Below are positions 1 to 32,000 of a stretch of DNA of 32,000 nt, in pieces. The DNA comes from Candidatus Iainarchaeum sp. GTDB taxonomy: Archaea > Iainarchaeota > Iainarchaeia > Iainarchaeales > VGJJ01. The stretch's first letter is position 1. Each line of letters begins with the position of its first letter. The DNA lies in contig JAUYHT010000006.1 of the NCBI GenBank assembly GCA_030688545.1, forward strand, positions 150,001 to 182,000, in the 5' to 3' direction. The translations under genes were made by a program, and so were the position numbers. A model generated the notes under the pieces. The model saw only the letters and a program-made list of their open reading frames with translations. It did no database searches and was not told where the DNA came from.

Positions 1-2864
1 GTGGTGGGGATGAATGCGGCGGCCATACTGGGATCCACAGTCACCCTAAGTTCTCCCGATTTCCCGATGCTGATTCCCGCCGTGTGCTCAAATACGATTT
101 CCCCTTCATTGATGAGTTGAACCTTTATTTGCGTGGCTTTATCCTGTTTGGTCAAGAGCTCAACTTTCCCTGAGATCGTTTGGTATTGTTCGAGCGTTCC
201 TACGGACAACCCCTGCCCTTCTCCCCCGGGCACATCATTCGTGGCTAATCCGGTGGATCGCAATACCCGGCCATCCGTTCCCACTACTTCATATCCCGTC
301 AGTTGAACCTCCCCACTAGGGATGAATCCATCGTTGGCAATGAACACGCGGAGTTTGGGATCCGCGTACAGGGTGGGGGAGGTGCTGGTGATGACGAACG
401 AATAATCATACGATTTGTTGACTTGCGTAGTGAAGGGTGGTCCCTCCACGAGTAGTTGGTCGTTCTCGTTAAACAATTGTTCTCCCGAGAAGCAGAACAG
501 GTCATCGCACACGATGGGTTTTCCCTGGAAGTAGATCTGGTGGTAGGTCTCCGCGTACTGCCCTTCTTTCCCCGGGATGGAGGCACTCGTTCCCAGGGCA
601 CTATCATACGGGTCCCGCAGCCATTCGCTGCCTCGGATGGCCCATCCCCGATAATAGATAGGCAAACTGGTGAGGGCACCTGCCTGCGGGGAAATGCGGA
701 CATCAACCCCTATTTCATATACCCCGGGCCCAGGATTATCCCATTCCGCGTTAGCCCATTTAGCCTCACCAAACGTAAGGTTTTGGGCATCGTCATCAAA
801 CCCCAATGAGGGTTGGTAGGTGGTGCCCTTCACCACGTGCCCATTGGGGGTGTTGAGAGAGAGGATGGCCAGCACATCATTCTCCAAAAAGGCCTCATCC
901 CCCACTCGAATATGTATCCCCGCTTTATCCAGATTAGTGAGAGGAGTGGGAATGCTCCATTCGAGCACCAGGGTGTACGTTTTCCCAGCCTTGAGTTCGT
1001 TCGCCCGGGTTTGCGTGAGGGGATTACGAACCTCCTTGAGTCGAATGAAAGGAGTATCTCCCAAAATGGTGGTAGGGAGGCGGACCACAATATTCTTAGT
1101 TTCTCCGGGATAGAGCTGGTGGCTCATACTGGCGTAGGTCGCAAACCCGCTCGCTCCCACGCGAACAAATACTTTTCGATCGGCCTTGAACGATTGCGAC
1201 ACTTTTCCCACGGAATCCGTTTGAACCTGGCAAGCGCCCGCCACACATTCATCAGTGCCATCGGTGAGGAATTCCACCGTGGCAAAAGGAATGGGTTGGC
1301 CTTCCAAATCCATCACCGAAACTTCAAGGGTTCCCGTCCCCAGACGCAGGGTTATTCCTGCCTGCGTGGCGGCTCGTGTATCCGAAGTGAAAATGGGCGA
1401 ATCGCTTGGTCCCGCCGGGTATTTGGTGGCCCGCGCGAAATAGCTCCCGCTCTGCACCCCAGTGAAGGCAGCATTCCCATTGGCATCCGTGGTGCGCACG
1501 GGATATTGGTGGGCGATGAAAGAAGAGGCCGCATCATAGAGCAATACCTGCGCATTGTCCACGGGAAACCCATCTTCGTCCTGCACATGAATGGTCACGC
1601 GTCCCGAATTCTGGGGGGTCAATTTCTCCATTCCGAATACAATAGTAGGCATCCCCATTTGGATGAGCCCAATATCCTGCGTCTCACTCAAGTAATCCGG
1701 GTGGGAAACAGTAAGCAAAAAAGGTCCTTCTTCGTCCAGGGGGAATGATAATGTCCCCTCCTGGGTGGGGGTGGTTTGACTCACAACGACTTTGTTGTCC
1801 GACTTCCTAACGACATTAACCGTGGCATTGGGCAGGTAGGCCAGGGACACTTTGTCCTGCACGCGCACTAATAGCGTGCCCTGGATGGCCCGTCCCATCG
1901 TTAACGTGAGGGGGATAATCTGGTTGACCGGGATAGAAATATTTTCGCTCGTGGAGGTAGCAAATCTTCCTCCCGGATCGCTGCCACTCACGTATACTAA
2001 TCCCGTTTCCACATCCGAAAAGCTGGCCACCCCGAAGGCATTGGTGAGCAATGACTGGATGAATACTCCATCTCCCGTGAAAAGGTCCACATTCATTCCC
2101 TCTAACACCGTGTTATCCACGGCATCCCGCACGGTGACGCGCAACGTTCCCTTTTCCCGCTCTTGGGATTGCAATCGGATGATAGCATTTTCAGGGGATA
2201 ACAGATACCCTTCCAGTTTGGCATACCCATCCCCATTCACATTGGCCACGAGTCTTTCACACCCAGGAGGAGGGGTCACGGTGAATACTCCCCCACTCAC
2301 GGTTAATGAATTAGGAATGACCTCCACTCCGGAGGTGCAGGATAAAGTAACTGTCAGGGTTTTCCCCGCTAAACTCTGCCCCCCCTCATCCACTAATTGA
2401 AAGGTGAGCGCCGACCCCGCCCGGGATCGCAGGATAAAACGAAAGTCCTTTTCGGAGGAGGTAACTATGCGTTGCTCCTGAAGTGGTTGGAAGGTGTCAT
2501 CCAGTACCGCGATAGTAATGGTGGACCCGTGAGGAATGTTCTCAAGTGTTATCTTTCCCACCGAGTTGGTGATGCGATTCCGGGTTTCTCCTCCTTGAGT
2601 AAACGCCACTTCCACTCCGGGGAGGGGAGTGTTTTCCTCATCTGTGAAGGTGAACACCGCCGTGGTGGTGCCCCCTATCCCCAGGAGAGGAAGGACAATG
2701 AGCCCCAGCACCCCCAATAGGATCAACCCAATTACCAGGGAGAAGCTAGGTATTTTCTCATCTATGGGATCAATGACCTTGTAAACGGGGACATACCCTT
2801 CCAACCTGTCCAGTAAGGCATACCACTGGTCCTCCAGGCGATGATAGAACGTGCGCACACCCAT
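1..2864 (-). CDS. Giant signal-anchored surface protein, paralog G1 (N-terminal 954 codons; ORF continues past the window start)
   Basis: Hand translation of the minus strand from ATG 2864..2862 gives MGVRTFYHRLEDQWYALLDRLEGYVPVYKVIDPIDEKIPSFSLVIGLILLGVLGL... A spot check at 662..839 gives HVVKGTTYQPSLGFDDDAQNLTFGEAKWANAEWDNPGPGVYEIGVDVRISPQAGALTSLP, collinear with the AKW / PG.Y..EV blocks of G2-G4. The track lists no stop-bounded minus ORF in this frame, which fits one open frame leaving the window. Plus-strand ORFs 813..1748, 1852..2400 and 2397..2720 are its antisense shadows. Confidence 0.85.
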   Translation of the reverse strand, partial: MGVRTFYHRLEDQWYALLDRLEGYVPVYKVIDPIDEKIPSFSLVIGLILLGVLGLIVLPLLGIGGTTTAVFTFTDEENTPLPGVEVAFTQGGETRNRITNSVGKITLENIPHGSTITIAVLDDTFQPLQEQRIVTSSEKDFRFILRSRAGSALTFQLVDEGGQSLAGKTLTVTLSCTSGVEVIPNSLTVSGGVFTVTPPPGCERLVANVNGDGYAKLEGYLLSPENAIIRLQSQEREKGTLRVTVRDAVDNTVLEGMNVDLFTGDGVFIQSLLTNAFGVASFSDVETGLVYVSGSDPGGRFATSTSENISIPVNQIIPLTLTMGRAIQGTLLVRVQDKVSLAYLPNATVNVVRKSDNKVVVSQTTPTQEGTLSFPLDEEGPFLLTVSHPDYLSETQDIGLIQMGMPTIVFGMEKLTPQNSGRVTIHVQDEDGFPVDNAQVLLYDAASSFIAHQYPVRTTDANGNAAFTGVQSGSYFARATKYPAGPSDSPIFTSDTRAATQAGITLRLGTGTLEVSVMDLEGQPIPFATVEFLTDGTDECVAGACQVQTDSVGKVSQSFKADRKVFVRVGASGFATYASMSHQLYPGETKNIVVRLPTTILGDTPFIRLKEVRNPLTQTRANELKAGKTYTLVLEWSIPTPLTNLDKAGIHIRVGDEAFLENDVLAILSLNTPNGHVVKGTTYQPSLGFDDDAQNLTFGEAKWANAEWDNPGPGVYEIGVDVRISPQAGALTSLPIYYRGWAIRGSEWLRDPYDSALGTSASIPGKEGQYAETYHQIYFQGKPIVCDDLFCFSGEQLFNENDQLLVEGPPFTTQVNKSYDYSFVITSTSPTLYADPKLRVFIANDGFIPSGEVQLTGYEVVGTDGRVLRSTGLATNDVPGGEGQGLSVGTLEQYQTISGKVELLTKQDKATQIKVQLINEGEIVFEHTAGISIGKSGELRVTVDPSMAAAFIPT

Positions 2865-2907
2865 GGGTTTCCAAACCCCTATGATGGGCAATGAAGGGAA
2901 TCGGGCG

Positions 2908-2916
2908 TATATAAAG
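2908..2916 (-). promoter_or_regulatory. TATA-like box upstream of G1 (minus-strand reading CTTTATATA)
   Basis: It lies in the 82-nt gap between the coiled-coil gene stop (2947) and the G1 ATG (2864), about 48 nt upstream of that ATG. A CCCGGAATC element sits just upstream of it on the minus strand. Confidence 0.45.
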
Positions 2917-2946
2917 GTTGATTCCGGGTCTAAAAAAATGCCACCA

Positions 2947-4008
2947 TTAAAGGTCCTTATACAACTTGGGCACCCTTTCTTTTTCAAAGGGGGGAAGGCC
3001 TACTTCTACCGCCACCTGATTGAAATGGGAGATAAGGATCTTTAGTCTTTTCAAAATAGGGGCTTGGCGCTCTTGAATATCTTTGATTTTCCGCTTCCAA
3101 GTCTTTCTAGTGGATTCAGGTGCTTTTTGGTTATTCAATTTTTCCATTAGTTCTTTCAATTTGGGATTTTCTTCCCTGAGGTTATCTATATTCCGGAGGA
3201 TGGAATACAATAAAGTTATCTGCTCCCGTTGCAATCCAGGCCTCCCTATAACTCGCGACGCTCCCTCCAGTTGCCGGATGTTCCTATTCTGTTGAAATGT
3301 TAGAAGGTTGATGGCTGTCCGGATGTCTTTCTGATTTTTTATACGCTTTTCACTTTTCAAGGCGCGCTCTAATTCATACAGCCGTTGTTCCGCTAGCAAA
3401 CATCGTTTCAGAAGAATTTCCCGGGCCCTCTTTTTCGACGGTCGCTTTCTCGGTCGCCCGGTACTTGAAGGAGAATCTTTTTCTTTACTCTTTTGTTTGA
3501 CTACATTCATGGATTCCAACAGTTCTTCAAGTTCATGAATATTCGTGGGGACTCGGAGGCCATGTCGGCGCAATTCTAAACCCAATATGGCGATGTCGGT
3601 CGCAATTTTCCCTTCCAATTCAACAATATGGTTGGAAATTGATCGATAAACTTCTTCCCACACTTTCAGATTTTTGTTAGCCAACTTTCTTCTTTCCGAA
3701 TCAATTTCATTCCGAATTATCCTCAATTGTTTCAATGTTTTTTCAATCTTCAGACGAACCGCATCCGATACGCGAGAAAGTTCTTCCCTTCTTTCCTCAG
3801 ACATCCTGTCCTGGATTTTTAACTGATTTCTGGCGCCTTGTTCGATGATGTTACGCAATACCTCATTGCGGCGGGGATCAAAATCGGAAGGGTTAGGAGG
3901 AGGGCGTCGCTCTCCCTTTGGGATAATTTCTATCTTCCCAAGTTTTTGAGTAGGTCCTTTTTTCCCCCTACTCCCCCTACCAGGTGGTCGTCCTTTCCCC
4001 ATAGGCAT
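2947..4008 (-). CDS. Basic coiled-coil protein with AT-hook-like GRP motifs (hypothetical, 353 aa)
   Basis: ORF from the track. The N-terminus MPMGKGRPPGRGSRGKKGP and the internal STGRPRKRPSKKRAR are K/R/G/P-rich with GRP cores. The rest is E/K/R/L-rich and heptad-like (e.g. RREELSRVSDAVRLKIEKTLKQLRIIRNEIDSERRKLANK). Same strand as the giants, 158 nt downstream of G2 and 82 nt upstream of G1. Confidence 0.7.
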   Translation of the reverse strand: MPMGKGRPPGRGSRGKKGPTQKLGKIEIIPKGERRPPPNPSDFDPRRNEVLRNIIEQGARNQLKIQDRMSEERREELSRVSDAVRLKIEKTLKQLRIIRNEIDSERRKLANKNLKVWEEVYRSISNHIVELEGKIATDIAILGLELRRHGLRVPTNIHELEELLESMNVVKQKSKEKDSPSSTGRPRKRPSKKRAREILLKRCLLAEQRLYELERALKSEKRIKNQKDIRTAINLLTFQQNRNIRQLEGASRVIGRPGLQREQITLLYSILRNIDNLREENPKLKELMEKLNNQKAPESTRKTWKRKIKDIQERQAPILKRLKILISHFNQVAVEVGLPPFEKERVPKLYKDL

Positions 4009-4166
4009 CCCTCGTCATCCCTGTCTCCGCAGTTGCTGAATCCTTTTTGATAATTCCCATTTTTTGTTTTGAATTATTTCAAGGCGGGCATGATCCCCCA
4101 CCCCTTCCGCATCCCGGGTTTTTTTCCTCTTGGCAGCGGCATCTTATAACGACCTCATCCTTTGAC

Positions 4167-7100
4167 TTATTTCACGATGCACATCGTTTCGGCTTCTTTC
4201 TCTTGCTTGGTGAGCGCGTTCATCACTTCTTTGGGGTTCCAGAAGAATTCAATTTTCGCCCCCGTGCTGCGCACGCACATGGCATCCTGCTTCACCAATC
4301 TTAATATTTCTTCCACGCTGCCCAACCGGTTGGAGGGGGTGTTGCCCGGCAGGACATTCGTCCCATTCAGGGGAATGGAGTTTCCTTTCACTAATTCTCC
4401 CGTGAATTCCATTCCGGTCTTCCAGGCCACACGCGTGATCTGCGATTGCGATTCCTGGGGGGTGTAGAAGATGGATTTGAAGAATGTGTTTCCCGCGTGG
4501 ATGGTGTTAGCGCACCATTCAAATCCGTAGGCGATGTTCTCCTGCGCCCCCGTGAGGGCACAATCCGCATTGATGGCGCTCATATCGAAGCGGGGGGAAT
4601 AATGATCGAGCATCGCATTGTCAGCAAAATCCCGGCAGTTGGGCCCCACCCCATACCAGGGGTTGCCTTGCGCTCCGATGTAGGATTGGCTGGTGTCATT
4701 CCCCACTCCCACGGAATAGAACCCATATACGTCGCTCTGCACGGCGTCATTGGCGATACGCATCATCACCGGAGTAGCGAAGCTGGGGCTCCAGGTGAGT
4801 TGCAGCTGTTGTGTCCCCTCCTGGGTTAGGCTCAATACCGTTCCCCGCTCAATGCTGTTGAGGATGGGATATGCATTCACCGTTTTTGTTGTTAATGTCG
4901 TGACGGGGGTGGAGTCGGCAATATCGATAGTGTCCACGCTCTCCGCGAGATCCATGTTCACCTTGACTTTTTCCCCGGTGTAGTTGACCCCATACCCCAC
5001 TCTTCCTTGACCATCATCCGTACCAATGAGTCCGTTGAAGGGCAAGTAATAGAAGGGACTAATTTCCTCCACGGTGCTGGTTTTCTCCACGAGCACATTA
5101 ATCACCGCATCCACTTCCCCATTCGTGAAGAAGGGCATCCCCACCTCATCAAATCGGATATCTAAAGTCACATCATAAATTCCGGGCCCGGGGAGCAGGT
5201 ATCCTTCCGGAGGAAGAACAGATCCTTCCCTCTGCACAATCCAATGATCCCGATTAGTGAAGAACCGACGCAACCCGGTTTGAGGATCCAAATAGTAGGT
5301 GGGAGCGTCGAAGAAGCTGACCGTGGTGGCATACCTATCGAAATCCTGGAAGAAGTCGGGAGAAAATCGATCCTGCATGAGGTGGGCACGGTAATTAACA
5401 AGTCCCAGCAAGGAGTCCTTGTCGAATCCCGGGGGATAGATGAGAGATTTTCCTTCGTCCTCACTAGCTTTGATGAACGCCCCCAAACGAAGAGTAGTGA
5501 ATGGCTCGCACGCCACCAATCCAGAATTAGCGCCGATGAAGAATTCAGTGGTGATGCTATCGGAGGCGGGCTGAGAATTGAAGCAGTTCTCGCATTCTTC
5601 AGGGGTGAGGATGGCGGTGACGGTGTACGCCCCTTCACTCAAATTGGATACCACAAATCCCACACTCACCTGGCTCCCCCCGGTGGGGACGAAAACGCTT
5701 TGAGTGCGGACAATAGGATTTGTCGTCGCGCCGATGGCCTTGTATTCAATGCGAAGTTGCGCGTTGTTGGGCGCGGGGGCCTTATTCTGGATGCCCACCA
5801 CGATATTCACATCCGCCCCCCCAATCTTGTCCACGGCAATGGAAGAAATTCCAATGTCCGCCGCCGGGATAATCTGGTTTTGGCTCCCGGACAGATCATC
5901 CTGCACCGGGCACGCGAAGGGGGCGTTCTGCGTGATGAATTGGCGCAGCGTTTGCACCTTCTGGAGAGTGGCGATGGAAAACTGCGTGGCATCGCAGTAG
6001 ATGTGAGTGGCATCCCCTTGCTTGTCCACGCGTCCCGCGTCGCAGGCGTCATAGGGGATGTCAGTGAAGTTCCATTTGAAGGCCACTTTTGGAACCGCCA
6101 AGTCCCCTGTTTTCCCTGTCTTCTCGGAGAAGGTGTCACAGCTCAGGGCGATGGGGGGCACCGCCGTAGCAAACCGGCTTTCGGGGGGAATGGCATTGTA
6201 TTGGAGGTGGAATTTGCTCTTGAATTCCGTTTCGTCCTGCGCTTTCAATGCGTCTTCGTCAGGCACCTTGTTCTTGTATTTCTCTCCCGAGGCGTATTCA
6301 AATCTTTCCCCGAAAACTAAAAGGGTGCGGAATATGGTTTGGTTGACGAATTGGGAGATGTTGGTGAACGTCAACGAATCGGCCTCCACTCGCCCTGGGG
6401 TTTCTTTCTCCAGGTTTATTTTGGGCACGAGAGCTACTCCACTTTTGGTAACCCGTATGTCCTTGTCCGCCACCTGCTCATTCGCCCCTTTCTCCCCCGC
6501 AATCATGCGCATCCCCTCTATTTCCACATCCTTTCCCAACACCGTAGTATTGAATTCCTTGTCTCCCGATCCAAAATAATCGATGAGGCTCACCGCAATC
6601 GTCACCACCCCAAAGGAGACCCAGGGGTTCTGCGTCCCCAATGACAATTTCCCGGTGATTTTCCCCAGCGCACTGCCGATGGCCGACTCCTGGATCTTTT
6701 CCCGGGTGGAGGGTCGCTGGTCGGGGTTAGACTGGAGGAGCAAAACCAACCCAGTGGAGGGCATGGTTTCGGGTCCCTTTGTCATCGCTTGAGCCCATAA
6801 TTCCCGAGCCCGATCGTCGGCCTCGGAGAGATTTTCGTCGAATCCCTTCAATGCCTTATCAAAGTCTTCCAACGCCCTCCGGGCTTTCGAGACATCCTTG
6901 GCATGGATCGCGTTCTCCAAGGTGACGTGGTGGGTTCCAGCCTCCAGATCAAATAGTAATGCATTTTCGAAAAACGTTTTGTAATCAACGGACGTTGGGT
7001 TATTCGGATTGAATGTCTCGGGCACCCGATCGCGCACGACGGAGAGGCGATGATCCATATCAAGTAGGGTATGCTCCTGCTGTCCCCAAATATATTCATA

Positions 7101-10100
7101 CGCGCTCATGTCCGCTTCGGATGGCGGAGAAGGAGAGGATGTAGTGTCGGATGGCGGTGGAGTAGGCGGCGCAGGGGTCTCAGTGGTGGCGGCGGCCGCG
7201 GGATCCTCGGGCACCTTGTCGCGCCCCATGTAATCCTTTCCATCCAACCAATTCGTTCCGGCTGTTCCCAGGAAGGCAATCACTCCCGCCGCTAGTCCTT
7301 TCTTGAGGCTGTCTAGGAATTTCTTCTCGATCACCACGCGCACTTTCACCTTTTGCTGCGTGCAATGGTTTTCCAGGCGGGCGGTGTCAAATCCATCATT
7401 GGGATTATTGGGGTCATCAAATACATCGAATTCATAGCGGTTCAATTGCAAACAGGCATTAGGGTCTCTAATGCGGGCGCGGATGGTCTTGGCGCGAATG
7501 GGAACCTTGTCCTCATTCCCCTCAAGATTAACGTAAATGGGATATTGTCCCGGGTCCAATTGGTTGTCATTCACCTCAATGGTCTTTTTGTCATCCCCTT
7601 GAAGGGTGAATTGCTTCAGCGTCACTTCCAAATCGGTCTGCAGCCCCACTTCCACGGGTGACCCGCATCCCTTGGTTTCGATGGTGAAGGAATCCTTTTC
7701 TCCGGGGCGTAAATCAAGGATTTCCTTATCGTATATGACGCAGTCCCGCAGGTTGACCACACTCAATGCCGCTACCACGGTGCTCGTGAGCAATTGGGGT
7801 TTCCCTTCCTGTGGGTTTTCTGCTTGGAGAACAATATCTACTTTCGCATTCCCCTTAACCCCTCCATACGGCGTGAAATCCAGCCGTGCGATGATACTTT
7901 CCTGGGGATTGATAGTGGGGAGGAAGGGAGAGAAATAACCCGTTCGTATTTTGGCCGCACCAATGGCAGTAGGATTATCCTGCTTGAACACACTCAGAAC
8001 TATTTCCCCTAATTCATTCCCGCTCCAGTCCGCGCGCGCCGCCAATTGGCGTAAGGAAATGGGGTTGCCTCCAATGCTGCAATTGTTCTGAATGCGAAAT
8101 TCATACGTCACCGTGTCGCCGTCACTGCTCGTCTCCCAATTCCGGGGCACCGCATTGAAGCAGGTGGGGTCATCCACCGGGGCACTAATCCCTATCCCAT
8201 ATCGTAGGGGCAGGTCGAACACCCATTCCGTGCCATAACTTTCCGCCCGCACCTCGAGGACCGCATCCAAATCCACGTGTTCCAATAGCTGGCGCGCCTC
8301 CGGGGTCAATACGCTTCGCAGGTTCACCGTTAACAGTCCATTGGCCGGGAGGACATTCCCCACATAAGGAAGCAAAGCGGATTCGATCTTCTCCTTATCC
8401 AAAAGTCCCTGCAAATTACCCTGTATTTTCATGCGGGTAATGCGAAGAGGCAAGCTCGTTTGGTTGGTGATGGTGAAGGGGGTCGTTTTTTCTATTTGCG
8501 TTTTGGCATTGATGGATATCCCCAGCTTCTCTGGATCAAAGGCCAGAATGGCTCCCGATATGGCCAATTCCTGGATGGCGGGATTGAACCCCGCTTTCTC
8601 CACCTTCAGGAAGATTTTCTTCCCGGGGGCCTGGGCGGGCAAAGTGATTCGTGCGTTCCCGGCCGCGTCCGTGAACGTTTTCCCTATCACAATACCCAAA
8701 TTGTTTTCCAATGTCACTAATGCTCCTTCCACTTCATCCCCGGTGGCGGAATTCTCAGCATGCACATCTAAGGTAATGGGTATGTTGCTCGGGTAGAAAG
8801 AAGGTGTTACATCCACACGCAGATCCTTGTCCCCCGTGATGTTCACCTGGATGCTCCGGCTGAACACGGATGAGAAATCAGAAACCAATTCGAAAGTGAT
8901 TAATGTGCTTCCTGCGAGGCGCGGGATGAATTGAATGGTGCCTCCCACCTTCTTCTGGGGGGTCAAATTTCCCACTCCCAAGGGAGCGCGGAACTGGTTA
9001 TCGTTCACAGTCCCGCTCAACCGGGCATTATCCGCATTGAAAATATCATACGTCGTGAAATCAATCCCTTCATTGGATGCGCCGATGCGCAGGTTGGCAT
9101 TCGTGTGGAATCCCGTACCATTGTTCAACAGGTTGAAGGTAAGATTGTATTCATTGAATATCTGGGCGTTGAATTGTTCCCCCGCGTCCTCGATGCGCTG
9201 ATCCTCAAGATCCAGGATGGAGGCGTCGAAGCAGAATTCTTTATCACATAAAGTGGTAACCCCCACCTGGTAAGTAGCCGATTTGGTGGCGGCGTACAAT
9301 TCTTCCACCGGATTGGCATCCGAAGGATCACGTAAGATATCTCCGTTCTCGGCGCGCACCTTATAGAACAGTTTGAGCGTCTCCTGTGGGGCCACATTAT
9401 CGCGCACGCTCAGGGTGACTTCGAATTCATAAATCCCCGGTTGAGGATCCCGATGCACCGCATTCACCCATTTAGCTGCGTCGAAGGTGATGCTTTCCCC
9501 ATCACTATTCAACCCATTCTGGGGATCCCACGAGCTCCCTTTTACGACGACGGTGCGGGGAAAAGCAATACGGGAAACATACCATTCGTCCTTCTCCACG
9601 ATATCCTTCTCCCCCGTACGCACATGAATATCCATGGTATCCAAATCATCCTGCTCTTCGGGAATGCTGATTCGAAATCGGGCTTGATACTCCCTTCCTT
9701 TTCCCACGCCCGTCACAATCTTTCCGCTCGAGTCAAACAGCCCCACTAATTCCATTTGGATGGAACCCCGAGGTTGAAGGGGGGGCATCACGACCTCAAA
9801 GCGTTGTGTGGTCTCCGGAAGAATGGGCTTCTGGATCGTAGTAACCGTGGCATAGTCTGTTTTCTGCACCACTAAAAACACGTCTTTGTCCGCCTTGCTG
9901 CGCTGGCCGGAGCGAGGCAGGATATACATCCCATTCGTGTCTGTCAAATCCGCTCCCAGGAGCTGGTTCTTGAACGCATTGAATACGGTTACCTTGGCAA
10001 ATGGAATGGGGTTCCCCCGATTGTCAACCACGCGGATGCTCACCGTGCCATCCGGAATTTCCATGATCATGGTTAATGTATGCGTGGCCGGATCGTCGAT

Positions 10101-11567
10101 GGCGAAGAAGTGCTCTCCGCTCAGCGCGGTTAACCCCGCTTTGTACGCGAAAGCGGTGTAGTTTCCTGTCACCACGTTCTTGAATTTAGCAACCCCATTG
10201 GCATCCGATACAATTTGTTCATAGGGGGCCAGGAACCCGGTGTCCGCATTATACAATATGACCGCCGCGTCCGCCACGGGAACATCATCCTGATCCTTCA
10301 ATTGGATTTGGAATACTGCTCCATTCATTCCATCAAATTTCTCGAGCCCCAGGACGAGGGTGCTGGTGGTGCTCCCCAGCACGCTCTGTTGGGCAGGGAT
10401 ATAATCTTCCTTGGAGGCGGATATGGTATAGGAGAGCGTTCGGTCCGGAATGGAGAGAACTGCTTCCCCCGACGCATTGGTTGTTGTCGTTTGAAGCACG
10501 GTGTTCCCCTGTTTGAGCTTTACGATGGCGTCCCGCAACACGGCTTGGCTCAGCTTGTCCTGCACGCGCACATTCAATGTGCCCGCGGCCTCTTTAGTAA
10601 CCGTAATCGTGACGGAAGCGGTGTCCCCGCTTCCCACGGATACGGTTTGTTGCGCACTCGTGTATATCCCGCGTGGGTCCGACACGACCATAGTATACGT
10701 CCCGGCCGCGACCCCCAATGAGACGCTTCCCCCCGCGTCCGTCAATCCCGCTTTGACCTCTATTCCATCGCGCTGCGCACTCACGTACAAGTCAGCCGCC
10801 GCCGCCCCCAATTGGTCTTTTACCGTGACGAAAATAGTGGCATCCGTAGTCGTGCGGGGAGATAGAATGATGTTCTGCACCTCCTTGGTGACGCGGAAGG
10901 ATTGGATGGTTTCATATCCTGTAACTTCCACCGTCACGATGAGTTCCCCGCAGTCCGCATTGGGCGTCACCGTGAAAACGCCTCCAATACCACTGATGGG
11001 AGAAGGAGGGGTTCCATACGAGGAAGAGCACGCGAATGTGAGCACGGCATCATTCAACACGGGTTGTCCCACGGTATTGACTAATTTGATGGTGCGGGAA
11101 AGAGATTGGCTTTGAAGAGGGGTGAGAGCGATGACTTGCGTCCGATTGTCTGAAGAAGGAGTGAAGCTGCTCCGCACGACTTCCCATTGAGTCGTGTCCA
11201 CTTCATAGTCGATTCGAGTCCCCCCCGCCACATTAAGAACAATTTCTCCCAGGGTATCGCTCACCAATGTTTCTGTTCTCCCCTGGTATGTAAATTGCAC
11301 CGGCACATTGGGCAGGGGCGCCGAATCTGGGTCAACCACTAAAAATGTCACGGCGACTTCCGGTCCGGCGAAAATCCCGGTGAAGGGAAGGAAGAGAAAA
11401 GCCACTCCCAGAAGGACAAGTAAGGATACGAGGGCGAAGCTGGGTATCTTGGTGTCGATGGGATCGATGATCTTGTACACCGGCACCCCATGCTTGTCCA
11501 GGAAGTCGAGCCCCGCGTACCATTTGTCTTCGAGTGCGAAATAGGTTTGTTTGATGACGTCGCCCAT
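4167..11567 (-). CDS. Giant signal-anchored surface protein, paralog G2 (2,466 aa from ATG 11567)
   Basis: Uninterrupted 7.4-kb ORF. The track start at 11603 is a GTG. I prefer ATG 11567 because the protein then begins MGDVIKQTYFALEDKWYAGLDFLDKHGVPVYKIIDPIDTKIPSF followed by the helix ALVSLLVLLGVAFLFLPF, like the other paralogs. The body has tandem beta-sandwich repeats (e.g. TVSIRVVDNRGNPIPFAKVTVFN...TDTNGMYILP), many N-x-S/T sequons, a P/T/S linker DPAAAATTETPAPPTPPPSDTTSSPSPPS, and the motif THIYCDATQF. Confidence 0.9.
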   Translation of the reverse strand: MGDVIKQTYFALEDKWYAGLDFLDKHGVPVYKIIDPIDTKIPSFALVSLLVLLGVAFLFLPFTGIFAGPEVAVTFLVVDPDSAPLPNVPVQFTYQGRTETLVSDTLGEIVLNVAGGTRIDYEVDTTQWEVVRSSFTPSSDNRTQVIALTPLQSQSLSRTIKLVNTVGQPVLNDAVLTFACSSSYGTPPSPISGIGGVFTVTPNADCGELIVTVEVTGYETIQSFRVTKEVQNIILSPRTTTDATIFVTVKDQLGAAAADLYVSAQRDGIEVKAGLTDAGGSVSLGVAAGTYTMVVSDPRGIYTSAQQTVSVGSGDTASVTITVTKEAAGTLNVRVQDKLSQAVLRDAIVKLKQGNTVLQTTTTNASGEAVLSIPDRTLSYTISASKEDYIPAQQSVLGSTTSTLVLGLEKFDGMNGAVFQIQLKDQDDVPVADAAVILYNADTGFLAPYEQIVSDANGVAKFKNVVTGNYTAFAYKAGLTALSGEHFFAIDDPATHTLTMIMEIPDGTVSIRVVDNRGNPIPFAKVTVFNAFKNQLLGADLTDTNGMYILPRSGQRSKADKDVFLVVQKTDYATVTTIQKPILPETTQRFEVVMPPLQPRGSIQMELVGLFDSSGKIVTGVGKGREYQARFRISIPEEQDDLDTMDIHVRTGEKDIVEKDEWYVSRIAFPRTVVVKGSSWDPQNGLNSDGESITFDAAKWVNAVHRDPQPGIYEFEVTLSVRDNVAPQETLKLFYKVRAENGDILRDPSDANPVEELYAATKSATYQVGVTTLCDKEFCFDASILDLEDQRIEDAGEQFNAQIFNEYNLTFNLLNNGTGFHTNANLRIGASNEGIDFTTYDIFNADNARLSGTVNDNQFRAPLGVGNLTPQKKVGGTIQFIPRLAGSTLITFELVSDFSSVFSRSIQVNITGDKDLRVDVTPSFYPSNIPITLDVHAENSATGDEVEGALVTLENNLGIVIGKTFTDAAGNARITLPAQAPGKKIFLKVEKAGFNPAIQELAISGAILAFDPEKLGISINAKTQIEKTTPFTITNQTSLPLRITRMKIQGNLQGLLDKEKIESALLPYVGNVLPANGLLTVNLRSVLTPEARQLLEHVDLDAVLEVRAESYGTEWVFDLPLRYGIGISAPVDDPTCFNAVPRNWETSSDGDTVTYEFRIQNNCSIGGNPISLRQLAARADWSGNELGEIVLSVFKQDNPTAIGAAKIRTGYFSPFLPTINPQESIIARLDFTPYGGVKGNAKVDIVLQAENPQEGKPQLLTSTVVAALSVVNLRDCVIYDKEILDLRPGEKDSFTIETKGCGSPVEVGLQTDLEVTLKQFTLQGDDKKTIEVNDNQLDPGQYPIYVNLEGNEDKVPIRAKTIRARIRDPNACLQLNRYEFDVFDDPNNPNDGFDTARLENHCTQQKVKVRVVIEKKFLDSLKKGLAAGVIAFLGTAGTNWLDGKDYMGRDKVPEDPAAAATTETPAPPTPPPSDTTSSPSPPSEADMSAYEYIWGQQEHTLLDMDHRLSVVRDRVPETFNPNNPTSVDYKTFFENALLFDLEAGTHHVTLENAIHAKDVSKARRALEDFDKALKGFDENLSEADDRARELWAQAMTKGPETMPSTGLVLLLQSNPDQRPSTREKIQESAIGSALGKITGKLSLGTQNPWVSFGVVTIAVSLIDYFGSGDKEFNTTVLGKDVEIEGMRMIAGEKGANEQVADKDIRVTKSGVALVPKINLEKETPGRVEADSLTFTNISQFVNQTIFRTLLVFGERFEYASGEKYKNKVPDEDALKAQDETEFKSKFHLQYNAIPPESRFATAVPPIALSCDTFSEKTGKTGDLAVPKVAFKWNFTDIPYDACDAGRVDKQGDATHIYCDATQFSIATLQKVQTLRQFITQNAPFACPVQDDLSGSQNQIIPAADIGISSIAVDKIGGADVNIVVGIQNKAPAPNNAQLRIEYKAIGATTNPIVRTQSVFVPTGGSQVSVGFVVSNLSEGAYTVTAILTPEECENCFNSQPASDSITTEFFIGANSGLVACEPFTTLRLGAFIKASEDEGKSLIYPPGFDKDSLLGLVNYRAHLMQDRFSPDFFQDFDRYATTVSFFDAPTYYLDPQTGLRRFFTNRDHWIVQREGSVLPPEGYLLPGPGIYDVTLDIRFDEVGMPFFTNGEVDAVINVLVEKTSTVEEISPFYYLPFNGLIGTDDGQGRVGYGVNYTGEKVKVNMDLAESVDTIDIADSTPVTTLTTKTVNAYPILNSIERGTVLSLTQEGTQQLQLTWSPSFATPVMMRIANDAVQSDVYGFYSVGVGNDTSQSYIGAQGNPWYGVGPNCRDFADNAMLDHYSPRFDMSAINADCALTGAQENIAYGFEWCANTIHAGNTFFKSIFYTPQESQSQITRVAWKTGMEFTGELVKGNSIPLNGTNVLPGNTPSNRLGSVEEILRLVKQDAMCVRSTGAKIEFFWNPKEVMNALTKQEKEAETMCIVK

Positions 11568-11622
11568 GCTCCCCGCTCCCCATTCCGGGATGGAAATATG
11601 CACTCAAAGAGCCTTTTCTGCG

Positions 11623-11630
11623 TATTTAAA
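11623..11630 (-). promoter_or_regulatory. TATA-like box upstream of G2 (minus-strand reading TTTAAATA)
   Basis: A TTTAAATA match about 60 nt upstream of ATG 11567. The predicted transcript start is near 11600, leaving a ~30-nt leader that contains GGGAGCGGGGAGC directly before the ATG. Confidence 0.5.
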
Positions 11631-11751
11631 GGTATGGCCGGAAGCGGCTTTGCACATAAACCTATCATTCCCAAAAAAGGAACCTCCAGCACGAAAGGGC
11701 CTTCGATTCGACATTTCAGCCTCTAATGTTTCCAGTCGTTTATTGCATAAG

Positions 11752-11759
11752 TTTATAAT
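11752..11759 (+). promoter_or_regulatory. TATA-like box (TTTATAAT) for the plus-strand ORF 11781..12323
   Basis: It is centred about 26 nt upstream of ATG 11781, the spacing expected for an archaeal leaderless transcript. It is divergent from the G2 promoter. Confidence 0.5.
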
Positions 11760-11780
11760 TTACTAAATCCCCGTCAGGGC

Positions 11781-12323
11781 ATGGGTATTTTGAAAAGGAA
11801 TGTTCGCCGGGTCGCACGACGAGAGGCACGTGGAAAAGAGACGAACGCACCGAAGCCAATTTGGCCGACAACAAAAATACAAAGGTTGATCGCTTGGCAC
11901 ACACGCTTGGACAATATGTGCGATGATTCGTTGTATGTGTTGGAGAAGTTCAAAGTCAGTATAGCACGAGTAGGGATGGAGTACACCTACGACAGAGAAC
12001 ACATTGAAGGACTCTGGGGAAAGGGCAAATACGTGGAAGGGAACAGGAAAATACCTATCGAATGGTCTACTGGATGGGTAGACGCAGATACCCCCTTTGG
12101 AAAAGCCCTTCGCGACACAAACAAGCTTGTAATGGGACTGAAACTACATCAAAACAAAAAAGGAACCCTAACCCCAGGGCAAGTCTTAGTAAACAAAGAA
12201 CGGTTGGATAAACTTATCCAGCAAATTCGCCGCGTGAAGACGCTTAATGCCACGCAATTACGGGAGTGCCTGCCGCGACCCCCAATGAGACGCTTCCCCC
12301 TGCGTCCGTCAATCCCGCTTTGA
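11781..12323 (+). CDS. Hypothetical protein (180 aa); the only plausible plus-strand gene; its last ~17 codons read antisense through the G2-like gene fragment
   Basis: ORF from the track, with a TATA-like box at the right spacing and no recognisable domain. From about 12269 onward (..RECLP/RPPMRRFPLRPSIPL) the frame runs over the antisense of the pseudogene fragment, so the C-terminus looks like an accident of a junction. Confidence 0.5.
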   Translation: MGILKRNVRRVARREARGKETNAPKPIWPTTKIQRLIAWHTRLDNMCDDSLYVLEKFKVSIARVGMEYTYDREHIEGLWGKGKYVEGNRKIPIEWSTGWVDADTPFGKALRDTNKLVMGLKLHQNKKGTLTPGQVLVNKERLDKLIQQIRRVKTLNATQLRECLPRPPMRRFPLRPSIPL

Positions 12324-12502
12324 CTTCAATCCCATCGCGCTGCGCGCTCACGTACAAGTCAGCCGCCGCCGCCCCCAATTGGTCTTTTACCGTGACAAAA
12401 ATAGTGGCATCCTCGGGGGTGCGGGGGGGACAGGATGATATTCTGCACCTCTTTGGTAACGCGGAAGGAACTGCAACAGTAATCCCAAAGTCCCCTGCCA
12501 CA
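12269..12502 (-). pseudogene. Decayed fragment of a G2-like giant gene (matches G2 residues about 225-300, G2 coordinates about 10704..10940)
   Basis: Direct nucleotide alignment done by hand. 12269..12415 matches 10704..10850 at 138/147 nt and encodes the identical DATIFVTVKDQLGAAAADLYVSAQRDGIEVKAGLTDAGGSVSLGVAAGT. 12432..12473 encodes the identical SFRVTKEVQNIILS. Between the two blocks a 1-nt insertion in a C-run shifts the frame. Similarity fades with indels toward 12502 and stops abruptly at 12268/12269. Confidence 0.85.
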
Positions 12503-12601
12503 ACCAATGTATGCTAAACCAAGAATAATTCAACAAGGAACCAATATTTATGAAGTATCCAATGCACGAAAAGGAGGCTTGCCGCTCATAAACGGGACTT
12601 T

Positions 12602-13135
12602 TTAGGAACCTTTTGGGGAAAAGCCGCTGGATGTAGGCAGTAAAATCTCATCTATGATTGCGTGACACCTGTTCTTGAATTGAATCAATATTCTCATTAA
12701 TCTGTGCCGCACTATTTCGGCTTCCTGCCCTTTATTGGCTAATACTTCCGCCGAAAATGTCATATCGCGGATATTCATATCTACTTTCCCAATCTCAATC
12801 AATGTGTTTGCAGCCAATCGACCTATTCGCTTCTGGCTTTTTAGATCCATATTTTTTATTATAATTTTGTATTCAGGATTGGCGAGTAGATGAAGAAATG
12901 AATGGAAATCCGGTTTGAAGAATGTGTGGATGAAATACTTATTTTGTGCCTTGACTTCGTCTCTACGTGGGAGGCCCTCATATCGTTTCAATGTATGATA
13001 ATGATCTTCCAGATGAAGCTTTCGTTTTTTAGGCACTTGGAATGATTTGAGACGGTGCCGTAATTTTGGGGAAATGCCTCCTGGCAGCGCTCGTCTCTTT
13101 TTACCTTGAAAATGGGTTCTCGACTGACTAGGCAT
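12602..13135 (-). CDS. Hypothetical basic protein (177 aa) in the AT-rich island
   Basis: ORF from the track with ATG at 13135. The K/R-rich N-terminus reads MPSQSRTHFQGKKRRALPGGISPKLRHRLKSFQVPKKRK. No domain recognised. A TATA-like box sits at the leaderless spacing. Confidence 0.55.
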   Translation of the reverse strand: MPSQSRTHFQGKKRRALPGGISPKLRHRLKSFQVPKKRKLHLEDHYHTLKRYEGLPRRDEVKAQNKYFIHTFFKPDFHSFLHLLANPEYKIIIKNMDLKSQKRIGRLAANTLIEIGKVDMNIRDMTFSAEVLANKGQEAEIVRHRLMRILIQFKNRCHAIIDEILLPTSSGFSPKGS

Positions 13136-13156
13136 ATAAAAATGCGATTATTTTCA

Positions 13157-13168
13157 TTATATATAAAA
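13157..13168 (-). promoter_or_regulatory. TATA-like box (minus-strand reading TTTTATATATAA) for ORF 12602..13135
   Basis: Centred about 27 nt upstream of ATG 13135. Confidence 0.5.
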
Positions 13169-13323
13169 CAAATGGAAAGCCCACCGCCGTAATAGGATGG
13201 CAGTGGTGGAATAACCGGCTGTGTCCTTAAATTAGACCTTTTTTAGGCCTGCCTCTACGAAGTAGGCTTGGTTCCATAAAGGGTCTTCGATACCCCCCTC
13301 GAAATACTGATGGATGAGGCAGG

Positions 13324-13719
13324 TTATGAGAAAAATCTAATTTCCTGAATGCACACATCACCGCAAGTAATATCTCCTTCATAAATAATGACTCCAATAG
13401 CAGTCAATAAAACAATAATTCCAATTCCAACCAAAAATAGTAATAAAACTCTTCGAGTACTGGACTTTTCTTTTATGATATTTTGTATAGTAGGTTGTAC
13501 CATAAAGAAAACGGTCAGTATGATTGTGAGGATAGTGTCGATGTACATTCGATTGGTAATAAGTAATAGTCCATTTCTTGATGAAACATGCCATGTTCCT
13601 AACCATGGAAGAAGTTGTCGAACAAACAGTACAAAAAAATTTGGTTCGAAAAATAAATATGCGAGTAAAAGTATTGGGGGAATAAAAGGTATGACAGACC
13701 ATGCCAATTTTTTCATCAT
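13324..13719 (-). CDS. Small hydrophobic membrane protein (131 aa, about 4 helices) in the AT-rich island
   Basis: ORF from the track. Hydrophobic stretches are WSVIPFIPPILLLAYLFF, NFFVLFVRQLLPWLG, IDTILTIILTVFFMV and VLLLFLVGIGIIVLLTAIGVII. Codon usage is very AT-rich, unlike the giants. Confidence 0.55.
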   Translation of the reverse strand: MMKKLAWSVIPFIPPILLLAYLFFEPNFFVLFVRQLLPWLGTWHVSSRNGLLLITNRMYIDTILTIILTVFFMVQPTIQNIIKEKSSTRRVLLLFLVGIGIIVLLTAIGVIIYEGDITCGDVCIQEIRFFS

Positions 13720-13934
13720 GAACCCTTAATCCTTCCGTGCGATTTCCAGCGAAAGCGCTTTACAGAATTTAAACTGAGTGGTTTACCGGGTTCTGTTGAA
13801 AATCTTTAATCCCCTTAAAAACCTGAATTTATAGAGCCAGACCTACTTTGTGGAATGAAACCTAATTTACGGACAAAGACGGAGTAACCCACTACCTTAA
13901 TTCGACTCATTATTTAAATCTAACAAAATTTCCC

Positions 13935-14402
13935 TCACACCCCTAATCCCGCCAGAGGGAGGATGCGGCGCAGGGTTTCCATATCAGGGAATGCGTGCCA
14001 GAGCGCCCACACGAGCAGGCCGAATGCTAACACATACACTACATCATACCCGGCCGCGATGGCATAGTTGGGCAGCCGGACCTGACCATTTTCATAGATG
14101 TCTTCCAGGGCAAACCCTCCCAAAGTTTTTCCAAATAGGATGGCGGCCACAAGAGAAACGCCCAACAGGTTGCCCGAGATGGGAAAAACACTCACTAAAG
14201 GAGAGAGGAGCATCCCCAATAGGAAGAGGAACAACCACCCCATGATTCCAAAGAACAGGGTTCCCAGCCCCGCGCTCACCAAAATAAGTCCCAAAATCGC
14301 CAGCAGGGTGGGAGGGTCAAGGGAATAGGTAACCACTTGCGTCCCCAAAAAAACTCCCATCGTCCAGGCGAGGAAGAGGATGAGGAGGGCATGGTAGGTC
14401 AT
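13935..14402 (-). CDS. Polytopic membrane protein (155 aa, about 5 helices) immediately downstream of G3
   Basis: The track ORF 13935..14477 overlaps the G3 stop. The internal ATG 14402 gives MTYHALLILFLAWTMGVFLGTQVV... It starts 25 nt after the G3 stop codon, which begins at 14428. GC content is similar to the giants. Confidence 0.7.
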   Translation of the reverse strand: MTYHALLILFLAWTMGVFLGTQVVTYSLDPPTLLAILGLILVSAGLGTLFFGIMGWLFLFLLGMLLSPLVSVFPISGNLLGVSLVAAILFGKTLGGFALEDIYENGQVRLPNYAIAAGYDVVYVLAFGLLVWALWHAFPDMETLRRILPLAGLGV

Positions 14403-14427
14403 ACGCGCAATAATTCTGGGAGAGTTA

Positions 14428-17400
14428 TCAGGTGGCCGTGCACTGGAGGGCCGCGGGCACCACGTCTTCGGAGGCAAGATCCCAGATCACCGTGAACACA
14501 TCCTTGGAGATGTCTCCGCAGGCTTGTCCGGTTTGGATGCGGGCGAGAATATCTTGCAACGATTGGGGCGCTGCGGCCGGGCCGCGAAGATCCATAAATT
14601 GGACCTGGGTGCTGGGGCTGGCAGGAGGCAATCCCACGGTGTTTGAAATAGTCTTCACATCCGCCGTCCCGGTGGTGCAGGCGGGGAGCAACCGATAATT
14701 TTTCTCCGGTGGAATAAAGGCCATCCCCGTGTACACATATTCGTTCCCCGCCAGATCCCCGACTAATGAAAAGTCGCCCGGTCGCCCGGTGTTGCAGGTG
14801 GGACCCGTGGTCGATGATACGGGTATTCCATTCGGGTTGGCGCAATCAATCCACCGGATGCTTGCTCCATTGATGGCCACTCCCGGGGGAATAGCGGCTT
14901 GCCCGGATTCCACAATGGTATATTGCAACGCAGGCTGGGAGGCGGGGCTGTCCATCCGCAGACGAATGGGGGCAGGAGTAGAAGGAGCATACTGGAAGCT
15001 ATACCCCCCACCCCTCCCTTCCAGTCGGAAGAACGTGGGCACACCCTGCGCGGCCACGAGATCCCCGATGGCTGAAATAGTCTCATAGGTTTGGAGCGTG
15101 AGCAAGGGCACTCCCGTCGAAGGAATGCTGCTCGTGAACCCCACACTATCGTCCCGATAGGGCATTCCCGCGCTCACGGCGGGCAGGCTTAACCCAACCC
15201 CATAGCCGCTGCGTACCCTCCCAACGCCCGTTTTCCCATTGAAGGGAATGCGGAAGAAGGGGTTGTCCGCGTAGGCGGTGTTTCCGCTGTTTAGTTGCGT
15301 GTCAATTTCCCCCAGAGAAAGATAGGATACCGCATCTCGTTTAATTCGCACGGCCAGGGATTTCACGCCATCCGAATCATTTTCCCATGTGGCCACGAAG
15401 CTAGCGGGATACAACCCTGCCTCCGGGACAGGAGGGGAAATAAGCATGCGTTGAATAATATCCAAATTGGTTAGCATTTGGTTGTTGAAGGCCGCCGGGT
15501 AGTCATACCCTTCCCCGCTCACGAACGCCAAATCCGAGAGGAGGAACTGGGAGAAAGCATCCTGCATCATGTACACGTTCATATCCACGAACCTCCCGCG
15601 CAAAGAATCGATGTCCGCGTACGCCGTGTCCTGGAATGTCAATCCCCCTTTCTGTCGCGCATGGGACAGCACATACCCTAAGCGGGCAGCATCCCAAGCC
15701 TCTGCTTCCGTGTCCGTGGGAACGAGCATCCCCACTTGCACGGATTCGACGGCATCATAGATGGCCCGATATACTCCGGGGGTGAACTGATGACTGTCCC
15801 CGGGTTGAGTGAGGGAGGCGAGTGCCCAGCAGTCTGTCCCGCAGAGGGTTGGATTTATTTTGTTGGACTCATCGAAGAAATGCCTGAATTCGGAGAACAG
15901 CCATACGTATTTCTTCTCCCCATTTGGGAAAGTCACTTCATCGGCCCCCATTCCTTTGATTCCAGTCGCGACAAGCCTGCTCACCTTATCCGCGTCCAGC
16001 ACGATCACCAATTGCTCCGCCAATTTATTCCCAGCCGCGTTGTTCTGTATTTCCTCGAACTTCTGTTTGACGAACGCCACGTAAGAAGTGTAATCGGCCG
16101 GCACTTCATTCAAATTGGGGGCGTTGCTCAGGGCGGTAAACACATTGTCAATGAGCAATTTGGCAGATTGGGAGGACGTGGTTTCTTTAACCACCCCATC
16201 CCCAGCCGAATTAACGAAGAAGGAGCGCGTGGGCTTCCCAGTCGTCTGGTCATCCGTGACGGTAATTTGATCATGAATAGCAAGCACGAAATTCTGGCTC
16301 GTGTAATCCTTATCAGCATCGCTGAACAATCCCGAGGCCTGGTTGGCTTTCACGAAGGTATCGAATTCCTTCAGACGTTTGGAGGTGAATATCATGAATT
16401 GCGTGGCATCGCAAAAGTATTGCGTGCAGTCCGGACTCCCCTCATAGGTCCAATCCCACGTGAGCCGGTCGAACCCATACTTGGAAACGAATCCGGGACC
16501 TTTCTCATAACCTGTTTCCGTGCAGGCCTGGGGGGTGAATATGGCCGTACTTGGTTTTCCCACGGGTTTGATGACAATGCGCACGGGCAGGGACACTTTC
16601 TGCGTTCCCGGGTTGGCAATGGTTCGCGTGACCTCCAAAGTTAGAATACCCTCGATGACCGCTTCCTGCGTCAGGTTAAGTGGACGATTGATCTGGACCT
16701 GGAGGTCGTGTTTTCCGGACACCGAAAAGATGGCTTGCACGCTCGGGTTTTGCCGGCTCGTGAGGATAGTAGGGGTGACACTCCGGATGTAATCCACTTG
16801 TCCGCAGAATTCTTTTCCGTCAATGATCCCGGTCTTCAGCACTGCATTGGGGGCTTTCGTGGTATGGGTGAGGATGGTCTGCCCCTGGAATTCCGCGTCC
16901 CCAAATTCGAGGGCGGCCGCCCCCGTGTCGGTGCCAATGGCACGAAAACGTAATGCGTCCTCATTGACGCATTCTGAATAGTTGGTGATGCTTTCACTTC
17001 CCCCCTGCAGCAAGGGGTTGATAGCTGAGGCCAGGTTGAAGAGGTTTTCGAATATCACGGGGAAGGGTTTCTGCTGCGGCCCCCCATATGGGTCCAAGTA
17101 TTTCACCGAGATGGTGCCATAGGATTCGACCCGGTAATAATTAAGTTCCGCGAAGAATTTGAGGTCCAGCACCTGCTTGGGAAAGCTCCCTCCCTGGTCG
17201 AAGGGGGAGAGTTGATGTTGATACGTAGTGAGGTCGGGGAATATCTGGAACTCCAATACCTGCACGGTGTCGCGTCCGTCTCCTTGCGTGGAGATGCCTA
17301 TGATTTGGATGTCCTGCACCAGGGAATTGGGTTGTTGGCTCACTCCTTGCTTGGGGTCCAATGTGGTATTTCCTTTGGCATCCTTGAGGGAAGCAATGGT

Positions 17401-20400
17401 CACCGTGTCCGCGCTGGGCACCAATCGTACACCCTCGTCGTAGCAATTGTTGTACACCTTTCCCTTCACCGGCTTCTGGATGAAATCATTAAAACGGTAT
17501 TTGGTGGTGTTCAGGGAGATGCAATCCTGGTTGACCTCCGTGGGGGATCTCACGAGGACGCTTATGAACGCCACTTCCGTGGAAGGATCCGTACTCCCTT
17601 GCGCGCGGGCATTTACGTTCACCCCATATTTGCCTATGCGGTAACCGGGTTGCACGAACACCCGCTGCGTTTGCGTGGGTTTCAGTGAAAAGGTTCCCTG
17701 CGAGGACTGGAGATTGGGATCCACATCCAATACTATTTGTACTTCGGATTGGCACGCATTCTCTATGCGAAATTCGGTTCCCGCGCACCCGAATTGTCCT
17801 CCGGCCCCCGGGGCATAATTGTATCGGTCGAAATTGGGGTTGGCAAACGGCCCTTGAGCCCCGGCGAAGTAGTTGGCGGATTGCGGCGTGAACTGGGCCG
17901 AATAGGGACCCATGTTCCCAAACCCATCCACCCCTCCCGGTCCATACGCCCCAGGGTAGGTTCCCGTGAAGAATGGACTCCCATACGTGATATTAGAGGG
18001 AATGGCACTGGTTCCACTGGGATTAGATGTCTGGTTGAGCGTCTGGAACCCGGGGTTGAAATAGGGTACGCCCGTGGGTCGGTAGACTTGATTGTAATAA
18101 TTGCTCATCTGACTAAAACCAGTGTTGAGGGCGCAGGTTTCTATTTCAAGGATGGGAGGAGCGTTGACCCGCACGCATTGCGTCAAATCATTGACGACGA
18201 GGTTCATGGTCACCGTCTTTTCCAGGTGATCCGGAAACCCGGTTCCCGTGAGGTTGGTGGCGCGGAATACGATTTGGGGTTGCGCAACTCCTGAAAGGAT
18301 GTCTCCCGGGGCGAATGTAATGGTCACAATGGCCTCCCCATTGGCGGGGATGGCATCCAAAACGGTTTCATAAGCGGCCCCCAGGGTTTTGGTTTCCTGA
18401 GTCGTGGCACCGGTGAACGTCCCCAGGGAGTTCCCCGCGAGCTGTTTTACTTTCACCGCGAGGTCCGTGAGACGCACGGGAACCCCTTTCACCGTGCACG
18501 TGTTCTTGATCTCAAAGGCCTGCTGTTTCCTTTCCTTGGTTCCCACGAACGCATCCCAGGTCACGGGCTGTACGAGCAAACAATCCTCCACATCCACTTC
18601 CCCCCCGAATCCCAACTTGAGAGTGAGGGGAAGGGCATTGGTGAAGACTTTTCCCGAGGCTTCGTTTTCCACGATCACGAGGAGACTCCCTTTGAATGTT
18701 TTGGCGGCCAATAATTTCCTTCCTTTATCGGTGAGGTCGAGCGTGAATTGGATATTGGCATCCCCATTCACCGGCAATGTTTCCCCGATGACTTCATGGG
18801 TGATGAGGTCGAACCGCACGAGTTCCTCAAAATCCCCCGAGAGTTTGACATCTCGTATCACGAGGGGAATGCTGGCCAAATTCAGGGCGCGCACCTCTTT
18901 GGCCTTGCGCCCCGTGCCATTGATGATAAGCGTTTCATTCAATTGGGCCGGCTGGAACAGGAGGATGTCGGCTCCCACGGTGATGGATATGGTCACTGGC
19001 TTATACCCAGGTTTGGAAAGGGTAATGTCCAATTTGTCATTGACATTGGGTTCATTCAGTTCGAATGGAAAAATCCCCTCCCCATCCGTGAACCCGCTCG
19101 CGTGGAGCACGCTATTCTTCAGCACCTGCACATTCACATTTTCCAATGGAATAGCGGTTTCCCCCAGGGGTTTAGTTACGCGCACCAGGATTTGGTTGGA
19201 TAGCAAAGGCAGTATGGCCTTGGGCACGATTTCCACTGTGAATACTTCGGCCGCGTCCACCCGGATAACCACATCCCTCGAAAACAATTCCTTTTTGTTG
19301 CTGACCATCTTGAGCGAGACGATGGATGTTCCTTCCTTGCTCGCGTCCACGTTCACGAATCCGAATACGACATTGTTTTGTTGGATGATGCCCACAGGTA
19401 TCTCCGCTTTGTTCCCAGCTACGTTTCCCGTGCGCTTGGCCCCCACCGCATTAGTCACCTCGAATGCTCCTAAAGAGGCGCTCCCCGAGCTGGATTGGAT
19501 CACCAAAGACGTGTCTTGCAACACTGCCTCCGAGGTACTATGAATGGTGAATAACATTTTGTGTCGTGTCCCAATATCCAATGTGGTGTCCCCCAGAAGA
19601 GGGGTTTGCAACCCATTGGCAATATCCTCCATCACGAGGGCGGCGCAGAATTCCTGGCTGCACACGCTCGCGCTCGCTCCCACACTGTAGGAAGCCAAAT
19701 TAGTATTGGCATACAACCCCTGCTTCTGTTGGGTGGATTCGGCTCCCGCCAATACCGCGTCCACTGGAAATCGTACGAATGATCCCGTTTTCCCCCACCC
19801 GCGGTAAAACAATGGCAAATCCGTCCCTTGGGCCACGCTGTCCTTCACCCGCACATCCACTTCCACGATAGTAATGCCTTCCCGCGGGTTCTCGAAAACG
19901 ATGTTGCCCCATTTCGCCTCTCCCGAGGTGAGGTGCTGGGCATCAATCCCCAATCCGGTGGGCGGGGTATATGTGGTGCCCCGTTGGATGTTAGTGGTGG
20001 GGGCACGGATATTAACCAGGGTCCAGGCATCATTCTCCATAGGATTCGTCTGCCCATCTACGGCGTTCCCTGTGCGCACGTGCATCCCCGTCTCATTGAA
20101 AATAGCATTGCGCGGGATGAAGAGGCCGAGTTGAATGGTATACGTTTGCCCCGGCGCCAATCCCGCGTCCGCGAGAAGAGGTTGGGTATTCACCCAGGTG
20201 CCGAGCACCCGCACTTCGAGGCGCTGGATATCCTTTACCAATTGCGCCGCCACCATTTGGGTTATTCCTTTCTTGAGGGCAATGGGTAGGGTTGTATAGG
20301 GAAGATGCTCCCCCTCCGTGATCACGAAATACACCTGCTTGTCGGCCCGTAATGTCACTTCTTTAGTCCCATCCACGTCGAGGGAAATCTCATTCCCCTC

Positions 20401-22005
20401 ATTCTGGTGGGTGCGCGCATCAATAGGTTGGAGTCGGGCGCCCGCGAGGGGTTGTCCATCGAAACCAGTGACTTTAACAAGGATATTTCCCGTCCCAATC
20501 GTGAGGCGGATGGTGCTCTCGACATTCTCCCGGGCCCGCACCTCGAATACGTCCGATCGTATCTGGTCGGAAAACCCGGGTTTGTAGGCGCTCGCGAAAT
20601 AACTTCCTTCTTCTAATGAGAGGAATAACACCGTGCCCCCTGCTCCCGTGGTCTTACTACTTCCAACCGTCGCTCCATTCCCTGATCGTTTCAATGAAAC
20701 AATGGCGTTCTCCACGGGCTTCCCCAATTCGTCCACGACTCGAATAGTAACCCCTTGGGAATTCTGCAAGGTGGCTTTCGCCACCCCTATCTGGGTGTAG
20801 CCGGCCTCCGACACGGTGACTGGAACATTGGTCTTGAGATACGCCGGATGATCGATTCCCACTGAAAGATTTTGGGTGGTTGACACCGCGAAGGTTACTT
20901 GTCCTCCCTCATTGGTCTGCTTCTGCGTCACTACTTGATTAGCCCGGCTCAGGATGACGATGGCTCCCGACACCGGGCTTAATGTTGATTCATCCACTAT
21001 TTGGAGGCGCACATCCCCAATGGTTTTGGGCTTCATGGTTAAGGTGATGGTGGCCGGGGCGTTTCCCATAACTTGCGTGGGAGCGCTTTCTATGGGCGCG
21101 TACAGATCGTCATACGCCCCCACCACATACGTGTCTTCTACCAGCCCCCTGAATTCAGCAAACCCCGTGGGATCGGTGAATTGGGTGTAGAGGACATCCC
21201 CAAAGGGATTGAGAATATTGATCGTGGCGCCCGCAATAGGTTGCGTCTGTTCATTGATGACGGTGACGCGAATAATCCCATTTCCTTGCACGGGGGGCAC
21301 CACGTATACGGCAGGCTGGTTGCTTTCGAGATCAATGATCCCTGACTCTAATCGCACCCTATCGTCCAAAGATATAGCGGTGAGCGTGCCGCAGGATCCG
21401 GGCACGGATAATGAAATGAGGCCCGTGTTACTCGTTCGGGTCTCCGAGTAAGTGGCGTCCCCGGAGCAGGCGAATTGCAGGGTCACAGATTCCAAATAGG
21501 ATTCACTGGAGTTGGCGCGATATACCTGGAGGGCAATGGAAGTAATTACATTGGTCGGACTCCCAATGAGGCTGATACGAGGAGTGCTGCTGCTAACGAT
21601 AAGCGTGCGCTCTTGAAATGTATGGGTGTCCGAAGTGGCTCGAACAGTAATCGTTTGTCCCCCCGCCAACCCCGAAAATGAAGCGTTCCCCGTCGCGTCC
21701 GTGAGGAGGGTGCGCGAAACATTATCCCCCTGGATCTGGATGGAAACATTGGCCAACGGATTTTGGGTGTCGTCCTGCGCCAACACGTTGAGAGTGTTTC
21801 CCACGAGAATACTCCCACCCCCCAGAGCGGTGAACAACCCCACCAGCACCAAAAATGTCACCAATACCGCAAGAGGAAACGTAGGGATGTTCTGGGCCTC
21901 AATCTTATCTATTATACTATACACCGGCAACCCATGCTTATCCATCCAGTCGAGCAACGCGTAATATTTGTCCTCCCCCGCCGTGTATAGCCCCTTCAGC
22001 CCCAT
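14428..22005 (-). CDS. Giant signal-anchored surface protein, paralog G3 (2,525 aa)
   Basis: Uninterrupted 7.6-kb ORF. ATG 22005 gives MGLKGLYTAGEDKYYALLDWMDKHGLPVYSIIDKIEAQNIPTFPLAVLVTFLVLVGLFTAL. Beta-sandwich repeats are present (e.g. VTIRVVDELGKPVENAIVSLKRSGNGATVGSSKTTGAGGTVLFLSLEEGSYFASAYKPGFSD). There is a G/Y/F/N/P/Q-rich low-complexity segment and the motif TQYFCDATQF. The C-terminal half is collinear with G2. Confidence 0.9.
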   Translation of the reverse strand: MGLKGLYTAGEDKYYALLDWMDKHGLPVYSIIDKIEAQNIPTFPLAVLVTFLVLVGLFTALGGGSILVGNTLNVLAQDDTQNPLANVSIQIQGDNVSRTLLTDATGNASFSGLAGGQTITVRATSDTHTFQERTLIVSSSTPRISLIGSPTNVITSIALQVYRANSSESYLESVTLQFACSGDATYSETRTSNTGLISLSVPGSCGTLTAISLDDRVRLESGIIDLESNQPAVYVVPPVQGNGIIRVTVINEQTQPIAGATINILNPFGDVLYTQFTDPTGFAEFRGLVEDTYVVGAYDDLYAPIESAPTQVMGNAPATITLTMKPKTIGDVRLQIVDESTLSPVSGAIVILSRANQVVTQKQTNEGGQVTFAVSTTQNLSVGIDHPAYLKTNVPVTVSEAGYTQIGVAKATLQNSQGVTIRVVDELGKPVENAIVSLKRSGNGATVGSSKTTGAGGTVLFLSLEEGSYFASAYKPGFSDQIRSDVFEVRARENVESTIRLTIGTGNILVKVTGFDGQPLAGARLQPIDARTHQNEGNEISLDVDGTKEVTLRADKQVYFVITEGEHLPYTTLPIALKKGITQMVAAQLVKDIQRLEVRVLGTWVNTQPLLADAGLAPGQTYTIQLGLFIPRNAIFNETGMHVRTGNAVDGQTNPMENDAWTLVNIRAPTTNIQRGTTYTPPTGLGIDAQHLTSGEAKWGNIVFENPREGITIVEVDVRVKDSVAQGTDLPLFYRGWGKTGSFVRFPVDAVLAGAESTQQKQGLYANTNLASYSVGASASVCSQEFCAALVMEDIANGLQTPLLGDTTLDIGTRHKMLFTIHSTSEAVLQDTSLVIQSSSGSASLGAFEVTNAVGAKRTGNVAGNKAEIPVGIIQQNNVVFGFVNVDASKEGTSIVSLKMVSNKKELFSRDVVIRVDAAEVFTVEIVPKAILPLLSNQILVRVTKPLGETAIPLENVNVQVLKNSVLHASGFTDGEGIFPFELNEPNVNDKLDITLSKPGYKPVTISITVGADILLFQPAQLNETLIINGTGRKAKEVRALNLASIPLVIRDVKLSGDFEELVRFDLITHEVIGETLPVNGDANIQFTLDLTDKGRKLLAAKTFKGSLLVIVENEASGKVFTNALPLTLKLGFGGEVDVEDCLLVQPVTWDAFVGTKERKQQAFEIKNTCTVKGVPVRLTDLAVKVKQLAGNSLGTFTGATTQETKTLGAAYETVLDAIPANGEAIVTITFAPGDILSGVAQPQIVFRATNLTGTGFPDHLEKTVTMNLVVNDLTQCVRVNAPPILEIETCALNTGFSQMSNYYNQVYRPTGVPYFNPGFQTLNQTSNPSGTSAIPSNITYGSPFFTGTYPGAYGPGGVDGFGNMGPYSAQFTPQSANYFAGAQGPFANPNFDRYNYAPGAGGQFGCAGTEFRIENACQSEVQIVLDVDPNLQSSQGTFSLKPTQTQRVFVQPGYRIGKYGVNVNARAQGSTDPSTEVAFISVLVRSPTEVNQDCISLNTTKYRFNDFIQKPVKGKVYNNCYDEGVRLVPSADTVTIASLKDAKGNTTLDPKQGVSQQPNSLVQDIQIIGISTQGDGRDTVQVLEFQIFPDLTTYQHQLSPFDQGGSFPKQVLDLKFFAELNYYRVESYGTISVKYLDPYGGPQQKPFPVIFENLFNLASAINPLLQGGSESITNYSECVNEDALRFRAIGTDTGAAALEFGDAEFQGQTILTHTTKAPNAVLKTGIIDGKEFCGQVDYIRSVTPTILTSRQNPSVQAIFSVSGKHDLQVQINRPLNLTQEAVIEGILTLEVTRTIANPGTQKVSLPVRIVIKPVGKPSTAIFTPQACTETGYEKGPGFVSKYGFDRLTWDWTYEGSPDCTQYFCDATQFMIFTSKRLKEFDTFVKANQASGLFSDADKDYTSQNFVLAIHDQITVTDDQTTGKPTRSFFVNSAGDGVVKETTSSQSAKLLIDNVFTALSNAPNLNEVPADYTSYVAFVKQKFEEIQNNAAGNKLAEQLVIVLDADKVSRLVATGIKGMGADEVTFPNGEKKYVWLFSEFRHFFDESNKINPTLCGTDCWALASLTQPGDSHQFTPGVYRAIYDAVESVQVGMLVPTDTEAEAWDAARLGYVLSHARQKGGLTFQDTAYADIDSLRGRFVDMNVYMMQDAFSQFLLSDLAFVSGEGYDYPAAFNNQMLTNLDIIQRMLISPPVPEAGLYPASFVATWENDSDGVKSLAVRIKRDAVSYLSLGEIDTQLNSGNTAYADNPFFRIPFNGKTGVGRVRSGYGVGLSLPAVSAGMPYRDDSVGFTSSIPSTGVPLLTLQTYETISAIGDLVAAQGVPTFFRLEGRGGGYSFQYAPSTPAPIRLRMDSPASQPALQYTIVESGQAAIPPGVAINGASIRWIDCANPNGIPVSSTTGPTCNTGRPGDFSLVGDLAGNEYVYTGMAFIPPEKNYRLLPACTTGTADVKTISNTVGLPPASPSTQVQFMDLRGPAAAPQSLQDILARIQTGQACGDISKDVFTVIWDLASEDVVPAALQCTAT

Positions 22006-22027
22006 GCTCCAGGAATCCGTTTACCCC

Positions 22028-22037
22028 TTTTTATATG
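22028..22037 (-). promoter_or_regulatory. TATA-like box upstream of G3 (minus-strand reading CATATAAAAA)
   Basis: Centred about 28 nt upstream of ATG 22005 in the 85-nt gap after the pilin-like gene, a leaderless-type spacing. TTCCGGCCGGGAATCC lies just upstream on the minus strand. Confidence 0.55.
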
Positions 22038-22090
22038 TTGGGGGATTCCCGGCCGGAAACACCCATTCCGTGGCTAATTAGGGAAATCCT

Positions 22091-23842
22091 TTACTCGCAC
22101 GCGCTCACATCAATGGTGCATTCCTGCGCACTGTTGGCGGGATAGCATCGGAGATCCCCTCCCGTGAAGGGCGTTCCTTGCGTTTGTCCATACACCACGC
22201 ACTGGTTGACCCCATCCCCATATTGGGTGAACAGGGGCACGTTGTTCACGTAGTCGCAGGGATCAGATGGGTCCAGGGAGTTGTTTCCACAAACAACGGG
22301 GGGCGGATGATACGTGTCGGGCAAAGCGCACGCGGTCTCCGGGCAGGCGCCCGCACTCACGATATCGCCCGTGACGAATAGTCCCGCGTAATCGCGGATG
22401 GTGGTCAGGCAATAACTCGTGCACCGTTCGACTTGCGCATTGGCCGCAAATGAATCGAGGATGCGCACCTCATACCGCAGGGGGGATCGGTGATCCACTA
22501 CCGCGTACTGCGTGTTCGTATCCTCGAAGCGGAGGGTCACATTGATGGTTGAGAGTTTGGTGCAGTGCGCCTCCACTCCAAAGCTGGGGGCGTTTTCCAA
22601 TCCCTCAAATGTAATCGTTTTACTGGGCACCCCCACGGGTTGACTCACAACAGTAATGTTGTTGGTGAGCAATCGAAAGTCAGGCGTTTGTGCGAGTTGG
22701 GTGAGGTTTATCTGCACTTGGTTCCCGATGATTCCTCGCGTGAGGGTGGAGAGTGCGGCCGCGCGCGATGGACCCACGGCGGGATCATAATGCGTGATGT
22801 TGGCATTGATAGATTGGCATAGGTTAAGCGATGCCGCGGGGGCATCGCAGGTTAATGGAACATTCTGGGGATAATAATCCTCGAATAGCGTCAATCCCGA
22901 TTGCTCGGCCGGGCAGAGGTTTCCACCCTGCGCCCCCGGTGGGGGTTGCGCCCCGGGGCCTATCTGCGCGAGTCCGGGAGTAAACGGTTGGCTACGGTAT
23001 CCGCACGCCCCCGAATCACACATTCCAACTCCCAAATTATTCAGTTGCGCATGAAACTGGGGGGATAACAATCCCCCGCCCCCCACCAATTGTCCTTGGG
23101 CCAATTCATGCGAATATTTGAGCGCGCGAAAAATGCGCAAGGGCACATAGATGCGGAATTGCCCGCGAGGGATTACCGGAGACACGATAACTCGTCCCGA
23201 TGAGGGATCCCTCACGTGGATGGCGGGCAATTTCTCGTATTCGTCATCCGATATCAATGAAAAATCCAGGTTCACATAGAATGTTCCCACGCATTCCACG
23301 GGGGGTGTGGTTTCATCACATTGGATGACTTGCAAGTAGTCCTTTTGTGCCCCGGCGGTCTGGTTCAGCACGCTTTCGATGGCCTGCTTGATCTCGGGTT
23401 CTTGTCCCCCTTGAATGGTAAGCGTGTAACCCCCGATGCTCCTTTCTTTGGTGAGAATGATTTGATATAAATTGGCGGCAATTCGCCCGGCGATGATACT
23501 CCCATTGTTCCCTCCGAAATAGAAGGTGGAGAAATGCCCGATAACGTCCTTCCATTGTTGGGATTGGGCGCTGTACAAATAGGGGTTGTCCGGGGTCTGG
23601 GTGTATTCCTCAATAGCATTGCGGATGCCATAATTAACCACCTGCAATGCGTCCGCGCGCGTCAGATCCGCGAGGGTTTGCATCCGGCTCTGCGCTTCGA
23701 TCTCCAACACCACTTCATTACTTGTGCGTTCCGCATTAATCATCGTATTAATGAGCAATCCCGCAAGGAGAATGAGGATGGCCGCCAGGAGCGCGGTGAA
23801 GAGGGTGAATCCCCTTTGGTTGCTAACTCGATTTGGTTTCAT
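22091..23842 (-). CDS. Type IV pilin-like (class III signal peptide) Cys-rich secreted protein, 583 aa
   Basis: The track ORF 22091..23950 overlaps the end of G4. The internal ATG 23842 gives MKPNRVSNQRG/FTLFTALLAAILILLAGLLINTMI: a short basic leader, a Gly, then ~22 hydrophobic residues. That is a prepilin-type signal, with Thr rather than Glu at +5. The mature part has 18 Cys, often in close pairs (CDETTPPVEC, CDSGACGY, CTSYC, CPETAC, ECTIDVSACE at the C-terminus). Confidence 0.8.
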   Translation of the reverse strand: MKPNRVSNQRGFTLFTALLAAILILLAGLLINTMINAERTSNEVVLEIEAQSRMQTLADLTRADALQVVNYGIRNAIEEYTQTPDNPYLYSAQSQQWKDVIGHFSTFYFGGNNGSIIAGRIAANLYQIILTKERSIGGYTLTIQGGQEPEIKQAIESVLNQTAGAQKDYLQVIQCDETTPPVECVGTFYVNLDFSLISDDEYEKLPAIHVRDPSSGRVIVSPVIPRGQFRIYVPLRIFRALKYSHELAQGQLVGGGGLLSPQFHAQLNNLGVGMCDSGACGYRSQPFTPGLAQIGPGAQPPPGAQGGNLCPAEQSGLTLFEDYYPQNVPLTCDAPAASLNLCQSINANITHYDPAVGPSRAAALSTLTRGIIGNQVQINLTQLAQTPDFRLLTNNITVVSQPVGVPSKTITFEGLENAPSFGVEAHCTKLSTINVTLRFEDTNTQYAVVDHRSPLRYEVRILDSFAANAQVERCTSYCLTTIRDYAGLFVTGDIVSAGACPETACALPDTYHPPPVVCGNNSLDPSDPCDYVNNVPLFTQYGDGVNQCVVYGQTQGTPFTGGDLRCYPANSAQECTIDVSACE

Positions 23843-23891
23843 GGTATCCCCAACCCCCTTTCCTCTTCCTTCCAATTGAAACCATCGATTA

Positions 23892-26800
23892 TTACCCACA
23901 GTCAACCCACGTCGCGGGCGCCACATACGCATCATTAGGGAGCAGGTCAATGGTCATGATCCTCCCTGTTTCGTTCTCAGAATCCTGACCCACCGTGATG
24001 GCATAGCTCTGCCCCTTCTCGAATACCAATTCTTGCGTCACCGCATCCAACACATTATTCGATCCCGTCTGGAGCGTTATTTTGTTCTCTATTTCCTTCG
24101 TCAGCATGCTCCGGTAGGCGAAATACCCCGCCACATTCCCCGCGCCCCCGCACACCAAACCTTGTCCCACGGCTTTGGTGATTTTCCCTGCTTTCGTCTG
24201 GAAATATTTGGAGGGGATTTTGAACGATTTGGCTTTTTCCAAAGATTCGCTCGCCAGACGGGAAACATCGCTCGCGTGGTGTTTGAACACCTCATCCGGA
24301 TATGGGGACGCGTATCCCGTTCTCAACGCCTTCCTAAGGGAAGTTGTTTCCTTGTCAATTTGCGTGATACGGTCCAACACTTGCCCTTTCAGGGCATCCA
24401 TTTCCGCTTTATTGAATCCCGGTTTGCCCTCATAAGCAGTAATGAGGTTATCGAATTTTTGGGCCGCATTATTTTGGATGGACGCGAAATTCCGGATCTG
24501 TTTCGCCCACTGGTCGGCCTCTACCACTGGAATGGTAGCGATTCGGGCAGGCTGTCGTACGCCGCCAGCCGGGGTGGGTGGAATGGTTAAATCCTTGAAC
24601 CGTTCCATGTAGCCGGCCGCTACTAGTTTATTCCCTTCGATGCGCGTGATGATCTGTCGTTGGGTCTGTTCGATGAATGCCAAGTCAGTTTCTTTGATGA
24701 GATTAGTGGGATCCCCCACGCTCACCTTGCGCACGGGTTTCCATAGATTCTTGGGAACCGATGTCAGAGTTCCAAAGGCGGCTCCCGCGGCCGCGGGTTC
24801 GTTTTCCTCATCGATGTCAAAGGCAAAGTCGGTTCCTTCGCGCAACGCATTAACAGGATATCCCGCGATGTCGGCAGGGGTCTCCAAAAAGGTTCCATCC
24901 GCCTGTTCCTGGTGCACCGAAAACCATCCCGCCGCGCCCCCGGCGCCGCAGGATACGGCACAGTCGATGGCGCCCGCAGCCAGCGTCGTCCCCCCAAATA
25001 TGAGACCGGCGCCCAATTGGCACGCCCCGCAGGTGATGGCGCAGGTGGCTCCGAAGGATAGGAGAGAGGCATCTTGGCGTTGACGCAAGGCTGCTTCATA
25101 CACCGGGTTGTCAATGGCTTTGATCCCTTGCCCCGCATAACTCACATAGGATTCTCCCAACCCGCGTGTGGCGCTCAACTGCTGGGTCACCTGCTGAATG
25201 GTTTTCTGGGATTGATCTTCCGTCCAATCCACTGTTCCATGCCACGTCCCATCCCCTTTCTGCAAGGCTTTGGATAGCAATTGTTCCGGGGTCTGCGTGC
25301 AGGTACGGAGTTCGATTGAAAGGGGATCGGCGCGCACCCCGTCCAATGTCCGCGTAGCGATGCTTTCCACTTTCACCCGGTCGGCGCGCTGTTGGATGCG
25401 CGGATCGGTTTGGCCGCAGAGGAGCACCTCTTTCCGGTATACTTGTCCATTGGGATCGAAACCCAATTCGTATTCCGCTCCATAGGTAATAATATTAGTG
25501 GGTCGCTCAGATAATGCTTCTTCCGCCCCTCCGGTTTCATACAGATTCAATTCCGTGAGCCCCGGAATAGTGGTTCCATTGGGGTTGAGGGTATAGGAAA
25601 CATTGCTCTTGATGTCCGACCTGGATTCTAAGGTGCAGCACGCGAGGGAAGAGCGGACCGCCAATCCGTTCACATTCGATGCTCCCGGGGAACACCCCTC
25701 ATACGTGAACGCCCCCACGTCCTTGATGGAGAAGATGCGCCACGTCTGCAAATCGGGAGTAACACACCCATTCACATTACTCCCAAGGGAAGTGAGTATT
25801 TGCCCCACTTCCGAGATGACTTCTTTGGGCACATTTCCCTGGGTTCGTTTGACCGTCGTGAGGATGCGTTTGGGATCATTTCCTGTCGTAGTGGGATCCA
25901 GAGTGAGTTCCACTACACTCTCAGTTAGGTTCCCGATGCGCAAATCCAGGTGATTGCTTCCCGTGCGGAGGGCATACCTGTTCGGGCTCCCGAATACGGT
26001 GTCAGCCAACCATTCCCCTTGCGTGCGAAGCTCATCCGAGGATGTCACCATCCCCAAAAGGGTGTTCCGGTTGTTGTTGAAAGTAAGCGTCCCATCGCGG
26101 GGAAGAAAGTTAGCCGCATTAGTAATGGTGTCCTGGCATTCGGCGGTTTTCCGGTAAGTCACATGGGCCACCCCCACATTGATGTGGTTGGGTTGCAGTT
26201 GGTTGGCGGCCACCTCCACTCCCCCCATTAACGTAAGGGTGTATTGTCCGCATCCCTGGAGGGGCGGGATGAATACCAATCCCCCTAATCCCGTGCCGAG
26301 GCGTGAACGGAATACCTCTTCGGGATTCTCTCCTTGCAATCCCGGGTTGAGTTGCGCCTGCATCCCTTTGAGGCGGGGGTATTTTTCTCCCTGCATGGCA
26401 TAGTTCATGATTTCAGGAGAAACGATGTCATGTTGCAAATACAGATCGAATGTCAGATTTTGTATGCCTAATTGGGGAAAAGTGCAATACCTCTGCGTCA
26501 AATCGCACCCCGTGAATTGGGAGGCATCATTCTTTTTTCCCTGCATGAGTTGGACGGTTTTGGAAATCTGTTGTTCGATGGTTTTGGATAAGAAATTGGC
26601 CGCCTGTTCGGCATCGCAGTATGCTTGCGTGCATTCATCCTTTTGGGCCACCACGGGGAATCGCACATCAATAGTGCCCCCGCCGCATAAGGGCACAGGG
26701 ATAGCATTCGTTGAGAGTCCTTGCTCCAGTTCGTTCTCCCCAATGCGAATATCGATGAGGAGTGGATTGCTCGCCACGCCCCTTTGGGATAGGACTTGGA

Positions 26801-29800
26801 TTCCTTCCACCTGGATGGATACTGTTTGACGGGTGGGGGTTTGTTTGGTGAGGAACAAGTGATAGGTTGCTTCCGCATCCTTCTCAATTATTTCATCTCC
26901 CGATTGAAGGGGGTTGATATCCAGCCCATTCGTCCCCACCGTTGAGGGAGTGATGCGGGTGATGCGCACGGGCTCGAGGCAGGTGTTGCGAATAGTGAAT
27001 GGTTTGGATATCGTCCCGCTCAAAGTGGAGGAGGCAAACAGAATGGGGGTGTCCAAAGCGCTTATTTCAAGGCACGAGCTGGTTCCCGTTTGGATGGAAA
27101 TGTCCACCCTCCGGAGGAGGATGCGTTTGCCTTCCACGATCCCTGAAATGACAATGGTCCGCGGAGGATTTTTTTCAGGGACGCGCGTCAGCTCCCCCAC
27201 CAGATTTAAGGGGGGTTGCATCGTCTGACCGGGGGCTAATGTAACCCCTGTTCCTCGAGGAGCGATTTGAATGGCGCCTTCTAATTTCAATGCCAAACCA
27301 GGAATTGTTTCCCCCTCGATCTGGGCCTGCACCCCAAAAATGGGGACGCTCCCAATATTGGTGAGGGGAATAATGGCCCGGTCCGAGGCGGGTTGGTTGT
27401 CTTTCTGGATGAGAGTAAGTTCAACGCTCGCGGGAGCCTGCACCGCGGCCTGCCTATCCCAGAAATTGATTTCCAATGGCAGGCTCGCCGCGACTTGAGG
27501 GGCGCGGAAGGCCAAAGTATAGGTCAATGGGGACTTGGGATATCCCATCCCCACCTGGTAAGGAGAGGCCCTTCCCGCATACCCACTCATTCCAAACGCA
27601 GGATTCATCCCCGAAAATCCATCCCCATACCCATATCCCCCAAACCCGGTGTTGGCTTGGCGGAGCAACTCATTCGTGATGGAGATATCCACGGCCTTCT
27701 TTTGCCCATTTTTCAAAACCAATCCGGAGTCCACGGCTGCAATACGCAGCCCATCCACCTGCAAACTCCCATCCGGCGCAAGTATACTCGGCACCACATT
27801 CAATTCCTGGCCACAATTGTTAGTCACTTCCACACTCACCCGCTTGAGTTCGGGATTTGAATAATAGCCGCTCGCCTCATACCCATAGGCATTTGTTCCC
27901 GCGGCATTGTACACCTCGGTGTTGGGCGCGCCATACAATCCATAAGGGGAAATAGCGGGGTTCGTTTGGAAACCCCCAGCCCCCCCATACAAGGATCCGA
28001 AGGGCTGGGATTCCCCCATGAGGAGCACGGATAGTTTCTGCTTGTTGAACGCCAGGCACGCAGGATCAAGGGCCGGGTTGTAGGTGATGGAGAGTTGCGT
28101 ATTTCCCCCGAGCACATGACCATTTAATACTTCTCCCTGCACGCGCAACGCGGTCGTTCCATGATGGCTACTTTGGGTGTCCGTCCCGGTGTAGGTCGCG
28201 CTTACTTGGATGATGGCACTCCCATTCGGGGGAATGGACGCAGGGGGAACAAATTCCATTTGGAGGGAGGTGGGAAATCCCTCGAATGGGACAAAGGTGC
28301 CGGTGATATTTGTGATGGGGTGCGGGGTGTTGTTGCGCACGCTAATATTTTGAGTGACCTTGGTCTGCCCAAAAGGAATAGCTATCGCCACTTTCTCTTC
28401 CAACTGAAGAGGGTTGCTAATTCCAATAGCCACACTCTCTTCAAATCGTTCAAACCCGGGAACATCTATTTTTACCGCATAAATGCCTGGGGCGAGGCGG
28501 TTAGCCAAAAGATATCCCCCGTTTTCTCCATTCTGGGGAAGATTGCGTCCTTTGGTGGAGATGGCCATTTTTCCTTTGGCATCTTGGAGGGAAATGAACG
28601 CATTGGTTATGGGATTTCCTTGTTCATCCTGCACGGTAATGCGGATTCCCTCTTCCAAGGGGATTTCCCTATCCAGTTGCACCTGCAACACGCGAGGATT
28701 GGTAAGAGTAATGGGAATCTCGCGCGACCAGGCGGTTTGACTCGTGACCAGGTTCACCTGGATACTTGTCTCCCCCTCCCCTTGAGTCACGAAATGGGCG
28801 CGGGCCTTTCCGGGGGAGGAAACAGAGAAAGTGGGCAGTGGGATAGAAATATTGGTTTCACGCACACCATCGCTATCCAACTTCCCGAAGGGGGGGACTT
28901 CTCCTTTGGTGAAGAACAGCAGGGGATCCGTGGCACTCGTACTCATACGGATGGTCGCGGAAGCAGTAGTGGCGAGCGGCACCAATCCGGGAGTGGTTGG
29001 GGAAGAAGCCGCGGCCCCAGTTGAAGTAGGGGGCGGGAGCATCTCCACGTGAAGGGCATACGTCTTTCCCGTGACGCCTCGAAACCCTCCTATTTCATAC
29101 TCCCGATTGTTTTCATCCACGAAAAAAAGAGTCGCACACACATCCCCCGTGCAGAAGGGGAGGCGCGGGTAGATGGGAATGGGAATCGTGCGCGTGTCCG
29201 CATACAATCCTGATTTGGCGGGGGTGAAAGGCGCACTACCTAATCCGTCATCCGTGGGAGTGCGTTGGACTCCTCCCTCTCCTTCCAAGGAAGCCCGGTA
29301 CTGCAGTTCCTGTGTCCCTGTGGGGATGCCCGCGCGCGCGGCGAGGCGCACATCGAAGATATGCGTGCCGGCTGGGTTATCAAGCGTGACCTCTATCCAC
29401 TTATTGAAGCTACCCGCTTTCCCGCGCTGGGCCCGGTCTTTGGGTTCGTTCCCGGGGGGAGGATTAGGGGAATAGGTTTTCCCATATTCTATTTTGGTCG
29501 CATCCCCATTTAGACCGGTGATGCCTATGAATTGCGAGTCGATGGAAGTAATCGTGTCGCTGCCCGCGCGCACGTGAAACACTCCTTTCTTCCCGGGAGG
29601 AAAACGGACCTCAAACCGAGCGAATCCTTCGTGATCGGGGGCCAAACCCGGGATGGTATTTCCCCCGGCGTCAACCAATCCCAGGAATGTGATAGATGGC
29701 GCGTCCCCGACAGATGTAGTTTCCCCGATGACCACATCTATGTTCTCACTCCCATCCAATGTGAGGGTTTGGGAAAACGTATTCCCTTGGGCATCCCGGG

Positions 29801-31520
29801 TGCGGAGATTCACCACGCGATTTCCCAATACATCCACATTCACAAACCCATCCCCAACTTCTCCCGTGAACAAAACCTCTCCGGCTTGGGATGTGAAAGT
29901 AGCCTCTCCCTGAAAGGGCGCCCCCGTTGGCAGGCGCAGGTTGAAACGAATCTCATTAAGCCCATTCGTCAATGATAATGTGATTTTGTTGAGTCCCGCG
30001 GCGATGGTCACCTCTTCATTGTCAACGACATCCCCTTTGGCCGCTTCCACGAGGAGTGTTTTTCCGATAGGCACGCGCAGGGTGAAGCTTCCCCCCGCGT
30101 CCGCGCGCTGTTCATAAACATAGGGCAGCCACCCCCCTCCCTCCTTCTCCCACACCGTGAACACCGCATCATTAGCGGCCTTCCCATTCGCATGGCTCAC
30201 GAACACCACGAGCGTCCCGGATTGCTCGGTGGTGATGGCATTCAGGAAAAGGGCAAGGGTTTTCTTCCCCTCCGAGGCGGGCAAATCATCCCATAATACC
30301 GGAGTACGCAATGGGAAATAATTAGGGTGGAAGGCCAGCACCCAATATGCGCGGGTTTGATTCAGCCCAGGGAATTCCGCGTCTCCCGAGAAAGAAGAAG
30401 AGAGGTCAGCCAATTTCTGGTTGTTAGCATCCAGAAGAAGAAGTTGCACGTTCGTAAGAGGATTGTTATTCCCCTGATTGCGGGTGGTGACAACAAGTGA
30501 AATTCCCCCACTCCCAAGGGAGGCAATGATGGTTTCTTCCTGGTTGCGCAGGGTGAGCCCATTCCCATTGGCGGTATTGGTTGAGAACCCGAGATACCCT
30601 TCTTTCTCAACCCGCACCCGAATAACCGTGCCCTTGGGAATGGTTTCAGAATGTTGCCCACTGGATGAAAGGATGTCCGTGTAGGTGGCCCCACTCGCAG
30701 CGTCCTCGATGACAATGCGCACATCCCCCAATAGGATTTTGGTTTGCGCATCAATGGCTTTCACCAAAACAGTGCTGGTCCCGCTCCGGGCATCCGCCTT
30801 GGGCGAGAGTTCTTTTATTTTGGTATCCGTTCCCGTGAATGTGATGATGTCCACGAGGTCCTCGTAATTGTTGGCTTTCAGGGTGAGGGATATGGCTTTG
30901 TTGAGAGGGGCGTTCAATAATGCCACCCCTTCCGCGTTAGTCGTAGTCGTCAATGGAAATTCATTCCCCGTCCACGTGGCAGATACCACGACCCCAGGGA
31001 TAGGCGTCTGCGTCTCCTTGTCCACTATTTTTAATTTACCTACAATGGCTTCGTTATCCCCTTGAAGGATGATGCGTAGCCCGGTGTTGGTGCTGAGCAA
31101 TGTGGCTTCGTTCGACTCATACCCTTGTTTCCGCGCCTGCACGGTAAGCACCGCTTGAGGGGATATTCCTTCTAACAAAATAGTTTGTCCATCCGAAGCC
31201 GTGAGTTCCTTGATAATATTCCCCTGCTCGTCAACGATCTGCAGCGAGGCGTTGCGCAAACTTTCCCCCGTATGGTCGCGGAGTTGAAGGGTAAAAGAAA
31301 TATCCTGCGTCGTGGGAGTAGTGACCAGGTAAGCCAAACCCCCGATCAGCAGAACGAAAAGAGCCAGCGTCACGGGCAATGCGGGAATACCCTTGCTCTC
31401 CAAGGCATCATTGTACGCCCACGGAAAACCGATTCCCTTTTCCTCGAAAAAATCCAGGACACCATAATAGGCATCCTCCAGTTTCACGTAAAGGTTCCCC
31501 AACCCCGCGCTCAAACCCAT
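23892..31520 (-). CDS. Giant signal-anchored surface protein, paralog G4 (2,542 aa from ATG 31520)
   Basis: Uninterrupted 7.6-kb ORF. The track start 31538 is a TTG only 10 nt from the TATA box. ATG 31520 gives MGLSAGLGNLYVKLEDAYYGVLDFFEEKGIGFPWAYNDALESKGIPALPVTLALFVLLIGGLAYL. Beta-sandwich repeats are present (e.g. KLKIVDKETQTPIPGVVVSATW...TNAEGVALLNAP). There are two G/Y/F-rich low-complexity patches and the motif TQAYCDAEQ. An extra C-terminal hydrophobic/helical module is also present. Confidence 0.9.
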   Translation of the reverse strand: MGLSAGLGNLYVKLEDAYYGVLDFFEEKGIGFPWAYNDALESKGIPALPVTLALFVLLIGGLAYLVTTPTTQDISFTLQLRDHTGESLRNASLQIVDEQGNIIKELTASDGQTILLEGISPQAVLTVQARKQGYESNEATLLSTNTGLRIILQGDNEAIVGKLKIVDKETQTPIPGVVVSATWTGNEFPLTTTTNAEGVALLNAPLNKAISLTLKANNYEDLVDIITFTGTDTKIKELSPKADARSGTSTVLVKAIDAQTKILLGDVRIVIEDAASGATYTDILSSSGQHSETIPKGTVIRVRVEKEGYLGFSTNTANGNGLTLRNQEETIIASLGSGGISLVVTTRNQGNNNPLTNVQLLLLDANNQKLADLSSSFSGDAEFPGLNQTRAYWVLAFHPNYFPLRTPVLWDDLPASEGKKTLALFLNAITTEQSGTLVVFVSHANGKAANDAVFTVWEKEGGGWLPYVYEQRADAGGSFTLRVPIGKTLLVEAAKGDVVDNEEVTIAAGLNKITLSLTNGLNEIRFNLRLPTGAPFQGEATFTSQAGEVLFTGEVGDGFVNVDVLGNRVVNLRTRDAQGNTFSQTLTLDGSENIDVVIGETTSVGDAPSITFLGLVDAGGNTIPGLAPDHEGFARFEVRFPPGKKGVFHVRAGSDTITSIDSQFIGITGLNGDATKIEYGKTYSPNPPPGNEPKDRAQRGKAGSFNKWIEVTLDNPAGTHIFDVRLAARAGIPTGTQELQYRASLEGEGGVQRTPTDDGLGSAPFTPAKSGLYADTRTIPIPIYPRLPFCTGDVCATLFFVDENNREYEIGGFRGVTGKTYALHVEMLPPPTSTGAAASSPTTPGLVPLATTASATIRMSTSATDPLLFFTKGEVPPFGKLDSDGVRETNISIPLPTFSVSSPGKARAHFVTQGEGETSIQVNLVTSQTAWSREIPITLTNPRVLQVQLDREIPLEEGIRITVQDEQGNPITNAFISLQDAKGKMAISTKGRNLPQNGENGGYLLANRLAPGIYAVKIDVPGFERFEESVAIGISNPLQLEEKVAIAIPFGQTKVTQNISVRNNTPHPITNITGTFVPFEGFPTSLQMEFVPPASIPPNGSAIIQVSATYTGTDTQSSHHGTTALRVQGEVLNGHVLGGNTQLSITYNPALDPACLAFNKQKLSVLLMGESQPFGSLYGGAGGFQTNPAISPYGLYGAPNTEVYNAAGTNAYGYEASGYYSNPELKRVSVEVTNNCGQELNVVPSILAPDGSLQVDGLRIAAVDSGLVLKNGQKKAVDISITNELLRQANTGFGGYGYGDGFSGMNPAFGMSGYAGRASPYQVGMGYPKSPLTYTLAFRAPQVAASLPLEINFWDRQAAVQAPASVELTLIQKDNQPASDRAIIPLTNIGSVPIFGVQAQIEGETIPGLALKLEGAIQIAPRGTGVTLAPGQTMQPPLNLVGELTRVPEKNPPRTIVISGIVEGKRILLRRVDISIQTGTSSCLEISALDTPILFASSTLSGTISKPFTIRNTCLEPVRITRITPSTVGTNGLDINPLQSGDEIIEKDAEATYHLFLTKQTPTRQTVSIQVEGIQVLSQRGVASNPLLIDIRIGENELEQGLSTNAIPVPLCGGGTIDVRFPVVAQKDECTQAYCDAEQAANFLSKTIEQQISKTVQLMQGKKNDASQFTGCDLTQRYCTFPQLGIQNLTFDLYLQHDIVSPEIMNYAMQGEKYPRLKGMQAQLNPGLQGENPEEVFRSRLGTGLGGLVFIPPLQGCGQYTLTLMGGVEVAANQLQPNHINVGVAHVTYRKTAECQDTITNAANFLPRDGTLTFNNNRNTLLGMVTSSDELRTQGEWLADTVFGSPNRYALRTGSNHLDLRIGNLTESVVELTLDPTTTGNDPKRILTTVKRTQGNVPKEVISEVGQILTSLGSNVNGCVTPDLQTWRIFSIKDVGAFTYEGCSPGASNVNGLAVRSSLACCTLESRSDIKSNVSYTLNPNGTTIPGLTELNLYETGGAEEALSERPTNIITYGAEYELGFDPNGQVYRKEVLLCGQTDPRIQQRADRVKVESIATRTLDGVRADPLSIELRTCTQTPEQLLSKALQKGDGTWHGTVDWTEDQSQKTIQQVTQQLSATRGLGESYVSYAGQGIKAIDNPVYEAALRQRQDASLLSFGATCAITCGACQLGAGLIFGGTTLAAGAIDCAVSCGAGGAAGWFSVHQEQADGTFLETPADIAGYPVNALREGTDFAFDIDEENEPAAAGAAFGTLTSVPKNLWKPVRKVSVGDPTNLIKETDLAFIEQTQRQIITRIEGNKLVAAGYMERFKDLTIPPTPAGGVRQPARIATIPVVEADQWAKQIRNFASIQNNAAQKFDNLITAYEGKPGFNKAEMDALKGQVLDRITQIDKETTSLRKALRTGYASPYPDEVFKHHASDVSRLASESLEKAKSFKIPSKYFQTKAGKITKAVGQGLVCGGAGNVAGYFAYRSMLTKEIENKITLQTGSNNVLDAVTQELVFEKGQSYAITVGQDSENETGRIMTIDLLPNDAYVAPATWVDCG

Positions 31521-31548
31521 AGCAATCCCACCCATCAAACCACGGGAA

Positions 31549-31556
31549 TTTATAAA
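31549..31556. promoter_or_regulatory. Palindromic TATA-like box TTTATAAA upstream of G4
   Basis: Centred about 26 nt upstream of position 31526, which puts ATG 31520 within a few nt of the predicted transcript start. The box reads the same on both strands and directly abuts repeat unit 1 on the plus side. Confidence 0.55.
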
Positions 31557-31880
31557 GGGCCGTTTTCGTCCGGCCGCACCGAGGGACGTGGGAGGTCATT
31601 GACCTCCCAGCGGCCGGAACAATTTGTTTCATTCCAATGTCCACTTTTCAACCAGGGCCGTTTTCGACCGGCCGCACCGAGGGACGAGGGGGATTTACAA
31701 TCCCCCGGCGGCCGCTACGACCCATTTATCGCCAAGATAAAGAAAAACACGTTCGCCCGGCCGCACCGAACCCGGGGTATCTACGAAACCCCTGAAGAAA
31801 AGATATAGATTAACTCGTCCGGCTGCTCCGAAGGATGAGGGGAATTCTGTAAACCTCTGGAAATGACTTCCTCCGCGGCC
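31557..31880. repeat. Four tandem GC-rich structured repeat units (31557..31617, 31655..31715, ~31751..31795, ~31814..31880)
   Basis: Units 1 and 2 are 61 nt each and lie 98 nt apart. They share GGGCCGTTTTCG(T/A)CCGGCCGCACCGAGGGACG, then a hairpin of different sequence (GGGAGGT-cattg-ACCTCCC versus GGGGGAT-ttaca-ATCCCCC), then GCGGCCG, which pairs back to CGGCCGC. Units 3 (CGCCCGGCCGCACCGAA + GGGGT..ACCCC) and 4 (CGTCCGGCTGCTCCGAAGGA ... GCGGCC) are degenerate copies. Confidence 0.7.
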
Positions 31881-32000
31881 TAAAGGCCGGGGTATCCATG
31901 CAGAGCTAGAACGTCAATCGGCTCGCGTGATCGCTCGCCCAACAATGGGCGACGAATGTCGCCGGCCAGTTTCGGAACCTTTTTCATAAAAGGTTCATCA

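Follow-up and report, generated by a model that had tools for sequence, protein, structure and literature searches.

The window analysed here is a 32,000-nucleotide stretch of the chromosome of a small, uncultivated archaeon of the Candidatus Iainarchaeota/Diapherotrites (DPANN). Its minus strand carries four giant open reading frames, G4, G3, G2 and G1, which cover 79.6% of the window (Table 1). An earlier note, made from the sequence alone, had described same-strand giants of these sizes filling about 80% of the window and had called the organism probably archaeal; both statements stand. The named full-length relatives are all Ca. Diapherotrites/Iainarchaeum by source name, with one labelled Micrarchaeota.

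Table 1. Position of the genes and other features within the window.
Feature	Coordinates	Strand	Description
G4	23892..31520	-	2,542 aa from ATG; N-box, one TM helix, beta-sandwich repeats
G3	14428..22005	-	2,525-aa giant; N-box, TM helix
G2	4167..11567	-	2,466-aa giant; full-length collinear paralog of G3; 100% identical to P0024 from an NCBI MAG
G1	3..2864	-	N-terminal 954 aa; C-terminus cut off by window edge
N-box + TM helix, G4	31296-31520	-	equivalent of G3 N-box + TM helix
N-box + TM helix, G3	21796..22005	-	residues 1-70
N-box + TM helix, G2	11358-11567	-	equivalent of G3 N-box + TM helix
N-box + TM helix, G1	2646-2864	-	equivalent of G3 N-box + TM helix
Mid-stalk domain, G3	19606..20217	-	residues ~597-800; HVRTG...AKW...LPLYYR...FPVDAVLG...GLYA...C-x4-C
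A4	22091..23842	-	583 aa; type-IV-pilin-like (class III signal-like) N-terminus, Cys-rich C-terminal part
s1	13935..14402	-	polytopic membrane protein of 155 aa, immediately behind G3
A2	2947..4008	-	353-aa basic coiled-coil ORF in the G2-G1 slot (low GC, 44%)
Variable slot between s1 and G2	11604..13934	.	low-GC (39-46%)
s2	13324-13719	-	non-conserved ORF in s1-G2 slot
s3	12602-13135	-	non-conserved ORF in s1-G2 slot
p1	11781-12323	+	non-conserved ORF in s1-G2 slot
TATA-like octamer, G4	31549..31556	-	36 nt upstream of ATG
TATA-like octamer, G3	22028-22036	-	31 nt upstream of ATG
TATA-like octamer, G2	11623-11630	-	63 nt upstream of ATG
TATA-like octamer, G1	2908-2915	-	51 nt upstream of ATG

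When aligned with hhalign, G3 and G2 are collinear from residues 3-2511 and 5-2446, respectively (E 2e-109), and G1 and G2 over 913 columns; for these three giants, collinearity extends over the entire sequence available. Residues ~1-1,100 of G4 match G3 and G2 (E 7e-27 and 2e-22), and its C-terminal 1,450 residues give just a marginal collinear match near YCDAEQ (probability 15%). Judged from these alignments, homology of G4 to G1-G3 is demonstrable only over the first ~1,100 residues, and the collinearity over the whole length claimed in the earlier note holds for G3/G2 and G1/G2 but not for G4, which is not a full-length paralog. Of the landmarks that had been listed as shared, the N-box occurs in all four giants, as do HVR.G, (A/S)KW and the C..FC pair, these without variation; YLMQD.FS, PFNG...GYG and the C-terminal block are present only in G2 and G3. 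G2, G3 and G4 conserve the Cys and Gln of the motif [YF]CDA[TE]Q, with which a long helix begins. G1 is closest to G2 (31% identity), and G2 and G3 are 25% identical. This low identity, together with the lack of any nucleotide-level similarity on comparison of the giants, indicates that the duplication is old.

The N-terminus of A4 (QRG followed by FTLFTALLAAILILLAG) contains the single hydrophobic segment of the protein and returned only weak TadE/G-like and ComGF matches (E about 0.02). No family match was found for s1. TATA-like octamers (TWTAWAWA) precede the ATG of all four giants by 31-63 nt, as the earlier note had observed; the window holds 13 matches to this pattern, with 5 expected, none of which falls within the coding sequence of a giant or precedes A4 or s1. 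Since A4 has no TATA-like box of its own, it is probably co-transcribed with G4, and s1 would share a transcription unit with G3. A2, s2, s3 and p1 are all located within low-GC islands and have no counterpart in related loci, where unrelated small basic ORFs occupy the G2-G1 slot, and positions 12266-12467 of the s1-G2 slot are a ~200-nt copy of an internal G2 fragment (92% identical). Thus, a pilin-like gene does follow G4, a membrane-protein gene G3 and a coiled-coil ORF G2, but only the first two of these three proposed accessory genes are conserved, and neither A2 nor the s1-G2 slot is a conserved part of the apparatus.

Domain composition and the N-terminal box

The giants share a layout of N-box, transmembrane helix, ~17 predicted beta-sandwich domains and a paralog-specific distal part of alpha/beta and beta structure. 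Pfam CarboxypepD_reg matches (cutoff 32.3 bits) score 73-106 bits, with 73 bits in G4. In G3, the N-box and helix are followed by about six CarboxypepD_reg-like domains, a conserved mid domain of ~200 residues and further beta-sandwiches. A linker rich in G, Y, N and P (~1300-1405) then leads to four more beta-sandwiches, an alpha/beta region behind FCDATQ (1864) and, at the C-terminus, beta domains. Two AlphaFold models, of residues 575-1320 (all-beta, pLDDT 80) and 1405-2525 (beta-sandwiches, then alpha/beta, then beta; pLDDT 75), matched only multi-Ig chains in Foldseek, among them ciliary ASH/Ig proteins, PrgB Ig domains, macroglobulin MG domains, cadherins and pilus chaperones. The mid-stalk domain, predicted to be all-beta, is the sole block outside the N-terminus with residues that are invariant across all four paralog families (columns P, R, G, G, P, W, G, Y, R, P, D, Y, A, C, C of alignment A6). 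For every paralog, comparison of the orthologs shows a localised variable region, which in G2 is a hypervariable insertion at residues ~1400-1600.

Neither the N-box nor the C-terminal halves matched a characterised family in Pfam, NCBIfam, PDB sequences or Foldseek. Models of enzymes, thioester proteins, S-layer proteins and sorting signals also gave no match in the giants, in line with the earlier failure to spot a catalytic motif, PGF-CTERM or sortase signal. The distal alpha/beta parts, which were searched together with the Ig part, returned no fold match, so that they might conceivably include an enzymatic or toxin-like head.

The N-box spans ~40 residues with the consensus Y..xEDkYY..LD.LD..GiPVY.vvD.Ie...IPSF[PA], followed by ~25 hydrophobic residues, and is present in 97 of 106 full-length family representatives. 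In an alignment of 163 diverse N-termini, the IPSF[P/A] motif before the helix is nearly invariant (P 97%, S/T/A 99%, F/L 96%). Unlike a class III signal, the box has no G/A cleavage site before the helix. A hydropathy scan located a single hydrophobic segment in each giant (residues ~37-75) and none at any C-terminus, which agrees with the earlier description of signal-anchored proteins without a C-terminal anchor. Lysines are confined to the N-box side of the helix, but the N-box is net acidic, which weakens the positive-inside argument. Hydropathy and charge counts thus suggest that the giants are single-pass membrane proteins with the N-box inside. They contain 22-26 cysteines each, many in invariant close pairs, and show no enrichment of N-glycosylation sequons.

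Conservation of the array and its surroundings in relatives

The gene order G4-A4-G3-s1-G2-G1 is found in relatives wherever the contig reaches, with G1-like genes of ~2,360 codons after G2. In each of the 15+ related loci whose flanks are long enough, A4 lies directly upstream of G3 and s1 (36-40% identity) after it, so that the synteny of giant, pilin-like and membrane-protein genes does recur. Orthologs across genomes are only 44-60% identical (44-54% for the 13 full-length orthologs of G3), yet form four orthologous groups in a fixed order. The family is accordingly old and maintained, as the earlier note had concluded from the low identity of the giants. A profile of the shared mid-region, searched against 50%-identity representatives, returned 1,222 clusters at E<1e-3 and 461 at E<1e-30; nearly all of the best 150 matches are 2,300-2,700 residues long, with the module at ~600-1,290.

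In all four relatives with upstream sequence, a small archaeosortase-family gene lies 60-105 nt upstream of G4. Its product scores 41-45 bits with TIGR04178 (cutoff 23) and keeps the Cys/Arg/His motifs, but fits no named subfamily. A divergent type-IV-filament operon, which the array faces, adjoins it in 3/3 relatives; its products are a FlaI/TadA-like ATPase, a platform of T2SSF-like type and pilins with class III signals. Both are absent from the window, where the 480 bp upstream of G4 contain repeats. Adjacency in the relatives suggests a link of both to the giants, and the flanking genes lend support to the multi-component cell-surface apparatus proposed in the earlier note, whose surface location and adhesive role we infer from domain types and neighbours.

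A putative surface fibril apparatus and its alternatives

We consider it most likely, at a probability of about 60%, that the array encodes a lineage-typical surface fibril or adhesion apparatus made of four anciently diverged single-pass giants. The N-box would lie on the cytoplasmic side, with the one helix after IPSF[P/A] as the anchor, leaving ~2,400 residues outside the cell. These would form a stalk of ~17 transthyretin/Ig/PapD-like beta-sandwich domains, some 60-75 nm long if extended, bearing the conserved mid-stalk domain and the paralog-specific distal part with its lineage-variable stretches. The four paralogs would be non-redundant in role and possibly components of one structure.

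The giants could instead be structural proteins of the cell envelope, although we think this unlikely. Their stalks would hold a canopy or spacer ~60-70 nm off the membrane, in principle as in stalked S-layers, and each of the four paralogs would be a fixed subunit within a single lattice or complex. Four distinct paralogs in strictly one copy each and fixed order, a large share of the genome (~30 kb, about 3%, of the closed 1.05-Mb chromosome CP064981.1) and a mid-stalk domain that is invariant across the paralogs and could serve as a common interface would fit such a scaffold, as would SbsB among the Foldseek matches and the Ig-like domains typical of archaeal S-layer proteins (bioRxiv 10.1101/2024.05.28.596244). 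However, the giants match no S-layer family model, and their lineage-variable distal regions suit ligand binding better than a lattice. S-layers, moreover, are usually built from just one or two proteins, which are abundant and 400-1,500 residues long. Less likely again, the giants might be processed cargo of the neighbouring machines rather than simply N-terminally anchored fibrils: either the N-box, IPSF[P/A] and helix constitute a new N-terminal sorting signal for the small archaeosortase, or the type-IV-filament system and A4 aid their insertion, release or attachment. A highly conserved Pro-x-Phe-type motif directly before a hydrophobic helix, found in no other protein of the neighbourhood, does resemble the P-G-F, P-E-F or P-E-P layout of exosortase/archaeosortase signals, as in the PGF-CTERM and PEF-CTERM proteins which, with PIP-CTERM proteins, are compared with their archaeosortases (ArtA-ArtH), and in relatives a dedicated enzyme gene adjoins the candidate targets. 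But we know of no signal of the exosortase/archaeosortase family that is not C-terminal, the giants' motif lacks the basic tail, all -CTERM models remained without match, and in the window the enzyme gene is not adjacent. The anchor geometry also argues against archaeosortase processing: with the large part outside, the motif would be on the cytoplasmic face and the active site, as predicted from sequence, would face outward, and cleavage would hand the enzyme the 40-residue N-box instead of the giant. The N-box also does not resemble a class III signal, given the missing G/A cleavage site.

Very improbable is a third proposal, that of membrane-anchored alpha-2-macroglobulin (A2M)-like protease traps or thioester proteins with [YF]CDA[TE]Q as the thioester site. 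Its basis is Pfam bMG3 and MG4 matches (bMG3 38.9-45.6 bits in G1-G3, cutoff 34.9), Foldseek E-values of about 1e-12 to ECAM and Salmonella A2M (PDB 5a42, 4u48), and Cys and Gln in one short conserved motif; bacterial A2Ms are, likewise, long macroglobulin-type beta-sandwich chains on an N-terminal membrane anchor. Yet the MG matches overlap the CarboxypepD_reg repeats, mostly without an individually significant stretch, and the similarity is at a generic beta-sandwich level (TM-scores 0.1-0.2, as for Ig chains in general). Instead of CxEQ, the motif reads C-x3-Q and lacks the conserved Glu, the region after it is predicted to be alpha/beta and not an alpha/alpha toroid, thioester-domain structures are absent from the Foldseek matches, and a PDB-sequence profile search gave transthyretin-like proteins only; nor do the giants, ~1,000 residues longer, have a bait region. 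The chance that the array itself is an assembly artefact, with similar genes of several strains collapsed or chained, is negligible. The source is a metagenome, and an independent contig ends at repeats 67 nt upstream of G4, but the giants share nothing at the nucleotide level by which an assembler could be misled, and the order recurs in more than 15 other genomes including the closed chromosome. An independent Logan assembly is 100% identical across 17.7 kb spanning G4-A4-G3-s1, with an identical copy of the G4 protein (P0014). As far as sequence comparison reaches, the array is real.

For the favoured surface apparatus, an analogy might indicate how the N-box works. The ESPR of type V secretion and the YSIRK/GS signals are conserved extra N-terminal segments before a hydrophobic core, specific to very large surface proteins and thought to steer or pace export. 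By analogy with these extended signals, which belong to bacterial exoproteins of very large size, the N-box may be a dedicated targeting or anchoring region, although it has no sequence similarity to them, its hydrophobic segment, at ~25-30 residues, is long and probably retained as an anchor, and archaea, to our knowledge, lack type V secretion.

Among described systems, a recent survey (bioRxiv 10.64898/2026.04.22.720090) reports that large adhesin-like proteins with Ig folds are frequent in archaeal type-IV-filament (TFF) loci (system 2; subsystem 4G, arCOG05616); adhesion or envelope priming has been put forward as their role. The large Ig-rich proteins there lie beside an ATPase whose N-terminus is extended, one platform gene and several pilins with class III signals, the layout of our relatives' neighbouring operon, which for the window falls outside. 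That survey does not mention Iainarchaeota and reports neither four fixed ~2,500-residue paralogs nor an N-box/IPSF signal-anchor or adjacent archaeosortase-family gene. The SPEARE proteins of Nanohaloarchaeota (3,300-8,500 residues; PMC6642349) are likewise giant, single-pass anchored, mostly extracytoplasmic DPANN proteins with adhesion-type domains; several copies take ~4% of the genome, and one member is N-terminally anchored. They differ in taxon, have no sequence relationship to the giants, contain serine protease, laminin-G, toxin-like and restriction-endonuclease domains not detected here, and are known to be expressed from proteomics. Giant1-5 of Apilactobacillus kunkeei (PMC12863079) are consecutive same-strand genes for extracellular proteins of 3,000-8,000 residues that take up several per cent of a small genome; these old paralogs share an N-terminal region and diverge in the rest; being bacterial, with a Gram-positive envelope, Sec-type signals and unrelated sequences, they are alike in layout only.

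Because surface proteins of this general kind, giant and with Ig repeats, have already been described from DPANN and from type-IV-filament loci of archaea, the novelty is lower than the earlier note suggested: the giants are an uncharacterised variant of a known theme. Diapherotrites have been argued to be free-living (cited in PMC6642349), so host attachment is not implied by lifestyle. Most likely, the giants would act at the surface as long fibrils or tethers, by which the archaeon attaches to cells, to particles or to an envelope layer.

The giant array and its paralogy

All long ORFs of the window lie on the minus strand, and four of them, the giant paralogs G4, G3, G2 and G1, occupy 79.6% of its length, which bears out the share of about 80% given in the earlier note. 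TWTAWAWA octamers lie 36, 31, 63 and 51 nt upstream of the ATG of G4, G3, G2 and G1, respectively, so that each giant does have a TATA-like box of its own; the window holds 13 such matches against 5 expected, none of them inside a giant. No octamer was found ahead of A4, which encodes a pilin-like protein, or s1, which encodes a membrane protein. This pattern fits four archaeal promoters, with putative co-transcription of G4 with A4 and of G3 with s1. Scans of the window for tRNA genes and Rfam families were empty.

Features of the window and of related loci in other genomes (L002, L023, L025, L026)
Feature	Coordinates	Strand	Length or remark
G4	31520..23892	-	2,542 aa, counted from the ATG matching orthologs
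A4	23842..22091	-	583 aa
G3	22005..14428	-	2,525 aa
s1	14402..13935	-	155 aa
Low-GC stretch with small ORFs	between s1 and G2		2.3 kb
G2	11567..4167	-	2,466 aa
A2	4008..2947	-	353 aa
G1	2864..3	-	954 aa; C-terminus beyond window edge
Small archaeosortase gene of relatives	L023 9360-9896; L025 9389-9937; L026 9434-9940; L002 2-475
Type-IV-filament operon of relatives	L025 1194-9349; L026 1194-9412; L023 1167-8302		divergent from the small archaeosortase gene

A chimeric array, the assembly artefact against which the earlier note had cautioned, is ruled out by an independent Logan contig identical to window positions 13892-31587, together with the lack of internal DNA repeats. Copies of G4 (P0014) and G2 (P0024) with 100% identity are also present in public assemblies. 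No nucleotide similarity was found between the giants, so their duplication is ancient, and the low protein identity likewise agrees with an old family rather than a recent expansion. BLASTP aligned G1 with G2 at 31% over 976 residues and G2 with G3 at 25% over 1,308 and 26% over 277 residues, and gave only short, weak matches with G4.

With family profiles, G3 (residues 3-2511) and G2 (5-2446) are collinear end to end (E = 2e-109), and all of the available G1 aligns with G2. The collinearity over the whole length that had been seen by eye thus holds for these three as far as their sequence is available, but G4 can be aligned to G3 and G2 over residues ~1-1,100 only (E = 7e-27 and 2e-22). Adding ten G4 orthologs yielded, for the C-terminal 1,450 residues, a marginal collinear match around YCDAEQ with a probability of 15%. 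Similarly, the landmark motifs noticed earlier do exist, but YLMQD.FS, PFNG...GYG and the C-terminal block are confined to G2 and G3. The motif [YF]CDA[TE]Q (window 5980-6009, 16397-16426 and 26602-26631) has a nucleotide identity of 67-77% in G2, G3 and G4 and is the sole detectable link of the C-terminal part of G4 to the other giants; its Cys and Gln are invariant and lie where a long helix is predicted to begin.

Domain structure of the giants

The giants begin with the N-box, a conserved box with the consensus Y..xEDkYY..LD.LD..GiPVY.vvD.Ie... that ends in (I/V)-P-(S/T/A)-(F/L)-(P/A). This end motif is 96-99% conserved over 163 sequences and is directly followed by ~25-30 hydrophobic residues. 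No Pfam or NCBIfam model matched the N-box or the IPSF-helix, even at E-values up to 10, so that neither corresponds to a known sorting domain. A class III signal was also rejected, as the leader is a 40-residue acidic box and N/K-I-P-S-F precedes the helix, with no G/A cleavage site. At the other end, no C-terminal hydrophobic segment is present in G2, G3, G4 or A4, and the earlier failure to see a sortase signal or a C-terminal anchor is thereby upheld.

Residues ~70-600 contain two to five significant stretches of CarboxypepD_reg (PF13620) per giant, with scores of 73.3 (G4), 106.4 (G3), 91.7 (G2) and 101.5 bits (G1) at a gathering threshold of 32.3. Membership of this transthyretin-like group names the domain and no function. 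The other Pfam matches on the giants (bMG3, MG4, SpaA, Big_1, SdrD_B and PEGA) are overlapping β-sandwich families, and scans of all ORFs with Pfam, NCBIfam and PHROGs returned β-sandwich domain families only. AlphaFold predicts about seven β-sandwiches for G3 575-1320 (40-sequence alignment, pLDDT 80). For G3 1405-2525 (29 sequences, pLDDT 75) it predicts four more, followed by an α/β region whose first element is a long helix at FCDATQ (1864), with β domains at the C-terminal end. We infer ~17 β-sandwich domains before this head, which at ~4 nm each would extend to a fibre of 60-75 nm. The segment G3 ~1300-1405 (window ~17790-18105) is a low-complexity linker rich in G, Y, N, P and S (…NPSGSSLLPS…GYDGLG…YYANP…), present in G3 and its orthologs and without an equivalent in G2. 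AlphaFold confidence collapses there, and the linker may be a flexible hinge.

Foldseek searches (both models against the PDB, the C-terminal one also against BFVD) gave no matches other than chains of Ig-like domains, at TM values of 0.1-0.3, the Ig part masking the α/β head. These matches include ciliary central-pair ASH/Ig proteins, PrgB, macroglobulin MG domains, cadherins and pilus chaperones. Among PDB sequences, G3 and a 29-sequence profile matched only transthyretin-like, FAM171 and NOMO proteins. No enzymatic domain was detected with Pfam, NCBIfam, PDB sequences or Foldseek, in keeping with the earlier reading that the giants lack a catalytic motif.

Each giant contains 22-26 Cys residues, many of them in invariant close pairs, a content that fits an extracellular protein without proving it. 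Within the domain at ~600-800 (HVRTG, AKW, LPLYYR, FPVDAVLG, GLYA, C-x4-C), 15 residues are invariant across all four paralog families, which suggests a common partner or interface. Each paralog also has a stretch of its own that varies between lineages: G3 1900-2525 has 22-30% identity against 50-69% elsewhere, G2 1400-1600 has 12-32% and varies in length, and G4 2200-2400 has 19-25%.

Relatives, conserved gene order and neighbouring genes

Full-length relatives of G3 (n = 13, 44-54% identity), G4 (n = 9, 43-47%) and G2 (n = 14, 55-61%) all come from MAGs, and carry no annotation beyond "carboxypeptidase regulatory-like domain-containing protein" or "hypothetical". The named ones are labelled Candidatus Diapherotrites, Candidatus Iainarchaeum or "archaeon", and the source earlier called probably archaeal is accordingly borne out. 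A profile of 687 positions covering the region common to all four paralogs (G3 590-1290), built without G2 orthologs, was run against 1.84 billion representatives and matched 1,222 of them at E<1e-3, 672 at E<1e-10 and 461 at E<1e-30. Among these 461, the top 150 have E-values below 1e-98 throughout, and nearly all of them measure 2,300-2,700 residues, with the module at ~600-1,290 and ~30% identity to the window proteins; by type, 66 are G3-like, 53 G2-like, 21 G1-like and 2 G4-like. The N-box is present in 97 of the 106 full-length members among them. Names on sampled members are Diapherotrites, save for one Micrarchaeota label. We define this Iainarchaeota giant family by the N-box with IPSF[P/A] and one TM helix, the HVRTG...AKW...C-x4-C domain at ~600-800, and a length of ~2,300-2,700 residues. 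All four window proteins carry the N-box and the mid domain and belong to the family, and the same architecture recurs across the best 150 of the 461 strong matches.

The combination of giant, pilin-like and membrane-protein genes, whose recurrence the earlier note had proposed to check, is found in more than 15 species-representative genomes and four further contigs, where G3 invariably has A4 before it and s1 after it. On every contig that extends far enough, the genes run G4-A4-G3-s1-G2-(variable small ORFs)-G1, with unrelated housekeeping genes downstream of G1. The idea that each complete giant is followed by an accessory gene holds for A4 and s1, but not for A2, the ORF after G2. A2 and the neighbouring small ORFs s2, s3 and p1 lack counterparts in related loci, and were rejected as conserved accessory genes.

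Against a GC content of 52-57% in the giants, the window has only 39-46% at 12-14 kb and 44% at 3-4 kb. The ORFs of the two low-GC islands (2947-4008 and 11604-13934; 39-46% against 52-57%) have no family match and no counterpart in relatives; A2 is a basic coiled coil, s2 has three TM segments and s3 is basic. In other genomes, these two slots between giants are filled with other small basic ORFs, and they therefore seem to be hot spots of turnover or insertion. Upstream of G2, ~200 nt at 12266-12467 are 92% identical to 10699-10900 (G2 codons ~223-289), with mainly transitions, on both strands and not adenine-specific. This copy has the appearance of a gene fragment duplicated recently, or of a scar left by recombination; p1 (11781-12323, plus strand) overlaps it and is probably spurious. 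A diversity-generating retroelement target was rejected, as the only long repeat pair is this plain 92% duplicate without adenine-specific mismatches, and the window contains no reverse transcriptase ORF. In one relative (L001, CP064981.1), a single in-frame TAG at 16322-16324 lies in the variable C-terminal region of the G3-like gene and the frame runs 562 codons further, which could reflect a pseudogene, a sequencing error or read-through.

In the closed 1.05-Mb Ca. Iainarchaeum chromosome CP064981.1 and three other genomes, G4 is preceded, at a distance of 60-105 nt, by a small gene in the same orientation whose product has 168-182 residues. This small gene passes the exosortase/archaeosortase signature TIGR04178 (41-45 bits, cutoff 23) and keeps the Cys/Arg/His motifs IEISxxC(S/T)GL, N(L/I)xRM and THDxLFR, while all named subfamily models (ArtA-H, Xrt*, pacearchaeosortase) score far below cutoff. 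No canonical substrate with a C-terminal signal is visible near it in the relatives. Next to the giant array of the relatives, the divergent type-IV-filament operon encodes a FlaI/TadA-like ATPase (767 aa, with a long extension at its N-terminus), a platform-like membrane protein of ~780 aa with a weak T2SSF match, two or three small class-III-signal proteins (pilins of ~160 and ~175 aa and a class-III-like peptide of ~52 aa), and a conserved 344-aa protein without family match.

The archaeosortase gene is absent from the window, where the 480 bp upstream of G4 hold four repeat copies in its place. These are direct copies of a 27-61-nt GC-rich repeat (31556-31841; core TCGNCCGGCCGCACCGA; 4 against 0.03 expected), each forming a nested hairpin with a fold z-score of -3.4. 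An independent Logan contig stops exactly at them. The element has no Rfam or tRNA match; it may serve in regulation, form an array of terminators or represent a miniature mobile element.

By eye, the N-terminus of A4 (MKPNRVSNQRG/FTLFTALLAAILILLAGLL) looks compatible with a putative class III signal, in which a short charged leader with Gly or Ala at -1 leads into ~20 hydrophobic residues. Model matches are sub-threshold only (TadE/G-like, E = 0.02; ComGF, E = 0.023), and no prepilin peptidase gene is present in the window.

A putative surface apparatus

The evidence best supports a cell-surface apparatus typical of the lineage, in which four non-redundant giant fibrils, anchored at their N-termini, would be made together with the pilin-like A4 and the small membrane protein s1, next to genes for filament assembly and of sortase type. 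That the giants keep their copy number and order speaks for distinct roles, perhaps within one structure, and the variability of the distal stretches speaks for contact with ligands. The main rival is a role of the giants as an envelope scaffold. S-layer family models of Pfam and NCBIfam did not match the giants, and SbsB (TM 0.13) is the only S-layer entry among the Foldseek matches listed. A second rival would have the orphan archaeosortase process the N-terminal motif-plus-helix. Their juxtaposition is striking, but the known signals of the archaeosortase family are C-terminal, and with the expected topology the motif would lie on the wrong side of the membrane, which makes such a link unlikely. 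G2, G3, G4 and A4 also do not qualify as conventional substrates (PGF-, PEF-, PIP- or VPXXXP-CTERM), whose C-terminal signal comprises a motif, a hydrophobic helix and a basic tail: they lack a hydrophobic segment at that end, and no NCBIfam sorting-domain model matched. Unlikely, too, is the most far-reaching proposal, in which one undescribed archaeal surface organelle is built jointly by the four giants, A4 and s1, the unclassified small archaeosortase and the type-IV-filament genes. The N-box with its IPSF[P/A]-helix would then be a new sorting or assembly signal, which either is the first N-terminal one tied to the exosortase/archaeosortase family or serves for docking to the filament machine, and each paralog would have its fixed place as a subunit in a hetero-oligomeric fibre.

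An α-2-macroglobulin or thioester protein was considered and fails on both motif and predicted fold. The only conserved Cys/Gln motif, [YF]CDA[TE]Q, is C-x3-Q without the Glu of CxEQ, and the region that follows is predicted to be mixed α/β instead of an α/α toroid. Although A2M entries are among the top Foldseek matches, their TM values are 0.1-0.2 (4rtd, probability 0.21), and the PDB profile search returned no A2M. Giant Ig-repeat surface proteins are already a known theme in DPANN archaea, as in SPEARE (PMC6642349), but the SPEARE domains (serine protease, laminin-G, type III restriction endonuclease) have no Pfam or NCBIfam match in the giants or eight orthologs. Giant tandem arrays are known in small bacterial genomes (PMC12863079). 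Archaeal type-IV-filament "system 2" loci, of just the kind seen in the relatives, often encode large adhesin-like Ig-fold proteins of unknown function, according to a 2026 survey that makes no mention of Iainarchaeota (bioRxiv 10.64898/2026.04.22.720090). The giants are less novel than the earlier note implied; literature searches found no published paper on the cluster. As far as the searches reach, the family, the N-box, the four-paralog cluster and its neighbours are uncharacterised.

DPANN archaea have tiny genomes, and this lineage devotes ~3% of roughly 1 Mb to the four giant genes. Their order is kept across genomes whose orthologs are only 30-60% identical, and conservation to this degree suggests that the giants are central to the cell surface. 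To our knowledge no member of the Iainarchaeota has been cultivated, and whether they are free-living or host-dependent is disputed; the chief question about the group is how its cells make contact with hosts, particles or one another. The N-terminal signature could mark the giant family in metagenomes, the defined variable regions may track binding partners, and the unclassified archaeosortase with its non-canonical neighbours is a candidate pair. Even if the giants are only generic adhesins, the result would be a useful annotation of ~460 protein clusters now called "hypothetical" or "carboxypeptidase regulatory-like".

What the first reader, a model, noticed from the sequence alone, without database searches (positions are those of the whole stretch)
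11364..11567. Conserved ~45-aa cytoplasmic N-terminal box plus signal anchor shared by all four giants
Seen, for G1 to G4 in turn: MGVRTFYHRLEDQWYALLDRLEGYVPVYKVIDPIDEKIPSFSLVIGLILLGVLGL; MGDVIKQTYFALEDKWYAGLDFLDKHGVPVYKIIDPIDTKIPSFALVSLLVLLGVAF; MGLKGLYTAGEDKYYALLDWMDKHGLPVYSIIDKIEAQNIPTFPLAVLVTFLVLVGL; MGLSAGLGNLYVKLEDAYYGVLDFFEEKGIGFPWAYNDALESKGIPALPVTLALFVLLIGG. This is by far the best conserved segment of otherwise very divergent proteins. It sits before the only N-terminal hydrophobic helix, so it is predicted to stay cytoplasmic (N-in, type II topology). Such conservation suggests a recognition tag, for example for targeting or insertion of very long nascent chains or for docking to a cytoplasmic partner, rather than a plain Sec signal. 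Equivalent coordinates are about 2661..2864 in G1, 21802..22005 in G3 and 31310..31520 in G4.
Basis: partly seen in the sequence, partly recalled or inferred. Interest (0 to 1): 0.7.

Follow-up and report, generated by a model that had tools for sequence, protein, structure and literature searches.

The report
Shared membrane-root module of archaeal giants
All four giant surface-protein genes in this window begin with the same unannotated 42-residue two-helix segment plus a membrane-spanning helix. This module heads hundreds of giant proteins in one group of tiny DPANN archaea (Iainarchaeia) and probably roots them in the cell membrane.

Summary
Four minus-strand ORFs (G1 <1..2864, G2 4167..11567, G3 14428..22005, G4 23892..31520) each start with MG..Y..LEDkwY..LD…PVYk.iDpId..IPSF followed by a hydrophobic helix.

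- **Conservation.** It is the best-conserved stretch of the giants: 46% against a 21% median in the window, and 54% against 25-27% across the family. Selection acts on the protein, because synonymous codons vary freely.
- **Distribution.** A profile finds 643 cluster representatives at E<=1e-10 among 1.84 billion proteins. In the 150 listed the box lies near the N-terminus. In 78 genome loci, complete carriers are 1,135-2,877 aa, and nearly all loci come from 'Candidatus Iainarchaeum' or unclassified archaeal MAGs. Short carriers that I checked are fragments or interrupted giants.
- **Annotation.** No Pfam, NCBIfam, PDB-sequence or Foldseek match exists.
- **Structure and topology.** AlphaFold predicts helix 2-25, helix 30-38 and a membrane helix 43-63, then an Ig-like domain. 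Charge bias and a 21-residue hydrophobic core favour an uncleaved N-in signal anchor.
- **Context.** The giants sit in a conserved ordered cluster: giant, pilin-like protein, giant, 4-TM protein, giant, giant, small membrane proteins.

My best reading is a shared cytoplasmic docking and assembly handle plus anchor. An ESPR-like biogenesis signal is the main rival. The function is untested.

The parts
11442..11567 (-). G2 cytoplasmic box, residues 1-42: helix 1 (2-25), turn, helix 2 (30-38), and the K-I-P that precedes the membrane helix
   Evidence: Translation; alignments A1-A5 with invariant Y9 E13 Y17 D21 P42 and near-invariant P29 Y31 D35; AlphaFold secondary structure with pLDDT 82-92
11364..11441 (-). 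G2 signal-anchor helix and short flank (residues 43-68). It starts with the conserved S-F that follows the invariant P42
   Evidence: AlphaFold helix 43-63; hydrophobic core median 21 residues in 234 family members
2748..2864 (-). G1 cytoplasmic box (residues 1-39)
   Evidence: Translation; alignment A1/A2
2679..2747 (-). G1 signal-anchor helix (residues 40-62)
21883..22005 (-). G3 cytoplasmic box (residues 1-41), the subtype with a two-residue longer helix-2 loop (IEAQNIPTF)
21814..21882 (-). G3 signal-anchor helix (residues 42-64)
31383..31520 (-). G4 cytoplasmic box (residues 1-46), a divergent subtype. Helix 1 is conserved and helix 2 is replaced by GIGFPWAYNDALESKGIP
   Evidence: P0002 and P0003 are the same subtype; P0062 matches G4 over its first 115 residues and in length
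31317..31382 (-). G4 signal-anchor helix (residues 47-68)
1..2864 (-). G1 giant ORF (at least 954 aa, truncated by the window start)
   Evidence: CarboxypepD_reg, Big_1 and SpaA Ig-like repeats; 31% identical to G2 over 976 aligned positions
4167..11567 (-). G2 giant ORF (2,466 aa)
14428..22005 (-). G3 giant ORF (2,525 aa)
23892..31520 (-). G4 giant ORF (2,542 aa)
13935..14402 (-). 155-aa protein with several hydrophobic segments (read as four TM helices), directly downstream of G3. It belongs to a family that sits between giants in 13 loci and is a candidate membrane partner (inferred)
   Evidence: no Pfam match
22091..23842 (-). 583-aa Cys-rich protein with a type IV pilin-like (class III) signal, ..NQRG|FTLFTALLAAILILL, between G4 and G3. 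It is a conserved member of the cluster
   Evidence: (L068 homologue starts MDRKGFTLFTALV); no Pfam match

Best explanation
The box plus the following helix is the family-defining membrane root of a set of paralogous giant surface proteins of Iainarchaeia (DPANN archaea).

Shown:
- About 42 N-terminal residues are predicted to fold into two helices: a 24-residue amphipathic helix 1 with a heptad-like hydrophobic seam flanked by invariant E13, Y17 and D21, and a short helix 2.
- These helices are held at a fixed distance from a roughly 21-residue hydrophobic helix.
- The first Ig-like domain of a 1,100-2,900-residue ectodomain begins immediately after that helix.
- The module occurs essentially only at the extreme N-terminus of such giants.
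- The giants are encoded in a conserved ordered cluster together with a pilin-like protein, a 4-TM protein and small membrane proteins.

Inferred:
- The helix is an uncleaved N-in signal anchor, so the box stays on the cytoplasmic face.
- There it acts as a common docking and assembly handle. It fixes each giant to a shared partner, to the co-encoded small membrane proteins, or to the roots of the other giants, so that the four diverged ectodomains are mounted together on the cell surface.
- By folding early it also helps hold the N-terminus inside while more than 2,000 residues are threaded out.
For: Distribution. There are 643 cluster representatives at E<=1e-10, and in the 150 listed the box is almost always within the first ~70 residues. 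In 78 genome loci the complete carriers are 1,135-2,877 aa, and 117 box-bearing ORFs were found, often two or three in tandem and co-oriented.

Constraint.
- Pairwise identity is 54% in the box against 25-27% in the ectodomain.
- The invariant residues are polar or aromatic (Y9, E13, Y17, D21, P42, plus P29, Y31, D35, S43, F44). Such residues point to specific contacts, not merely amphipathicity.
- The spacing from the ED motif to the helix is 26±1 residues in most members.
- Synonymous codons vary freely, and the loci range from 27 to 61% GC.

Structure. AlphaFold gives H2-25, H30-38, H43-63 and then a beta-sandwich, at mean pLDDT 91.7 for 116 residues and 82.2 for 66 residues.

Topology and anchor.
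- K+R is 2.35 before the helix against 0.81 after it, and the first charge after it is acidic in 71%.
- The hydrophobic core has a median of 21 residues (IQR 19-24, n=234), which is membrane-spanning length and longer than typical cleaved signal-peptide cores (the length criterion is general knowledge).
- The domains that follow are of extracellular type.

Assembly idea.
- The cluster order giant, pilin-like, giant with the long-loop box subtype, 4-TM, giant, giant, small TM proteins recurs across genomes.
- The 4-TM family sits directly next to a giant in all 13 loci where it occurs.
- Box subtypes follow orthology and cluster position, not genome. The G2 subtype recurs in L007 and L071 and the G4 subtype in P0002, P0003 and P0049. 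This suggests non-equivalent, position-specific roots.
Against: - No interaction was tested, and multimer modelling was not available.
- The co-encoded membrane proteins show no obvious basic surface that would complement the acidic box (by eye).
- The 4-TM protein was found in only 13 of about 80 loci, although many loci are too short to show it.
- A folded N-terminal plug alone could explain N-in retention without any partner.
- Many members have Pro or Gly followed by small residues (for example LPLLGGGST|D) after the hydrophobic core. Signal-peptidase cleavage is therefore not excluded, and SignalP and DeepTMHMM were not available.
- The model coordinates could not be inspected, so how helices 1 and 2 pack is unknown.
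Confidence: 0.45

Rival explanations
1. The box is an ESPR-like biogenesis signal. It would be a conserved extension of the export signal whose job is only to manage targeting or translocation of an exceptionally long chain, for example by modulating SRP/Sec engagement, pacing translocation or enforcing N-in orientation by folding. It would have no role after insertion and might be removed by signal peptidase.
For: The box is restricted to very large exported proteins and always sits at the extreme N-terminus. The total length of box plus hydrophobic region (63-70 aa) is similar to the long autotransporter and TPS signal sequences with a conserved roughly 25-residue extension (PMC2805444). Many members have a helix breaker and small residues after the hydrophobic core, compatible with a c-region (listing). 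All paralogue types keep the box, as expected for a generic export tag.
Against: The hydrophobic core has a median of 21 residues, which is anchor-like and not the length typical of cleaved signals. The box is net acidic and its invariant residues are Tyr, Glu and Asp, unlike the basic n-regions of export signals. Orthologue-specific box subtypes are conserved by cluster position, which a generic tag does not need. Most giants have no other strong hydrophobic segment, so cleavage would release them. There is no Pfam ESPR match.
Confidence: 0.3
2. The box is a homotypic or heterotypic oligomerisation element. The heptad-like seam of helix 1 would form a short cytoplasmic coiled coil that, together with the membrane helix, bundles several giants into a stalk without any other partner.
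For: Hydrophobic positions 5, 9, 12, 16, 20, 23 and 27 follow a 3-4 spacing. One half of helix 1 is conserved and the other half is variable (helical-wheel reasoning). Tandem co-oriented giants with position-specific box subtypes recur. The first third of the membrane helix (F44, L46, L52-53) is more conserved than a generic anchor would need.
Against: Helix 1 is only about 24 residues long and acidic, so like-charged helices would repel unless they are paired with cations or a basic partner. No oligomer model could be computed. This reading overlaps with the best explanation and is kept apart only for the 'no other partner' claim.
Confidence: 0.15
3. The topology is the reverse (N-out), with the giant portion cytoplasmic. 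Alternatively, the conservation reflects a nucleic-acid element or recent gene conversion at the 5' ends and not a protein module.
For: The box is net acidic, about 5.9 K+R against 7.5 D+E, which on its own is not a strong 'inside' signal.
Against: There are more positive charges before than after the helix, and an Ig-like adhesin-type domain follows directly. The DNA of the four boxes has only about 66% column identity, all synonymous codons are used at invariant residues, and the module is conserved across loci from 27 to 61% GC. No DNA repeat was found at the box positions.
Confidence: 0.03

Closest known systems
Extended signal peptide region (ESPR) of large autotransporters and two-partner-secretion proteins of Gram-negative bacteria
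   Same: It is a conserved N-terminal extension placed before the hydrophobic core of the export signal. It is found preferentially on very large exported proteins and is proposed to have functions beyond plain targeting (PMC2805444). The overall signal length is comparable at 50-70 residues.
   Different: There is no sequence relationship: no Pfam hit at E<=10. ESPR is bacterial, about 25 residues long and part of a cleaved signal. The module here is archaeal, has 42 residues predicted as two helices, is net acidic with invariant Tyr, Glu and Asp, and is followed by a 21-residue core that looks like an uncleaved anchor.
Type II (N-in) signal-anchor membrane proteins with a folded cytoplasmic N-domain
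   Same: The layout is a single N-terminal membrane helix, a cytoplasmic N-terminus and a large ectodomain. It is established in eukaryotic systems (my own knowledge) that folding of the N-terminal domain favours N-in orientation.
   Different: That is a topological class, not a homologous family. Here the cytoplasmic part is a tiny, extremely conserved, lineage-specific module, and the ectodomain is 1,100-2,900 residues long.
Archaeal class III (type IV pilin-like) signal peptides
   Same: Both have a conserved motif that directly abuts the N-terminal hydrophobic helix on the cytoplasmic side. A true pilin-like protein (..RG|FTLFTAL..) is encoded in the same cluster.
   Different: The giants have K-[VI]-[VI]-P-S-F before the helix and no [KR]-G cleavage motif. 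The leader is 42 residues and structured, not 3-15 residues. The weak NCBIfam FlaK hit is 14.9 bits against a cut-off of 330, which is noise.
Giant membrane-anchored surface proteins of other DPANN archaea (the 'SPEARE' proteins of Nanohaloarchaeota)
   Same: These are also giant, Ig-like-domain-rich, cell-bound proteins of small symbiotic archaea, thought to mediate contact with hosts (PMC10266531).
   Different: SPEARE proteins are single proteins of 5,000-9,400 aa with a VirB4/TraG-like ATPase domain. The proteins here are 1,100-2,900 aa, occur as three or more ordered paralogues, show only Ig-like Pfam domains and carry the N-terminal box. That paper reports no such box, and I did not compare SPEARE sequences with the box.

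Membership tests
ESPR (Pfam PF13018) | Match to the ESPR profile at the N-terminus | tested here: not met
   Pfam scans of the full giants (E<=0.1) and of five isolated box+TM sequences (E<=10) gave no ESPR hit
ESPR (Pfam PF13018) | Extension is part of a signal peptide that signal peptidase I removes | not testable with these tools
   No SignalP and no proteomics were available. The hydrophobic core median of 21 residues argues against cleavage
Sec-type cleaved signal peptide | Short basic n-region, 7-15-residue h-region, c-region with small residues at -3 and -1 | tested here: inconclusive
   The n-region is 42 residues and net acidic, and the h-region median is 21, both atypical. Small or Gly-rich residues after the core are common
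Class III / type IV pilin-like signal | [KR]-G/A/S cleavage motif immediately before the hydrophobic helix, with a short leader | tested here: not met
   The consensus before the helix is D-K-[VI]-[VI]-P-S-F and the leader is about 42 residues. The neighbouring 583-aa protein does meet this motif
Tat signal / lipobox | Twin-arginine motif before the h-region, or a lipobox Cys after it | tested here: not met
   There is no RR motif in the box consensus, and the four window giants have no Cys directly after the helix
Gram-positive YSIRK or KxYKxGKxW signal motifs | Profile match to these N-terminal motifs | tested here: not met
   No Pfam or NCBIfam hits
Type II signal-anchor topology (a class, not a family) | N-terminus cytoplasmic, one membrane-spanning helix, C-terminal bulk outside | tested here: met
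   Charge bias is 2.35 against 0.81 K+R. The first charge after the helix is acidic in 71%. The core is 21 residues and Ig-like domains follow. These are indirect indicators only, because no dedicated predictor or experiment was available
Any solved or curated domain | Sequence or fold similarity of the box to a known domain | tested here: not met
   The PDB profile search gives a best E of 0.6. Foldseek of box+TM against PDB gives 0 hits at E<=10. The 116-residue model hits only Ig-like domains at E>0.1

The most novel reading that the evidence does not exclude
The box is the recognition handle of a lineage-specific assembly pathway. The ordered set of four or more giants, the pilin-like protein, the 4-TM protein and the small membrane proteins would form a previously undescribed archaeal cell-surface machine of Iainarchaeia, for example a host-attachment apparatus. 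Each giant would be plugged through its subtype-specific box+TM into the co-encoded membrane proteins. This would be an archaeal sorting signal for giant proteins with no bacterial or eukaryotic homologue.
Probability: 0.25. Interest if true: 0.75.

Novelty: new variant of a known kind. Interest (0 to 1): 0.55.

Why it matters
Iainarchaeia are small-genome DPANN archaea; the one complete genome seen here is 1.24 Mb. In this window the four giants and their companion genes fill about 32 kb, so the cluster would take up roughly 30-35 kb of such a genome. None of it has any annotation beyond generic Ig-like repeats.

The box is the one feature that all these giants share and keep almost unchanged. 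That makes it the most tractable entry point for several tasks:
- recognising the family, since a 45-residue profile retrieves hundreds of members;
- asking how an archaeon without known dedicated secretion systems targets, orients and anchors 2,500-residue surface proteins;
- finding the partners that hold such proteins on the cell.

If the box proves to be a sorting or assembly signal, it would be an archaeal counterpart to the conserved signal extensions of giant bacterial adhesins.

Tried and rejected
- **Known-domain search.** I ran Pfam on the whole giants and on isolated boxes, NCBIfam, a PDB sequence profile and Foldseek against PDB for two models. Only noise came back: MamI at 15.8 bits against an 80-bit cut-off, FlaK at 14.9 against 330, DUF4306 and Sec20.
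- **Word-indexed protein search.** The box profiles returned only 10 and 18 short hits and missed the giants. The exhaustive representative search was the informative one.
- **'Box on short proteins'.** I rejected this for the cases checked. Eight of the ten looked-up short representatives have contig data: six sit on 0.5-0.8 kb contigs, and one of those shares its cluster with a 3,295-aa member. The other two (P0011, P0022) are on ~6 kb contigs and are followed by further ORFs running to the contig end. P0006 is followed by an overlapping ORF of at least 867 aa. The remaining two have no contig on record. The roughly 200-aa ORF in L059 was not examined.
- **Gene conversion or a DNA/RNA element.** Rejected.
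- **Viral or mobile origin.** No relatives were found in IMG/VR. A first attempt with alignment A5 failed for lack of a conserved pattern.
- **Non-archaeal bins.** L034 is labelled a Falkowbacteria bin and L022 a Thaumarchaeota bin. L034 holds only giants, and L022 shares neighbour families with the other loci, so mis-binning is the likely explanation.
- **Neighbour enrichment.** Hel308-like helicase, NAC, a beta-CASP RNase and FKBP genes recur near some giants. These labels are my own reading of the sequences. I regard them as housekeeping synteny and not as partners.
- **Literature.** Four searches found no description of this box or cluster.
Full report
**What is in the window.** ORF listing and translation show four very long ORFs, all on the minus strand. 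G1 runs from 2864 off the window start (at least 954 aa). G2 is 4167..11567 (2,466 aa from the ATG), G3 is 14428..22005 (2,525 aa) and G4 is 23892..31520 (2,542 aa). Pfam finds only Ig-like or prealbumin-like repeats (CarboxypepD_reg, Big_1, bMG3, SpaA, SdrD_B), mostly within residues ~70-600, and nothing on the N-terminus. G1-G3 are homologous along their first ~950-1,300 residues at 25-31% identity, and G4 is much more distant.

**Is the box really the conserved part?** In a MAFFT alignment of the four proteins the first 45-column window ranks first: 0.46 mean pairwise identity against a median of 0.22, with the next unrelated region at 0.36. Across 95 family members from other genomes the median pairwise identity is 54% for the box, 33% for the hydrophobic helix and 25-27% for two 300-residue ectodomain segments. 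The box wins in 99.7% of 600 random pairs.

In a 56-sequence alignment, Y9, E13, Y17, D21 and P42 (G2 numbering) are invariant. P29, Y31, D35, S43 and F44 are at least 90% conserved, and D14 and L20 are over 80%. The distance from the E-D motif to the start of the helix is 26±1 residues in most members.

Conservation is at the protein level. All synonymous codons are used at the invariant residues, including both TCN and AGY codons for serine. The four window copies have only about 66% column identity at the DNA level. The related loci range from 27 to 61% GC. No DNA repeat covers the box.

**Where else does it occur?** A profile of 14 box sequences was searched exhaustively against 1.84 billion cluster representatives. 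It gave 1,058 hits at E<=1e-3 and 643 at E<=1e-10. In the 150 listed, the match starts within the first ~20 residues in nearly all cases, with a few at 31-115. Lengths reach 2,916 aa, and 77 of the 142 newly returned representatives exceed 1,000 aa.

A scan of one genome per GTDB species found 114 confirmed matches, of which 78 loci were kept. Nearly all are labelled 'Candidatus Iainarchaeum' or unclassified archaeon MAGs, and they include the complete genome GW2011_AR10 (CP010424). In those loci the box heads ORFs of 1,135-2,877 aa whenever the ORF is complete. The exceptions are a 79-aa interrupted copy with a giant fragment behind it and one roughly 200-aa ORF that I did not follow up. Two members have a ~90-residue K/E-rich extension in front of the box.

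Short database hits that I checked are artefacts of fragmentation. Most lie on 0.5-1 kb contigs, one shares its 90% cluster with a 3,295-aa member, and three on longer contigs are followed by the rest of an interrupted giant. Nothing was found in IMG/VR viral contigs. The module is a marker of one lineage-specific giant-protein family and was not seen in CPR bacteria. One contig in a Falkowbacteria bin holds only giants and is probably mis-binned.

**Is it a known domain?** No. Pfam and NCBIfam scans of isolated boxes at E<=10 gave only noise far below cut-offs. A profile search of all PDB sequences gave nothing better than E=0.6. Foldseek of the box+helix model against the PDB gave no hit at E<=10. 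The 116-residue model hit only Ig-like adhesin, pilin and macroglobulin domains, all at E>0.1. Four literature searches found no description of the box or the cluster.

**Anatomy.** AlphaFold2 was run with a 56-sequence alignment. It predicts helix 2-25, a four-residue turn at the conserved (G)-[VI]-P, helix 30-38 (VYKIIDPID), a turn ending in the invariant P42, and then a helix 43-63 that begins at the conserved S-F. A beta-sandwich follows from residue ~70. Mean pLDDT is 91.7 for residues 1-116 and 82.2 for residues 1-66 modelled alone.

On a helical wheel the hydrophobic positions 5, 9, 12, 16, 20, 23 and 27 form a 3-4 seam. The invariant E13, Y17 and D21 lie along one edge of it, and the opposite half of the helix is variable (my own reasoning). 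About half the surface of helix 1 is thus under constraint. That is more than a nine-residue helix 2 could plausibly cover, so something else probably contacts it: the membrane surface, another chain or a partner. I could not inspect the model coordinates, so the packing is inferred and not seen.

**Topology and cleavage.** Across 81 sequences the 15 residues before the helix hold 2.35 K+R on average, against 0.81 in the 15 after it. The whole N-terminal region holds 5.9 K+R and 7.5 D+E, so it is net slightly acidic. In 234 sequences the hydrophobic core has a median of 21 residues (IQR 19-24), and the first charged residue after it is acidic in 71%. An Ig-like domain follows almost at once.

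These indirect indicators favour an N-in orientation and a membrane-spanning, uncleaved signal anchor. The caveat is that many members carry Pro or Gly and then small residues after the core (for example LPLLGGGST|D), so signal-peptidase cleavage cannot be ruled out without SignalP or proteomics. In the four window giants and most relatives this is the only strongly hydrophobic segment. Cleavage would therefore leave them unanchored.

**Genomic context.** Crude gene calls on all loci, clustered by BLAST and HMMs, show that the giants come in tandem, co-oriented sets within a recurring order. That order is: giant; a ~550-610-aa Cys-rich protein with a type IV pilin-like class III signal (KG|FTLFTAL); a giant whose box has the two-residue-longer helix-2 loop; a ~155-aa 4-TM protein; a giant; a giant; then two or three small membrane proteins. 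The window shows G4, pilin-like, G3, 4-TM, [low-GC island], G2, a 353-aa protein and G1. Locus L007 is collinear with it but has only a 157-nt gap between the 4-TM gene and the next giant, with no island.

The 4-TM family was found in 13 loci and always lies directly next to a giant. It is preceded by a giant in 12 and directly followed by one in 11. Box subtypes follow orthology and position, not genome. The G2 type (..DKHG.PVYK..DPID.KIPSF) recurs in L007 and L071, and the G4 type (..GIG.PWAYND..) recurs in P0002, P0003 and P0049. None of the companion proteins has a Pfam match.

**Mechanism.** Shown: a strongly constrained, structured ~42-residue N-terminal module sits at a fixed distance from a ~21-residue hydrophobic helix. 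It occurs essentially only at the start of giant Ig-like-repeat proteins, and these are encoded in a conserved multi-giant cluster.

Inferred: the helix is an uncleaved N-in anchor, and the box sits on the cytoplasmic face as a common docking and assembly handle. Folding early to keep the N-terminus inside would be a secondary role. I prefer docking or assembly over a pure export tag for three reasons. The invariant residues are polar or aromatic and not basic. The core has anchor length. Each paralogue keeps its own box subtype at its own cluster position, which a generic tag would not require. My confidence is moderate (0.45).

The main rival (0.30) is an ESPR-like biogenesis signal, possibly cleaved. 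The analogy to the long, conserved signal extensions of giant autotransporters and TPS proteins is close in logic and length (PMC2805444). There is no sequence relationship, and the charge and core length differ. A partner-free coiled-coil bundling of the roots (0.15) overlaps with my preferred reading. Reverse topology or a nucleic-acid explanation is essentially excluded.

**Comparison with known systems and novelty.** It works most like two things: (a) a type II signal anchor with a folded cytoplasmic N-domain, and (b) the conserved signal extensions (ESPR, YSIRK-type motifs) that mark very large surface proteins in bacteria. It is not a member of any of these families. The profile tests were not met, and the class III, Tat and lipobox motifs are absent.

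Giant membrane-anchored Ig-like proteins are known in other DPANN archaea (nanohaloarchaeal SPEARE proteins, PMC10266531). Those are single 5,000-9,400-aa proteins with an ATPase domain, and that paper reports no such box. I did not compare SPEARE sequences with the box. I therefore rate this a new variant of a known kind: an undescribed, lineage-specific N-terminal anchor and signal module.

It matters mainly as the handle on a large, wholly unannotated gene cluster that takes up a sizeable share of very small genomes. Interest is 0.55. If the box proves to be the sorting or assembly signal of a dedicated surface machine (probability ~0.25), the interest would be about 0.75.

Noticed in passing
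window 11700-13930 (low-GC island); 12266-12426 vs 10699-10859: A stretch of about 2.2 kb at 42% GC, against ~53% elsewhere, separates the 4-TM gene from G2. In the collinear locus L007 that gap is only 157 nt. The island carries a 161-nt, 92%-identical copy of an internal G2 segment and three ORFs of 131-180 aa. The one ORF scanned (177 aa) has no Pfam match. It looks like an insertion or recombination scar.
   Followed up: partly
window 22091-23842 (-); homologues in L007, L010, L011, L016, L068, L076, L079, L080: A 583-aa Cys-rich protein carries a type IV pilin-like class III signal (NQRG|FTLFTALLAAILILL; L068 has MDRKG|FTLFTALV). In every locus where its downstream side is visible it sits immediately upstream of the giant with the long-loop box subtype. 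It has no Pfam match.
   Followed up: partly
window 13935-14402 (-); 12 other loci (e.g. L003 2190-2690, L007 9365-9832, L009 1960-2430): A ~155-aa family with several hydrophobic segments (three BLAST clusters joined by HMMs) always lies directly next to a giant and is usually sandwiched between two co-oriented giants. It has no Pfam match and is a candidate membrane partner of the giants.
   Followed up: partly
L003, L004, L006, L009, L017, L021, L023, L030, L042, L052, L060 (downstream of the last giant): Two or three small (84-140 aa) hydrophobic proteins of one family (clusters c2, c3 and c24 in my analysis), plus further small membrane proteins (c13, c12), follow the last giant of the cluster. 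This end of the cluster lies outside the window.
   Followed up: partly
window 31556-31616 and 31654-31714: A 61-nt direct repeat (80% identical, 98-nt spacing; AGGGCCGTTTTCG.CCGGCCGCACCGAGGGACG...) lies just upstream of the G4 start codon. Its function is unknown.
   Followed up: no
G2 residues ~1385-1600; relatives L039, L040, L041, L012 and L003 around residue ~1500: A subset of giants has one or two additional strongly hydrophobic segments near residue 1,500 (Kyte-Doolittle up to 3.0). In G2 two weaker hydrophobic stretches flank a charged, helical-looking ~170-residue region and a Pro/Thr/Ser-rich linker. Some paralogues may cross the membrane again.
   Followed up: partly
G2 ~residue 1830, G3 ~residue 1840, G4 ~residue 1720 (window minus strand): The three complete giants share a Cys-containing motif in their C-terminal halves: THIYCDATQFSIATLQK in G2, CTQYFCDATQFMIFTSK in G3 and CTQAYCDAEQAANFLSK in G4. 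Apart from the N-terminal regions and a weak G2-G3 match near the C-terminus, this is one of the few similarities visible there.
   Followed up: no
L037 and L073 (box at residues ~82-99); L010 2349-9428 and L044 2111-9454 (second box hit at residues 1855 and 1338): Two relatives carry a ~90-residue Lys/Glu-rich extension in front of the box. Two long ORFs show a second, internal box match, which may reflect fused or read-through neighbouring giants or assembly errors.
   Followed up: no
window 2947-4008 (-): A 353-aa Lys/Arg/Glu-rich, coiled-coil-looking protein lies between G2 and G1. L007 has a 388-aa ORF at the same position with no detectable similarity to it. It has no Pfam match.
   Followed up: partly
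L001 5375-8172; L030 8690-8929; L081 4944-6468; L082 4544-6310: Several giants are interrupted shortly after the box by a frameshift or stop, with the remainder in another ORF. These could be assembly errors, pseudogenes or a phase-variation-like on/off mechanism.
   Followed up: no

Follow-up and report, generated by a model that had tools for sequence, protein, structure and literature searches.

A probable non-functional relic of a second G2-type gene copy upstream of a giant archaeal gene

Upstream of the giant gene G2, the DNA analysed here (a stretch of 32,000 nt, hereafter the window) contains a short block of G2-like sequence that is likely to be a remnant (the relic) of a second, no longer functional G2-type copy, left behind by turnover or recombination at the 5' end of G2. 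The block was the only sizeable off-diagonal match in a self-BLASTN of the window, in which minus-strand positions 12266-12469 align with positions 10699-10901, inside G2 (184 identities over 204 nt, 90.2%, one gap, E ~1e-75). Apart from the relic and its G2 counterpart, the 32 kb contain no DNA repeat of any size except a 37-nt pair (31556/31654). The coordinates of the features are collected in Table 1. Codons of the relic and of G2 are numbered from the GTG start of G2, on the minus strand and in the G2 frame.

Table 1. Features of the window, and the Logan unitigs that cover part of it
Feature	Coordinates	Strand	Remarks
Relic	12266..12469	-	204 nt of a G2-type gene, equivalent to G2 codons 235-302; start codon absent, frameshifted
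G2 homologous block	10699..10901	-	Codons 235-302: linker and first half of a CarboxypepD_reg-like domain
Two-codon replacement patch	12412..12417	-	ACT ACG (TT) in G2, CCC GAG (PE) in the relic; inter-domain linker
C7 run with one extra C	12423..12429	-	Shifts the 5' block out of the frame of the 3' block; same run in Logan unitig L002
50-nt exact repeat	12347..12396 = G2 10780-10829	.	Short-k assemblies break there; possible deletion substrate (1,567-bp interval)
180-aa ORFan	11781..12323	+	GC3 0.50; last 19 codons and stop are antisense of the relic
Low-GC accessory DNA	12470..13934	-	Bounds the 5' side of the relic; GC 0.32-0.43, GC3 0.26-0.40
177-aa ORFan	12602-13135	-	GC3 0.40
131-aa ORF, membrane-like	13324-13719	-	GC3 0.26
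Promoter-like motif ACCTTTAAATACGC	11620..11633	-	Upstream of G2; native upstream sequence ends, variable slot begins
G1	6-2858	-	Truncated at the window edge; 2379 aa in full on Logan contig L008
G2	4167-11603	-	GTG start; gene caller puts the start at ATG 11567
G3	14428-22005	-	
G4	23892-31538	-	
Unitig L002	from beyond 23135 down to 12367		100% identity
Unitig L001	10800-12376		100% identity
Unitig L008	10809 down past the window start		100% identity

The relic and the giant genes around it

In small-genome archaea, contacts at the cell surface are believed to be mediated by giant membrane-anchored proteins rich in CarboxypepD_reg domains. Each of the four giant genes of the window encodes an N-terminal membrane anchor and, after it, CarboxypepD_reg-like and other Ig-like domains (in G2, Pfam gives CarboxypepD_reg matches). 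For the 420 N-terminal residues of G2, the nearest database relatives share 52% identity; they are partial proteins that carry the label 'archaeon' and come from assemblies of Hainich groundwater filtered at 0.1 µm. The PDB contained no match to the G2 sequence. Together with the length of the source contig (445,965 nt), these features suggest a DPANN-type archaeon. Smaller genes accompany the giant ones: a 180-aa membrane protein (13935-14477) directly follows G3, a 619-aa protein (22091-23950) follows G4 and a 353-aa low-GC ORF lies between G1 and G2. None of the three has a family match. The first two are involved in ORF overlaps of 50-60 nt, and since the gene caller gives shorter versions of them (155 instead of 180 aa and 583 instead of 619 aa), these overlaps may be start-codon artefacts. 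The 37-nt direct repeat (31556-31592 and 31654-31690, 95% identical) is GC-rich, has internal dyad symmetry and is situated immediately before the G4 start (31538), with a TTTATAAA box after the proximal copy. A role of this repeat in regulator binding, or an association with a promoter, is possible.

The protein encoded by the relic is 97% identical to G2 residues 235-302. The block spans a linker and approximately the first half of a CarboxypepD_reg-like domain, and its limits are not those of a domain. A codon-by-codon table splits it in two parts separated by the additional C. The 5' block (14 codons, S235-S248) encodes the same protein as G2 with six synonymous differences, and the 3' block (P249-G301) does so with nine, except for one pair of residues, TT in G2 and PE in the relic. 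Counted by codon position, the differences between relic and G2 number 2, 1 and 16 at the first, second and third positions. The hand alignment and the list of codon pairs given in the preliminary description are reproduced by this table (15 synonymous differences), in which the one-nucleotide insertion in the C-run and the TT-versus-PE patch that it reported can also be seen. The linker that holds this patch is also variable among the orthologs P0001 and P0002, so the patch may have arisen under selection too.

The GC content of the relic (0.60) equals that of the G2 block, compared with 0.32-0.47 in the DNA around it. In a base-by-base comparison the edges are abrupt, at 12265/12266 and 12469/12470. 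Past the 5' edge (12469), anchored and local alignments with G2 were no better than those of shuffled sequences (p ~0.5-0.8), and the flank past the 3' edge is unrelated to G2 (p ~0.16 against shuffles). The 3' boundary had previously been described as sharp and as lying within the tail of a plus-strand ORF, both of which hold, but it had been placed at 12268/12269, 3 nt away from the position found here. The deletion of ~21 nt and the similarity decaying as far as ~12502 that had been proposed on the other side do not stand, as the 5' flank scores like shuffles and the relic measures 204 nt instead of 234.

Only 68 of the 2478 G2 codons are represented in the relic, which is truncated at both ends, carries the additional C between its blocks and has no in-frame ATG. 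With so few codons, no start and a frameshift, the relic, judged from its reading frames, cannot make a G2-like product. An 87-aa ORF with a TTG start (12244-12507) covers it and is absent from the records as a called gene. Significant homology to part of an intact gene is thus joined to the inability to encode the product of that gene, as in gene remnants. The relic is an ordinary representative of this well known kind of feature and not a new kind of element.

Assembly support for the relic

Several circumstances could suggest that the relic is an assembly artefact, in which reads from the G2 allele of a co-occurring strain were stitched between unrelated sequences. The assembly is of metagenomic origin, the block and G2 have in common a 50-nt exact repeat that breaks short-k assemblies, and the interval is absent from a second MAG. 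A chimeric assembly joining strain variants had indeed been put forward as an alternative in the preliminary description. Nevertheless, three unitigs (k = 31) of the Logan assembly of run SRR13727534, recovered by exact-protein look-ups, are all 100% identical to the window, and both junctions of the relic lie more than 100 nt inside two of them, L001 and L002, which are unbranched. The unitigs break only at the 50-nt repeat: at each of the four unitig ends (L001, L002, L008) the overlap with the shared 50-mer is exactly 30 nt, the length that k = 31 predicts, and the unitig graph, L002-R-L001-R-L008, has one linear solution, which is the assembled order. Moreover, the sequence outside the junctions is unlike G2, so there is no shared k-mer able to switch strains there. 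An artefact of this kind is accordingly quite unlikely, with the qualification that the reads of SRR13727534 may be the same as those behind the window, in which case the support is not independent.

The second MAG, GCA_034375545.1, belongs to the same organism. Its contigs cover positions 4474-11503, 13837-15354 and 21386-26826 at 99.96-100% identity and it yielded none over 11504-13836, so the relic is seen in one read set only. One of these contigs (L005) differs from window positions 4474-11503 at 3 of 7,030 nt (99.96%), including a single replacement (N99K), and carries the same G2 allele as the window. In this MAG, G3 is distributed over four contigs, which indicates low coverage and not structural variation. 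A literature search on the run and assembly accessions matched no paper.

Selection on the source copy and its identity

The substitution pattern indicates what kind of sequence the relic derives from. In the Nei-Gojobori comparison of relic and G2, Sd = 16 and Nd = 3, giving dS = 0.40, dN = 0.020 and dN/dS ~0.05, an excess of synonymous over non-synonymous divergence of the kind that characterizes functional alleles. When 15 substitutions were placed at random, keeping the observed transition/transversion mix, at most 12 of the 15 were synonymous and not one of 100,000 trials gave an all-silent outcome. The neutral time elapsed since the inactivation of the relic, computed for zero to two replacement events, does not exceed 0.02-0.04 substitutions per site, or 5-11% of the pairwise dS. 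The earlier suggestion that the source of the fragment had diverged under strong purifying selection is thus supported by a formal estimate on the aligned block. At the level of the codons compared, the excess of silent changes places nearly all of the divergence between relic and G2 in a time when both were parts of working genes, which makes the source of the relic a working gene for nearly all of this time. The source copy was presumably translated and selected until recently.

One alternative is that a piece of the present G2 was recently duplicated nearby and then decayed neutrally as a pseudogene. The direct orientation of the two copies and the distance of only 1.57 kb between the relic and its parent block would agree with such an origin. 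Yet neutral decay would be expected to produce ~70% replacements, whereas all 15 of the isolated changes are silent, and the bound on neutral time leaves little of the divergence to be accumulated after inactivation. This scenario is very improbable; it survives only if a diverged allele later replaced G2, in which case it becomes a form of the explanation favored here, the loss of a second G2-type copy.

The preliminary description proposed as source either a fifth paralog or an allele from a related strain. Since the mutual protein identity of G1-G4 is 22-31% and that of the relic to G2 is 97%, the first of these terms is misleading, and what fits is a G2-type allele, or a recent duplicate: a DNA divergence of ~10%, almost confined to silent sites, is what an allele from a related strain or a long-lived recent duplicate would show. 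On these identities, the source of the relic is a G2-type allele or a very recent duplicate of G2 and not another member of the family. A search for the donor itself turned up no intact second G2-type gene. Protein-guided scans of GTDB genomes and JGI metagenomes with the 68-aa peptide found nothing above 52% identity, the best matches, at 52%, coming from Hainich groundwater archaeon MAGs. A search of a collection of 5.8 billion proteins also found nothing above 52%, but it missed G2's own 90% cluster as well and is a weak negative: G2 and its cluster mate P0007, 99.96% identical to it, were both missed by this word-indexed search, though an exact look-up finds P0007 in the collection, so its negatives for close relatives are unreliable.

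It could also be asked whether the repeat has a function, either as the template/variable pair of a diversity-generating retroelement (DGR) or as a silent donor cassette for gene conversion of the giant protein. A ~200-nt, ~90% identical copy near a surface-protein gene in a probable DPANN-type archaeon speaks for such a system, and DGR repeats do resemble this pair in length, in identity and in their association with a surface-protein gene. However, all four bases are found among the mismatches (A makes up 5 of the 19 in either copy), no reverse transcriptase domain was found by Pfam in any non-giant ORF of the window, and the block corresponds to an N-terminal position in the gene, the wrong one for a DGR. 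There is, besides, one copy only, and its differences are silent, so conversion would leave the protein unchanged except at TT/PE. A functional repeat is barely credible on these grounds. The retroelement was rejected for its missing adenine-specific mismatches and reverse transcriptase. Silent cassettes serve antigenic variation, for instance in Neisseria pilS and Borrelia vls, and share with the relic that they are promoterless partial copies of a surface-protein gene near the expression locus. This candidate was rejected as well: the relic is single and, with 15 silent differences and one two-residue patch, holds essentially no alternative protein information.

Origin of the relic in a variable slot

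The relic is located in a low-GC variable slot of ~2.3 kb that separates the G2 promoter from the conserved gene of the membrane protein following G3 (13935-14477). In minus-strand order, this slot contains the 131-aa ORF, the 177-aa ORF and the relic, after which comes the plus-strand 180-aa ORF, whose last 19 codons enclose the 3' edge of the relic. GC3 is 0.61-0.65 in the core genes compared with 0.26-0.40 in the low-GC DNA. The 180-aa ORFan retrieved only itself from a protein-collection search, and its AlphaFold2 model is poor (pLDDT 54) and unfit for a fold search. An exhaustive HMMER search of 1.84 billion representatives with the 177-aa ORF likewise matched only itself. The neighbouring ORFs had no credible match in Pfam, PHROGs, NCBIfam or PADLOC, and no tRNA or Rfam family was found. 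Both the 180-aa (plus strand) and the 177-aa (minus strand) ORFans have a TTTATA-type box ~25 nt before the ATG (11752-11759, where it reads TTTATAAT, and ~13158-13165, respectively), and these TATA-like boxes would correspond to archaeal leaderless promoters. One of the silent differences of the relic (TTC to TTT) creates a minus-strand T5 run (ATTTTTG, 12398-12402) ~200 nt past the end of the 177-aa ORF; this run might serve as an archaeal oligo-T terminator, but is perhaps a coincidence.

On the G2 side, the slot is delimited by the promoter-like motif ACCTTTA(A/T)ATACGC, which is found upstream of G2 (11620-11633), of G1 (2905-2918) and of the G2 orthologs on two Hainich groundwater contigs, L003 (~1105-1118) and L004. 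It lies ~50-60 nt before the ATG, and conservation stops just beyond it. In L003, whose G2 ortholog is 52% identical, the slot lies between a homolog of the membrane-protein gene and the G2 ortholog, and the place of the ORFans and relic is taken (375-1009) by two low-GC ORFs, of 166 aa and 55 aa, that are opposed and overlap, a pair that was judged to be a PIN-like toxin-antitoxin module from its sequence. The cargo thus differs and the slot is variable between relatives. As far as can be read from this exchange of content, the slot upstream of G2 is a hotspot of accessory genes.

The overlap between the 180-aa ORFan and the relic raises the possibility of antisense regulation: read-through from the ORFan across the relic would produce an RNA complementary to G2 codons 235-302, with 50 nt of perfect pairing, that could modulate G2 in trans. 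The ORFan has its TATA-like box and terminates within the relic, and the first plus-strand T5 run comes only at ~12599-12603, beyond the relic, which may be read in favor of such a transcript. Nevertheless, the complementarity has not been specially kept, as 10% of the positions have drifted and the length of the longest identical run (50 nt, 16 codons) is not significant (p = 0.08), whether taken as a sign of selected complementarity or of gene conversion. Such an antisense role is extremely improbable.

How the second G2-type copy came to be reduced to a relic may be considered from its position. The relic and its counterpart in G2 are direct repeats 1,567 bp apart, the relic being upstream, with the ORFan, the G2 promoter and G2 codons 1-234 between them. 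The preliminary description held that the second copy was destroyed by insertion of the AT-rich island and of the plus-strand gene. This is insufficient: no further G2-like sequence was found in the window past either the AT-rich DNA or the plus-strand ORF, and without any such remnant insertion alone cannot explain the loss of ~7.2 kb. Either these ~7.2 kb were deleted or the relic arrived as a short segment, so that the more general claim of the same description, that the fragment records turnover or recombination, can be retained with the addition that deletion or recombination is required.

Several routes may lead to this arrangement. In general terms, a second G2-type copy would have been cut down by illegitimate recombination or deletion tied to the turnover of accessory DNA in the slot. 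One possibility is that recombination brought a module made up of the promoter and 5' end from a related strain into a G2-type gene, pushing its former codons 235-302 upstream. Such a module swap would require a homologous exchange combined with an illegitimate join, or else a single crossover by way of a circular intermediate, and a further event would account for the low-GC DNA on the other side of the relic. Another possibility is the decay of a tandem duplicate, which would give the same end state as the module swap. Finally, accessory DNA coming from a related strain might have carried the relic along by hitch-hiking. Neither the low-GC DNA nor the ORFan was found to be flanked by terminal or target-site repeats. 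If the block is indeed a relic, and on a rough estimate, recombination with a related strain is the foremost of these routes while taking slightly less than half of the likelihood, the decayed tandem duplicate is a plausible but lesser one, and hitch-hiking seems rather unlikely, a small part of the likelihood being assigned to none of them.

The arrangement has parallels in known systems. Homology-facilitated illegitimate recombination and Campbell-type single-crossover integration are known from bacterial genetics to leave direct repeats of the homologous segment. The two direct copies bracketing the ORFan, the promoter and the 5' end of the gene are in line with this, as is the upstream copy with its two sharp ends. 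In contrast with these processes, no donor molecule, integrase or circular form is observed here, and the DNA upstream of the relic is unrelated and low in GC, so at least one further event would be needed. Gene remnants beside prokaryotic surface-protein genes or in hotspot slots offer the other parallel: they too are short, promoterless, frameshifted pieces of a neighbouring gene in a low-GC accessory setting whose content differs between relatives. The difference from usual gene remnants is that the relic has diverged by ~10% almost only at silent sites, which suggests that it came from a separately evolving functional allele and not from the decay of a local copy.

To our knowledge, little is known about the turnover of giant surface-protein genes in small-genome archaea. 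The relic provides a clean, dated case, in which a G2-type allele that was ~10% diverged and under selection was cut to 204 nt within the last 5-11% of the divergence. The only effect evident today is passive: the ORFan takes its last 19 codons and its stop from the relic, and the 50-nt repeat is created. This perfect direct repeat breaks short-k assemblies, a practical hazard for those who assemble and bin such genomes at short k, and it could mediate the deletion of the 5' end of G2 (1,567 bp). The relic further points to the slot upstream of G2 as a site of accessory-DNA exchange. A more tentative interpretation, possible but doubtful, is that it consists of the displaced old codons 235-302 and is a fossil of inter-strain recombination that remodels host-contact proteins, with read-through of the ORFan as antisense RNA against G2 as a further possibility. 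If the module swap is true, it would be a case of inter-strain recombination remodelling the host-contact proteins of a small-genome archaeon.

Follow-up and report, generated by a model that had tools for sequence, protein, structure and literature searches.

Gene P, in the 32,000-nt window (the whole stretch of DNA analysed here), encodes a Cys-rich, prepilin-like protein between two giant genes, and we put at roughly 0.5 the probability that it is a membrane-anchored adaptor of these giants in a dedicated surface apparatus and not part of a conventional type IV pilus. The gene and the parts of its product are located as follows:

22091..23842, minus strand: gene P, prepilin-like Cys-rich protein of 583 aa, ATG start, stop codon at 22091-22093
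23810..23842, minus strand: leader, residues 1-11 (MKPNRVSNQRG), R at −2 and G at −1, with a predicted prepilin-peptidase site after G11
23732..23809, minus strand: hydrophobic domain, residues 12-37 (FTLFTALLAAILILLAGLLINTMINA), 26 uncharged residues, predicted membrane/core helix of the mature protein
23597..23803, minus strand: N-terminal alpha-helix, residues 14-82, with the family signature ADLTRADALQVVNYGIRN (AlphaFold, DSSP H14-82)
22094..23596, minus strand: extracytoplasmic globular part, residues 83-583, with 18 Cys (AlphaFold model)

The window derives from a MAG of Candidatus Diapherotrites/Iainarchaeum, a DPANN archaeon. The translation of P starts MKPNRVSNQRGFTLFTALLAAILILLAGLLINTMI (N-terminus MKPNRVSNQRG/FTLFTALL...), and the 100% identical NCBI entry is named 'hypothetical protein Q8P05_03730 [Candidatus Diapherotrites archaeon]'. 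P belongs to an unannotated family confined to Iainarchaeota/Diapherotrites, with one copy per genome in about 80 species genomes. NCBI contributed 35 homologues and the genomes about 80 relatives, a profile search for distant relatives returned the same 36 proteins, and no relatives were found on viral contigs. The overall identity within the family is only 25-30%, and the complete ORFs called in the loci range from about 355 to 660 aa.

Against this low identity, the N-terminal signal of P is strikingly constant. Across 79 family ORFs, position −2 is K or R in 76, position −1 is G in 62 and A in 17, and F at +1 and A at +6 occur in all 79; +2 is T or N, +3 is L or M, +4 is F or Y, and +5 is T in 68 and S in 11, with D or E in none. 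The signal recurs in 79-83 of 86 family ORFs, with −1 always G or A and +1 always F, which places it far above chance. The leader, in turn, is 4-18 aa long in well-called genes and varies in both length and sequence; per column, conservation rises from 1.0 bit in the leader to 3.3 bits at the site and is 3.1 bits over the hydrophobic domain, which is the best-conserved segment of the family. Archaeal class III signals are recognised where a charged −2 residue and G/A/S at −1 precede a hydrophobic domain (PMC4371748), and by such FlaFind-type standards the P family qualifies, with −2 and −1 near the N-terminus and the hydrophobic domain after the site, not before it. The class III signal with Thr at +5 that the earlier note had read from the single protein is thus upheld family-wide, as a site [K/R][G/A]/F behind a variable leader.

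The bacterial PilFind rule is [GAS]-x4-[DE], which demands an acidic +5, and it sets a length limit of 350 aa (PMC3244431). The bacterial cleavage motif (G/A/S at −1 with a hydrophobic residue, usually Phe, at +1) is present in the P family, but the PilFind rule fails at +5, and P has a single N-terminal TM segment but, at 583 aa, exceeds the limit. EppA-dependent pilins carry Gln at +1 and Glu at +5 (PMC4371748); with F at +1 and T/S at +5 P is not of the EppA type, and PF04021 (Class_IIIsignal) gave no match. Sequence comparison supports the view that the N-terminus of P behaves as a class III signal, at which cleavage itself is predicted.

The structure prediction suggested in the earlier note was run with AlphaFold on full-length P (pLDDT 83, pTM 0.73) and on residues 1-262 (pLDDT 78), and it yielded a long N-terminal helix and otherwise no known fold. 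The helix is continuous over 69 residues, and D64, Q67, N70 and R74 are invariant in the family. In the modelled ectodomain, an alpha/beta domain (83-250) is accompanied by Cys-rich loops and a sheet of long beta-strands (397-481), and the C-terminal tail (about 518-583) is Cys-rich, acidic and poorly modelled. Foldseek searches against the PDB returned no pilin or pseudopilin for either the full-length model (best E 0.22) or the model of residues 1-262 (best E 0.16), and with BFVD included nothing scored better than E 0.06 and no known fold was matched. In the type IV pilin fold, the C-terminal half of a long N-terminal helix packs on an antiparallel beta-sheet; in a comparison judged from search scores alone, P has the long helix, and no pilin is among the Foldseek matches. 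Judging from models of good confidence, the fold of the P ectodomain appears to be new.

The count of 18 Cys in P, an even number, agrees with the earlier claim, and all of them lie within residues 175-582. Cys numbers are even in 66 of 68 P proteins, 38 of 42 giants B and 32 of 37 giants A, which indicates that P is extracytoplasmic. N-glycosylation sequons are not significantly enriched in P (7 observed versus 4.3 expected, p about 0.13). TIGR02232 (myxo_disulf_rpt)/DUF4215 repeats occur in the C-terminal tails of 15 of 36 relatives by NCBIfam and 11 of 36 by Pfam, and P of the window has one degenerate unit of the CGNG..(D/E)..GE.CD type (VVCGNNSLDPSDPCD), below HMM scoring.

Searches directed at pilins and pilus machinery gave a consistent picture. 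P had nothing at threshold in Pfam, NCBIfam or PHROGs, the P-family profile found 0 matches among PDB sequences, PF07963 and TIGR02532 matched none of the 36 family members even at E<=10, and neither T2SSK nor any other pilin HMM reached its cutoff in the family. Minor-pilin models (ComGF, ComGD/E/G, PilV, XpsI) matched the N-terminus weakly in 27 of 36 members, the best ComGF match being 3.5e-5 and 24 bits against a cutoff of 80. When residues 1-48 of P were compared exhaustively with 1.84 billion protein representatives, only P-family members and fragments were recovered, which leaves no visible candidate for a major pilin whose core helix matches that of P. As the earlier note had stated, the window is free of genes for a pilus ATPase, platform or peptidase: none of the 8 window proteins compared with Pfam matched such a family. 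It had also called for a search for a peptidase and PilB/PilC farther afield; the surroundings of P, scanned over 10 kb at 80 loci (146 proteins), were negative for a PilB/ArlI-type ATPase (T2SSE), a PilC/TadC/ArlJ platform (T2SSF) and the A24 peptidase among the best 25 of 55 matched families, within which a T2SSE match would rank, and a minor-pilin set was likewise lacking from these 80 neighbourhoods. Type IV pili genes have been reported for Diapherotrites AR10, which carries the P/giant cluster, and for Ca. Iainarchaeum andersonii (PMC8561730); concerning a prepilin peptidase in Diapherotrites, the literature and its supplements went no further than saying, in general terms, that genes for type IV pili are present.

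The neighbours of P in the window are the following:

31549-31556: TTTATAAA box near giant A
23892..31520, minus strand: giant A, 2542 aa, ATG at 31520, with a conserved N-terminal box, a TM anchor and CarboxypepD_reg-type beta-sandwich repeats
14428..22005, minus strand: giant B, 2525 aa, with the N-terminal box EDKYYALLDWMDKHGLPVY...IPTF, a TM anchor and beta-sandwich repeats
13935..14402, minus strand: small polytopic membrane protein, 155 aa, 4-6 TM helices and one invariant Asp
4167..11603, minus strand: giant C, 2478 aa as listed, with the same N-terminal box and anchor
1..2864, minus strand: N-terminal part of giant D, running off the left end of the window, with the same N-terminal box and anchor

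For giant A, the mechanical ORF list gives a TTG start at 31538 and the gene call of 2542 aa gives the ATG at 31520; for giant C, the likely start is MGDVIKQTYF at 11567. The TM anchors of the giants are N-terminal and have a conserved flank of their own, IP[ST]F, and the giants have no sequence relatives in the PDB. Co-occurrence of P homologues with giants, which the earlier note had proposed to examine, proved to be nearly complete: a giant lies downstream of P in all 58 loci (directly adjacent in 50) and upstream in 63 of 68. The small polytopic protein comes after giant B in related loci, and in both complete genomes, CP064981 and CP010424, giant A is followed by P, giant B, the small TM protein and giant C. 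The small polytopic protein matched nothing in Pfam or NCBIfam. It was considered as a dedicated prepilin peptidase and rejected, having one invariant Asp only, no GxGD-type motif and no family match. A polytopic protein of about 340 aa, present upstream in some loci, also had no family match, and the non-coding repeats upstream of giant A correspond neither to tRNA nor to any Rfam family.

According to the adaptor reading, the short basic leader of P would stay in the cytoplasm and a housekeeping archaeal prepilin peptidase of the PibD/FlaK type would cut after G11. F12 would then be the first residue of a helix of about 70 residues, whose first 24-26 hydrophobic residues would hold mature P in the membrane. 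The disulfide-bonded ectodomain of 500 residues would serve as an adaptor or organiser for the 3-4 N-anchored giants, together with the small polytopic protein, and the whole would form a dedicated surface apparatus, probably for attachment. The cleavage, the identity of the peptidase, the attachment role and the contact with the giants (the contact from gene order alone) are what we infer, and an uncleaved signal anchor would account for much of the same data. The earlier note had offered two possibilities, an adaptor or tip subunit coupling the giants to a pilus-like filament and the use of the pilin pathway for surface display only. In the first, the class III signal and the co-occurrence with giants hold, and the pilus, the pilin fold and the machinery find no support; the second fits better than a pilus tip subunit. 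Since the giants own N-terminal membrane anchors, no filament is needed to keep them on the cell. Nor do pilin HMMs at cutoff, the Foldseek matches, the neighbouring genes scanned or the search for a major pilin sharing the N-terminus give any backing to a pilus.

The main competitor, possible but on balance unlikely, takes P for a type II signal-anchor protein that is never cleaved. Its N-terminal helix would be a permanent TM anchor, conserved because it packs with TM helices in the giants and in the small polytopic protein, and its [K/R]G-F motif would serve topology and helix packing in place of proteolysis. This is consistent with the lack of machinery near P at the 80 loci (best 25 of 55 families), with an N-terminus unique to the family and no pilin fold matched, with a size far above that usual for pilins and the 350-aa PilFind limit, and with the N-terminal TM segments and their IP[ST]F flank in all partners. 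However, topology alone needs no invariant small residue at −1 followed by an equally invariant Phe at +1 in proteins of 25-30% identity, and so sharp a switch from unconserved leader to maximally conserved segment, placed exactly at this bond, is characteristic of processing sites.

A more novel reading, which we regard as decidedly speculative and doubtful, is that P, the 3-4 giants and the small polytopic protein, joined in most genomes by a new archaeosortase-family enzyme, make up an undescribed, Iainarchaeota-specific surface organelle. P, extracted from the membrane or oligomerising through its ultra-conserved N-terminal helix, would form a stem or hub that carries the giant fibres, which might, for instance, attach the cell to hosts or particles. 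Such a derivative of the pilin pathway would bear no resemblance to a pilus and may skip the canonical ATPase.

It is improbable, in our estimate, that P is a true minor or tip pilin of a type IV filament whose major pilin and PilB/PilC machinery are encoded at unlinked loci, and that it tethers the giants to that filament. A class III-like signal followed by a long helix agrees with this, as do the large size and the lack of an acidic +5, features shared by tip pseudopilins such as GspK. Archaeal pilins are often encoded away from their machinery (PMC3244431; PMC4371748), and type IV pili genes are reported in Diapherotrites genomes (PMC8561730). Nevertheless, the 1.84 billion representatives showed no partner pilin for residues 1-48, the Foldseek searches returned no pilin fold, the giants anchor themselves in the membrane, and neither a minor-pilin set nor a machinery gene was seen in the 80 neighbourhoods (best 25 of 55 families).

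Far less probable is a Sec signal peptide, in which the hydrophobic stretch would be cut by signal peptidase I near I-N-A/E (residues 35-38) to release a soluble protein. A small −1 residue (A/S/T) and an aliphatic −3 residue (I/V) do recur at this place across the family, but 26 uncharged residues are long for a Sec h-region, the stretch is the best-conserved part of P, unlike discarded signal peptides, and the AlphaFold helix continues unbroken across the proposed cut.

A gene of the archaeosortase family, of no named subtype (38-52 bits with TIGR04178, whose cutoff is 23), lies just upstream of giant A and on the same strand in 22 of the 33 loci with enough upstream sequence, and is absent at the corresponding position of this window. 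P and giants A and B were rejected as classical exosortase/archaeosortase substrates, being without a C-terminal TM helix or the tripartite sorting signal of motif, TM helix and basic tail, which leaves the archaeosortase without an obvious substrate; its detection uncovers an unclassified archaeosortase subtype. Least probable of all is that this adjoining enzyme, and not a prepilin peptidase, processes or modifies the N-terminal site of P: its presence beside the cluster and the missing substrate signals in A, B and P would fit, but all exosortase/archaeosortase signals known to us are C-terminal with the motif on the outer membrane face, that of P lies on the cytoplasmic side of an N-terminal helix, and the gene is missing from the matching place in the window.

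Among known systems, the Sulfolobus 'bindosome' comes close to the preferred adaptor reading. It consists of PibD-processed sugar-binding proteins with a class III signal, a solute-binding fold and a known role. Like P, these proteins begin with a short charged leader that carries K/R at −2 and a small residue at −1; they retain the hydrophobic domain, bear a large non-pilin ectodomain, are encoded away from any pilus ATPase gene, and use the pilin pathway for surface display; P differs in having no known fold, a conserved Phe at +1, up to 26 Cys in its family and fixed synteny with giants. GspK is the largest pseudopilin of its type II secretion set and lacks the acidic +5. GspK and the minor-pilin/PilY1 tip complexes of type IVa pili resemble P in the proposed role, a bulky adhesin linked to a pilin-type helix. 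In contrast to GspK, P has no T2SSK match, no structural match and no companion minor pilins or machinery, and it differs from both in being archaeal and in having large partners that are themselves membrane-anchored. Modular type IV pilins (PilB/PilC of Streptococcus sanguinis) keep a pilin module, an acidic +5 and linkage to the pil locus; P shares with them a class III signal and a C-terminal part far larger than usual, whereas no recognisable pilin module, acidic +5 or pil locus was seen. The model of the competence minor pilin ComGF (NF041002), like those of its relatives, resembles P over the first 35-45 residues, a hydrophobic helix beginning G-F-T-L (the weak matches in 27 of 36 members); the likeness, at 12-24 bits against the cutoff of 80, ends after the N-terminal helix, and +5 in P is T/S, not E. 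Bindosome proteins are mentioned in the literature as archaeal class III proteins that are not pilins (PMC4371748).

The cluster spans 25-30 kb in genomes of roughly 1 Mb and is conserved phylum-wide, which makes it likely that this single-copy cluster specifies a major envelope or attachment structure. Iainarchaeota (Diapherotrites) is one of the founding DPANN phyla, and to our knowledge nothing has been established experimentally about its cell surface or its surface and partner contacts. P is the only component of the cluster with a recognisable targeting signal, and this signal offers a concrete experimental handle. If the adaptor reading is true, P would add a case of the archaeal prepilin pathway serving a non-filament purpose.

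The regions flanking P bear on its start codon and expression:

23843..23891, minus strand: spacer between giant A and P, 49 nt, with a G-rich Shine-Dalgarno-like stretch and no clear TATA box
22028..22036, minus strand: TATA-like box ATATAAAAA, 23-31 nt upstream of the giant B ATG

A TTG at 23950 had been named as a possible true start of P, an outcome that would have undermined the signal. The data support the ATG at 23842 and not this TTG, since homologue leaders are short and unconserved and an added 36 aa would run into the giant A gene at its 3′ end. Of the two gaps given earlier, that of 85 nt between P and the giant B ATG at 22005 was reproduced, and the gap of 50 nt ahead of P became 49 nt, with the giant A stop codon at 23892-23894. 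In agreement with the claim that P has no obvious TATA box, the spacer ahead of it holds no AT-rich TATA-like box, the only candidate being TAATAAT, which overlaps the giant A stop; P is therefore probably co-transcribed with giant A. On the other side, the box ahead of giant B suggests that this gene may have its own, nearly leaderless, promoter.

On the minus strand of the window, a prepilin-like Cys-rich protein (P) is encoded among very large N-terminally membrane-anchored proteins (giants A to D), and the cluster is laid out as follows:

23892-31520/31538, minus strand: giant A, 2542/2548 aa
22091-23842, minus strand: P, ATG start, 583 aa
14428-22005, minus strand: giant B, 2525 aa
13935-14402, minus strand: 155-aa small polytopic membrane protein, a conserved neighbour of giant B on its downstream side
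4167-11603, minus strand: giant C, following the giant B side, likely N-terminus at 11567
about 2864 to beyond the left window end, minus strand: giant D, the fourth paralogue, which likewise has the N-terminal box and anchor

Being cut by the window end, giant D does not figure in the mechanical ORF list. The earlier note had described P as a large Cys-rich type IV pilin-like protein between two giants, and re-derivation of the ORF, its 18 Cys and its neighbours showed that the gene and its place were accurately described, with spacers of 49 nt from the giant A stop and 85 nt to the giant B ATG. An upstream start at 23950, raised there as a threat to the claim, would overlap giant A, and no conserved extension precedes the leader; the ATG at 23842 was kept. 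Seven N-x-S/T sequons occur in P, without significant enrichment.

The N-terminus of P reads MKPNRVSNQRG, then FTLFTALLAAILILLAGLLINTMINA, then ERTS..., with 26 uncharged residues directly after G11. Counting from the predicted cleavage bond after G11, the alignment and a count over 79 motif-bearing ORFs revealed K/R at -2 (76/79), G (62/79) or A (17/79) at -1, F at +1 (79/79), T/N at +2, L/M at +3, F/Y at +4, T (68/79) or S (11/79) at +5, and A at +6 (79/79); four more family members carry the variant KGFN(L/M)FS. Leaders span 4-18 aa in well-called genes and are unrelated to one another in sequence. The alignment holds 1.0 bits per column in the leader, 3.3 at -2/-1, 3.1 in the hydrophobic domain, 2.6 in the remainder of the helix and 1.5-2.1 elsewhere, and the hydrophobic domain was scored as the conservation maximum over the whole protein. 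A variable leader, an invariant small junction residue and an extremely conserved, apparently retained hydrophobic segment together have the look of a class III signal. Archaeal class III signals combine a charged residue at -2 with G/A/S at -1 and have their hydrophobic domain downstream of the site; an acidic +5 is usual in bacteria only (PMC4371748). P displays every one of these archaeal features. The bacterial PilFind rule, [GAS]-x4-[DE] and a length of at most 350 aa (PMC3244431), excludes P twice, through the lack of an acidic +5 and through its 583 aa. The proposed prepilin-type signal therefore stood by the archaeal rules and not by the bacterial one.

Our preferred reading, to which as a whole we assign a probability of about 0.5, is that P is a helix-anchored adaptor or organiser of the giants, inserted through a class III signal and cut by a prepilin peptidase. 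P would be inserted with its short basic leader on the cytoplasmic side, cleaved after G11 by the cell's prepilin peptidase, and kept anchored via the conserved hydrophobic start of its ~70-residue helix, while its disulfide-rich ectodomain would serve as adaptor or organiser for the giant anchored proteins. Mechanistically, P would resemble non-pilin archaeal proteins with class III signals, for example the bindosome proteins of Sulfolobus, and, more loosely, modular pilins and large tip pseudopilins without an acidic +5, such as GspK. The main rival is that P carries an uncleaved signal anchor; the N-terminal pattern is not normally that of simple anchors, and we regard this explanation as possible yet doubtful.

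Membership of P in any pilin family was not established. Even at E<=10, no P member matched the PF07963, PF04021, TIGR02532, T2SSK or TadE-type models. In 27/36 members the ComGF minor-pilin model gave weak matches at its first 35-45 positions (best score 24 bits vs a cutoff of 80), accompanied by scattered matches to ComGD/E/G, PilV and XpsI; judged from sequence, the ComGF-type matches reflect the G-F-T-L hydrophobic helix and nothing beyond. P thus fits the rule-based archaeal signal but none of the tested criteria for curated pilin families. The AlphaFold2 model from the family alignment was called confident (pLDDT 83, pTM 0.73) and comprises a single helix (residues 14-82), an alpha/beta domain (residues 83-250), Cys-rich loops, a sheet of long strands (residues 397-481) and a Cys-rich tail that is poorly defined. 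Modelling residues 1-262 separately gave the same picture. Foldseek searches of PDB and BFVD with both models returned nothing significant, no pilin or pseudopilin among them, and the family profile has no sequence relatives in PDB. The predicted long N-terminal helix is pilin-like, and the protein beyond it is modelled as a fold without match in PDB or BFVD. In our view P represents a new family with a new fold, which makes use of a targeting signal already known.

Among the matches listed from a Pfam scan of 146 non-giant proteins in 80 P neighbourhoods there was no T2SSE ATPase, no T2SSF platform and no peptidase A24; a T2SSE match would have ranked within that list. All three were also absent from the scanned window proteins, in line with the earlier statement that the window holds no pilus machinery gene. 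As for a prepilin peptidase elsewhere in these genomes, PMC8561730 states that type IV pili genes are present in two Diapherotrites references, Ca. Iainarchaeum andersonii and AR10; the latter carries the P cluster (locus L036). When P residues 1-48 were searched by phmmer against 1.84 billion representative proteins, all 11 matches were P-family members or fragments and no other family with this N-terminus was detectable, which speaks against a dedicated major pilin whose core helix would match that of P. That P is a true pilus tip or minor subunit would suit its pilin-like helix, but no matching partner pilin was found by this search, and we consider it unlikely. A cleavable Sec signal, whose normal pattern P does not share despite its hydrophobic N-terminus, is improbable.

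An exact copy of P, encoded on a 446-kb contig, is deposited under the name 'hypothetical protein Q8P05_03730 [Candidatus Diapherotrites archaeon]'. The alignment includes 35 further homologues with 27-71% identity to the window protein, unnamed or labelled Diapherotrites/Iainarchaeum and none with a precomputed Pfam domain; a profile search for distant relatives added nothing new. Scanning one genome per GTDB species yielded 83 P-encoding stretches (80 retained as loci), nearly all from Iainarchaeum or unclassified archaeal MAGs; the complete genomes CP064981.1 and CP010424.1 (AR10) are among them. Three records are otherwise labelled (Falkowbacteria, Thaumarchaeota, Micrarchaeota) and show the same gene order. 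P occurs once per genome, the sole two-match genome having a single gene split over two contigs, and no relatives were found on viral contigs.

The suggested co-occurrence of P with the giants was borne out by an ORF census of 85 loci. A giant lies downstream in 58/58 loci that extend at least 1.5 kb on that side (directly adjacent in 50) and upstream in 63/68, in the recurrent order giant A, P, giant B, small TM protein, giant C/D. We rate this conserved cluster as previously undescribed, and P would gain in interest if the cluster proves a distinct surface organelle. CarboxypepD_reg-type beta-sandwich repeats are common to the giants, as is an N-terminal box of ~45 aa without a Pfam match (...EDK[YW]Y..LD.LD..G.PVY..D.IE...IP[ST]F), followed immediately by a TM helix and kept across paralogues and the phylum (window N-termini 31520, 22005, 11567 and 2864). 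Each giant therefore has its own anchor, and conservation of the box suggests a cytoplasmic partner or targeting role. Even Cys counts prevail in P (66/68), giant B (38/42) and giant A (32/37), the pattern expected of extracytoplasmic proteins with intramolecular disulfides. In the C-terminal part of giant A (window 23892-24900), a charged region of ~280 aa lies between an additional hydrophobic segment rich in Gly, Ala and Cys (near residue 2177) and a weaker second one (near residue 2460), and more than one membrane pass may result; in close relatives the protein ends in a conserved ~70-aa module (...FEKGQ.Y...W(L/V)DDC). In the complete Iainarchaeum genome CP064981.1 (L002/L020, 11676-19709), giant B is represented by one ORF of 2114 aa and another of 501 aa, through a frameshift or because the gene is truly split.

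Expression signals were read from the sequence and their functions inferred. At 31549-31556, roughly 30 nt ahead of the giant A ATG (31520), lies TTTATAAA; this start agrees with an independent gene call (2542 aa). For giant B the counterpart is ATATAAAAA at 22028-22036. The 49-nt spacer before P has no comparable box, as earlier noted for a TATA box, and only a G-rich Shine-Dalgarno-like stretch; P is therefore probably co-transcribed with giant A. Four copies of a 27-61-nt direct repeat (TCGnCCGGCCGCACCGAGGGACGnGGG...), with no tRNA or Rfam match, lie in the non-coding region 31556-31860 upstream of giant A. Two full copies form nested hairpins that share a conserved outer stem (CCGGCCGC/GCGGCCGG) and have inner stems that differ in sequence and both pair (GGGAGGTCA/TGACCTCCC vs GGGGGATT/AATCCCCC).

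Among 33 loci with enough upstream sequence, 22 carry an exosortase/archaeosortase-family gene immediately before giant A and in its orientation (L003:1751-2284, L010:1471-2010, L078:1013-1600 and 19 other loci); the corresponding window position, 31539-32000, lacks it and is non-coding. The 170-220-aa protein scores 38-52 bits on TIGR04178 (cutoff 23), fits no named subtype, and has the motifs C(S/T)G, N..R and THD..FR. P, giant A and giant B bear no C-terminal sorting signal. Processing of P by this neighbouring enzyme is improbable. In several loci the adjoining divergent gene encodes a ~340-aa polytopic membrane protein with 7-11 TM helices and no family match (L003:706-1719, L010:404-1438, L041:868-1926, L037:236-1225). 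The small polytopic protein downstream of giant B, also without a family match, has 150-170 aa and 4-6 TM helices across loci, its sole invariant Asp lying in a G...(L/x)(E/D)D(I/F) loop. Low-GC stretches between the giants (11604-13934 and 2947-4008; 39-46% vs about 54%) encode Lys/Arg-rich or small membrane ORFs of 353, 180, 177 and 131 aa with no Pfam or PHROGs match and no relatives in other loci save the same-contig copy L001; since giant C directly follows the small TM protein in most related loci, these stretches look like insertions.
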